A stretch of 28,083 bases of DNA from Verrucomicrobiota bacterium. Lineage in GTDB: Bacteria; Verrucomicrobiota; Verrucomicrobiia; Limisphaerales; UBA11358. The position numbers were made by a program, and so were the translations under genes. Within the stretch, counting starts at the first letter, position 1; the number at the start of each line of letters is the position of its first letter. The stretch spans positions 1-28,083 of the forward strand of contig JBEKRA010000001.1 of assembly GCA_049519195.1 (NCBI GenBank), given 5' to 3'. Below are positions 1 to 28,083 of the stretch, piece after piece. The notes below the pieces were generated by a model, which saw only the letters and a program-made list of their open reading frames with translations, did not search any database and was not told where the DNA came from.

Positions 1-810
1 CTTCGCCTCGGCCGCAAGTTTGCGATAAAAATCCAGCCCGTCCGCTCCGCCGTCGAGCGCGGCGAGCGGATCGAAATCGCGGACCTCCGGTTGGAGCGAG
101 GTGATTTCGGCGGACGGGATGTAAGGCGGGTTGCTGATGATCAAATCAAATTGGTGGGGCGAGACTCCCGGCGAGCCGCCTTGAACATTATCTTTTGGCT
201 CGCGAGGACGTTCGCCCCACCGCTCGGTCAGGACGGCGAAGCTGTTGCTTTCCAGAAATTCAATCCGCTCCGCGACCCTGTTTGCCGCCGCGTTTTGTTT
301 TGCCAACCCGAGCGCTTCGGCGGAAACGTCCAGCGCGATAATCTTGGCGTCCGGACACTTTACTGCCAGCGCGATGGCGATGCAGCCGGTGCCGGTGCCG
401 AAATCCAAAGCCCGGAGGGACGAGCTCTGTGAGTCCCCAACATTTTGAGTTGGGACTTGTGTAACTCGTCCCTCCGAAAGGCGGTTGAGAAACTGCCAGC
501 CCGCTTCCGCGAGCAATTCCGTTTCCGGCCGTGGCACAAGCGCGTGACGGTTCACTGCGATTTCATAACCGCAGAAAGAAGTCGATCCAACGATGTGCTG
601 GAGAGGTTCGCGCCGGCCGCGCCGTTTGACGAGTTCGCGCAGCGTGTCGGTTTCCGCCGCCGAGAGCACGCGCTCGAAGTTCAGATACAACTTCATGCGC
701 GGCAGCTTGAGCAGATGCGCGAGGAGCAATTCGGTTTGCAGCCGCGGCGACTCGACATTTTTTTTGCCGAGAAATTCCGCGCTTTTCTGAATCGCTTCGA
801 GGACGGTCAT
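1..810 (-). CDS. prmC: Release factor glutamine methyltransferase PrmC/HemK, 3' end runs off the window
   Basis: Hand translation of the minus strand from ATG 810: MTVLEAIQKSAEFLGKKNVESPRLQTELLLAHLL...RRGRREPLQHIVG...LVPRPETELL...ALDFGTGTGCIAIALA...FDLIISNPPYI...EVRDFDPLAALDGGADGLDFYR. SAM motif I and NPPY present. Absent from the ORF track because there is no stop in the window. Confidence 0.95.
   Translation of the reverse strand, partial: MTVLEAIQKSAEFLGKKNVESPRLQTELLLAHLLKLPRMKLYLNFERVLSAAETDTLRELVKRRGRREPLQHIVGSTSFCGYEIAVNRHALVPRPETELLAEAGWQFLNRLSEGRVTQVPTQNVGDSQSSSLRALDFGTGTGCIAIALAVKCPDAKIIALDVSAEALGLAKQNAAANRVAERIEFLESNSFAVLTERWGERPREPKDNVQGGSPGVSPHQFDLIISNPPYIPSAEITSLQPEVRDFDPLAALDGGADGLDFYRKLAAEAK
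153..221. repeat. 69-bp palindromic REP-like element (GGTGGGGCGAG family) in frame inside prmC
   Basis: GGTGGGGCGAGACTCCCGGCGAGCC ... GGCTCGCGAGGACGTTCGCCCCACC. Near-identical arms at 27236-27316. Removing it restores FAVLTEQFDLIISNPPY. Confidence 0.9.
413..476. repeat. Palindromic REP-like element inside prmC
   Basis: Perfect 12-bp terminal inverted repeat CGGAGGGACGAG / CTCGTCCCTCCG with inner GAGTCCC/GGGACT. Encodes the extra peptide around SEGRVTQVPTQNVGDSQSSSLR just before motif I. Confidence 0.8.
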
Positions 811-1679
811 GGAAAATTATTCCCTTCCACGCCTTTGAGATAGGCGAAAATCAATTCCGGCAGGTCCTTGCTGTAACCGCCTTCGAGCAGGCTGAAGAAT
901 GGAACATTTAGCGCGCTCAATTCCCTGCCGAGCCAGTGAAAATCCTCCGCCAGCAGAGCGCCATAGGCCAGCGGGTCGCGCGCGTAGGCGTCGAACCCGG
1001 CGGACACGGCGACGAGGTCGGGCCGGAATTTTTTCAAATCGCCGAGCGCGCAGGCGAGCGCGTCGCGATACGTCCCGCGCGGCGCGCCCGGCGCGACGGG
1101 ATAATTAAAGCAGTTTTTGCCAAAGTTCGCCGCGCCCGTGCCGGGATAAAACGGATACAGGTGGATTGAGAAATACGCGCAGCCTGGCCGATCCAGCAAA
1201 ATGGCCTCCGTGCCGTTGCCGTGATGCACGTCGAAATCATAAACCGCGACACGCTTCGAGCCAGTCGCAAGTGCTTCGAGCACGGCGATGGCGATGTTGT
1301 TCAGGTAGCAAAAGCCCATCGCCCGGTCGCGCGTGGCGTGATGGCCGGGCGGGCGCATGAGGCTGAAAACATTTTCACCGGCGCGCGCGGCTTTCAGCGC
1401 GTCGAGCGCGGCGGCGACGGACGCGCGCGCAAAGCCGGCGATGCCTTCGCAAAATGGAGTGTCTTCATCAAAGTCTTCGGGAATTTGCAGGCGCTCCAGC
1501 AGTTCCGGCGAATGGGCGCGGAGAATTTGCGCGTCTTCCACCCCGCCCGGCGCGGCCCAGGTAATGGGCAATTCCGTCTGGCTTTTCAGAAATTCAACGG
1601 CGGTGGTGATTCGCTCCGGCCGTTCGGGATGGCCATCGCGCGAATAGCCGGTGCAGCGTTCGTCGGTGATGATTTTCAT
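807..1679 (-). CDS. Histone deacetylase family (Zn-dependent deacetylase / amidohydrolase)
   Basis: Motifs GHPERPER, RPPGHHA, GFCYLNN, DFDVHHGNGT, SAGFDAY..DPL and LEGGY. The stop overlaps the prmC start (ATGA). Confidence 0.95.
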   Translation of the reverse strand: MKIITDERCTGYSRDGHPERPERITTAVEFLKSQTELPITWAAPGGVEDAQILRAHSPELLERLQIPEDFDEDTPFCEGIAGFARASVAAALDALKAARAGENVFSLMRPPGHHATRDRAMGFCYLNNIAIAVLEALATGSKRVAVYDFDVHHGNGTEAILLDRPGCAYFSIHLYPFYPGTGAANFGKNCFNYPVAPGAPRGTYRDALACALGDLKKFRPDLVAVSAGFDAYARDPLAYGALLAEDFHWLGRELSALNVPFFSLLEGGYSKDLPELIFAYLKGVEGNNFP

Positions 1680-1723
1680 TGCGACATGGCCATCGTTAGC
1701 AAAAACTTCGGCAAGAATACATT

Positions 1724-2770
1724 ATGAAAATGAAATTATTCATCCTCGCGGGCGCGCTCGGCGTATTCGCTTTCAGCGCAGGCGCATGGGATTATGAAGG
1801 CCATCACGCCATCAACGAGCTGGCGCTGGCTTCGCTGCCGAAGGATTTTGGCGGGTTCGATCTGACGCCCGTGCTGAAGGGGCGCGTTGAATTTTTGGCG
1901 GGCGAGCCGGACCGCTGGCGGAACGTGGGCGATCTGCCGTTGAAAAACGTCAACGGCCCGGACCATTACATTGACTTGGAGGGCTTGAAACTTTTCGGCC
2001 TGACGCCCGAGACGCTGCCGCTGATGCGCTACGATTTCGCCGCGGACATCGCAAAGGCGCGCGCGGCGCATCCCGAAAAGTTTCCGCCGATTGACCAGGA
2101 CAAGGACGCCGACCACACCCGCGAGCTGGACGGATTTTTACCCTGGGCCATCACGGAAAATTACGAGAAGTTGAAATCCGGTTTCAGTTCGCTGAAGGCG
2201 TTCCGGCAATACGGTGGCACGCCGGAGGAAATCGCCAACGCGCAGGCGGACTGCATTTATGTGATGGGCGTGATGGGGCATTATGTCGGCGACGGCGCGC
2301 AGCCGTTGCACACGACGGTGCATTTCAACGGCTGGGTCGGCGACAATCCGAAACATTACACGGCCGGACCGGTTACCGGCGTGGAGAGAATGTTCATTCA
2401 CGCGTGGATTGACGGCGGCTATTTCCGGGCGACCGGCGGAATAAAAGTGGAGGCACTCATCGGAAAAATCCAGCCCGCCGCGCGCATCGCCAACGCGGAT
2501 CAGCCGGACGGAATGCTCAAGGCGGCTGTGAATTATCTCGTCGAGCAAAATAAACTGGTCGAGCCGCTTTACGAAATGGAAAAGAACGGGCAGCTCACCG
2601 GCGAGGCCGGCAAAGGCATGGACGGCGTGGCATTTCTCGACGGGCAGCTTGTGAAGGCCGGGCAGATGCTCGGCAACATCTGGCTGACCGCCTGGCTCGA
2701 AGCGCCGGAGGACACTTACTTGGAGCGGCAGCTCCAGCAGCGCGCCGGCGCAGACGCCCAAACAAAATGA
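1724..2770 (+). CDS. Secreted S1/P1 nuclease / Zn-dependent phospholipase C fold protein
   Basis: Signal peptide ending AGA, then WDYEGHH (mature Trp1/His6), GEPDRWR, HYID, GHYVGDGAQPLH and HAWID. These match the tri-zinc ligand pattern. Confidence 0.8.
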   Translation: MKMKLFILAGALGVFAFSAGAWDYEGHHAINELALASLPKDFGGFDLTPVLKGRVEFLAGEPDRWRNVGDLPLKNVNGPDHYIDLEGLKLFGLTPETLPLMRYDFAADIAKARAAHPEKFPPIDQDKDADHTRELDGFLPWAITENYEKLKSGFSSLKAFRQYGGTPEEIANAQADCIYVMGVMGHYVGDGAQPLHTTVHFNGWVGDNPKHYTAGPVTGVERMFIHAWIDGGYFRATGGIKVEALIGKIQPAARIANADQPDGMLKAAVNYLVEQNKLVEPLYEMEKNGQLTGEAGKGMDGVAFLDGQLVKAGQMLGNIWLTAWLEAPEDTYLERQLQQRAGADAQTK

Positions 2771-2834
2771 GCGGCGCCACGGTCGCCGGATTTTCTGGAT
2801 TGACCGGCGTGTTCAACCCGTTTGAAATCCGCGC

Positions 2835-3587
2835 ATGAAAGCGCTGTGCCGGCATCCGCTCCGCGTCACCGGAAGATTCTTCTGGTTTGTCGGCGTCGTG
2901 CTCGCCGCCGTTTTCGATTTTCTTTTTCGCTGCGCGTTCCGCCCGGAAAATTCAGCGCCCGCCGCCCGCGCGCTGTGGCTGCAACGCCATGCGCGGCGCG
3001 CGCTGAAAATTTTCAAGCTGGAAACGCGCGTCAGCAGCCAGGTTCCCGCGCGCGGCCTGCTCGTTTCCAACCATCTGGGTTACCTCGACGTTTTTGTGCT
3101 CGCATCGCTCACGCCCGTGGTGTTTGTGTCCAAGCGCGAGATCAAATCCTGGCCGGTCGTAGGCTGGCTCGCGCAAATGGGCGGCACGTTGTTCGTGGAC
3201 CGCGAACGCCGCCTGCAAGTCGTCCGGATGAACAATCAAATTCAGGCCGCGCTGAATCGGGGCGCGCTCGTGATTTTGTTTCCGGAAGGAGCCAGTTCCA
3301 ACGGCCAGGGCGTTTTGCCTTTCAAGTCCGCGCTGCTCGAACCGGCGGCGCAACCCGCGCACCCGCTCTCGGTCGGCGCGATTCAATACGCCATCGAAGA
3401 CGGCGACGTGGCCGACGAGGTGTGTTACTGGGGCGACCACACATTTTTTCCGCATTTGCTCAACCTGCTGGGCAAGCGCGCCGTCCGCGCCACCGTCCGC
3501 TTTGCGCCCGTTCAACAGACCGGCGCGGACCGCAAGCAACTGGCGCGGCAATTGCGCGGTGAAATTTTGAAACTGAAGAACGGTTGA
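2835..3587 (+). CDS. Lysophospholipid acyltransferase (PlsC/OlsA-like)
   Basis: SNHLGYLD (HX4D), FVSKREI, GTLFVDR and FPEG motifs. Confidence 0.9.
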   Translation: MKALCRHPLRVTGRFFWFVGVVLAAVFDFLFRCAFRPENSAPAARALWLQRHARRALKIFKLETRVSSQVPARGLLVSNHLGYLDVFVLASLTPVVFVSKREIKSWPVVGWLAQMGGTLFVDRERRLQVVRMNNQIQAALNRGALVILFPEGASSNGQGVLPFKSALLEPAAQPAHPLSVGAIQYAIEDGDVADEVCYWGDHTFFPHLLNLLGKRAVRATVRFAPVQQTGADRKQLARQLRGEILKLKNG

Positions 3588-3665
3588 TGACATCGGGGGA
3601 AATTTTATTGCGGTTCAATTTAACATTGGCACTCCCCGGTTCACGCAGCAAAGCCGTCTGCCGCA

Positions 3666-3764
3666 AAGCGCCAGAGGGCTGGCGCAGTCCACGACGCTTC
3701 GCGCCGTTCGTGAATTTCAGGCAAACGCTTTGCGTTTTGGACTGCGGCGGCCCTCCGCCGCTTT
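3666..3764. repeat. 99-bp REP-like element (AAGCGCCAGAG...TTTTGGACTGCGGCGGCCCTCCGCCGCTTT family)
   Basis: Reverse-complement copy of the same length at 25905-26003; diverged copy at about 16966-17065. Confidence 0.85.
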
Positions 3765-3793
3765 TCCCTGCGGCACTTCAAACCGTGCCAATG

Positions 3794-4402
3794 CTAACCC
3801 AAATTGCCTTGTTTTTCCCGGCGCAACTTCTTTGCGGATTTTGACGACGGCGGCGGCGGCGCGGCCAGCATCTTCCGCAACGCCTCTTCAAAGCCAAGTC
3901 CGTTCGCGGTGATTTTTCTTTTGCCGCGGGCACGGGTTTCATCCGCGGCGACAACGCCGTTCAATTTGTTTTCATCACCCGTTTTGTCGTCGAGGGCAAG
4001 GCGGATGCGGCGCGCCATGAACCCGGCGGACTTGCAGGTGATTTTCAGCAGACGGTGAAGCCGGCGGGCGGACACGGCTTTTTTGCCGGAACAAACGCAG
4101 GACAAGGCCGTGAGCCACGAGCCGATTTTGATGTGGCTTCCCTCGAAAACCGTTTTGACCGTCACGGTGAATTGGCTGCGGCAGGCCGCGCAACAATAAA
4201 CGCCCTTGCGCGCCGGACACCGGCTGCCGGCTTTGGGCGTGAGTTTATAAACCTCGTCAAACTGGCAATGCGGGCATTGGACGCCCTTGGGCCAGCGCAA
4301 TGACTCCAGAAATGCGCGGGCCTTGTCCTCGTCGGCGTATTCCCGCGCCAGCTTCATCAGGTTCAAATCATCCGCATCGAACTCGTTTTGCATCGTTACC
4401 AT
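3794..4402 (-). mobile_element. IS1595-family transposase remnant (Zn ribbon + HTH, catalytic core deleted)
   Basis: DEDKARAFLESLRWPKGVQCPHC...YCCAACRSQFTVTVKTVFEGSHI...SGKKAVSARRLHR...GVVAADET. Homology stops at the first Asp of the DDE triad, followed by an unrelated basic tail. The real start is probably ATG 4402 or 4393. Confidence 0.85.
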
Positions 4403-4406
4403 GCGA

Positions 4407-4435
4407 CCCATAGGCGAACTTTTTGCATTTGTCAA
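4407..4435 (-). promoter_or_regulatory. Putative sigma70 promoter of the transposase remnant
   Basis: TTGACA (4435-4430), 17 nt, TATGGG (4412-4407). The ORF-track TTG start at 4435 is this -35 hexamer. Confidence 0.5.
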
Positions 4436-4673
4436 GTATCATATTTGCGACTTGCCGCCTTGGCGCTGGCCATTTGCCGGCGAAGAATGATTGAAGAGCA
4501 CGCGCGCCTGGAAGGACGCGGAAGGCTTGAAAAACGGCCTTTTTCAACGATTTAAGCAAAGCCAATTGGATTGGCTGGGGCTGATATTGAGCCATTTCAC
4601 GGGTCTGCCCGGCTGATTCCCATGCCCGGAGCTTTTCCGGCCCAAGGCTCCTGAAAAAAAATCAAAAAACTTC

Positions 4674-4702
4674 TTTACATTTGTTCCCGCATGACGCATT
4701 AT
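4674..4702 (+). promoter_or_regulatory. Putative sigma70 promoter of the PEP-CTERM gene
   Basis: TTTACA-N17-CATTAT preceded by an A-rich, UP-element-like tract (AAAAAAAATCAAAAAAC). Confidence 0.4.
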
Positions 4703-4764
4703 TTTCGCGTTGGGGAAAATTTGAAACACAAACACAGCGCAAAAAATAACAAATGGGAAATCTT

Positions 4765-5421
4765 ATGAAGACAAACGTGATAAAAAAATTGGCACTGGCT
4801 GCGGTGGTCAGTTCGTTCGTGGCTCTTAATGCAAGTGCGGTTGTGAACTACGCTTTTGATCCTAATAACACTGATGCCTTGGGCGGTGCTTATGTTCCAG
4901 CAGTGCCAACCACATTCGCGCAAGTATTCACTGTGGCCAATAATGATACTATAAATATTTCAGCCCTTGGCGTGTATGCATATGAATTGATCAACAACGT
5001 AACTGTTTCCATTTACGATTCCACCATCGCGGGTGTGACAAGTGGTGGTGCGCTCGATACGGCAACTTTTGGCAGCACCTCACAATTGAATGGTTACTAT
5101 TTCAAAAGCACTTCCTTAAATCTTGGCTCTGGAATTTATGCGATTGTGACGTCCTACACAGGCGGCGTTAATACCAGTGGCTATTATACGGGTAGTTCCG
5201 GCGACATCACTGCTTGGGCTGGTGGCGATGGGGTAACTCTTGGGAATCTGTATAAGGTAGGCAATATTCACCCACAAGATGATACGGCCTACGGTTCCGG
5301 TAACATGAAATTTTCGTTAGTGCCCGTTCCCGAAACCGGCGGATTCGCCGTGGCGGCCGTCGCGCTGTTGGGTCTGGTCTATGTTGGCCGCAGCTATTCG
5401 CGCAAGCTGAAAGTCGCGTAA
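4765..5421 (+). CDS. PEP-CTERM-type sorted surface protein (variant VPETGG motif)
   Basis: Signal peptide MKTNVIKKLALAAVVSSFVALNASA, Thr/Ser/Gly/Asn-rich body, and C-terminal PVPETGG + hydrophobic helix + basic tail (RSYSRKLK). Alternative start 4753. Confidence 0.85.
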   Translation: MKTNVIKKLALAAVVSSFVALNASAVVNYAFDPNNTDALGGAYVPAVPTTFAQVFTVANNDTINISALGVYAYELINNVTVSIYDSTIAGVTSGGALDTATFGSTSQLNGYYFKSTSLNLGSGIYAIVTSYTGGVNTSGYYTGSSGDITAWAGGDGVTLGNLYKVGNIHPQDDTAYGSGNMKFSLVPVPETGGFAVAAVALLGLVYVGRSYSRKLKVA

Positions 5422-5442
5422 GACGTTTTGGATTCCCATTTG

Positions 5443-5472
5443 AGGGCGGCTTGATTTCAAGCCGCCCTTTTT
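5443..5472 (+). terminator. Intrinsic terminator after the PEP-CTERM gene
   Basis: 12-bp perfect stem AGGGCGGCTTGA / TCAAGCCGCCCT followed by a T tract. Confidence 0.85.
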
Positions 5473-5475
5473 GTT

Positions 5476-5739
5476 GGCAGTGTCCTGATTTGAATGGAGC
5501 GCGGGTGTCCCAGGGTGCGGGACAAAATTCTTCGTAGCGCGGGCGTCCTCACCATGATCCTCCCGGGAGCGCCGGCGTCCCGCCGGCCAGTAGTCGGAAC
5601 CCGAAAACCGGAACTTGCCGGCGAGACGTCGGCGCTCCCGGGAATGGCACCCCGGTTCAAGGGTTCAAATGCCTTGCCGTTGCCATCCGCCGCGAGTGGG
5701 ACAGGCGTATCTCCAATAATTGCGAATCAGGACACCACC
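5476..5739. mobile_element. MITE-like element with nested REP palindromes and a 9-bp target-site duplication
   Basis: TIR GGCAGTGTCCTGATTTG / CGAATCAGGACACCACC. CTTTTTGTT is duplicated at 5467-5475 and 5740-5748. Inner 27-bp inverted repeat at 5561-5587 / 5617-5643. Confidence 0.85.
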
Positions 5740-5860
5740 CTTTTTGTTTGTGCTTTGCCCGGGCCAGGCTTAATTTTTCCGCATGGCGGAGAACTTGGAC
5801 AAACACTTTCAGAACCTTGGACACGTGAAGCTGTCCAAAAGCAATTTCATGTGCGTGTTG

Positions 5861-5990
5861 CCAAAATCATTTTGGAGACGGCGGAGCGCGGCTGTCCCAG
5901 CCGCAGCACGTTCGACAAACCAACAGCCCGTGGAATTTCACGCGCTCATTCCGCAATCCGGGCTGCCGCGGGTGGGACACCCGCGCTCCG
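5861..5990. repeat. REP-like element (CGGAGCGCGGCTGTCCC family)
   Basis: Palindromic arms at 5882 and 5990. Highly similar direct copy at 17172-17293; related arms at about 19419-19494. Confidence 0.85.
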
Positions 5991-6050
5991 TTCCATTGCC
6001 ATCATCATTCACCCATCGCGCGCCACGGCCGCAACCCACGAGGACACACG

Positions 6051-7796
6051 ATGACCAATCCTGAAACTTCATTGCCGTCAAAACCGTCACCCGTTCCCGC
6101 CCCGGAAGGCCGGACGCCAGCGTTTGCTTTGGGACTGCTGCCGGTGTGCGCGCTCATCCTGCTCTGGGGCTATGCCATTTATCGCCTCGGCATCTTGTGG
6201 CACAGCAATGACGACTATGCCTTCGGGTGGTTCGTGCCGCTGCTGTGTCTCTGCCTTTTCTGGGAGCGTTGGAAGCGCCGTCCGGCCCGCAGTCCCGTCC
6301 GGCCCGGAGGCGGCACGTTCTTCATGCTCGGAATATTCGGACTCGTCCTGCTGCCCGCCGCACTTTTTCTGGAGATCATTCCCAATTGGCGTTTTGCCGG
6401 ATGGATCTTTGCAGGCGCAGCGATCGGAATCACGTTCATCATCCTTTATTTTCTGGGCGGGCGCAGTTGGAGCCGCTATTTCGCGTTTCCGGTGATTTTT
6501 TTCCTCATCGCCGTGCCCTGGCCGACGCGCCTGGAGCATCCGCTGATTGAAAAAATGTCGAAGCTCAACGCCGCCGTCAGCGCCGTGTCCTCCAACGTTT
6601 TGGGCAGCCCCGCCGTCCGCCACGGCGTGCTGATTGAGACAGGCTCCGGTTTCGTGGGCGTGGACGAGGCGTGCAGCGGCATCCGTTCGTTCCAAGCCAG
6701 CGTCATGGTTGCGCTGTTTCTGGGGGAATTGTTCAGCTTCAGCATATTGAGGCGGGGCATCCTGCTTTTCGGCGCCGTGGCGCTGGCCTTCGCCTGCAAT
6801 GTTGTCCGCACCACCTATCTCGTTCGCATTGCCGACCTGCATGGCCTCGCGGGGGTGAATCTGCACCATGACCAGGCGGGTATGACCATTCTGGGGATTA
6901 CGCTGGCTGGGCTGCTGGCGCTCGTGTGGTTGCTGCGGCACAGGCCGGGCGGAGATGGCGGGGATGCTTCGCGGGTGGAATCCAAGCTTGATTACATTGA
7001 AGAATTGCACAACCTCGCCCCGGCTCCCGGCGCGGAGGATAAAGCCCCATCGCCTGCGCCTCATAACTTTGCGAGCCAGATGGAAGATCAATCCATCCCC
7101 GAGCCAGCCAGCGCCACAGGATTGGTGAATCCCTTTCTGATCAAAGCGGCGCTGGCCAGCCTGGTGGTCTGGATAATTCTGACCGAAACGGGAATCAATT
7201 TCTGGTTTCGTCCGGCGGAGAAACAGGCCGCGACCCGGGCCGTCTGGTCCTTGAAGTTGCCGGCCCGGGCCGCCGAATATCGTGAATTGCCAGTCAGCGA
7301 AACCGTCCGGGCGATGTTGAGTTATGACGAAGGCCACCAGGCCGAGTGGCGCGACAACAGAGGATGCGCCTGGCAGCTTTTCTATTTCCGCTGGCTGCCC
7401 GCGGAAACCCGATATCGCGCCGCCGTGGCCTGCAACCAGGCTCGCGGCCATGCGCCCGATGTGTGTTTAAAGATGTCAGGCATGATCCTCCAGACTAATT
7501 TTGGGACACAAACCATAAGCATGAACGGCATCAGCCTTCGAGTCGGCGCGGAACGTTTCCTGAATCAGGGACACACCTTGAATATATTCTCCTGTTATTG
7601 GGAACCCAATGAATGGGCGTCGCAGGCGGCCCCGGGGACGATTATGGCGGTTCGCACGGTTCTTCATGCATTGAAAATCCGGGATCGCGGCTGGAACGAG
7701 AAACGGGTGATCAAGCTGGGAGTTTGGGGAATAGAATCGGACGAGGCCGCGCAATCCGCCTTCCGGGAGTATCTGCTTGCAATGATCTCCAAGTGA
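6051..7796 (+). CDS. Exosortase (transpeptidase domain) fused to a C-terminal EpsI-like periplasmic domain
   Basis: Multi-TM N-terminus, FLIAVPWP, VDEACSGIRS (catalytic Cys), NVVRTT (Arg) and HHDQAG (His). The C-terminal domain has HAPDVCL..SG. Confidence 0.9.
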   Translation: MTNPETSLPSKPSPVPAPEGRTPAFALGLLPVCALILLWGYAIYRLGILWHSNDDYAFGWFVPLLCLCLFWERWKRRPARSPVRPGGGTFFMLGIFGLVLLPAALFLEIIPNWRFAGWIFAGAAIGITFIILYFLGGRSWSRYFAFPVIFFLIAVPWPTRLEHPLIEKMSKLNAAVSAVSSNVLGSPAVRHGVLIETGSGFVGVDEACSGIRSFQASVMVALFLGELFSFSILRRGILLFGAVALAFACNVVRTTYLVRIADLHGLAGVNLHHDQAGMTILGITLAGLLALVWLLRHRPGGDGGDASRVESKLDYIEELHNLAPAPGAEDKAPSPAPHNFASQMEDQSIPEPASATGLVNPFLIKAALASLVVWIILTETGINFWFRPAEKQAATRAVWSLKLPARAAEYRELPVSETVRAMLSYDEGHQAEWRDNRGCAWQLFYFRWLPAETRYRAAVACNQARGHAPDVCLKMSGMILQTNFGTQTISMNGISLRVGAERFLNQGHTLNIFSCYWEPNEWASQAAPGTIMAVRTVLHALKIRDRGWNEKRVIKLGVWGIESDEAAQSAFREYLLAMISK

Positions 7797-8229
7797 ATCG
7801 GGGCGGAAGATGAATCAAGTGCCAACGGCCATTTCATTGAAGATTCACAAGATTCTCCTGTTGTGCCGTTCTCAACTGGGAATCCAGGTTCATTCCTTTG
7901 TCCCCATTGCCCTGTCGTGCTGCCCTGCGGTTCAACCGAATCCTTTGACAAAGGAATGGGACAGGGGAATGCGGTTTTGAATCCCGAAATTATTGTTTGT
8001 CCCTGTGCCTTCGTGATCCGAAATTTCTTCGCCCGGCTCCAACCGCGGGTTTTGTAGCGGTTCGGGTTTAACATTGGCACATTCGCTGGCGGTCGCTGGA
8101 AAAAGCGGCGACCCTATGGAGCTTTATTCCCGGCCAACTTTGCGGGTGAATCGTTGTTTGCCAATGTCAAATTGAACCGCCATCGGATCAAACATCTCTT
8201 GTGCCAGACCAATTTGCGCGGAGCTTTTC

Positions 8230-10776
8230 CTACAGCGTTTTCTTCGCGCGTTCCACCAGCGCCTTTTCTTCCGGCAGGAGAAATGCCTTTGCGGATTTGT
8301 TCAGGTAGGTCCTCGCGGTTTGTTTGTCGCCCGTTGCCGAAAGGAAAATCCCGTAATAAGCCGCGAACGCTGGGTCATCCAATTGGTTGAGACCCAGGGC
8401 GCGAAGCGCCTGCGCCGCTTCCTGTGGACGGCCTTGAAGGTAAATGGAATAGGCGTAGGTGGAGGCGAACATCGGATTCCCCGGCTCCGCCGCGTGCAGT
8501 TCCGCCGCAGACCGATGGGCTTCAGCCGTGTCCGCGCCCAACAGCAGGGACACCATCGCATAATTGTTTCGCGCCAGCGCATCCTTGGGATCTCTTTGGA
8601 CAATGGTCCGGAACACCCGCCTCAATCCGGCGGTGTCGCGCTGTCGCGTGTATAAATTCCCTAGGGTTGTCAGCGGCCAGCTTTCGGACGGGTATTTCCC
8701 GGCCGCGAACCAGAGGACATCTTCCGTTTCTTCCTTCCAGCCCCACCCGGCAGACATCTTTGCCAGTGTGTTCAGCGCGTTGGGCGATCTTGCCGCCAGT
8801 TGAATGGCCTGTTGCCAGGTGGTTGATGAGTATCGTTTATTGCCAGACTCCTTCCAGGAGGCAAAGGACATCATGCCGACACGAACGGAGTCCATTTCCA
8901 TCCAATGTTCCTTTTGCAGGTAACCCGTCAGCCCTTTCCACTGCCCGAGGGCCGCATAAGAATCGGCGAGGGCGATGGGAACCAGCCCTTGCTTCGTGAG
9001 CCGCGGGGGAAGCCCGTTGAGCCAGTCCAAGGCCGCCTGGGCGAATCCGGCGCGGTTCATCCACGACACCAGTTCGCCGACATAAAACGGATTCTCCTCC
9101 GCGGATTTCTTTGTTTCGACAAGAAAACCTGCGAAGCAGGGACTTTTCTCAACATTCAGGATGGCCAGATGAACGATCCGGTCGCTGAACGAAGCCTGCT
9201 GGTTGGTGAGGATTTGCTGCGAAAGCCTCTCTGCGCGTGCGAATTCGTGACGGGCGGCGCTCTCGGCCACCAGCGAACGCGCCGCCAGCAGGCCAAGCTG
9301 GCGGTCGGTGCGAAGCAACTCCAAAGTGGTCCGCGAATCCGTGATGAGCTTGGGGTCTCCGGACTGCAAACGGACAACCGCCAGCGACATCCGATTCACC
9401 GGGTCGTCCGGATTCAGCTTCAGCGCTTCCTCAAAATGCTGCTCCGCCGCCGGCAAATTGTTGAGTTGGACTGCCAGCGTGCCGGCCACGAGCTGGTAAG
9501 CCGAGCTTTGCCGGTAAGCCAGCGCGATTTCGTTCAGCGCCTTGGTCGCGGTGGGAAAAGGAAACGCCTCCGCCCGGAGCGCCGTCCGTGCCAGCGCCAG
9601 ACGGTTGGTGGGGTCCGGATTCAAAAACACCAATCGCTGCCGCCAGTGGAGGGCGTAGGGTGAGCCAATATAATCCGCAAGGTCGGCGATAACCCGGATG
9701 GCTGCGGTATTATCGGGATTCAAGACGAGCGCCTGCCGGACACGGAGCATCGCCCTCGGAAAATCGCCCTTGGCGACAAACCGTTGCGCCTGCATGATAT
9801 AATTCCGCTCAACGTATTGGCGATAGCGCGGCAAGCCGTATTTGTATCCGAACCCAATCGTTGCAATCAGGCAAACCAGCACCACCCATGTCTGCCAGCG
9901 CTTAAGCCGGCGCTGAATGCTTGGCCAGGCGAAATCCCGGGCGGCCTGTGCGCGCACTTGGAAAATGAGTTCATCCGCCTCATCCAGCACCCAGCCCGTT
10001 TTGCGTCCGAGCCAGGTCCCACGGAACCAGCGAACGCCCAGGCGCAACAGCCACACCGGCCGGCTCACGCGATGATACGCCCCATAACCGTATCCATATC
10101 CGTATCCACCCGAACCTTTCACCAACGGGAAATACCACTCATAAAGAGTGTCGGCCAAAGCCCGGTATTTTCGGCCAACCCAAGACGAACGAATGCGACG
10201 CCGCGCACCGCTCCAGGCCAGTTGCAACCGGTTTTGACGGCTGGAACCATAACCATAGCCATAACCATAGGACGGAGACGCCTTCGATTCCTGGGAAGCC
10301 GGATACCACCAATCATAAAACCGGTTTGTAAGTGCTGTGAAACCGCGCCCGACAAACGAGCGGCGCACAAACCGGTTTAGCCGGCGCCAGTCCCGAACCA
10401 GCCGGTGAAGTCGGACTTCCCCGTGGTAGGAAGAATAATAGGAGCGATCGTCGTGGGAAACGGGATGCCACCAGTCATACCAACGGGCTTTCAGCGTGCT
10501 GACCGCCGAACCAACAAATGATTTTCTCACCAGACGCCGCAAACGACGCCACAACCACTTCACCCGGTTCTGGCGCGACCGTCCGTAATAACCATAACCA
10601 TAGCCTTGCGAACTTTCGGAAAAAGGAAACCAAAAATTATACAACCAGTCTGCCAGGCGGCTGAAAATCCCGGGGACCCGCAAGCGTGACCACCATGGCC
10701 CCAGCCGACGCGACTCGCCATCCCGCTCGCTGCTGCGGGGCTGCTCCGATTTTGGGTTTTCAGACTCCGTGGACAT
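8230..10776 (-). CDS. Membrane-anchored TPR protein with N-terminal Arg/Trp-rich repeats containing YGYGYG clusters
   Basis: A TM helix (WVVLVCLIATIGFGY) at about aa 295-312 is followed by many TPR-like helices (e.g. AEQHFEEALKLNPDDP). The N-terminal ~240 aa contain 4-5 repeats of ~55 aa. Confidence 0.85.
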   Translation of the reverse strand: MSTESENPKSEQPRSSERDGESRRLGPWWSRLRVPGIFSRLADWLYNFWFPFSESSQGYGYGYYGRSRQNRVKWLWRRLRRLVRKSFVGSAVSTLKARWYDWWHPVSHDDRSYYSSYHGEVRLHRLVRDWRRLNRFVRRSFVGRGFTALTNRFYDWWYPASQESKASPSYGYGYGYGSSRQNRLQLAWSGARRRIRSSWVGRKYRALADTLYEWYFPLVKGSGGYGYGYGYGAYHRVSRPVWLLRLGVRWFRGTWLGRKTGWVLDEADELIFQVRAQAARDFAWPSIQRRLKRWQTWVVLVCLIATIGFGYKYGLPRYRQYVERNYIMQAQRFVAKGDFPRAMLRVRQALVLNPDNTAAIRVIADLADYIGSPYALHWRQRLVFLNPDPTNRLALARTALRAEAFPFPTATKALNEIALAYRQSSAYQLVAGTLAVQLNNLPAAEQHFEEALKLNPDDPVNRMSLAVVRLQSGDPKLITDSRTTLELLRTDRQLGLLAARSLVAESAARHEFARAERLSQQILTNQQASFSDRIVHLAILNVEKSPCFAGFLVETKKSAEENPFYVGELVSWMNRAGFAQAALDWLNGLPPRLTKQGLVPIALADSYAALGQWKGLTGYLQKEHWMEMDSVRVGMMSFASWKESGNKRYSSTTWQQAIQLAARSPNALNTLAKMSAGWGWKEETEDVLWFAAGKYPSESWPLTTLGNLYTRQRDTAGLRRVFRTIVQRDPKDALARNNYAMVSLLLGADTAEAHRSAAELHAAEPGNPMFASTYAYSIYLQGRPQEAAQALRALGLNQLDDPAFAAYYGIFLSATGDKQTARTYLNKSAKAFLLPEEKALVERAKKTL

Positions 10777-10829
10777 GCCGTGGCATCGCCGATATGATGA
10801 AACTGCCCTGCTTTATTTTATCGCCGCAG

Positions 10830-10858
10830 ATCATAGCGAAGCCGCCGGAATGCGGCAA
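10830..10858 (-). promoter_or_regulatory. Putative sigma70 promoter of the TPR gene
   Basis: TTGCCG-N17-TATGAT on the minus strand, 53 nt upstream of ATG 10776. Confidence 0.65.
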
Positions 10859-11082
10859 GCCGCAAAAATCAAAGAATCAATGTTTTCCAAGCCGCCCGGC
10901 GTGGCGTAGTATTGTCCCGGAAAATCGTGACAGCCAGCCGGTTAACTTGATGGCAAAACATTACGATGCAATTACGCCATCACATTCCCATGCCGTGTTT
11001 GCGGTGGAAAATGATTTTGCAGGCTGGCGTGAATCTGTTTTGCGATGGTGCTTTTCCGCCGCTGGCGATATGCTTCACAGCC

Positions 11083-14000
11083 GTGCATCGCCGAATATTT
11101 CCATTGCCGGTAAGTCGTCTCGCTTCCGCCGTGGTTGCAATCGGGTTGTTTTTGCGCATGATTTCCGGGGCATTGGCGGCGCCGGCGGATTACCTCGTGG
11201 ATGTCTGGGACACGGAGAACGGCCTGCCCGGCAGCACGGTCACGGCCATCGCCCAAACTTCCGACGGCTATCTCTGGGTGGGCACTTATGCCGGATTGGC
11301 GCGTTTTGACGGCGTGCGGTTTGTCACGTTCGACCCGGCCAACACGCCGGAGTTGAGCCAGCCGCGCGTGCAGGGACTCTTCCTTGATGCCAACGGCACG
11401 CTTTGGATCAACACCTTTCGCGGTGGACTGACGTCGTATCGCAACGGCGTGTTCCGCAACGAGTGGCCGGACCGGGCCGGTTTCGATTTGCACACCACAC
11501 TCGCGGCCTCGTCATCCAATCGCGTCACGTTCGTCACGCAACTGGGCGAAGTGCTGCAGCGCGATCCGGCAGACACGAACGCCAATTGGCTGGTGGTGGC
11601 TCCGCCGACGGATTCGCACCCGATTTTTCAATGCGCCGACCATGAAGGGCGGTTGTGGTTTTTGGCGGGCGACGGACACATCCTTCAATTCAGCGAAGGC
11701 AAATTCAAGGAACTGCCGGGCGATGGTGGTCTGGCCGGTAGCCGGATTTACACGCTGGCGGCTGACCCGCGCGGACGGGTCTGGGCCGGGGCGGAAAATG
11801 AAATCGCCCGCTGGAACGGCACGCGATTTTATTCAATGACACCCACAAACGGCGAGGCGCACATCCGGCCCATGCAATTGTATCCCATGTGGTCAGGCGC
11901 GATGTGGGTGCTGGACAGCGACCGTTTTCGCAAAATGGAATGGCGCGAATGGACGGGTGAGATTGCCGAATGGCGCGGCCTGATCGGGTCTGCATCCAGC
12001 CGCGCAGCAACCGGACATGAGGACCGTGCGGGCGGCATGTGGTTCAACCATTATGGCAACGGGCTTTTTCATATCACGCCGGACGGGCAATTTCAAAGGC
12101 TCGCGACTACGAACGGCCTGCCCGGCGACCGCGTGGGCGCGTGCTTCCAAGGCGATGATGGCGGCATCTGGATCGGCATGGATTACGGCGGACTGGCGCG
12201 TCTGCGCGAACGGCGCTTTAATGTCATCGGCATGACCGAAGGTTTGCCGGCCCGGGTGGCGCTGTCGGTTTGCGAGGATGGCATTGGGGCAATCTGGATT
12301 GGGACCAGCGGCGGCGGGCTGTGCCGCTGGAGTGACGGGAAAATCACCCGCTATCCGGTCGGTGACAGCGCATCGGTGAATTTTGTATTTTCAGTTTTTC
12401 CACGCGCCGGCGGCGGCACCTGGTTGAGCGCGGCGGAAGGAGAGGATTTGTATCAGTTCCACGACGGCCGTGTGGAGCGCGCGTCATGGGAATTGCATGG
12501 CGTCAAATCCATTTTGACCGACCACGTCGGACGGGTGTGGATGGGAACGAAATCGGGCATCGCCCTATGGGATGGAAATGAGCGGCGGATTTTGGGCACG
12601 AACGACAACACTACGCCGCCGGCGGTGCGGGCCTTGGCTGAAACATCGGACGGAACCGTCTGGGCGGGCGCGTTCGACGGGACGTTATATCGTTGCCAGA
12701 CAAACCGGCTCGATCCGTTCCGCCCCAGGGACGGGCTGGCGGATCAGCCGATTTATTCCCTCTACGCCGATTCGCAGGGCGTCATCTGGGCGGGAACGTA
12801 TCGTGGCGGGCTGCTTCGATTCAGGAACGGTGTCTTCAAGAGGATCACGGCCAAACAGGGTCTGCCGGTGGACATCATCTGCCAGATTATGGAGGACAAC
12901 GAAGGACGGCTGTGGCTCGGCACCCACCAGGGCATCTACTGCGTTTCGCGGCAAGCGTTGAATGCCTGTGCGGCAGGCAAGACCAACACGGTGGATTGCG
13001 TCACTTACGGAAAGCGCGACGGTTTGCCGGCGCTGGAATGTTCCGAGCAATACCAGCCGGCCTGCTGGCGGGGCACGAACGGAGTGCTCTGGTTCACGAC
13101 CACCCGCGGCGTGGTCAGCGTCAATCCGGATGAACTGATTTCCAGTCCGTATCCGCTGCCGGTCATCATCGAGGAGATGCGGGTGGACGGCGAGCCGATC
13201 CCGTTGCGCGGCGAAAAAACCATCGTGCCGCCGGGACACAGGCAGTTCGATTTCCGTTTCACCGCGTTGAATTTTGACGCCGGCGACAAGACGCGGTTCC
13301 GTTACCGGATTGACGGGCAGGACGCGGACTGGGTTGATGCCGGGACGCGGCGCGCGGCGCATTACGCGCCGCTGCCGCCGGGCAAATACCATTTCCGCGT
13401 GATCGCCTGCAACAACGAGGGCCAGTGGAACGAGACCAGCGCCGAGCTGGCATTCACCGTCCAGCGGCATTTTTACCAGACGTCCTGGTTTCTGATTCTG
13501 TTCTCCGCCGGCATTCTCGGCGGCACGGTGTTCGCCGCGCGTAAAATCGTCGCGGCCAAATACCGCCGGCAACTAGCGCGGTTGAAGCAGCAACATGCCA
13601 TCGAAAGCGACCGCGCCCGCATCGCCAAGGACATGCACGACGATGTTGGCGCCGGGTTGACGCAAATCGCCCTGCTGACCGAGCTGGCCCGGCGCGAGCC
13701 GGAACGGGTCGGCAAACATCTTGACCGCATCGCCGGCTCGGCCCGGCAATTGACGCGGGCGATGGACGAAATCGTCTGGGCGGTGGACCCGCAGCACGAC
13801 ACGCTAGAAGGATTGATGGACTACATTTCCGCCTACGCCGAGGATTTTCTCCACACGGCGGGAATTCCCTGCCGCATGGACTTGCCGGTGACGCTGCCGG
13901 CGGCGGGCGTGGGAGCCGAATTGCGGCATAATTTATTTCTTTCGTTGAAAGAAGTCCTGAACAACGTGGTCAAGCACGCCCATGCCACCGAGGTCTGGCT

Positions 14001-14280
14001 GCGCCTGCGCATCGGGCCAAAAACGTTCACTCTGATTATTGAGGACAATGGCCGGGGCATTCCCGTCGCTGGTGGCGGCGGCGCGCCCGGCGTCCGCGCG
14101 AACCGCATCGCCGCCGGTTCCGGCCTGGTCAATCTCGAGAAGCGCCTGGCGGCTGTCGCCGGCCGTTGCGAAATCCACAGCCGGCCCGGGCACGGCACGC
14201 GCGTGGAAATGACCGCGGCCATCAACCTGACGTCGGCACCGCCAATTATAGCGATTGGCCGGGACGATGATGTGGATTAG
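11083..14280 (+). CDS. Sensor histidine kinase with periplasmic beta-propeller (Reg_prop) repeats, Y_Y_Y domain, TM helix, HisKA_3 and HATPase
   Basis: Repeats such as GLPGSTVTAIAQTSDGYLWVGT; YAPLPPGKYHFRVIACNNEGQWN; RARIAKDMHDDVGAGLTQI; EVLNNVVKHA; IEDNGRGI. The ORF is open from 10966. GTG 11083 gives the best signal peptide, so the start is uncertain. Confidence 0.92.
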   Translation: MHRRIFPLPVSRLASAVVAIGLFLRMISGALAAPADYLVDVWDTENGLPGSTVTAIAQTSDGYLWVGTYAGLARFDGVRFVTFDPANTPELSQPRVQGLFLDANGTLWINTFRGGLTSYRNGVFRNEWPDRAGFDLHTTLAASSSNRVTFVTQLGEVLQRDPADTNANWLVVAPPTDSHPIFQCADHEGRLWFLAGDGHILQFSEGKFKELPGDGGLAGSRIYTLAADPRGRVWAGAENEIARWNGTRFYSMTPTNGEAHIRPMQLYPMWSGAMWVLDSDRFRKMEWREWTGEIAEWRGLIGSASSRAATGHEDRAGGMWFNHYGNGLFHITPDGQFQRLATTNGLPGDRVGACFQGDDGGIWIGMDYGGLARLRERRFNVIGMTEGLPARVALSVCEDGIGAIWIGTSGGGLCRWSDGKITRYPVGDSASVNFVFSVFPRAGGGTWLSAAEGEDLYQFHDGRVERASWELHGVKSILTDHVGRVWMGTKSGIALWDGNERRILGTNDNTTPPAVRALAETSDGTVWAGAFDGTLYRCQTNRLDPFRPRDGLADQPIYSLYADSQGVIWAGTYRGGLLRFRNGVFKRITAKQGLPVDIICQIMEDNEGRLWLGTHQGIYCVSRQALNACAAGKTNTVDCVTYGKRDGLPALECSEQYQPACWRGTNGVLWFTTTRGVVSVNPDELISSPYPLPVIIEEMRVDGEPIPLRGEKTIVPPGHRQFDFRFTALNFDAGDKTRFRYRIDGQDADWVDAGTRRAAHYAPLPPGKYHFRVIACNNEGQWNETSAELAFTVQRHFYQTSWFLILFSAGILGGTVFAARKIVAAKYRRQLARLKQQHAIESDRARIAKDMHDDVGAGLTQIALLTELARREPERVGKHLDRIAGSARQLTRAMDEIVWAVDPQHDTLEGLMDYISAYAEDFLHTAGIPCRMDLPVTLPAAGVGAELRHNLFLSLKEVLNNVVKHAHATEVWLRLRIGPKTFTLIIEDNGRGIPVAGGGGAPGVRANRIAAGSGLVNLEKRLAAVAGRCEIHSRPGHGTRVEMTAAINLTSAPPIIAIGRDDDVD

Positions 14281-14322
14281 ATTCACCCGATGACGCCAGC
14301 AATCACCAGTGACGGGTTAGGC

Positions 14323-14520
14323 GGGACGATGCAGTTGAGAAGCCGAACCGCCGGGCGAGTAGCTGCGACGCCCCCGTCGCAGAGCGTGCCGGCGACGCCT
14401 CGTCGCCGGAGCCGCCACGCAAACCAAATGGTGTGGCGGATTTCTCGCGCGACGAGGGCGTCGCGCGCACCTTCTGCGACGGGGCGTCGCAGATACGCGT
14501 TCCGGCAACTGAATCGTTCC
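14323..14520. mobile_element. MITE-like nested palindrome between the kinase and the response regulator
   Basis: TIR GGGACGATGCAGTTG / CAACTGAATCGTTCC, with inner inverted pairs CTGCGACGCCCCCGTCGCAGA / TCTGCGACGGGGCGTCGCAG and GCGACGCCTCGTCGC / GCGACGAGGGCGTCGC. Confidence 0.75.
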
Positions 14521-14575
14521 GGTTTGGGCGTAACTCTGGAGCGGATTCCAGCCTTGAAACATTTTGCGCGTTGAC

Positions 14576-15232
14576 ATGAAAATTTCTGTTTCGATTGTAG
14601 AAGACGACCCGCCGGTGCGGGCGAGTCTGGCCAGATTGATTGACAGCTCTTCCGGCTGCCGCTGCGTGAGCCGGCATGGCAGCGCGGAAAAGGCCTTACA
14701 GGAAATTCCCGGCATCAAACCCGACGTGGTGCTCATGGACATCAACCTGCCCGGCATCAACGGCGTCGAATGCGTGCGCCGGCTCAAACCGCTGCTCCCC
14801 GCGACACAAATCATCATGCTGACGGTGTATCAGAACACCGAGAACATCTTCGATGCGCTCACGGCGGGCGCCACCGGCTACCTGCTTAAACAGACGACGC
14901 CGGATGAATTGCTCGCGGCCATCCAGGAGGTTCATGCCGGCGGCTCGCCCATGAGCAGTCACATCGCGCGCAAAATTGTGCTGTCTTTCCAGCAGGCGCC
15001 GCCGTTGTCGGCGGAGGCGCAAAGCCTCACGCCGCGGGAGGTCGAGGTGCTGAACCTGCTGGCAAAGGGATTTCTTTACAAGGAAATTGCCGAGAAAACA
15101 AAAACGACCTACGCCACCGTTCACACCCACATCCGCCACATTTACGAAAAGCTCCACGTGCGGTCGCGGACGGAGGCCGTGGCCAGGCATCTCGGCCAGC
15201 CGCCGCTGCGCGAAAAGACGGCGCCGGATTGA
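14576..15232 (+). CDS. NarL/LuxR-family DNA-binding response regulator
   Basis: IVEDD, PDVVLMDINLPG (phospho-Asp), GATGYLLK, and HTH LTPREVEVLNLLAKGFLYKEIA...IYEKLHVRSRTEAV. Confidence 0.96.
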   Translation: MKISVSIVEDDPPVRASLARLIDSSSGCRCVSRHGSAEKALQEIPGIKPDVVLMDINLPGINGVECVRRLKPLLPATQIIMLTVYQNTENIFDALTAGATGYLLKQTTPDELLAAIQEVHAGGSPMSSHIARKIVLSFQQAPPLSAEAQSLTPREVEVLNLLAKGFLYKEIAEKTKTTYATVHTHIRHIYEKLHVRSRTEAVARHLGQPPLREKTAPD

Positions 15233-15264
15233 CCGGCAGTCTTCTAATTCATGCCGTCAACCGC

Positions 15265-15333
15265 ATCATCAGAACTGGCGATGGCAATATCGCCAGAATT
15301 GGCGATGGCGCTGATTTAAGGGTGTTGTATAGT
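15265..15333 (+). promoter_or_regulatory. Tandem 7-4-7 palindromic operator candidate plus a -10-like TATAGT
   Basis: ATCATCAGAACTGGCGAT (15265-15282) and ATCGCCAGAATTGGCGAT (15289-15306), 24-bp period; TATAGT at 15328-15333. Confidence 0.5.
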
Positions 15334-15508
15334 GGCCACATGAAATCGTTGAGCGAAACCATAAAACCGCGGAACGCTTTGCAGCCCGCGGGACGAACTT
15401 CGAGTTTCGTGAAAACAGAACCGACAGCCGGAACCGGACGCTCCGTTTGGGAAGCCGCCGCCGTCAAGACGGCGATGGTGACGGGCCGGGCCGCTGCGGG
15501 TTTTTTTG

Positions 15509-15536
15509 TTGACATGATTCGGAATTCGCGTAATCT
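15509..15536 (+). promoter_or_regulatory. Putative sigma70 promoter of the prepilin-like gene
   Basis: TTGACA-N16-TAATCT, 45 nt upstream of ATG 15582. Confidence 0.6.
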
Positions 15537-15581
15537 TCGCCCAACACACATGTAAAACGCAAAGCCACAACACCTGAAAAA

Positions 15582-16376
15582 ATGAAAAGATCCGTAAAAT
15601 CCACCAAAGCCTTCACGCTCATTGAACTCCTCGTCGTAATCGCCATCATCGCCATTCTTGCGGCCCTGCTGTTGCCGGCGCTGGCCAAGGCCAAGAGAGC
15701 CGCGCGCCGCGCGCAGTGTGCCACGAATATCAAGGAAGTCGGCCTGGCCTTCCACGTTTGGGAAGGCGACCACGGCGACAAGTATCCCATGGCCGTCAGC
15801 ACGACCAAATGGGGCGCGATGGAGCAAGTATGCAGCTATCCCTCCCCAACCCCTTCGGCAGGATACGGCGTCACCAACGTCTTTTGCGTCATGTCCAATG
15901 AGATGAACACACCGAAGATTTTGTATTGCCCAACCGACATCTCCCCGGCCAAGAGCCCCGGTGACACGCCTGGTTCTCACACGATTTCGGGTTCTACCCG
16001 CTGTAGCGTGGCAACGAATTGGTCTGGCTTCGGTGCCCAAAACCTCAGTTATTTTGTTGAGGGCGATGCGCAGGATAAATATCCAAAAATGATTCTCATC
16101 GGGGATCGCAATATAGCAAATACCGCCACCGCCATGAACATGGTGAATGGAGCGTATTGCACCTTTGATACCCATTTGCCCACCGCCATCAAGAAAGTGG
16201 ATCCCCCGTGGATATGGACGGATACTGATTTGCACCAGGGTGCCGGCAATCTTGGCATGGCTGATGGCAGTGTTCAGCAGTCGTCCCTTGGCGGTTTGGC
16301 AAAAGCGATCAATGACACCCAGAGTGTCTGGCCTGTCACCGGGCATCAGGGGAACATTATAATCAACATGCCGTGA
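15582..16376 (+). CDS. Prepilin-type N-terminal cleavage/methylation protein with a C-terminal H-X9-DG motif (DUF1559-like class)
   Basis: [29 protein letters not shown] at the N-terminus; [12 protein letters not shown] = H-X9-DG. Confidence 0.92.
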
Positions 16377-16382
16377 TAAAGC

Positions 16383-16409
16383 GCCGTGGCGGGAATTTCC
16401 CGCCACGGC
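16383..16409 (+). terminator. Hairpin / probable terminator after the prepilin-like gene
   Basis: Perfect 11-bp stem GCCGTGGCGGG / CCCGCCACGGC with a 5-nt loop. The downstream T tract is weak. Confidence 0.65.
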
Positions 16410-16480
16410 TGTCTCGTTTTGCCGTTCAAAACCCGATACAAACCAACCAACCCAAAGCCTGAAGCAGTTCACATTGAGCA

Positions 16481-16665
16481 GGAACCATGCAGTAGGACAG
16501 GCGTCGCGCCTGTCTCTAACTTTGAATGATCGCCTTTAGGCGTTGTTTTTCAACCGGGGTTTGCGATCACCGAATGGTGCGGGGGAGTTTTTTGATGGAG
16601 ACAGGCGCGACGCCTGTCCTACGGTGCGACCGCAACCGCCCGTCCGGTTTCAATTGCATGGTTCC
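16481..16665. mobile_element. MITE-like element with an inner perfect 25-bp inverted repeat
   Basis: Outer GGAACCATGCA / TGCATGGTTCC, similar to the TIR of 14323-14520. Inner GTAGGACAGGCGTCGCGCCTGTCTC (16492-16516) / GAGACAGGCGCGACGCCTGTCCTAC (16598-16622). Confidence 0.75.
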
Positions 16666-16685
16666 GGTTTAGATTGACATACCGG

Positions 16686-17293
16686 CGCTGGCAAGGGCGG
16701 GCAGTCCTCTGCCTGCCGCTCTCCTGTCAGCGAGCACCACGACGGCGCGCACGGAGAGTGCAATGCAGAGAACACAAAGCAAGACGGGCTGATTCTGAAT
16801 GGAGAATGGCGTCAGATTTTTTCCGCTGAAATCATTCCTCCGCTGCTCTCTTTGCGTTCTTTTGTGGCAATTCAATTTCGGAGTTCGGGTTAAACCCGAA
16901 TTCCGAAGCTGGCGGGCAAACATGCAGGGTTTTGGGAGCGGATCGGGTGAGGAATGGGCGGGAAAGAGCGGCGATAAATCGCACGCAGTCCAGATGCTTC
17001 GCGATGGCCGGGCCGCACCAAACTTCGCGCCAGCTTTTGGACTGCGTGTGCTTGAGCACCGCTTTGCGCCGCACGGCAACGATGCCCCGCTTTGAAACAG
17101 CCGCAATTCCCATTTCGGAGTTCGGGTTAAATGAGACCAAGGCGTCGTTCGCAGGCTTGCTTTGCCTTGGGCCAAATCATTTTAGAGACGGTGGCGGCTG
17201 TCCCAGCCGCAGCACGTTCGACAACCCCAAAACCCGTGGAATTTCGCGCGCTCATTCCGCAACCCGGGCTGCTGCGGGTTGGACAGCCGCGCT
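16686..17293. repeat. Mosaic of REP-like elements (BIME-like)
   Basis: Contains a GGGCGGGCAGTCCTCTGCCTGCCG arm, the palindrome TTCGGAGTTCGGGTTAAACCCGAATTCCGAA (with its left half repeated near 17114), a copy of the 3666 family at about 16966-17065, and a copy of the 5861 family at 17172-17293. Confidence 0.75.
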
Positions 17294-17392
17294 TCCTTCC
17301 GGGCAAAACGCCCTCAAGATGCGCCCCCGGTCCGGGAAACTTCACACGATCTGCTTGACCGGAGCGGGGATAAGCTCTTTGCTTGGTCGGGA

Positions 17393-19240
17393 ATGAACGA
17401 TTCAGCCGAACATCCAGGCGGCGCGTTGGAAATGTCCCTGCTGCGGCCGGGACTGCGGCTGCCGTTCATTCGTGAATTCAAAAACTATTCGTGGGCGCGG
17501 CTGCGGCGCGATTTGATTGCGGGCGCCACGCTGACGCTGGTTTCCATTCCGCAGGCGATTGGATTTTCCCTGATCCTCGGCCTGCCGCCGATGCCGGTCA
17601 TCATTTCCATAGTGGTCGGCGGCTTTGTCAGCTCGCTCTTTTTCTCATCCCATCATCACGTTTTCGGCCCGACCACGTCAATATGCCTCATCACGGCGGC
17701 GACGGTGGCGGCCAACAGCCAGATGGGGCTGCCCCCGCTGCAACTGGTCGCGTATTTGGCTTTTTTGATCGGTGTCATCCAGTTCATCGCGGGGCTGTTT
17801 CATTTCGGCGAGGTCACCAAGTTCATTTCGCGCTCGGTTGTGGTGGGCTACACCACGGCCATCGGCGGGCTGCTGATGGTCAGCCAGTTTGGCAACGGCC
17901 TGGGGTTCACGACCCACGCCGGCGTGAATTTGCTGGCGACGCTTCAGGAGGTGGCGCAAAACCTGGGAGCCGGCATTTTTTCGTGGTGGGCCATCGGGAT
18001 TGCGGCGCTGACGCTGGCGATTTTCGAGGGCGTCAAGCGGTGGCGGCCCCACTGGCCGGAAGCCTTGCTGGGGCTTGCATTTCTTGGCATCGCCGCGCGC
18101 GTTTTTGCCATTTATCATCCGGAGCTGCCATTCCGCATGGTCAAGGATGAAGGCGCCTTGTCCGCCATTTTGCCGGCGTTGAGCAGCCTGCCACACTGGC
18201 AGGAACAGGTTCAAATTCTGCCGCATTTGATCAACACCGCCATTGCCATCGCCATCATCGGAATGCTCGAGGCCACGGCCATCACCAAGTCCATCGCGGC
18301 CCGGAGCGGCCAGCGTCTGGATCCCAACCAGGAACTGGTCGGCATGGGCGCGGGCAACATCGCCGCCGGGCTGTTTGGCGTGCCGCCCGGCTCATCGTCA
18401 TTCACGCGCTCTGCGGTCAATTACCAGAGCGGCGCGACCTCGCAGTTTTCCTCGATGTTCAGCAGCGTGGCGGTGCTGGTCATCCTGTTTTTTGTCACAC
18501 CGGTTTTCAATTACATTCCCATAGCGGCGCTGGCGGCGCTTCTGATGCGAGTGGGCTACAAACTCATCAACAAACCGCAGATCCGCGTCGCGGTTTATTC
18601 CACCCGTTCGGACGCCGTGGTTTTTTTCGGCACCCTGGCCGTGGCGCTGTTCTTCCAGCTCGAAGCCGCCATTTACGCGGGCATCGGCCTGGCACTCGTG
18701 CTTTTTCTCCGCAAAACCAGCACGCCCATCCTGGTGGAATACACCTTCAACGAAAACGGTTATCTGGCCGAACTCCCGGACAAGGCGCAGCGGATGCATC
18801 CGCAAATTGCCATCATCCACGTGGAGGGCGAACTCTTCTTTGGCGCGGCCGATCTTTTTCAGGAGCAGGTGCGCAGGCAGGCCGAGGACGAGAACATCCG
18901 CGTGTTCATTCTGCGCATGAAAAACGCGCGGCACCTCGACGCCTCCACGGTGATGGCGCTGGAGGCGCTGCACGATTATCTGCGCCAGACGGATCGTTAC
19001 CTGATCATCAGCGGTTGCACCGCCGACGTGCAGCGCGTGCTGCGCAACAGCGGACTGTTGAAACAGATTGGCGAGGAAAATCTTTTCCCCGTCGAGGCCA
19101 ATCCGACCATCTCCACCCGGAAGGCGTTGCTGCGCGCCCAGGCATTGCTGCCCGGAAAAAGCGAACTCCGCCTTTTTTATCCCAACGCTCCAGCCGCCGT
19201 CCAGCCGGACAAAAGCGACGCGGCCGATTACATGATTTAA
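17393..19240 (+). CDS. SulP/SLC26-family anion transporter with C-terminal STAS domain
   Basis: DLIAGATLTLVSIPQAIGFSLILGLPP, VFGPT, LDPNQELVGMGAGN, SSSFTRSAVN; STAS motifs VEGELFFGAA and LDASTV. ATG 17393 or 17432 is more likely than TTG 17279, which lies in a repeat. Confidence 0.95.
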   Translation: MNDSAEHPGGALEMSLLRPGLRLPFIREFKNYSWARLRRDLIAGATLTLVSIPQAIGFSLILGLPPMPVIISIVVGGFVSSLFFSSHHHVFGPTTSICLITAATVAANSQMGLPPLQLVAYLAFLIGVIQFIAGLFHFGEVTKFISRSVVVGYTTAIGGLLMVSQFGNGLGFTTHAGVNLLATLQEVAQNLGAGIFSWWAIGIAALTLAIFEGVKRWRPHWPEALLGLAFLGIAARVFAIYHPELPFRMVKDEGALSAILPALSSLPHWQEQVQILPHLINTAIAIAIIGMLEATAITKSIAARSGQRLDPNQELVGMGAGNIAAGLFGVPPGSSSFTRSAVNYQSGATSQFSSMFSSVAVLVILFFVTPVFNYIPIAALAALLMRVGYKLINKPQIRVAVYSTRSDAVVFFGTLAVALFFQLEAAIYAGIGLALVLFLRKTSTPILVEYTFNENGYLAELPDKAQRMHPQIAIIHVEGELFFGAADLFQEQVRRQAEDENIRVFILRMKNARHLDASTVMALEALHDYLRQTDRYLIISGCTADVQRVLRNSGLLKQIGEENLFPVEANPTISTRKALLRAQALLPGKSELRLFYPNAPAAVQPDKSDAADYMI

Positions 19241-19384
19241 CCATGCCGCAGGACGGGCATCGCAAGCCGCCGCCAGACCATCGCGTTCAACTGTTTGGTT
19301 ACGGTTTGGCTGCAATTCGTTTGGGATGAAGCGGGGTGTAGTCCATTGATTGACGGCACCACGCGCTTATTTGCAACCGGTTTC

Positions 19385-19514
19385 GGTAGTGTCCGAATTT
19401 GAATTTCAAATTTGCGGGCGGAGCGCGAGTTGTCCCAACTCGCAGCATGTCCGCACTGTTCAGCCGCTGCGGATTGGGGACAATCCGCGCTCCGAGCCAA
19501 ATCAGGACACTGCC
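19385..19514. mobile_element. 130-bp MITE-like element with an 8-bp target-site duplication
   Basis: TIR GGTAGTGTCCGAATTTG / CAAATCAGGACACTGCC. CCGGTTTC is duplicated at 19377-19384 and 19515-19522. Carries a CGGAGCGCG...CGCGCTCCG palindrome. Same TIR family as 5476-5739. Confidence 0.88.
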
Positions 19515-19539
19515 CCGGTTTCAACAACCATGAAACCGA

Positions 19540-20196
19540 TTAAAGCCACAGTTTCAAATTTTCACGAAGAATCTGCCGGGCGCGATAAAGTCTTGATTCC
19601 ACGGCCTTCGGCGTTGTTTCCAAAATGGTTGCGGCCTCGACCAGGCTGTGCTCCTCCCATTCGCACAGCACAATTGCCTCGCGCAAATCGTCCGGCAATT
19701 TGCCGACGGCCGCGCGGACGGCAGCGGCGCGCTCGGCATCGAGCGCCTGTTCGTTCGGTGCGGGAATGTCGGATGGAAGCGTGCTGCCCAGCGTCTGTTC
19801 CGTTTCTGCATTTTCCGTTTCGAGCGAAATGTTCGGATGCCGGCTGCGCCAGCGGAAGTGATTGCGCGCCAGATTTGCGGCGATGGTGTAAAGCCAGGTG
19901 GAAAATCTTTCGCTGGTCCGGAAACTGCCGCTCGACTTGAAAACCCGGACGAAAGTTTCCTGCGCCAGATCATTTGCATCGTCCTCGTTGCCAACCATGC
20001 GGCAGAGGAAATGGAACACCGGCGTGGCGTGGCGTTGCATCAAATCGTTGAGCGCCGTGTCCCGGCCGGCAATCAGGCGTTCCATGTCCGCCCGGTCGCG
20101 GGCGTCGTCGAACTGCCGCGCCAACTCGTCGCGCCGGAGTGAAACGGAGGTGGAAGCCTCCGGCGAAGGCCGGGCATCAGGGCTGGTGATGCTCAT
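19540..20196 (-). CDS. ECF RNA polymerase sigma-70 factor
   Basis: DANDLAQETFVRVF (region 2.2), FSTWLYTIAANLARNHFR, and region 4 VGKLPDDLREAIVL...EAATILETTPKAVESRLYRARQILR. Start uncertain (ATG 20196 or TTG 20220). Confidence 0.95.
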   Translation of the reverse strand: MSITSPDARPSPEASTSVSLRRDELARQFDDARDRADMERLIAGRDTALNDLMQRHATPVFHFLCRMVGNEDDANDLAQETFVRVFKSSGSFRTSERFSTWLYTIAANLARNHFRWRSRHPNISLETENAETEQTLGSTLPSDIPAPNEQALDAERAAAVRAAVGKLPDDLREAIVLCEWEEHSLVEAATILETTPKAVESRLYRARQILRENLKLWL

Positions 20197-20722
20197 GGCC
20201 GGCGGACATGGACTGCTCAATCTCCTCGTGGAAACCGAGCGTGAGTTTTTTCATTTCGGCAAGATAACGGCGGCCCTGCTCCGGCGGCATGGCCTGGCTG
20301 ACGATGATGAAGTGCTGCAACATTTGCGCCTGGCATTGCGCGCGCAGCTCGCCGAGTTCGGTCAGTTTCTTTTGCGCCCCGGCGGTCACATTGGTTCCGT
20401 TGCCGAGCGCGGCTTGAACTTCCGTCTTTTTGGCCGCGATCAACGCGCACATTTTGGCGCATTGCGGCATGTAGCCTTCGTGAAGCTGCCGGACGCGCGC
20501 CATCTCGGCATCGCTCAAATGAAATGCATCGCGCAGCCAGCTCAAATTGTCCGCCGAGCGCGTCATCAGGCACGCACGCTGGCTGACAAAGCAGGCGCCG
20601 GCAAAAACCGCTGCTGCCAGCGTCACGGCACCCAGCAAAATGACAAGCGACCGGCCTTCGCCGGGCCGTAGCTTGCCGGAAAACGGCTGGAATTTTCCGA
20701 AGGGATTGAAATTGTGACGCAT
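20177..20722 (-). CDS. Periplasmic heavy-metal sensor, CnrX/NccX/ZraP/Spy-like helical protein, Cys/Met/His-rich
   Basis: N-terminal TM, LSWLRDAFHLSDAE, LHEGYMPQCAKMC, RAQCQAQMLQHF, MPPEQGRRY and a C-terminal HEHH. The ancestral start was probably ATG 20761, now interrupted by an insertion. Confidence 0.75.
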   Translation of the reverse strand: MRHNFNPFGKFQPFSGKLRPGEGRSLVILLGAVTLAAAVFAGACFVSQRACLMTRSADNLSWLRDAFHLSDAEMARVRQLHEGYMPQCAKMCALIAAKKTEVQAALGNGTNVTAGAQKKLTELGELRAQCQAQMLQHFIIVSQAMPPEQGRRYLAEMKKLTLGFHEEIEQSMSAGHEHHQP

Positions 20723-20752
20723 TGGAAATCAGAGGCTTCGGCCCGGCGAAGG
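20655..20752. mobile_element. 98-bp MITE-like insertion in the sensor start region, flanked by a duplicated CCGG
   Basis: TIR CCTTCGCCGGGCCGTAGC / GCTTCGGCCCGGCGAAGG; CCGG at 20651-20654 and 20753-20756. Confidence 0.85.
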
Positions 20753-20761
20753 CCGGTTCAT

Positions 20762-21076
20762 TTAACGCAATGAATTCGGCGCGACTGCGGCAAGATAACG
20801 CGCCTGCGCGTCCTGCCTGGCGGTTTGCGCGCCTTGATAAGTTCCCAGCAAAACACCCGCCAGCACCAGAGTGGCGACCGTGGCGTAGGCGAATCGTGGC
20901 CGCAACACCAGCGAGGCGAGCGCATCCAGCCAGGAGCCGGATTTCACCGGCGCTTCGGCTTCCTCAATCCGCCGCCAGACATTTTCCTGAAAGCGCGGCG
21001 GCAGCAAAGGCGACGGGCGCGCGGCGCGCAGGACTTCGCAAAATTCGGTGTCGCTTGGATTCATGTTTTCTTTCAT
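20762..21076 (-). CDS. Putative single-pass anti-sigma factor (CnrY-like architecture, 104 aa)
   Basis: MKENMNPSDTEFCEVLRAARPSPLLPPRFQENVWRRI, then TM FAYATVATLVLAGVLLGTY and a short periplasmic tail (ARYLAAVAP). First gene of the operon that ends in the ECF sigma. The longer 253-aa ORF-track extension overlaps the helicase gene and is unlikely. Confidence 0.7.
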   Translation of the reverse strand: MKENMNPSDTEFCEVLRAARPSPLLPPRFQENVWRRIEEAEAPVKSGSWLDALASLVLRPRFAYATVATLVLAGVLLGTYQGAQTARQDAQARYLAAVAPNSLR

Positions 21077-21172
21077 CGGTTCATGGGCGGCGGTGTTATT
21101 GTCCGCCGCCCATATTCTATCGTTTTTGTTGCGCCGGGCAATCCGGCAGACTTCATCTGGTTGTATATCTGT

Positions 21173-21201
21173 CTTACCCCGGCCAGCCGGAAATCCCTCA
21201 A
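21173..21201 (-). promoter_or_regulatory. Putative ECF-sigma promoter of the regulatory operon
   Basis: TTGAGGGATTTC-N12-GTAAG on the minus strand. Identical boxes and spacing at 23550-23578. Confidence 0.8.
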
Positions 21202-21248
21202 AAATCCACAAGCCCCGGCAGATGCGGGAAATATTTCCCGCTGCACGC

Positions 21249-21276
21249 TTGCCTTCACTTCGCGGCAAACTAAACT
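21249..21276 (+). promoter_or_regulatory. Putative sigma70 promoter of the helicase (near-leaderless)
   Basis: TTGCCT-N16-TAAACT ending 8 nt before ATG 21285. Confidence 0.45.
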
Positions 21277-21284
21277 TCGCGCCC

Positions 21285-23441
21285 ATGTTGGATTTGAAAA
21301 CGCTCAACCCGCAGCAGCGCCAGGCGGCCGAAACCGTCAAAGGTCCGGTGCTCATTCTTGCCGGCGCGGGCACCGGCAAGACGCGCGTCATCACGTTCCG
21401 CATCGCGCACATGGTCGCGCGCGGGATTTCGCCGACGCACATCCTCGGCGTCACGTTCACCAACAAGGCCGCGCGCGAAATGCAGGAGCGGGTGAAAAAA
21501 CTTGTGCCGCGCCCGCGCGCCAATTCTGACCCTCAACTCTCAACCCTCAACTCTCAACCAACAATCTGCACGTTTCACTCGCTCTGCGTCCGCATTTTGC
21601 GGCAGCACATCGAAAAGCTCGGCTACAAGCGCAATTTCGTCATCTACGACGAATCGGAGCAGCTTGGCGCGGTCAAAAAGATTTTGAGCAGCATTTCCGC
21701 GAAGGGCGAGAAGGTTGACCCCGGCGCGGTGCTGGCGGTGTTGAGCAAATTCAAAAATCAAGTGGCACAGGCGTCTTGCCTGTCAGGTTCTGAAAAGAAA
21801 CACACAGGCGGGACGCCTGTGCCACTATTTGGTGATCCGAGCGTCCGCGCGCTGGCGCAGCACATTGCCAAGCGTTACGAATCCGCATTGCACGCCTGCA
21901 ACGCCGTGGATTTTGATGATTTGATCCTGCTCACGCTGCGGCTGTTCCGCGAGCAGCCTGACACGCTCGCAGCCTGCCGCGCGAAATTTCGTTACGTCAT
22001 GGTGGACGAGTATCAGGACACGAACGCCGCGCAATTTGAGCTGGTCCACGCGCTCACGAAGGAGCACCGGAATCTCTGCGTGGTCGGCGACGACGACCAG
22101 AGCATCTACGGCTGGCGCGGCGCGGAGATCGCCAACCTGCTCGACATGGAAAAGCATTTCCCCGAGGTCAAAATCATCAAGCTGGAGCAGAATTACCGCA
22201 GCACCAGGACGATTCTCAACGCCGCCAACGCCATCATCAAGCACAACGTCCGGCGGCGCGGCAAATCGCTGTGGTCAAGCAAGGGCGCGGGCGGGAAAAT
22301 CCAGTTGCACACGTTTAACAACGACGAAACCGAGGCGCGCGAAATCGTGGCGCAGATTGAATTCAAGCGGCTGGCGCACCGGACGCCTTGGCGGGATTGC
22401 GCGATCCTCTTCCGCACGAACCAGCAGTCGCGTCCGCTTGAAACCGCGCTACGCACCGCCGGCGTGCGCTATCATTTGATCGGCGGCCAGAGCTTCTTTG
22501 ATCGGCGCGAGGTGAAGGATTTTCTCGCCTACCTGAAAATGTTCCTGAACCCGCACGATGACATCAGCCTTTTGCGCATCGCCAATGTGCCGGCGCGCGG
22601 CTTGAGCGACGTGACGATGGAACGGCTGCTCGGCGCGAGCCACGACCGGAAATGTTCCGTCTTCACCGCGATGAAAAATCCGCTGGTGACGACGACGTTC
22701 CAGTCCAACACGCGCAAAAGCATCGAGGCGTTTGTGGAATTCGTCGAGCGGACACGCGGGCAACTCGGTAGTGGCACAGGCATCTTGCCTGTGAGTTCCG
22801 AAAGCAAGACAAGCCCAGAAATACACAGGCAAGATGCCTGTGCCACTACTTTCATGCTCGCGCGATGGGCCGACCATTTCCTGAACGAGACCGGTTATTT
22901 CGCCGAACTTCGCCGTCAGGAAAAGAATCCGGAGAACAGTGAGGGCCGCGTCCGCAATCTGAAGGAATTCATGGCGACAATGGACCGCCCGGCGGGCGGC
23001 GGCTCATCACCCGCCGAGCGGCTGGGAAATTTTATCGAAGAAATCACGCTCGACACCGAGCGCGAGGAGGAGGAGGAAAACACCGGCGACGCCGTAACGC
23101 TTATCACGATGCACTCGTGCAAGGGGCTGGAATTCCCGCACGTCTTCATCGTCGGGCTGGAGGACGGACTGTTGCCGCACTCGCGGTCCAAGGCCGAAGG
23201 CACGCTTGACGAGGAGCGGCGGCTATTTTACGTGGCGGTGACGCGAGCGATGCAGACGCTCACCATCAGCCATTGCGGCGGGCGGAAGAAATACGGCCAG
23301 GTGCTGCCATGCCATCCGTCGCCGTTCCTGAAGGAACTGCCGGAGGAACTTGTCGAACATTCCGACTCGAAATCCAAGACACCCGTCGCGCCGGAATCGG
23401 GGAAAGGTCTGTTCGCGGCGATGCGCCAGGCCGTCACCTGA
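21285..23441 (+). CDS. UvrD/PcrA/Rep-family SF1A DNA helicase
   Basis: LILAGAGTGKTRVIT, VTFTNKAAREM, TFHSLCVRILR, DEYQD, VGDDDQSIYGWRGA, LEQNYRS, HSCKGLEF and EERRLFYVAVTRA. Start ATG 21285; the ORF-track upstream extension overlaps the divergent promoter. Confidence 0.97.
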   Translation: MLDLKTLNPQQRQAAETVKGPVLILAGAGTGKTRVITFRIAHMVARGISPTHILGVTFTNKAAREMQERVKKLVPRPRANSDPQLSTLNSQPTICTFHSLCVRILRQHIEKLGYKRNFVIYDESEQLGAVKKILSSISAKGEKVDPGAVLAVLSKFKNQVAQASCLSGSEKKHTGGTPVPLFGDPSVRALAQHIAKRYESALHACNAVDFDDLILLTLRLFREQPDTLAACRAKFRYVMVDEYQDTNAAQFELVHALTKEHRNLCVVGDDDQSIYGWRGAEIANLLDMEKHFPEVKIIKLEQNYRSTRTILNAANAIIKHNVRRRGKSLWSSKGAGGKIQLHTFNNDETEAREIVAQIEFKRLAHRTPWRDCAILFRTNQQSRPLETALRTAGVRYHLIGGQSFFDRREVKDFLAYLKMFLNPHDDISLLRIANVPARGLSDVTMERLLGASHDRKCSVFTAMKNPLVTTTFQSNTRKSIEAFVEFVERTRGQLGSGTGILPVSSESKTSPEIHRQDACATTFMLARWADHFLNETGYFAELRRQEKNPENSEGRVRNLKEFMATMDRPAGGGSSPAERLGNFIEEITLDTEREEEEENTGDAVTLITMHSCKGLEFPHVFIVGLEDGLLPHSRSKAEGTLDEERRLFYVAVTRAMQTLTISHCGGRKKYGQVLPCHPSPFLKELPEELVEHSDSKSKTPVAPESGKGLFAAMRQAVT
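21532..21559 (+). repeat. Heptamer tandem repeat (CTCAACY)x4 inside the helicase
   Basis: CTCAACT CTCAACC CTCAACT CTCAACC, translated as PQLSTLNSQP just before TFHS. Confidence 0.85.
21761..21826. repeat. 66-bp REP-like palindrome in frame inside the helicase
   Basis: Perfect 15-bp TIR AGTGGCACAGGCGTC / GACGCCTGTGCCACT; peptide VAQASCLSGSEKKHTGGTPVPL. Confidence 0.9.
22768..22849. repeat. REP-like palindrome in frame inside the helicase
   Basis: Perfect 26-bp inverted repeat GTAGTGGCACAGGCATCTTGCCTGTG / CACAGGCAAGATGCCTGTGCCACTAC; peptide SGTGILPVSSESKTSPEIHRQDACAT. Confidence 0.9.
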
Positions 23442-23549
23442 AGACGGATTGTTGGGCTGCAAAACTGGCGGTTTTGCCACCCCGACTACTTGCTAATTTC
23501 ATTCAGAAGGCCATCTTTGAGGCGGTTGTGCGGGAAATTCCAAAATTAG

Positions 23550-23578
23550 TTGAGGGATTTCAGCTTTAGTGGTGTAAG
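23550..23578 (+). promoter_or_regulatory. Putative ECF-sigma promoter of the metal-efflux operon
   Basis: TTGAGGGATTTC-AGCTTTAGTGGT-GTAAG, ending 48 nt before ATG 23627. Matches 21173-21201. Confidence 0.8.
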
Positions 23579-23626
23579 CATAGTCAGCGCACCAAAAGCG
23601 GGCGCACAACTAAACAAATCAATATC

Positions 23627-23971
23627 ATGAAATTATTCAATCGCATCAGCCGCCGGGTGGCGACCGGACTGGTTTTGGCCGCGGTGTTCGCCATGGTGCC
23701 GGCAATCATCCACGCCGACGGCACCAATGCCGTCAAAGCCGCCGAATCCAAACCCACGCCGTATCCGCTGCAAACCTGCGTCGTGTCCGGCGATAAACTC
23801 GGCGGGATGGGCGACCCGATCGTGTTCGTCTATACCAACAAGGGCATCAATCAGGAAATCAAATTTTGTTGTCCGATGTGCAAGTCGAAATTTCTTGCCG
23901 ACCCGGACAAATACATGAAGATCGTCCACGATGCCGAGGCCAAGGTGAAAGCCAAGGACGCTAAAAATTGA
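23627..23971 (+). CDS. Exported YHS/TRASH-like metal-binding protein
   Basis: Signal peptide, then TCVVSGDKL...IKFCCPMCKSKFLADPDKY. Confidence 0.85.
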   Translation: MKLFNRISRRVATGLVLAAVFAMVPAIIHADGTNAVKAAESKPTPYPLQTCVVSGDKLGGMGDPIVFVYTNKGINQEIKFCCPMCKSKFLADPDKYMKIVHDAEAKVKAKDAKN

Positions 23972-24027
23972 CGGATTCACGTCAAAAAAGCCTGGCGGTT
24001 TCCCGGCGGGTGCATGACATTAGAAAC

Positions 24028-24375
24028 GTGAAAACGACGTGGGCCATCATTTGCAGCCTGGTGCTGGCGGGAACACCGTTCCTGCTCGCGCAAACGCCGT
24101 TGCCGGTGTGCCGCGCGAAACAGCCGGTTCCCGCGTGCTGCCAGCATGGCTGCAAAATGCCGTGCTGCTCGCCAAAACCGGCGTCGGATTCGAAGCCGGC
24201 CCCGGCGGTTCCGGCGCAGACTGGCGGCCAGAACCAAGTTTCATTTCTTGCACCCAACGCTCTGGTCTGGGTTTTGCCTGACGCCCCGGTTTCCAAACTT
24301 TCGTCCACCACTCAAATCTCGCTTGTGACGAAGGGCAGTCCGCTTTACGCGAGGAACTGCGCCCGGCTGATCTGA
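24028..24375 (+). CDS. Small exported Cys-rich protein upstream of the RND genes (possible leader/regulatory peptide)
   Basis: GTG 24028 (or TTG 23968 overlapping the YHS stop), hydrophobic N-terminus, CCQHGCKMPCC cluster, Pro-rich linker and C-terminal PLYARNCARLI. Confidence 0.65.
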   Translation: MKTTWAIICSLVLAGTPFLLAQTPLPVCRAKQPVPACCQHGCKMPCCSPKPASDSKPAPAVPAQTGGQNQVSFLAPNALVWVLPDAPVSKLSSTTQISLVTKGSPLYARNCARLI

Positions 24376-24486
24376 TTTTTCTCCTCCCACACCCGCAGTG
24401 TGCCCATGAACGGCGCGCTGCGTCCCAGTCCGTTTTGTATCCGTGAATTTGTTGTGTCCGTGAAATGCGTTAATAATCGAAAATTT

Positions 24487-25833
24487 ATGAAGTCAGTTGC
24501 CATCTTATGTGTGTTTGCCGTCGGCGGGCTGGTGCTCGCCGGTTGCCGGGGCATCCAGACATCGGGCGAAAAGCAGGCGCGCCAGGATTTTGGCGCTGTC
24601 GCCGGTCAATACCGGCCCGCCAACCGCCCGGCTTTGCCGGAGTTGACACCGGATTCGAGCTTGAGCAATTTTGTCGCGTCCGCGCTGCTCAACCAGCCGC
24701 AGGTTGCGACGGCATATTACGATTGGGCGGCGTCCATCGAAGGCATAACGGTCGCCCGTTCGCTGCCGGACCCTCAATTGACCTTCCAATCGGACATCGC
24801 GGACATCGTGATGAACTTGATGCCCGGTTTTCTCCAGGAATTTCCCGGCCCCGGCAAACTCAAGGCGCGCGCCAGAGTCGCCGGCGCGGAAAGCCGGGGC
24901 AAATACTTCGCGTTTGAAAGCGCAGTGCTGCAAACCGCGTTCAACCTGAAAAACGCCTATTACAAGCTTGGCCTGTTGGACGAACAGCTTCACCTCAAAC
25001 GCGCGACGCTTGCGTTGCTGGAAAATCAGGAGCGCGTTCTCCGCGCCCAAGGCATGGCGGGCATGGCATCGCTGCCGGATGTGCTGCGCGTCCAAAGCGA
25101 ACTCGACCGCATCCGCAATGAAATCGCCAATCTCGAAGACTCACGGGGTTCGTTGCTGGAAAATTTCAAGGCCGCGCTGGGTCTGACGCCCGAACAACCA
25201 GATCCGCCAACACCAGCGCATTTTGAAACGAGCGGCGAAAACCCCGACGCTGACGAACTGTTTCGTTTTGCGTTCGCGCACAATCCGCAGCTTGCGGCGA
25301 TGGCTGCCGACGTGCGCGCCGCCGAAGCCGGGATTGCGATGGCTTACAAGGAGCGCGTGCCGGATTTCAGCCTCGGCTTGATGGCCGATGTCAAGGCCTC
25401 GCCCACGATGTTCCGTCCGCTGGCGGGCATGACGCTGCCCATCTGGCGCGACAAGCTCGCGGCGGAAATCGCACAGGCACAGGCAAACGAGCTGGCGGCA
25501 AAATCGCGGCTGAAGGCGGCGCAAATTGACCTTGCCGTGAGTTTTGCCGAGAAGTCGTTTGCCTGCCGTGAAACCAGCCGCAATCTAACACTGATTGAGA
25601 AAGAATTGATTCCCAAGGCGCGTCAATCCGTTGAAACCGTCCGCGCCGGTTATCGCACCGGCACGATGGATTTTTCCGCCATGACCGACGCAGATCGAAC
25701 GGTGTTGGATTTGCAACTGGAAGCCGTTCTAGCCCGGACCGACCGCGAGCTGGCGCTGGCGGAATTATCACTCATGGTTGCCGGTGTGCCGCCGGCAAAC
25801 GCGCCGCTTTTGTCGAATACCCCTCAACCTTGA
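24487..25833 (+). CDS. TolC-family outer-membrane factor lipoprotein (CusC-like position)
   Basis: Lipobox VLAGC after the start MKSVAILC (24487), OEP-type helical repeats (ARSLPDP.L, ERVPDFSLG). Directly upstream of the cusB/cusA-like genes. Confidence 0.9.
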   Translation: MKSVAILCVFAVGGLVLAGCRGIQTSGEKQARQDFGAVAGQYRPANRPALPELTPDSSLSNFVASALLNQPQVATAYYDWAASIEGITVARSLPDPQLTFQSDIADIVMNLMPGFLQEFPGPGKLKARARVAGAESRGKYFAFESAVLQTAFNLKNAYYKLGLLDEQLHLKRATLALLENQERVLRAQGMAGMASLPDVLRVQSELDRIRNEIANLEDSRGSLLENFKAALGLTPEQPDPPTPAHFETSGENPDADELFRFAFAHNPQLAAMAADVRAAEAGIAMAYKERVPDFSLGLMADVKASPTMFRPLAGMTLPIWRDKLAAEIAQAQANELAAKSRLKAAQIDLAVSFAEKSFACRETSRNLTLIEKELIPKARQSVETVRAGYRTGTMDFSAMTDADRTVLDLQLEAVLARTDRELALAELSLMVAGVPPANAPLLSNTPQP

Positions 25834-25839
25834 AATTTT

Positions 25840-27603
25840 ATGAAATCGAAATTGAAAATGATTTTAACCTGGATATTTCTCCGCCGAAGCATGGCGCGGA
25901 TCGAAAAGCGGCGGAGGGCCGCCGCAGTCCAAAACGCTGGCGCGTTTGACGATGCGTCCAGCGTGCGCGAAGCGTCCTGGAGTGCGCCAGTCCTCTGGCG
26001 CTTGAGGATTTTGAAAATGCGCCTTTTGATCGGAATGCTGCTCATCACGGCGATGGGTTTGTGCGTGTTCGCCGCCGACAATTCCATCCAGCCGGAAGCA
26101 ACCAACGCCACCGCCGCTTCTTCCGGGAAAACGCTTTACACCTGCGGGATGCACCCGTGGATCATTCAGGATCATCCCGGCAACTGCCCGATTTGCGGCA
26201 TGAAACTTGAACCGGTTCACAAAACCGCGCGTGCCGGGGAGGCGTCATCGTCGGCCATCATCGTTGACCCGGCGACGATTCAGTTGATGAACATCCAGAC
26301 GACGGAAGTCGCGCGCGGCCCGCTGCGCCGGACCATCCGCACCGTCGGCACAATTGATTACAACGAAACCGCGTTGGCGGACGTGACGACGAAGTTCAAG
26401 GGCTGGATTGAAAAGCTGGACGTGGACGCCACCGGCAAGTTGGTGCATCGCGGCGAGCCGTTGTTTGAAATTTACTCGCCGGAACTTTACAGCGCCGAGG
26501 CCGAATATCTGGCCATGTTGAATTCGACGAACGGTTCAGGCGGGACGACGCTGCGCGAGGCGGCTCGGGACAAGTTGAAATTTTTTGACATCTCGGACGC
26601 GCAAATCGCCAAGTTGGAAAAATCGCCCGCGCCAAAGAAGACACTGGAAATCCTCGCGCCGGCGGATGGATTCGTGATTGAGAAAAATGTCGTGCAGGGC
26701 CAGATGGTGGAGGCCGGCATGAAGCTTTACCGGCTGGCCGACCTCGGCATCGTCTGGGTTTTCGCGCAGGTTTACGAGCAGGATTTGCCCTACGTCCAGC
26801 TCGGCCAGGAGGCGACCGTCAAATTGTCGTCGCTGCCGGACCGCGAATTTCGCGGGCGCGTCACCTATGTTTATCCGAACGTGGATGAAAAGACGCGCAC
26901 GGCGAAGGTGCGGCTGGAATTTGAGAACCCCGGTTATTTCCTGAAGCCCGGCATGTTCGTCTCGGCGCAAATCACGGCGGAATTGGAAGCCTCCGCGTTG
27001 CTGGTGCCGGATTCGGCGGTGCTGCGCAGCGGCGAGAGAAACACGGTGTTCGTCGCGCTGCCCGGTGGCAAATTTGACCCGTGCATGGTCGCGCTCGGCC
27101 CGGAATCGGAACATGACATGGTTGAAGTCATCAGCGGTTTGCAGGAAGGCGAGCGGGTCGTCGCCTCCGGACAATTCATGCTGGATTCAGAAAGCCAGTT
27201 GCGCGAGGCAATCCAGAAAATGAATGGCAATTTGGGGTGGGGCGAGACTACTGGCGAGCCGAATAGCACAACCAATTCTCCGACCATAGACGGCTCGCGA
27301 GGACGCTCGCCCCACCAGGCTGAAGCGGCTGAAGGCGTGGTCTATGTCTGCCCGATGCCGGAGCACGCGAGCGTTCATGAAGACAAGCCGGGCAAATGTC
27401 CCATTTGCGCCATGACATTAATTCCGGTGATGGCGCCGCCGGGAGCAGCCACGAATTCAGCGACAACAAATACCATTTCAGCCTCCAACACGCAGTCGGC
27501 AGCCAAGCAGCTTTACACCTGCCCGATGCATCCCGATGTGATTTCTGACAAGCCCGGCAAATGCCCGGAGTGCGGGATGAATCTGGTGCCAGTTGAAAAA
27601 TGA
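25840..27603 (+). CDS. cusB: CusB-like RND periplasmic adaptor with three heavy-metal-binding (YxCxMH/P...CPxCxM) domains
   Basis: Core motifs KFKGWIEKL, LFEIYSPELYSAEAEY, LADLGIVWV, YPNVDEKTRTAKVR, LKPGMFV and SGQFMLDSESQLREA. One N-terminal and two C-terminal metal-binding domains. Confidence 0.92.
   Translation: MKSKLKMILTWIFLRRSMARIEKRRRAAAVQNAGAFDDASSVREASWSAPVLWRLRILKMRLLIGMLLITAMGLCVFAADNSIQPEATNATAASSGKTLYTCGMHPWIIQDHPGNCPICGMKLEPVHKTARAGEASSSAIIVDPATIQLMNIQTTEVARGPLRRTIRTVGTIDYNETALADVTTKFKGWIEKLDVDATGKLVHRGEPLFEIYSPELYSAEAEYLAMLNSTNGSGGTTLREAARDKLKFFDISDAQIAKLEKSPAPKKTLEILAPADGFVIEKNVVQGQMVEAGMKLYRLADLGIVWVFAQVYEQDLPYVQLGQEATVKLSSLPDREFRGRVTYVYPNVDEKTRTAKVRLEFENPGYFLKPGMFVSAQITAELEASALLVPDSAVLRSGERNTVFVALPGGKFDPCMVALGPESEHDMVEVISGLQEGERVVASGQFMLDSESQLREAIQKMNGNLGWGETTGEPNSTTNSPTIDGSRGRSPHQAEAAEGVVYVCPMPEHASVHEDKPGKCPICAMTLIPVMAPPGAATNSATTNTISASNTQSAAKQLYTCPMHPDVISDKPGKCPECGMNLVPVEK
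25905..26003. repeat. 99-bp REP-like element in frame in the cusB N-terminal region
   Basis: Reverse complement of 3666-3764. Peptide around KRRRAAAVQNAGAFDDASSVREASWSAPVLWR. Confidence 0.85.
27236..27316. repeat. 81-bp REP-like palindrome in frame inside cusB
   Basis: GGTGGGGCGAGACTACTGGCGAGCC ... GGCTCGCGAGGACGCTCGCCCCACC, same family as 153-221. Peptide WGETTGEP...GSRGRSPHQ. Confidence 0.9.
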
Positions 27604-27650
27604 CCAACGAGGAAATGCGAATGCTGAATGTTCATAACAGTTCGTTTTGG

Positions 27651-27806
27651 GGTGGCACAGGCCTCCGGCCTGTTGTTTCGGGCGTCGCGCCCGAAACCGT
27701 TGGCAGGCGGACGATTGCTCCACCATTGTCAATGAACCAGCGATCCACCTCCCCCAACGAAATTCGGCGTGACGCCGAATTTGACGGGCGCGACGCCCGT
27801 TCCACC
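27651..27806. repeat. Multi-hairpin REP-like element between cusB and cusA
   Basis: GGTGGCACAGGCCTCCGGCCTGT ... ACGGGCGCGACGCCCGTTCCACC, with inner CGGGCGTCGCGCCCG and TTCGGCGTGACGCCGAA hairpins. Related to the helicase insertions. Confidence 0.8.
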
Positions 27807-27816
27807 TGACAAAAAT

Positions 27817-28083
27817 ATGCTCACGCGCATCATAGATTTTTCGCTCAAGAACAAGTTCATCGTCCTGCTGGTGACGGTGGTGCTGGTGCTCGGCGGCGTT
27901 TACGCGTTGCGCAATATCCCGCTCGACGCCATCCCCGACCTGTCCGACACGCAGGTCATCATTTACACGCCGTGGGAAGGCCAGGCGCCAAACATCGTCG
28001 AGGACCAGGTCACCTATCCCATCACCACCAAGATGCTTTCCATGCCGCGCGCGAAAGTGGTGCGCGGTTACTCGTTCTACGGC
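27817..28083 (+). CDS. cusA: CusA/SilA-type heavy-metal RND permease, 5' fragment
   Basis: Hand translation: MLTRIIDFSLKNKFIVLL...IPLDAIPDLSDTQVIIYTPWEGQAPNIVEDQVTYPITTKMLSMPRAKVVRGYSFYG. The DAIPDLSD.QV and EDQVTYP signature is Cus/Sil-type. Confidence 0.92.
   Translation, partial: MLTRIIDFSLKNKFIVLLVTVVLVLGGVYALRNIPLDAIPDLSDTQVIIYTPWEGQAPNIVEDQVTYPITTKMLSMPRAKVVRGYSFYG

Follow-up and report, generated by a model that had tools for sequence, protein, structure and literature searches.

Genes and hairpin elements in the window

The window, the whole stretch of 28,083 nucleotides at the start of contig JBEKRA010000001.1 from a Verrucomicrobiota bacterium (GCA_049519195.1), contains three genes with palindromic segments, coding for a release-factor glutamine methyltransferase, a helicase and a membrane-fusion protein, together with other hairpin elements. 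They are listed below, with the strand for genes and in-gene segments.

1-810, minus strand: prmC, release-factor glutamine methyltransferase; 3' end lost at the window edge; two inserts
153-221, minus strand: family A REP doublet in prmC, GGTGGGGCGAG...CTCGCCCCACC, 69 nt; arms 25 nt, 80% complementary; z -5.45
413-476, minus strand: family B REP doublet in prmC, CGGAGGGACGAG...CTCGTCCCTCCG; arms 25 nt, 76%; z -6.74
3665-3764: family D REP doublet, intergenic; z -4.3
5561-5643: family F REP doublet, CCCGGGAGCGCCGGC..., intergenic; z -7.9
5882-5990: family E element, CGGAGCGCGGCTGTCCC..., intergenic; more copies at 17194-17290 and 19419-19494
14372-14484: family H hairpin element, intergenic
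16492-16622: family C GTAG REP doublet, GTAGGACAGGCGTCGCGCCTGTC..., intergenic; 25-nt perfect arms; z -9.4
16967-17063: D-like element, intergenic; near-identical copies on contigs C48 and C360
20650-20757: family G hairpin element, overlapping the end of gene 20177-20722
21285-23441, plus strand: PcrA/UvrD-type superfamily 1 helicase; two inserts; start by gene caller and orthologs
21761-21826, plus strand: family C (GTAG/GTGG-tagged) REP doublet, first helicase insert; arms 31 nt, 84%; z -10.0
22768-22849, plus strand: family C REP doublet with full GTAG tag, second helicase insert; 26-nt perfect core; z -10.4
25840-27603, plus strand: cusB-type membrane-fusion protein with heavy-metal-binding repeats; ancestral start 25840, alternative start 26016
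25860-26018, plus strand: 159-nt (53-codon) insert after cusB codon 7, with a family D REP doublet at 25905-26003
27236-27316, plus strand: family A REP doublet in cusB, 81 nt; arms 26 nt, 85%; z -5.71
27679-27799: hairpin with CGGGCGTCGCGCCCG arms in the cusB-cusA gap, overlapping the cusA start

The identity of prmC rests on the Pfam matches PrmC_N (3.9e-21) and MTS (3.2e-14); its NPPY motif is intact and its codon log-odds is +0.19. The helicase matches UvrD-helicase (1.4e-86), UvrD_C (9.7e-76) and PDB entry 1PJR (8.9e-139), and its likely start at 21285 lies downstream of that of the longest open reading frame. CusB matches HlyD_D23 (9.9e-81) and HMBD (4.1e-39), and its N-terminus was compared with those of orthologs.

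The first-pass annotation had described at least six palindromic insertions in these genes, six of them with coordinates, belonging to several repeat families and leaving the reading frames open. An in-window check found imperfect palindromes at all six positions, and a reading-frame check bore out the open frames. As single-stranded DNA the segments fold strongly (z -5.1 to -10.4), and none of 200 shuffles folded equally well. All consist of a pair of inverted units with a spacer of 4 to 81 nt and variable sequence, which together form a long hairpin. In families C, D, B and F each arm forms a small hairpin of its own, such as ACAGGC-GTCTT-GCCTGT or GCGGCAG-AGGG-CTGCCGC, in keeping with the definition of a REP unit as a short imperfect palindrome of 20-40 nt. 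Comparison of the families established that they are distinct. Family C carries a GTAG tag at the hairpin foot, with the outer-end consensus GTAG-TGGCACAGGC, GTAGTGGCACAGGC or CGTAGGACAGGCG; family A starts with GGTGGGG, families B, E and F start with GGAG, and family D also has a non-GTAG end.

Insertions in prmC, the helicase and cusB

Alignments with about 20 relatives per gene identified the segments as lineage-specific insertions in variable loops of conserved, intact genes, as the earlier reading had anticipated. In PrmC, the 153-221 segment reads as RWGERPREPKDNVQGGSPGVSPH directly ahead of the FDLIISNPPY strand, with a codon log-odds of -0.10, and its excision indeed yields VLTEQFDLIISNPPY, the restored sequence initially proposed. 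Orthologs have four residues or another family at this site; the family A insert is common to four genomes, and in the PrmC of one genome (G017) the equivalent site is predicted to be coil (pLDDT <50). The 413-476 segment reads as SEGRVTQVPTQNVGDSQSSSLR and is found in the linker ahead of the ALDFGTGTGC SAM motif, in a loop of 23 residues here versus seven in 8 of the 19 orthologs compared; family B is also present at this loop in two other genomes (G022 and G004). Within one genus, five different families occupy one prmC loop, and strongly supported sister genomes have different families, or none, at the identical loop. A second, foreign prmC fragment is found on contig C399, indicative of some strain mixing.

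The first helicase insert reads as QVAQASCLSGSEKKHTGGTPVPL, with 69 nt in place of the orthologs' 21 nt and a net gain of 16 residues, and it is absent from all 23 orthologs compared. It is located in a loop of PcrA domain 1B, where residues 165-181 of the AlphaFold2 model form coil with pLDDT <50. The second insert reads as GSGTGILPVSSESKTSPEIHRQDACATT in the region of domain 2B, and residues 501-521 of the model are likewise coil below pLDDT 50. Two other genomes (G010 and G012) have a hairpin of a different family at that site, and a peat strain of about 90% identity (run X2) lacks the insert, with 37 nt there versus 103 nt here. All of the inserts modelled (both helicase inserts and, in G017, the prmC site of 153-221) are low-confidence coil flanked by helices, as expected from the suggestion that they would map to surface loops. 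The inserts would add floppy, probably disordered loops to their host proteins. For 413-476 and 22768-22849, the sizes first reported hold for the palindromes (64 and 82 nt) but not for the insertions. Net gains relative to orthologs are multiples of three: 16 residues at three of the sites, and 22 codons for the second helicase insert relative to the strain variant. The proposal that these repeats are an ongoing source of loops is supported by turnover on the scale of the genus, as seen in the prmC loop that differs among sisters and in the strain devoid of the second helicase insert.

The genome is a short-read peat MAG of 2.8 Mb in 528 contigs, 73% complete, and unitigs break inside the second helicase insert. 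With the strain mixing seen at C399, this might suggest chimeric assembly at repeats, decayed genes, or ancestral protein sequence lost elsewhere. However, each insert has one and the same conserved gene on both sides, read in one frame, and error-free unitigs from three peat runs of different studies bridge the first helicase insert. Open reading frames, codon usage and catalytic motifs show no damage, and the segments are missing from distant orthologs. An origin by artefact or decay is therefore largely refuted, and we regard it as extremely improbable.

In cusB, the 27236-27316 segment reads as GWGETTGEPNSTTNSPTIDGSRGRSPHQ and occupies the variable linker that joins the HlyD body to the metal-binding repeats at the C-terminus; none of ten orthologs has it. 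The family A copies of cusB and prmC are used in the same reading frame. It had been observed that they give similar peptides although the genes are on opposite strands, which is explained by their palindromy combined with the use of the same frame.

The N-terminal insert of cusB is different. The 25905-26003 segment comprises two REP hairpins in inverted order, alongside which are 43 nt of unique sequence, and the whole insert is flanked by a 9-nt direct repeat, TTGAAAATG. Its removal gives MKSKLKMRLLIGMLL..., in agreement with ortholog N-termini. The end of the insert provides GAGGATTTTGAAAATG, a ribosome-binding site and ATG, immediately 5' of the signal peptide, and the start with maximal log-odds leaves the insert out. 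Because it brings its own initiation signals, it is possibly untranslated: its frame is open, yet it is doubtful as a coding segment, and translation may restart behind it. Thus, of the six coding insertions initially claimed, five are in frame in intact genes, and the cusB N-terminal one has a true length of 159 nt rather than 99 bp.

The same insert raises the possibility that DDE-type cut-and-paste with target duplications moves some families, as MITEs or composite elements, the REP hairpins being cargo. Its direct repeat and unique sequence fit this idea, as does the presence of several D doublets within a longer conserved element on contigs C91, C142, C153, C373 and C484. Nevertheless, five of the six positions, those of prmC and the helicase included, give no sign of a target-site duplication or a target motif, and D doublets directly flank a RAYT-like gene. 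The 9-nt repeat may also represent microhomology with the element's own tail, since the GGATTTTGAAcATG of the cusB insert also comes directly after a further D copy (C243:2045-2146). We consider such an origin unlikely.

Genome-wide distribution and RAYT transposases

The families are dispersed throughout the genome. Exact 11-mers of the arms occur 56 times for family A, 29 times for family B and 68 and 80 times for family C, compared with 0-4 occurrences in second-order Markov shuffles, and hairpins of score >=14 number 588 versus 15 in a shuffle. It is very likely that the segments are REP doublets, or REPINs, and as such non-autonomous mobile elements. The count of coding and intergenic copies advised in the first-pass annotation places 172 of the 588 hairpins inside genes (29%, versus 73% expected at random) and 55% in intergenic regions (11% expected). 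The in-gene copies are distributed over 142 intact genes, and about 6% of called genes contain at least one insert predicted to be translated. The unusual density noted for the window, with six elements in 28 kb, is a property of the whole genome; the window itself is not exceptional, with four in-gene hairpins of score >=14 where the genome-wide mean predicts 1.74 (P=0.10).

The shortage of copies in genes is in line with a filter by selection, and so is frame use. Family C arms are read in the three frames 45, 38 and 2 times; only two frames are usable, as a stop, the TAG of the tag, falls in the third. The predicted enrichment of lengths divisible by three shows up as a trend, with mod-3 classes between arm anchors of 45/18/15 in genes and 28/18/25 outside, but is only marginal (chi-square P about 0.05). 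Codon log-odds are negative for the inserts, in which Tyr, Ile, Phe and Trp are under-represented. Pfam domains are found in 22 of 23 multi-insert hosts, including argS, ispG, murG, trpC, dnaE and priA. Nucleic-acid enzymes are frequent among these hosts.

Could the in-gene copies be retained for a function, whether at the DNA or RNA level (pausing, mRNA stability, sites for gyrase or nucleoid proteins) or as selected linker or interaction peptides? Roles of REPs in supercoiling, termination and mRNA stability are reported (PMC3733652), and both the sharing of the prmC family A insert by four genomes and the frequency of nucleic-acid enzymes among multi-insert hosts would be compatible with a function. 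Yet sister genomes have different families, or none, at an identical loop, the spacers vary freely, the hosts are functionally unrelated, and the models show the inserts as coil of low confidence. Retention for function appears very unlikely.

The search for RAYT or IS200-like transposases flanked by the repeats, also suggested at the outset, was successful for families C, D and E. The MAG has at least ten RAYT-type (Y1/HUH) genes, with ten Y1_Tnp matches. Two score above the cut-off of 80 bits of NCBIfam REP_Tyr_transpos NF047646 (86.9 and 89.5) and two just under it (73.8 and 74.8). The single PDB match, E. coli TnpA-REP (4ER8), is not significant (E 0.07) but aligns the HUH (HVH) and YIxxNPV motifs. 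The RAYT gene on C2 has family D on its flanks, those on C516 and C60 have E-type REPs, and the in-frame RAYTs on C176, C54 and C226 have family C; for families A and B, the 73%-complete MAG yielded no such RAYT. Whole RAYT cassettes are embedded in frame in dnaE, in priA and in the gene of a DinG-like helicase, so that three of the ten matches are domains of host proteins, and relatives also have one in alaS. The architecture of the priA-embedded RAYT is found in more than 1000 public proteins, mostly of Verrucomicrobiota, and the HVH motif is invariant in 120 PriA-embedded copies.

We favour, as the most probable explanation, that the REPINs are moved by RAYTs and that the in-gene copies are survivors of selection in tolerant loops. 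The host is a Limisphaerales/Pedosphaera-like peat bacterium with many families of REPINs, in which two inverted copies of a short REP hairpin enclose a variable spacer. RAYTs (REP-associated tyrosine transposases, Y1/HUH) would copy them in trans by acting on single-stranded DNA hairpins. Insertion might occur anywhere, selection then purging the copies that break genes, so that survivors would have a length gain divisible by three, a stop-free frame and a location in a tolerant loop or linker. The tolerated load would be 16-30 extra residues rich in Ser, Pro, Gly, Thr, Gln and Arg, and probably disordered. With survivors confined to permissive loops, the same loops would be hit repeatedly by different families and therefore resemble hot spots. 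Some observations fit less well. The first helicase insert swaps out 21 nt of host sequence and is not a clean insertion; the insertion chemistry is putative, with neither duplication nor target motif visible at five sites; and hot spots could also arise, beyond selection alone, if insertion favoured certain targets such as existing hairpins. That RAYTs mobilise the elements, and that the inserts are translated and nearly neutral, is inferred.

Known systems and implications

The earlier reading took Rickettsia palindromic elements as precedent. The likeness holds, as these are also palindromic repeats in frame in functional genes that gain a peptide (Ogata et al. 2000, as described in PMC3733652). 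However, they belong to an unrelated lineage, the host here being a Verrucomicrobium, and their sequences are presumably unrelated too; a dedicated transposase is not known for them, whereas RAYTs are present here. The closest precedent is the 70 intragenic GTAG REPs of Opitutus terrae (Di Nocera, De Gregorio and Rocco 2013, BMC Genomics 14:522). That paper (PMC3733652) describes, in the same phylum, the GTAG/GTGG tag, dimers with variable spacers and 20-30 encoded residues. It also reports similar hosts, UvrD/REP-type and other helicases and DnaE-type polymerases, and a GTAG-19 peptide, GTGVPPV, that matches family C. The kind of element is thus already described in Verrucomicrobia. It is unusually dense in the present genome: about fivefold denser in genes than in O. 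terrae, with at least 172 hairpins in 2.8 Mb versus the 70 rows listed for O. terrae, a figure that leans on an O. terrae genome of about 6 Mb. Relative to the 2013 paper, there are more families here, some without the GTAG tag, and several recur at one loop within the genus, namely the five at one prmC loop. The transposase itself is also in frame in host genes, which the passages of PMC3733652 matching targeted terms do not mention.

The resemblance to REPIN-RAYT systems (Bertels and Rainey 2011, PMC3116915; Nunvar et al. 2010, PMC2817692) extends to the folding of REP doublets into long hairpins, the coexistence of several families in a genome and persistence across related genomes. The known systems have a REP-flanked RAYT for each family, a pattern seen here for families C, D and E. 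Unlike classical REPINs, which are almost entirely extragenic, 29% of the hairpins are in genes, a departure from the extragenic location of REPs already recorded by Di Nocera et al. While classical RAYTs are free-standing single-copy genes, three of ten matches here are in-frame host domains. For these cassettes only, inteins with homing endonucleases offer an analogy, as selfish enzymes in frame in replication genes (dnaE and helicases), whose imprecise loss would be lethal; RAYT cassettes have no Hint splicing domain, and the mature protein presumably retains the insert.

It is tempting to speculate that in this lineage RAYTs of the GTAG family may do without a separate gene, being in-frame domains of essential genes bracketed by their own REP doublets, although we put this forward only tentatively. 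If the embedded enzyme is active, the cell would make a single-stranded DNA transposase within replication-fork proteins, where the hairpin substrates form, which could explain both the heavy in-gene load of REPINs and the long persistence of the system. This would represent an intein-like refuge without splicing, and a new way of housing and expressing a transposase.

For annotation, repeat peptides can generate spurious similarity between unrelated proteins, and repeat inserts can shift predicted start codons, as in cusB. More generally, a free-living bacterium appears to tolerate much selfish hairpin DNA inside essential genes. The loops re-used by different families in the genus would represent a natural map of insertion-tolerant loops, and in-gene REPINs may provide a steady supply of new disordered protein segments.

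Palindromic elements in prmC, the helicase and cusB

The window is contig C1 of G000, a short-read Verrucomicrobiota MAG of 2.78 Mb in 528 contigs that is 73% complete. Public sequences related to its helicase carry the names Verrucomicrobiota, Limisphaerales or Pedosphaera and originate from peat, bog and soil, and the window sequence itself is found in peat metagenomes. A first-pass annotation had described six segments in three genes as in-frame, REP-like palindromes, and imperfect palindromes are indeed present at all six:

1-810, minus strand, prmC; hosts a family A segment (153-221) and a family B segment (413-476)
21285-23441, plus strand, PcrA/UvrD-type helicase; hosts hel_a (21761-21826) and hel_b (22768-22849), both of family C
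25840-27603, plus strand, CusB-type membrane-fusion protein with metal-binding repeats, flanked by CusC-like and CusA-like genes; hosts a family D segment (25905-26003) and a family A segment (27236-27316)

Folded as single-stranded DNA, the six segments reach z values of -5.1 to -10.4 against shuffles. The presence of more than one repeat family was borne out, with distinct arm words for A, B and C that are each multi-copy: the genome contains 56 (A), 29 (B), and 68 and 80 (C) copies of the arm 11-mers, versus 0-4 in Markov shuffles. A genome scan returned 588 hairpins versus 15 in a shuffle. As every arm is a small hairpin on its own, the elements are REP doublets, i.e. two inverted REP hairpins around a spacer, and the classic GTAG tag terminates family C. 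The ORFs stay open across the segments, and excision of 153-221 restores VLTEQFDLIISNPPY, as had been proposed; peptides with, for instance, VAQASCLSGSEK or GSPGVSPHQFDLIISNPPY are predicted across the insert-host junctions of the helicase, PrmC and CusB. The family A copies of prmC and cusB do give similar peptides in one common reading frame, which is expected in both orientations since the arms are palindromic.

Other hairpin families of G000 have tandem 7-mer arms (AACATTC, AAATCGT, GACGAAT), e.g. at C228:3943-4038, C420:781-870 and C17:10602-10672 (contig:positions), and some lie in frame within genes, for instance as HSTFNIQHSTSNIE. Word depth over the helicase elements (21766-21826, 22742-22863) was 5-20 times the flanking depth in four peat metagenomes, which indicates that these same REP sequences are abundant in many genomes of those communities.

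Insertions versus ancestral protein sequence

Alignment with 19 PrmC, 23 helicase and 10 CusB orthologs identified the segments as insertions rather than ancestral sequence. The PrmC loop before ALDFGTGTGC (site 1) has 7 residues in 8/19 orthologs and 23 in G000, where family B fills it. The loop before FDLIISNPPY (site 2) has 4 residues in 6/19 orthologs; it harbours family A in G000, G001, G017 and G003, family B in G004, G023 and G010, a B-like family in G009, family C in G016 and a fifth family (GVRR..MSPHSK) in G022 and G012, these relatives not being independent samples. In G006 the loop has an apparently half-eroded copy of A. A prmC tree computed with the insert columns removed shows different families in strongly supported sister genomes (G004 with B versus G016 with C, support 98/91); it also pairs filled with empty sites as sisters, at lower support (89/62 and 92/79). 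A second prmC fragment in G000 (C399:2-451), 72% identical to that of the window, carries family B at site 2 like G023, and the MAG thus contains some DNA of a second, related strain.

Among the helicase orthologs, hel_a is specific to G000, with 69 nt in place of 21 nt (net +16 codons). It is bridged by error-free unitigs in three peat runs, the reads having been compared at the helicase. Most orthologs have no element at the hel_b site, and G010 and G012 have a hairpin of another family there; in another run, a strain about 90% identical has 37 nt versus 103 nt in G000, a difference of 22 codons. The family A copy of cusB lies in a variable linker and occurs in G000 only. No target motif or duplication was found at prmC site 2 or the helicase sites. 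The length modulo 3 between arm anchors is shifted in genes versus outside (P about 0.05), only marginally because element ends are ragged, and ORF continuity together with ortholog alignment is better evidence.

The element near the CusB N-terminus lies within a 159-nt insert (53 codons) that follows codon 7 and has the 9-nt repeat TTGAAAATG at both bounds. Removal of the insert yields MKSKLKMRLLIGMLL..., which matches ortholog N-termini; the insert therefore landed within the cusB coding sequence, with the frame kept. However, it ends with GAGGATTTTGAAAATG, a ribosome-binding site and ATG right before the normal signal peptide, and the coding score prefers this downstream start (26016) over the ancestral one (25840). 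A workable CusB could arise from either start, and translation of this insert is possible but doubtful. The frame is open at all six sites, as first described, and the designation as a coding insertion is in doubt for this one. The tail of a family D copy on contig C243 is identical to that of this insert. Further downstream (27330-27480), CusB lacks ~45 residues present in its orthologs, one of the repeated heavy-metal-binding units, in what looks like a deletion between repeats.

The inserts had been expected to form surface loops. Relative to PcrA (1PJR), hel_a falls within a gapped stretch, in a region that we take to be domain 1B, and hel_b corresponds to an unaligned gap separating two matched stretches, presumably in domain 2B. 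In an AlphaFold2 model of the helicase (mean pLDDT 71.6), residues 165-181 (hel_a) and 501-521 (hel_b) are modelled as coil with pLDDT <50 and helices on either side. Similarly, residues 206-223 of the G017 PrmC, whose family A insert is as in G000, form a coil with pLDDT <50 immediately before the NPPY strand. Codon log-odds are negative for the inserts (between -0.10 and -0.21 for 4/6) versus +0.19 to +0.22 for the hosts, and genome-wide the inserted peptides show an excess of Ser, Pro, Cys, Arg, Gln and Gly and a deficit of Tyr, Ile, Phe and Trp. We infer that the inserts are translated.

Genome-wide distribution and RAYT genes

Counts of hairpins and genes rest on a self-built hairpin finder and a simple, self-built gene caller using codon log-odds, which called 2427 genes (84.6% coding density) and recovered those expected in the window. 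An earlier, stricter coding test missed cusB_b and both prmC copies and was dropped in favour of this caller. With a hairpin score of at least 14 (n=588), 172 hairpins (29%) are fully inside genes versus 73% expected at random, 93 (16%) overlap a gene end (expected 16%) and 323 (55%) are intergenic (expected 11%). Hairpins are thus rarer in genes than expected at random, as selection would predict. The window had been considered unusually dense, with six segments in 28 kb, which does not hold at this threshold (4 in-gene hairpins versus 1.74 expected, P=0.10). At least one hairpin is found in 142 genes (about 6%) and two to four in 23 genes, 22 of which have clear Pfam domains. The latter include dnaE, priA, DinG-like and UvrD-type helicases, recG, hrpB, two restriction-modification methylases and an RluD-like fusion, as well as hypF, a copper ATPase, murG, argS, trpC and ispG. 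Family C arms are read on the coding strand as V-x-Q-A (45 times) or S-G-T-G (38 times), and twice in the third frame. The idea that this frame is shunned for its peptide was rejected, as the TAG of the GTAG tag closes it.

Transposases flanked by the repeats, a search for which had been suggested, are present for some of the families. The MAG has 10 Y1_Tnp matches. Four were tested against the NCBIfam model of REP-associated tyrosine (Y1/HUH) transposases (RAYTs); two are above the cut-off of 80 bits (86.9, 89.5) and two just below (73.8, 74.8). The sole PDB match, E. coli TnpA-REP (4ER8), is not significant (E 0.07), with the HUH and YIxxNPV motifs aligned. A RAYT-like gene on contig C2 has family D doublets on both sides, and E-type (GGAGCGCG) REPs border the RAYTs on C516 and C60; a search of this incomplete MAG turned up no RAYT belonging to families A or B. 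The C2 gene (930-1765, L154) is bordered by a ~60-nt duplication of the 5' end of its neighbour (peptide DLLKATSRSFYLTLRV); possibly the cassette duplicated its target or was moved along with it. The coding sequence of a free-standing RAYT gene (C393:1770-2831) contains a REP doublet in frame (peptide GRSDAPRSGARSIASPE).

RAYT cassettes within host genes and recurrent loops

Outside the window, dnaE of G000 (C176:564-5063, L151) is a 1500-residue ORF versus about 1200-1260 residues in relatives. Its FAPA-xxx-IRFGL loop, before IRFGLAAIKGVG, has 3 residues in 20/27 relatives, 12-28 in six others and 265 in G000, where a stop-free stretch runs from one REP doublet through a RAYT, with an in-frame REP doublet of its own, to another doublet. 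This REP-RAYT-REP cassette occurs in this MAG only among 28 genomes. In-frame RAYT domains also lie between family C hairpins in priA (C54:3-2462, L153) and in a DinG-like helicase gene (C226:2-2665, L152), and relatives have in-frame RAYTs in priA, alaS (alanyl-tRNA synthetase) and DinG-like genes, with flanking hairpins in only some of them. The PriA-RAYT architecture is found in at least 1157 public proteins; the best 120 of these matches all have the region in common, and its HVH (HUH motif) is invariant. Judging from sequence, the RAYT domains in the dnaE, priA and DinG-like hosts are putative transposase domains. Within the literature searched, no paper describing a RAYT inside dnaE or priA was found.

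Di Nocera et al. 2013 (PMC3733652) sort REPs into GTAG and CGTC super-families, describe a GTGG variant of the tag and REP-flanked RAYT genes, and assign many REP hosts, UvrD/REP helicases among them, to replication and repair. Their supplementary table has 70 rows on intragenic GTAG REPs of the verrucomicrobium Opitutus terrae; for GTAG-19 it gives the peptide GTGVPPV, which is the family C module of G000. On that precedent, the in-frame REPs of G000 are of a kind already known. What goes beyond it is, firstly, that a single genus has several families at the same loops, namely at prmC sites 1 and 2, at the site of hel_b and at two dnaE loops. We regard this recurrence mainly as the outcome of repeated insertion, in which selection retains the copies that lie in permissive loops; a preference of insertion for existing hairpins may also contribute. 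Secondly, whole RAYT cassettes are found in frame within host genes.

Follow-up and report, generated by a model that had tools for sequence, protein, structure and literature searches.

CusRS two-component control of Cus copper/silver efflux is textbook knowledge. In Escherichia coli, CusRS-CusCFBA delivers its output through an outer-membrane factor (OMF), a CusB adaptor, and the permease CusA with its M573/M623/M672 methionines. Closer in regulatory design are cnrYXH-cnrCBAT of Cupriavidus metallidurans CH34 (pMOL28) and nccYXH, where overlapping genes encode an anti-sigma factor, a periplasmic sensor of the CnrX fold (PF13801), and an ECF sigma factor, and where sigma-type promoters precede both the regulatory and the OMF-MFP-RND operons of divalent-cation (Ni/Co) pumps of the CnrA/NccA type. 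CnrY has been described with two cytoplasmic helices (PMC6851896), and the CCGTATA element and transcription start of cnrYp have been mapped experimentally (PMC13492112). [quoted passage not shown] CarQ and CorE are the only copper-responsive ECF factors named in the reviews consulted here. CorE and CorE2 of Myxococcus xanthus govern copper-handling genes by direct cytoplasmic metal sensing through a Cys-rich C-terminal extension, with no anti-sigma factor. An earlier note on the present locus knew of no described case in Verrucomicrobiota of an ECF switch paired with a Cus-type pump; our literature search likewise found no paper in which an ECF factor under anti-sigma control drives a Cus pump.

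The locus lies within a 28,083-nucleotide stretch of DNA from an uncultured peat Verrucomicrobium, hereafter the window. We consider it probable that an autoregulated, cnrYXH-like ECF sigma circuit drives a Cus-type Cu/Ag pump in this organism. At rest, a single-pass anti-sigma factor of 104 amino acids would use its two cytoplasmic helices to tether the sigma factor to the membrane, and a membrane-anchored periplasmic sensor of the CnrX fold would touch its short periplasmic tail. Ligand binding by the sensor would then release the sigma factor, a step that may well proceed as in CnrYX. The ligand, most likely Cu(I) or Ag(I), would occupy a conserved Cys88/Cys92/Cys130/Met134 cluster on a long helical hairpin. 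The free sigma factor would guide RNA polymerase to two promoters of a common consensus, one producing positive feedback on its own operon and the other serving an operon that encodes a YHS protein, a Cys-rich protein, an OMF, a CusB-like adaptor, and a CusA-type RND pump, which would export periplasmic Cu(I)/Ag(I). The earlier note had proposed such an autoregulated switch over a Cu(I)/Ag(I) pump; its wiring finds support in silico, and its inducing metal we infer.

The regulatory operon runs on the minus strand in the order anti-sigma (21076-20762), sensor (20722-20177), and sigma (20196-19540), which places the anti-sigma at -2 and the sensor at -1; the sensor and sigma genes share 20 nt where the former ends and the latter starts. 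This order is kept in 79 of 80 related loci. Open reading frame positions, family profiles, and fold matches agree with the gene order and protein types that had been assigned to both operons, and the description of the module as a cnrYXH architecture holds for its order and its CnrX fold. For the anti-sigma factor no sequence homology to CnrY was detected, and the sigma factor shows no clear preference for CnrH over RpoE/SigW-type factors. The anti-sigma candidate is close in length to CnrY (104 versus 95 amino acids), and its model agrees with the published description of CnrY in having two cytoplasmic helices, a single membrane helix, and a short tail in the periplasm, in which Y94 and P100 are invariant. 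It had no match in Pfam or in a PDB search, and hhalign detected no sequence similarity to CnrY (probability 0.15%). The sigma factor (218 amino acids) is only 31% identical to CnrH, with an E value of 5e-20. In each of five relatives, the module sigma was the best CnrH match among 20-46 ECF candidates, by margins of 7-21 bits. By overall sequence, in PDB and plasmid searches, it is nearer to SigH/AlgU/SigW/RpoE-type factors (E ~1e-26) than to CnrH (E 6e-16), a ranking that would set it apart from ECF291. Placing it beside CnrH by tblastn on plasmids was uninformative, as the top matches were generic RpoE-like proteins. Unlike CorE, it has no Cys-rich extension and is accompanied by a membrane anti-sigma factor and a periplasmic sensor.

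The sensor (181 amino acids), which has an N-terminal membrane anchor, conforms to the CnrX/NccX family with its hooked four-helix hairpin. It matches PF13801 at 36.3 bits against a cut-off of 29.2, and its AF2 model has a pLDDT of 84.7. Its best PDB fold matches are CnrX structures (target-normalized TM 0.70-0.74, probability 1.00). ZraP, CpxP, and Spy rank next; they belong to the same helical-hairpin superfamily but are soluble chaperones or modulators of two-component pathways rather than membrane-anchored partners of an anti-sigma factor. At the sequence level the alignment with CnrX is weak (hhalign E 0.006). In this low-confidence alignment, the CnrX ligands H42, H46, E63, H119, and M123 fall on S61, D65, E82, H137, and V141, with H137 being H or Y in relatives. 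The residues invariant in relatives are instead C88, C92, C130, and M134, and the conserved cysteines are predicted to lie near one another, as judged solely from helix register.

The pump operon is encoded on the plus strand, divergently from the regulatory genes rather than in tandem as in Cnr. It begins with an exported YHS/TRASH-like small protein (23627-23971; PF04945 below cut-off, with orthologs in relatives) and a small Cys-rich open reading frame of no family (23968-24375) that is kept in many relatives. There follow an OMF (24400-25833; PF02321), a CusB-like membrane-fusion protein with three HMBD metal-binding modules (25840-27603; PF16576, 9.9e-81), and the N-terminal part of a CusA/CzcA-family RND permease (27769-28083; likely ATG at 27817). 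The adaptor scores 199.9 bits against the CusB model NF007303, below the cut-off of 390. The permease gene is cut by the contig end, so that just its first 105 codons are in the window; the rest is probably on contig C64 of the same assembly. An ortholog from a relative (G032) is 53% identical to E. coli CusA, scores 1146 bits against it and 495 against ZneA, and retains the M573/M623/M672 triad together with the relay methionines; the C64 fragment is 85% identical to this ortholog and also keeps the triad. By these sequence comparisons the pump is of the Cus type, as the earlier note had proposed; its CusA-type permease keeps the Cu(I)/Ag(I) Met triad and in this differs from CnrA/NccA. Compared with CusRS-CusCFBA, the output is alike, but the operon opens with the YHS/TRASH-like protein and the Cys-rich open reading frame, and the proposed control is by a sigma/anti-sigma pair. 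Neither a CusRS-type two-component system nor CusF was found beside the pump in the window, where a Reg_prop/HisKA_3 kinase and a LuxR-type regulator form the sole two-component pair. Between the two operons is a UvrD/PcrA-type helicase gene (21285-23441, plus strand) that is not a regulon member and is absent from the corresponding position in most relatives.

On the strength of the pump type and the sensor's Cys and Met residues only, copper or silver is the signal we moderately favor. Sites made of Cys and Met are characteristic of Cu(I)/Ag(I), the regulon's only transporter is the CusA-type pump with its Met triad and relay methionines, and the adaptor that goes with this pump is CusB-like and carries HMBD modules. 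The wiring could nonetheless be as proposed with the sensor responding to something else, either through a Cys thiol/disulfide switch (redox or envelope stress) or by binding a different metal, whether thiophilic or divalent (Au, Hg, Cd, Zn, Ni, Co), with the Cus-type pump as just one output. Several features fit this second reading: the conserved sensor residues are rich in cysteine (C88, C92, C130), and periplasmic cysteines are frequently oxidized; the CnrX site still has partial equivalents, with H81 and E82 by CnrX E63 and H137 at CnrX H119; the His-rich C-terminal tail (GHEHH) would suit divalent ions; and the regulon of relatives also contains secreted small proteins with Cys residues as well as TRASH/YHS-like proteins to which no specificity is assigned. 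Set against the transporter and its adaptor, these features leave a signal other than Cu(I)/Ag(I) unlikely in our estimation, though it is the most serious of the alternatives.

The proposed link between the two operons is a promoter motif. The window contains two exact copies of TTGAGGGATTTC-N12-GTAAG, one on the minus strand (21201-21173) and one on the plus strand (23550-23578), both intergenic and each oriented into its operon. As the earlier note had reported, all 17 box bases are identical; none of 100 shuffles contained a match. The two 29-mers have 21 bases in common, namely 17/17 in the boxes and 4/12 in the spacer. That the spacer differs was thus correctly noted, but the box limits require revision. 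In alignments of relatives, a conserved -10 element, CGG[G/T]GTA, extends 4 bases into what had been called spacer, and the final two bases of GTAAG are variable, giving the refined consensus TTG(A/C)GGGnTTT(T/C)-N8-CGG(G/T)GTA(A/T). The predicted ECF-type promoter of the regulatory operon (21173-21201, minus strand) has TTGAGGGATTT as its -35 and CGGGGTAAG as its -10 element, with a transcription start predicted near 21165 by analogy to cnrYp. That of the pump operon (23550-23578, plus strand) pairs the same -35 element, TTGAGGGATTT, with the -10 element TGGTGTAAG, and its start is predicted near 23586, 41 nt upstream of the YHS start codon. Two public RNA libraries yielded only short contigs of relatives, 85-95% alike, from which no start sites emerged. 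Reads from the source peat metagenome tile the locus exactly, which supports its assembly. In a weight-matrix scan of the organism's own assembly (2.78 Mb in 528 contigs, 73% complete), these two sites scored 40.7 and 34.7 bits, the next best scored 16.3, and no third site was found.

The earlier note had named a lack of conservation upstream of orthologous operons as grounds for refuting the proposal, a test that the proposal clearly withstands. Among 80 species-level related loci from Verrucomicrobiota (Limisphaerales-type MAGs), the motif stands upstream of 73 of 79 anti-sigma/sensor/sigma operons and 44 of 48 divergent YHS-OMF-CusB-CusA operons, oriented as these operons are transcribed. 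Its boxes hardly vary and its spacer is unconstrained: information reaches ~2 bits per position at G3, G5, G7, T9-T10, G22-G23, and G25-T26-A27 and is below 0.5 bit per position in the spacer. In five near-complete relatives, the motif is confined to the regulatory/pump locus or to the pump. Further matches to a loose pattern on other contigs of relatives were discarded as coding look-alikes rather than regulon members, because the three recurrent ones that were fetched are inside long open frames and have no upstream T tract. One relative (G011) has its pump operon unlinked, on another contig, and the motif is still 44 nt before the YHS gene. Among 36 genomes of the genus, a bona fide motif is present in 23 of the 24 that have the module and in 1 of the 12 that do not (Fisher p = 2e-7, the genomes being kin and not independent). 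Three genomes (G034, G019, G026) have YHS/pump operons, and neither module nor motif was found in them. In another (G035), the motif is present and the module was not detected in an assembly that is 81% complete. Taken as comparative evidence, these data support the conserved motif as a real promoter.

Recognition of this promoter by the module's own sigma factor is very likely in our view. cnrYp, cnrCp, and the motif have in common a GGG at -20 to -18 from the G of GTA and a (C/G)GTA(T/A) -10 element. The ECF291 consensus quoted in PMC13492112 is ATACGC / CCCTCA; by our own reading, its reverse complement, TGAGGG...GCGTAT, resembles the motif. The motif could alternatively be read by the housekeeping sigma factor at an atypical promoter, another ECF factor, or a DNA-binding regulator, leaving the module and pump linked by neighborhood only. 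It does start with TTG and include TA(A/T), which permits a weak sigma-70 reading; cnrYp itself has been argued to be a hybrid RpoD/CnrH promoter (PMC13492112); and the pump promoter of G026 retains TGGTGTATAAT. Yet both sites fail a simple sigma-70 consensus scan, on which ground we rejected the sigma-70 reading, and the spacer from TTG to TA would be 19 nt. A MerR-type or response-regulator operator was rejected for want of any dyad, direct repeat, or conservation in the spacer. There is, moreover, a separate oriented copy for each transcription direction; from genome to genome the motif goes with the module, and pump operons of genomes in which no module was found do not have it; and the invariant G-rich -35 box and GTA -10 box match CnrH promoters. 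We therefore hold a reader other than the module's sigma factor to be quite improbable. Chance or a functionless remnant of local duplication, to which the presence of just two copies in this genome might point, is rejected on the shuffles, on the unrelated spacers and 30-nt flanks (only 4/30 and 7/30 bases alike, so the two sites are not a recent duplication), and on the recurrence of the boxes in ~120 promoters of other species. One unrelated weak sigma-70 candidate, at 21141-21114 on the minus strand, was not above chance.

The predicted regulon is well supported in silico, and its regulatory design is in itself textbook. The family extends over at least 240 species-level genomes and ~1900 protein clusters. 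On a wider and more tentative reading, to which we give somewhat less than even chances, the CnrX fold would have been re-tooled in Verrucomicrobiota into a Cys-based Cu(I)/Ag(I) sensor (C88/C92/C130/M134), with a site one or two turns of helix away from that for Ni/Co and signaling via an anti-sigma factor unrelated in sequence to CnrY, as a widespread sigma-based replacement of CusRS for Cus pumps. If true, the CnrYX transmembrane signaling design would reach beyond Ni/Co in Betaproteobacteria, adapted to a soft-metal ligand set, and would represent the common form of copper-export control in abundant Verrucomicrobiota of peat, soil, and lakes. It would also offer a compact, apparently orthogonal sigma/promoter pair, with two or few sites per genome and possible use in biosensor design, and a clear promoter signature by which to annotate such regulons in metagenomes.

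The copy of the module in this genome is rearranged relative to the family. In most relatives, the first gene of the regulatory operon encodes an extra small secreted protein, for which Cnr has no counterpart; here that gene is missing, the start of the sensor has been replaced by a lineage-specific insertion from which its N-terminal 22 amino acids derive, and a repeat is present between cusB and cusA. Whether the module works in this organism is therefore a less secure conclusion than the one drawn for the family. An Rfam search of the window returned no matches. The leader carries a conserved hairpin, GGGCGGCGG-N9-CCGCCGCCC (21083-21111, minus strand), directly before the anti-sigma start; in relatives, this hairpin sits between the extra first gene and the anti-sigma gene.

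The proposal in the earlier note that an autoregulated ECF switch controls a Cus-type pump is supported by our analysis, although the limits set for the promoter boxes needed refining. As claimed there, two copies of TTGAGGGATTTC-N12-GTAAG and no others occur in the window, at 21201-21173 (-) before the regulatory operon and at 23550-23578 (+) before the pump operon; 100 dinucleotide-preserving shuffles of the window yielded 0 matches. The two 29-mers are the same at 17/17 box bases and at 4/12 spacer bases, which confirms identical boxes around a differing spacer. Because their 30-nt flanks agree at just 4/30 and 7/30 positions, the sites are not copies of one recent duplication. The window constitutes the entire contig C1 of a 2.78-Mb assembly (528 contigs, 73% completeness), across which a weight matrix built from 17 related sites scored the pair at 40.7 and 34.7 bits and the runner-up at 16.3 bits. 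Contigs from the probable source run (a peat metagenome) match exactly across both promoter junctions, and the layout is therefore not an assembly chimera.

Both gene orders read from the sequence alone were recovered. Downstream of the first site, the minus strand encodes a 104-aa ORF without a Pfam family (anti-sigma candidate, 21076-20762), a 181-aa sensor of the CnrX family (20722-20177; PF13801, Metal_resist, 36.3 bits versus a cut-off of 29.2), and an ECF sigma factor with Sigma70_r2 and r4_2 domains (20196-19540), the start of which overlaps the sensor gene end by 20 nt. The plus-strand operon after the second site comprises an exported YHS-like protein, a Cys-rich ORF, an outer-membrane factor, a CusB-like adaptor carrying three HMBD modules, and the first 105 codons of a CusA/CzcA-family RND permease, at which point the contig ends. 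A UvrD/PcrA helicase gene (21285-23441) lies between the operons. The sole two-component system in the window pairs a Reg_prop/Y_Y_Y/HisKA_3 kinase with a LuxR-type regulator; it is of another type than CusRS, and no CusRS-type system was found within the window.

Lack of motif conservation upstream of orthologous operons had been named beforehand as a refuting outcome, and the motif proved widely conserved. Sensor orthologs were present in 24/36 same-genus genomes and in 7/24 other families of the order, and a scan of species-representative genomes retrieved 240 loci, the best 80 of which are covered by the motif and gene-order counts. Nearly all of these 80 are labeled Verrucomicrobiota, Verrucomicrobiia, Limisphaerales, or "subdivision 3" and come from peat, bog, lake, or soil. 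The anti-sigma/sensor/sigma order appears in 79 of the 80, and in 73 of these 79 operons a coding-strand copy of the motif lies no more than 800 nt upstream. Divergent YHS-(Cys-rich)-OMF-CusB-CusA operons are present at 48 of the 80 loci, and 44 of them have a motif copy of their own that points inward. Information content reaches ~2 bits at G3, G5, G7, T9, T10, G22, G23, G25, T26, and A27 of the 29-mer and stays below 0.5 bit per position over most of the spacer; the -35 box follows an A/T-rich tract. The conserved -10 element extends into what had been taken as spacer, and GTAAG varies at its last two bases, giving a refined consensus of aaaaatTTTTG(C/A)GGGnTTT(T/C)-N8-CGG(G/T)GTA(A/T). The base before GTA is G in 62/73 regulatory-operon promoters and T in 34/44 pump promoters, a difference that may tune promoter strength. 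This position, number 24 of the 29-mer (window 21178 and 23573), separates the promoter classes, and the window pair shows the same G/T difference.

Several lines of evidence connect the motif to the sigma module. Using the strict pattern with one mismatch allowed, five near-complete relatives contained the motif only at the module locus or at the pump, and reversed-pattern controls gave zero matches; the regulon is tiny. The three recurrent extra pattern matches that were fetched are located within long open frames and resemble coding sequence. The motif stays with the pump when the two operons lie apart: in a relative with the sigma operon on contig C8 and the YHS-Cys-rich-OMF operon on contig C4 (genome G011), a copy sits on C4, 44 nt upstream of YHS. 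Across the 36 genus genomes, a bona fide motif occurs in 23/24 with the module versus 1/12 without it (Fisher p 2e-7, for related genomes that are not independent); the sole module-less exception, G035, is 81% complete and bears the motif on a 4.2-kb contig. In three genomes (G034, 96% complete; G019; G026), YHS or pump operons lack the motif, and the module was not detected. Taken together, it is very probable that the ECF sigma factor of the module reads the motif. Loci L148, L149, L150, and L152, from genomes in which no sigma module was detected, have YHS/pump operons without the motif. The G026 promoter region (L150:1440-1480) retains TGGTGTATAAT but no GGGnTTT box, as if it had switched to a promoter of the housekeeping type. 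Some relatives have a larger regulon: in G003 (L036:11223-11453 (-), 13112-14395 (+)), additional motif copies drive small TRASH/YHS-like proteins, a secreted protein of 158 aa with SPRM repeats that ends in APLK, and another secreted protein, Cys-rich and 174 aa long.

With respect to the output, a full-length CusA ortholog from genome G032 scores 1146 bits against Escherichia coli CusA versus 495 against ZneA, is 53% identical to CusA, and retains the triad M573/M623/M672 along with relay methionines M271, M391, M403, M410, M486, M501, and M1009. The window's own assembly includes, on contig C64, a 612-codon fragment that keeps the triad and shares 85% identity with this ortholog. These features mark the output as a pump of the Cu(I)/Ag(I) type rather than the Cnr/Ncc/Czc type, in agreement with the Cus-type assignment made earlier. 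As for the signal, we lean toward Cu(I)/Ag(I).

The regulatory design is textbook and already foreshadowed by ECF classification: ECF291, with CnrH as the studied member, combines a CnrY-like anti-sigma at position -2 with a full metal-efflux operon (ECF classification 2.0, PMC7826278). When cnrYp and cnrCp, from the pMOL28 sequence of the nickel/cobalt switch cnrYXH, were aligned with both window sites at the G of GTA, every one of the four displayed GGG at -20 to -18 and a (C/G)GTA(T/A) -10 element. Primer extension and run-off transcription had identified the CCGTATA element of cnrYp and its start 23 bp upstream of cnrY (PMC13492112). The ECF Hub consensus of ECF291 is quoted as ATACGC / CCCTCA (PMC13492112), which by our own reading would correspond in reverse complement to TGAGGG...GCGTAT, close to the window motif. 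The cnrYp start falls 12 nt after the G of GTA; by analogy, the predicted starts in the window lie near 21165 (-) and 23586 (+), which would leave leaders of 89 and 41 nt.

An AlphaFold model of the sensor, built from 21 orthologs (mean pLDDT 84.7), consists of a membrane helix at the N-terminus and an extended helical hairpin. Its best solved-structure matches are CnrXs entries (target-normalized TM 0.70-0.74, rmsd 2.4-3.5 Å over ~100 residues, probability 1.00), followed by ZraP, NccX, CpxP, and Spy, whereas sequence similarity to CnrX is marginal (hhalign E 0.006). In that marginal alignment, CnrX ligands H42, H46, E63, H119, and M123 pair with sensor S61, D65, E82, H137, and V141, with H137 being H or Y in relatives. 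Residues C88, C92, C130, M134, and Y84 are invariant across orthologs, and H81 is nearly so. C88/C92 and C130/M134 form i,i+4 pairs on two antiparallel long helices of the model, with comparable spacings from the hairpin turn (18 and 14 residues ahead of it, 16 and 20 past it), consistent with a single Cys3-Met site displaced toward the hairpin tip. Some orthologs are already called "periplasmic heavy metal sensor" in automatic annotation. The anti-sigma has no detectable sequence similarity to CnrY; its model places helices 7-19 and 27-41 in the cytoplasm, followed by a single membrane helix and a short periplasmic tail bearing invariant Y94 and P100, a layout that matches the published description of the 95-aa CnrY (PMC6851896). 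The sigma factor is 31% identical to CnrH, and in five relatives, each with 20-46 ECF candidates, the module sigma is the top CnrH match; in searches of solved structures and plasmids, RpoE/SigW/SigH-type factors rank above CnrH.

What distinguishes this system from the known design is another sensor ligand set and another pump class, in a candidate module that is widespread in an environmentally abundant phylum. A 2019 review lists FecI, FpvI, PvdS, CnrH, CarQ, CorE, and CorE2 as metal-responsive ECF factors (PMC6851896), and a 2023 review of copper signaling names CorE as the sole ECF factor and CusRS as the cusCFBA regulator (PMC10141476). In our full-text literature search, Cus pumps driven by an ECF factor under anti-sigma control did not come up in any paper, nor did the combination of Verrucomicrobia, ECF, copper, and RND.

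The window copy departs from its relatives in three places. The gene that comes first after the sigma-operon promoter in most relatives (L032:8960-9310; L036:10738-11073 (-); most loci L068-L147) codes for a secreted protein of 105-118 aa with no Pfam family, which contains two LSPRAxxNQ repeats and a C-terminal C..M.GSPKA.QxC..NP.MPxC motif. This gene is missing from the window (21076-21173), i.e., lost, yet the promoter, first leader bases, and hairpin before the anti-sigma gene are retained. The sensor gene start (20651-20764) holds a ~100-bp insertion with no other copy in the assembly; orthologs start MNRSLVILLG, whereas the window sensor starts 22 residues earlier at an ATG inside the insertion. 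Finally, a ~160-bp repeat (27650-27816) separates the cusB stop from the cusA start, which are 8 nt apart in G032 (L039); it has 28 other matches in the assembly, with 73-84% identity among the matches listed. None of these changes breaks a reading frame, but because of them the working state of the window copy is less certain than the family-level inference.

Further elements were noted in the leaders and in uvrD. In G003 (L036), the small secreted-protein gene is duplicated, with a motif for each copy. Leaders of this gene at 42 related loci share a conserved hairpin with loop GCAAUGAAGC, ~20-50 nt after the -10 box, with compensatory changes in 5/6 stem pairs; a remnant with the 5' arm deleted lies near 21140-21155 (-) in the window. 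A second hairpin, GGGCGGCGG-N9-CCGCCGCCC (window 21083-21111), directly precedes the anti-sigma start codon and is conserved in L031 and L032, where the small gene lies upstream of it and the anti-sigma gene downstream; it may act as an attenuator within the operon, or else in processing or stability. Within uvrD, a palindromic repeat family with ~40 members across the assembly is represented by two in-frame copies, at 21761-21830 and 22768-22851, that leave the frame unbroken, and a CTCAAC-type short tandem repeat at 21527-21560 is likewise in frame.

Follow-up and report, generated by a model that had tools for sequence, protein, structure and literature searches.

A probable sulfur-based copper/silver sensor on a CnrX-like scaffold in Verrucomicrobiota

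To our knowledge, CnrX, which detects nickel and cobalt via His, Glu, and Met, is the one structurally understood periplasmic metal sensor linked to an ECF sigma factor. For copper and silver, the periplasmic sensors known so far (CusS, CopS, and PcoS) use His/Met sites carried on histidine kinases. Thiolate-rich Cu(I) sites exist in CsoR/RcnR-type and Sco-type proteins, with Cys-x3-Cys or Cys/His/Cys sets at i/i+4 spacing on helices. CsoR is a cytoplasmic DNA-binding repressor. Sco proteins, which place a C-x3-C motif and a His outside the cytoplasm, are thioredoxin-fold chaperones.

Here, we examine a locus from a Verrucomicrobiota bacterium, contained in a stretch of 28,083 nucleotides that we call the window. 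An earlier note, made from the sequence letters, proposed that the locus encodes a copper/silver- or redox-tuned variant of CnrX. The loss of CnrX ligands, the presence of conserved Cys and Met residues, and the CusA-type character of the predicted target lend support to that proposal. Specifically, we assign a probability of roughly 0.6 to a three-protein switch of the CnrYXH type in which this sensor, as the periplasmic component, responds to a soft, thiophilic metal instead of Ni/Co, with Cu(I)/Ag(I) the most likely signal. CnrX and NccX come from a betaproteobacterium, Cupriavidus metallidurans, whereas the host here belongs to the Verrucomicrobiota. Searches of the literature on PF13801, on CnrX-like and periplasmic heavy-metal sensors, and on ECF factors and copper in Verrucomicrobia returned no description of this Cys-bearing subfamily. 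The protein is probably an unstudied, sulfur-based sensor of copper or silver.

The regulator operon

The putative switch is encoded by three genes on the minus strand, separated by small gaps or overlaps.

20765-21076, minus strand: 104-aa single-pass membrane protein, putative anti-sigma, in the position of cnrY
20177-20722, minus strand: sensor gene, an ORF of 181 aa
19540-20220, minus strand: ECF sigma factor of 226 aa, whose start overlaps the 3' end of the sensor gene

This order (21076-20765, 20722-20177, 20220-19540) is that of cnrYXH, and it holds in 33 metagenome loci and in most of 20 genome loci. The earlier note had the sensor gene spanning 20177-20761. Position 20761, adjoining the stop of the anti-sigma candidate, is the old ATG; the present open frame begins at the ATG at 20722, because an insertion of ~100 bp sits after the ancestral start codon.

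Judged from its family profile and predicted structure, the sensor is a homologue of CnrX and NccX in both sequence and fold, with an N-in transmembrane anchor and a periplasmic helical hooked hairpin. A 22-aa cytoplasmic extension precedes the anchor (residues ~24-47), residues ~56-174 form the predicted periplasmic four-helix domain, and a His-rich tail follows. PF13801 (Metal_resist) matches at 36.3 bits against a gathering threshold of 29.2, over profile positions 5-125 of 125, while no NCBIfam model matches. Searched as a single sequence with phmmer, the sensor retrieves nothing useful from the PDB; the family profile alone reaches NccX (E 3.5e-10) and CnrX (E 3.2e-08), with alignments that span the transmembrane segment to helix 4. 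The AF2 model (pLDDT 88.8; helices 23-54, 61-67, 71-106, 114-143, and 147-174) places CnrXs chains at the top of the Foldseek matches, with target TM scores of 0.7-0.75. CnrX and NccX (PDB 2y39, 3zg1, 4clv) share the PF13801 domain, the N-in anchor, and the four-helix hooked hairpin, and their genes likewise lie between those for a single-pass membrane protein of ~100 aa and an ECF sigma factor. Spy, CpxP, and ZraP, members of the same Pfam clan and lower Foldseek matches, also form helical hooked hairpins, and ZraP binds metal, but these are soluble chaperones or adaptors that lack a transmembrane anchor, an ECF operon, and the Cys triad. A second PF13801 gene exists in this genome, on contig C193. 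Its product is soluble, Gly-rich, and Spy-like and has no ECF link, which rules it out as a member of the sensor system.

The anti-sigma candidate has a cytoplasmic N-terminal part with an invariant V-W, one transmembrane segment, and a short periplasmic tail bearing Y-L-x-x-V/I-x-P, in which the Tyr is invariant. Its gene lies upstream of the sensor gene in 17 aligned loci and in 33 longer metagenome loci. Size and topology fit the CnrY class (class II ASD), in which a cytoplasmic part of ~45 aa wraps the sigma factor, but CnrY itself is not matched by profile: searches of the PDB (including CnrY, 4cxf) and Pfam, conducted with the single sequence and with a 17-sequence profile, returned no match. 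NCBIfam yields a weak anti-sigma match (E 0.0029), and an Atlas search returns unnamed Verrucomicrobiota clusters along with zf-HC2 at 0.86, which we treat as a lead only. The sigma factor contains Sigma70_r2 and r4_2 domains (Pfam) and matches TIGR02937 at 92.7 bits. Its gene follows that of the sensor in 18 of the 20 genome loci and in 33 metagenome loci. Its best PDB matches are of the AlgU/SigW/RpoE type (to 2.4e-26), whereas CnrH (ECF291, formerly ECF20) scores 6e-16. Because the sigma factor is nearer to AlgU/SigW/RpoE and the anti-sigma candidate has no detectable sequence similarity to CnrY, two of the three parts resemble CnrYXH in architecture only.

Ligand positions and their conservation

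Translation of the ORF places the Cys/Met/His motifs exactly where the earlier note had reported them.

20447-20482, minus strand: helix 2 motif HEGYMPQCAKMC, residues 81-92, H81-x2-Y84-x-P86-x-C88-x3-C92
20312-20335, minus strand: helix 3 motif CQAQMLQH, residues 130-137, C130-x3-M134-x2-H137
20180-20200, minus strand: C-terminal His-rich tail GHEHHQP, residues 175-181, H-x-H(H) across the family

The Cys/Met/His pattern is beyond chance. In a wide set of 119 full-length representatives at 25-68% identity (counts over 120 rows), C88 is present in 115, C92 in 114, and C130 in 117, an outcome that counters the earlier note's own reservation that the Cys residues might vary. Next to these stand H81 (109/120), H137 (106/120), and the tail residue H176 (84/120), as well as M134 and M145 (105/120 each), Y84 and Y153 (113/120 each), P86 (93/120), and W62 (116/120). 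Among 120 close homologs, at least 77% identical, C88, C92, C130, H81, and H137 are each universal and M134 is kept in 119. The original description of the helix 2 motif was right about H81, Y84, C88, and C92; its two Met residues, M85 (10/120 in the wide set) and M91 (55/120), are poorly kept, and C44 is found in the window's copy alone. The family core is therefore H-x2-Y-x-P-x-C-x3-C ... C-x3-M-x2-H plus the H-x-H(H) tail. In addition, the juxtamembrane C51 is semi-conserved (115 of the 120 close homologs), helix 4, which precedes the tail, contains Met and His, and helix 1 carries conserved acidic positions, D/E59 and E66.

The published ligands of CnrX are H42, H46, E63, H119, and M123 (PMC6851896), in agreement with the His/Glu/Met set named in the earlier note. 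The CnrX His/Glu site also binds Zn and Cu, without signaling (PMC6851896; PDB titles). In the profile alignment, H42, H46, and M123 become L60, R64, and V141 in the sensor, E63 becomes H81, and H119 is retained as H137, the sole residue kept as such. For this reason we do not class the sensor as an orthologue of CnrX. Conversely, the three Cys residues and M134, which lie 1-3 helical turns further along helices 2 and 3, align to R70, E74, L112, and T116 of CnrX; NccX carries the same four residue types there. The His-rich tail is a further departure from CnrX. The second-sphere positions are kept, with CnrX Y135 aligned to the conserved Y153 and F66 to Y84. The notion that the Cys/Met/His set exists instead of a CnrX-type site thus stands for the lost H42, H46, and M123 and the added Cys and Met residues, and falls short at H81 and H137, which occupy ligand positions and could still serve as ligands.

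The window's sensor deviates from its family in helix 1, where both conserved acidic positions are changed (D59N and E66A), while all candidate Cys/Met/His ligands are kept. It has three deviations at columns conserved in at least 95%. Since 14 of 120 homologs deviate as much, we see no clear sign that this copy is decaying. A gene for a small secreted protein that heads the operon in relatives is absent here. Together with D59N and E66A, this absence means that the behavior of the window's copy may differ from the family norm.

A shared promoter motif and the predicted target pump

An identical promoter-like motif, TGAGGGATTTC-N12-GTAAG, precedes the regulator operon and a second, adjacent operon.

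21173-21200, minus strand: TGAGGGATTTC-N12-GTAAG, 97 bp upstream of the start of the anti-sigma candidate
23551-23578, plus strand: second copy of the motif, 49 bp ahead of the pump operon's YHS-like first gene
23627-28083, plus strand: inferred target operon, from Pfam matches
23627-23971, plus strand: YHS/TRASH-like exported protein, first gene of the target operon
23968-24375, plus strand: Cys-rich exported ORF
24400-25833, plus strand: outer-membrane factor (OMF)
25840-27603, plus strand: CusB-like adaptor with three HMBD modules
27769 to the contig end, plus strand: start of a CusA-type RND, first 105 residues in the window

The two copies agree in all 11+5 bases and in spacing, and the window contains these 2 matches with 0 expected. 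Across the whole 2.78-Mb assembly, a degenerate form of the pattern occurs at these 2 sites only, and a control pattern occurs at 0. Among relatives, the motif before the pump operon is kept in about 20 of 28, and that before the regulator operon is likewise conserved. Of 21 metagenome relatives whose upstream flank reaches about 5 kb or longer, 19 show the pump and regulator operons diverging directly from each other, and one further relative has uvrD between them, as does the window. We infer that the 21173-21200 motif is an autoregulated ECF promoter and that the 23551-23578 motif is an ECF target promoter. Thus, the sigma factor is predicted to drive its own operon and the neighboring RND pump operon from a shared promoter type, and in this predicted autoregulation and RND metal pump target it would match CnrYXH and NccYXH. 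Some relatives show TTGAGG-N19-TATAAT at the motif, reminiscent of a sigma-70/MerR-type promoter. We do not adopt this as our main reading, since the spacer lacks both conservation and palindromic symmetry and the motif also heads the sigma factor's own operon.

Judged from the RNDs of relatives and from a fragment elsewhere in the same genome, the predicted target pump is a CusA-type Cu(I)/Ag(I) RND with a Met triad, unlike CnrCBA, which handles Ni/Co. Specifically, in one relative the RND encoded beside the sensor gene shares 78% identity with the N-terminal fragment in the window, scores 1122 bits against E. coli CusA versus 482 against ZneA and keeps all of the CusA triad (M573, M623, and M672). 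The full triad is present in 12 of 16 RNDs from 20 related genome loci, and a C-terminal CusA fragment on contig C64 of the window's own genome has it as well. In some related loci there is also a second RND outside the CusA type. The CusB-like adaptor with its three HMBD modules and the YHS-like first gene also favor Cu(I)/Ag(I). With the shared motif linking pump to sensor operon, the Cus-type target suggested in the earlier note is borne out.

The proposed switch and its alternatives

We propose that sulfur ligands on helices 2 and 3 replace much of the CnrX site. In an antiparallel register (i + j = 218, turn at ~107-113) derived from helix register and the CnrX alignment, C88 would lie opposite C130, with C92 one turn past C88 and M134 one turn from C130. 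H81 should face H137 because the aligned CnrX residues E63 and H119 bind one ion. The resulting S3(+S-Met) pocket would sit about 10 A from the residual, CnrX-like His2 position. The conserved Met one turn from C130 favors a soft monovalent ion. Metal entering the thiolate/thioether pocket would reshape the helical bundle, comparable to the recruitment of Met123 in CnrX. The reshaped sensor could then alter its contact with the periplasmic tail and transmembrane segment of the 104-aa anti-sigma candidate, freeing the sigma factor. Once free, the sigma factor would transcribe its own operon and the YHS/Cys-rich/OMF/CusB/CusA operon from TGAGGGATTTC-N12-GTAAG, and the CusA-containing pump would export Cu(I)/Ag(I).

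In its sensing of periplasmic Cu(I)/Ag(I), as we suppose here, and its induction of a CusCBA-type tripartite pump, such a switch would resemble CusS/CusR and CopS/CopR. The means differ: CusS and CopS are histidine kinases with His/Met/Phe sites that act through response regulators, whereas here a Cys-based CnrX-fold protein, an anti-sigma, and an ECF sigma factor would do so. The likeness to CsoR/RcnR and Sco proteins is one of chemistry alone, with neither a related fold nor homology behind it. The fullest version of the idea, to which we give even odds, is that this is the first thiolate-based periplasmic metal sensor to feed an ECF sigma factor: a Cys3-Met pocket, put where the CnrX scaffold had its N/O Ni/Co site, would directly detect Cu(I)/Ag(I) or the oxidation of thiols by copper within the oxidizing periplasm, and with a new anti-sigma family would take the role of CusRS in controlling CusCBA pumps across Verrucomicrobiota.

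The sensor domain resides in the oxidizing periplasm, where free thiols are uncommon, and C88-C130 could therefore simply be a disulfide. A thiol/disulfide redox switch, already listed as an option in the earlier note, builds on this chemistry: C88, C92, and C130 would cycle between free and disulfide forms in response to oxidative or thiol-reactive envelope stress, possibly via copper-catalyzed disulfide formation, rather than coordinate metal reversibly. A disulfide would staple helices 2 and 3 together and alter the anti-sigma contact. The predicted apposition of C88 and C130 across the hairpin suits such a device, as do the odd number of conserved Cys residues and the semi-conserved C51. 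We nonetheless consider it unlikely. The target with which the sensor is consistently linked is a metal pump of the CusCBA type, accompanied by metal-binding HMBD and YHS partners, rather than machinery for thiol repair, and a pure disulfide switch needs neither M134, H81, and H137 nor the His tail.

A sensor for a different thiophilic metal (for example Zn(II), Cd(II), Hg(II), Pb(II), or Au) is quite improbable; the pump would then have a substrate range broader than or different from that of E. coli CusA. In its favor, sensors of Zn, Cd, Hg, and Pb typically use Cys3 or Cys3His sites as well, CnrX takes up Zn and Cu in a non-signaling manner, and the second RND of some loci is not CusA-type. 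Against it, the RND nearest the sensor has the full Met triad in 12 loci and resembles CusA far more than ZneA, and a conserved Met accompanies the Cys triad. Finally, the Cys residues could be purely structural (one disulfide plus a spare), leaving H81/H137, the helix 1 carboxylates, and the His tail to sense Cu(II), Ni, or Zn at a CnrX-like N/O site; although H81 and H137 fall exactly on the positions of E63 and H119, and D/E59, E66, and the H-x-H-H motif are conserved family-wide, we give this little credence, because there are three Cys residues rather than two, each in at least 95%, C92 meets no Cys across the hairpin in the register, H42, H46, and M123 of CnrX are all lost, and in the window's copy both carboxylates of helix 1 are gone while none of the Cys, Met, and His residues has been lost.

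If the soft-metal reading is correct, the sensor, anti-sigma, sigma factor, and defined promoter make up compact candidate parts for a copper/silver biosensor. A further question that the family poses is how thiolate ligands stay functional in the periplasm. Moreover, a single small helical scaffold would have been retuned along the hard-soft metal scale. The sensor family is abundant in Verrucomicrobiota of peat, bog, and lake: one search yielded about 1900 clusters at 90% identity, while a search for related loci with a narrower sensor alignment reached close relatives only. Given this abundance, copper handling in a major uncultured lineage of soil and freshwater bacteria is probably under the control of this family.

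The sensor gene and its fold

The sensor contains the three motifs that the earlier note had listed, at the following positions:

20177-20722, minus: sensor ORF, 181 aa
20447-20482, minus: HEGYMPQCAKMC, residues 81-92
20312-20335, minus: CQAQMLQH, residues 130-137
20180-20200, minus: GHEHHQP, residues 175-181

The upper end first proposed, 20761, is an ancestral ATG directly adjoining the upstream gene's stop codon, and relatives start the sensor there (M-N-R-S-L-V-I-L); in the window, the open frame begins at ATG 20722. Specifically, a ~100-bp element with inverted ends, CCTTCGCCGGGCCG ... CGGCCCGGCGAAGG, lies directly after the ancestral ATG (20651-20764, minus), and the present start, within this element, adds a 22-residue N-terminal extension. 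The same insertion exists in a relative's locus, L053 (compare L053:990-1100 with L079:1805-1880 of another relative). Because seven other protein clusters (78-90% identity) share the extension, sequence comparison identifies it as a clade feature, not an assembly error. The element breaks the translational coupling of the sensor to the anti-sigma gene.

The sensor belongs to Pfam family PF13801, Metal_resist (36.3 bits versus a threshold of 29.2). A PDB search with the single sensor sequence gave no match; a profile of the sensor plus 119 diverse representatives (alignment A1) matches full-length NccX (4clv, E 3.5e-10) and full-length CnrX (3zg1, E 3.2e-08) over a stretch that begins with the TM anchor and includes helix 4. 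The confident AlphaFold2 model built on A1 (mean pLDDT 88.8) places one helix in the membrane (23-54) and four in the periplasm (61-67, 71-106, 114-143, 147-174). Foldseek ranks CnrXs chains first against this model (probability 1.00, target TM 0.68-0.75), with ZraP, Spy, and CpxP after them. Thus, the family assignment, profile, model, and structural matches establish that the sensor has the CnrX fold and topology. The genome's second PF13801 gene (contig C193, L002:544-1113, minus) encodes a soluble Spy/ZraP-type protein with a signal peptide and poly-Gly ends; it lacks the Cys triad, and its gene has no ECF neighbor.

The candidate ligand set compared with CnrX

The CnrX ligands are H42, H46, E63, and H119, and Ni/Co recruits M123, which leads to signaling (PMC6851896). 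CnrX residues were mapped to the sensor from an HMM alignment.

Table. Sensor residues, their counts in the wide set (A1; 120 rows, representatives at 25-68% identity), and aligned CnrX residues
L60: CnrX H42
W62: 116/120
R64: CnrX H46
H81: 109/120; CnrX E63
Y84: 113/120; CnrX F66 (second sphere)
P86: 93/120
C88: 115/120; CnrX R70
C92: 114/120; CnrX E74
C130: 117/120; CnrX L112
M134: 105/120; CnrX T116
H137: 106/120; CnrX H119
V141: CnrX M123
M145: 105/120
Y153: 113/120; CnrX Y135 (second sphere)
H176: 84/120

The candidate ligand set differs from the CnrX site, as had been claimed. Three of the five Ni/Co ligands are absent (L60, R64, and V141 occupy the positions of H42, H46, and M123), two positions remain ligand-capable His, and a Cys3-Met set is added one to three turns nearer the hairpin turn. 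Because CnrX E63 and H119 bind one ion, H81 and H137 would face each other in the sensor. That pairing sets an antiparallel register, i + j = 218, in agreement with the modeled loop (107-113), and so would place C88 opposite C130. By helix register, C92 would lie one turn past C88, and M134 one turn from C130.

Every member of a separate set of 120 close homologs (at least 77% identity) has C88, C92, C130, H81, and H137; 119 of them have M134. The Met residues of the first motif are clade-specific (wide set: M85 10/120, M91 55/120), and C44 is private to this sensor. Juxtamembrane C51 (20570-20572, minus), kept in 115 of the 120 close homologs, lies where the TM anchor meets the periplasm. Most family members have Cys at this site, and many more distant homologs show Cys, Cys-Cys, or C-x-x-C there. 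C51 could form an inter-subunit disulfide or provide a fourth thiolate. Helix 1, which corresponds to the CnrX helix supplying H42 and H46, carries D59N and E66A (20546-20548 and 20525-20527, minus). Residues 59 and 66 are acidic in 118/120 and 119/120 close homologs, respectively, and one other homolog also has N at 59. Three such deviations at conserved positions, as this sensor has, are within the family's spread. D59N and E66A may be genuine, whether adaptive or inactivating, or they may be noise in the MAG consensus. The earlier note's interpretation of the sensor is supported at the level that sequence analysis allows.

The regulator operon and the shared promoter-like motif

The sensor gene is flanked by two others:

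20765-21076, minus: 104-aa single-pass membrane protein, the anti-sigma candidate
19540-20220, minus: ECF sigma factor

The order of 104-aa protein, sensor, and sigma factor matches cnrY-cnrX-cnrH, and the triad recurs in 33/33 longer metagenome loci and most of 20 genome loci. Structures of the AlgU/SigW/RpoE type are closer to the sigma factor than CnrH is. No similarity to CnrY or to a Pfam family was detected for the 104-aa protein. It forms a conserved family of its own, in which the V-W of the cytoplasmic part is invariant, as is the Tyr of a periplasmic Y-L-x-x-V/I-x-P tail; by analogy with the CnrY C-terminus, this tail is plausibly a docking peptide. The CnrYXH parallel is proven for the sensor only.

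The motif TGAGGGATTTC-N12-GTAAG occurs at 21173-21200 (minus) and 23551-23578 (plus), two matches in the window versus 0 expected. Its degenerate form is found at these two sites only in the 2.78-Mb assembly (control pattern, 0). Among relatives, the motif is kept before the pump operon in about 20/28 and also heads the regulator operon. The simplest reading of the sequence is that the pair represents an autoregulated ECF promoter and one target promoter.

Relatives' regulator operons open with a gene for a small exported protein of ~113-139 aa (L079:1105-1446, plus; L061:5183-5602, plus); the repeat A-L-S-P-R-A-A-x-N-Q occurs twice in this protein, and its C-terminus contains Cys. In the window, a clean ~395-bp deletion between 21076 and 21173 removed this gene, so the anti-sigma gene starts 97 bp, not ~515 bp, from the motif. 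No copy of the deleted gene turned up in the rest of the genome, which is 73% complete. The leader from motif to start (21080-21150, minus) contains two conserved G+C-rich hairpins, TCTGCCGG-ATT-GCCCGGCGCA and GGGCGGCGG-N-CCGCCGCCC, the second immediately 5' of the start codon. Possible roles for the hairpins are attenuation or the occlusion of translation.

A uvrD/PcrA-type helicase gene (uvrD, ~21285-23441, plus) separates the regulator and pump operons. Upstream flank of about 5 kb or more is available for 21 metagenome relatives, and 19 of these have the operons directly divergent; L115 has uvrD between them as in the window, and L079 has the same uvrD-anti-sigma junction. Because the operons stand back to back in the other relatives, uvrD was either inserted or moved into the divergent promoter region, with both motifs retained.

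The pump operon, the candidate metal, and distribution

A plus-strand operon of five products begins at 23627:

first gene, plus: YHS-like exported protein
second gene, plus: Cys-rich exported ORF
third gene, plus: outer-membrane factor
fourth gene, plus: CusB-like adaptor, three HMBD modules
fifth gene, plus: RND pump, start only (105-residue fragment)

The two small Cys-rich exported proteins (23627-24375, plus) hold the same position in relatives. The first is YHS/TRASH-like (C-x-x-S-G ... F-C-C-P-M-C), and the second is a 135-aa ORF with C-C-Q-H-G-C-K-M-P-C-C; a possible role for both is to carry metal in the periplasm in place of CusF.

In relative L040, the RND next to the sensor shares 78% identity with the window's fragment; its score is 1122 bits against E. 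coli CusA and 482 against ZneA, and it keeps Met573, Met623, and Met672. All three Met are present in 12 of 16 RNDs across the 20 genome loci. A contig-end fragment of the window's own genome (C64:1-1815, L213) codes for the last ~610 residues of a CusA-type RND, Met triad kept; its identity to the C-terminal half of the L040 pump is 72%. This fragment probably continues the RND gene cut at 28083, with the middle ~400 residues unassembled.

Since the RNDs are CusA-type with the Met triad, and a CusB/HMBD adaptor and a YHS protein accompany them, the gene context points to Cu(I)/Ag(I) as the metal. The conserved Met next to the Cys triad also suits a soft monovalent ion more than it does Zn(II). 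A disulfide or copper-catalyzed redox switch at these cysteines is unlikely. Another thiophilic metal as the signal is less probable still. Equally doubtful is a structural role for the cysteines, with sensing left to the retained His pair and the tail.

A search with a cut-off of E <= 0.001 gave 1910 clusters. Among 401 genomes sampled from the phylum, 63 carry the sensor family, frequently in 2-4 copies, with a concentration in one family-level group (29/35). MAGs from peat, bog, and lake samples, assigned to Limisphaerales or "subdivision 3" Verrucomicrobiota, are the nearest relatives. NCBI labels some family members "periplasmic heavy metal sensor". A literature search found no paper on the Cys-bearing subfamily; the 2021 ECF reclassification does no more than mention PF13801 neighbors of a few groups (PMC7826278). 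The Cys/Met/His set of the sensor is real and conserved.
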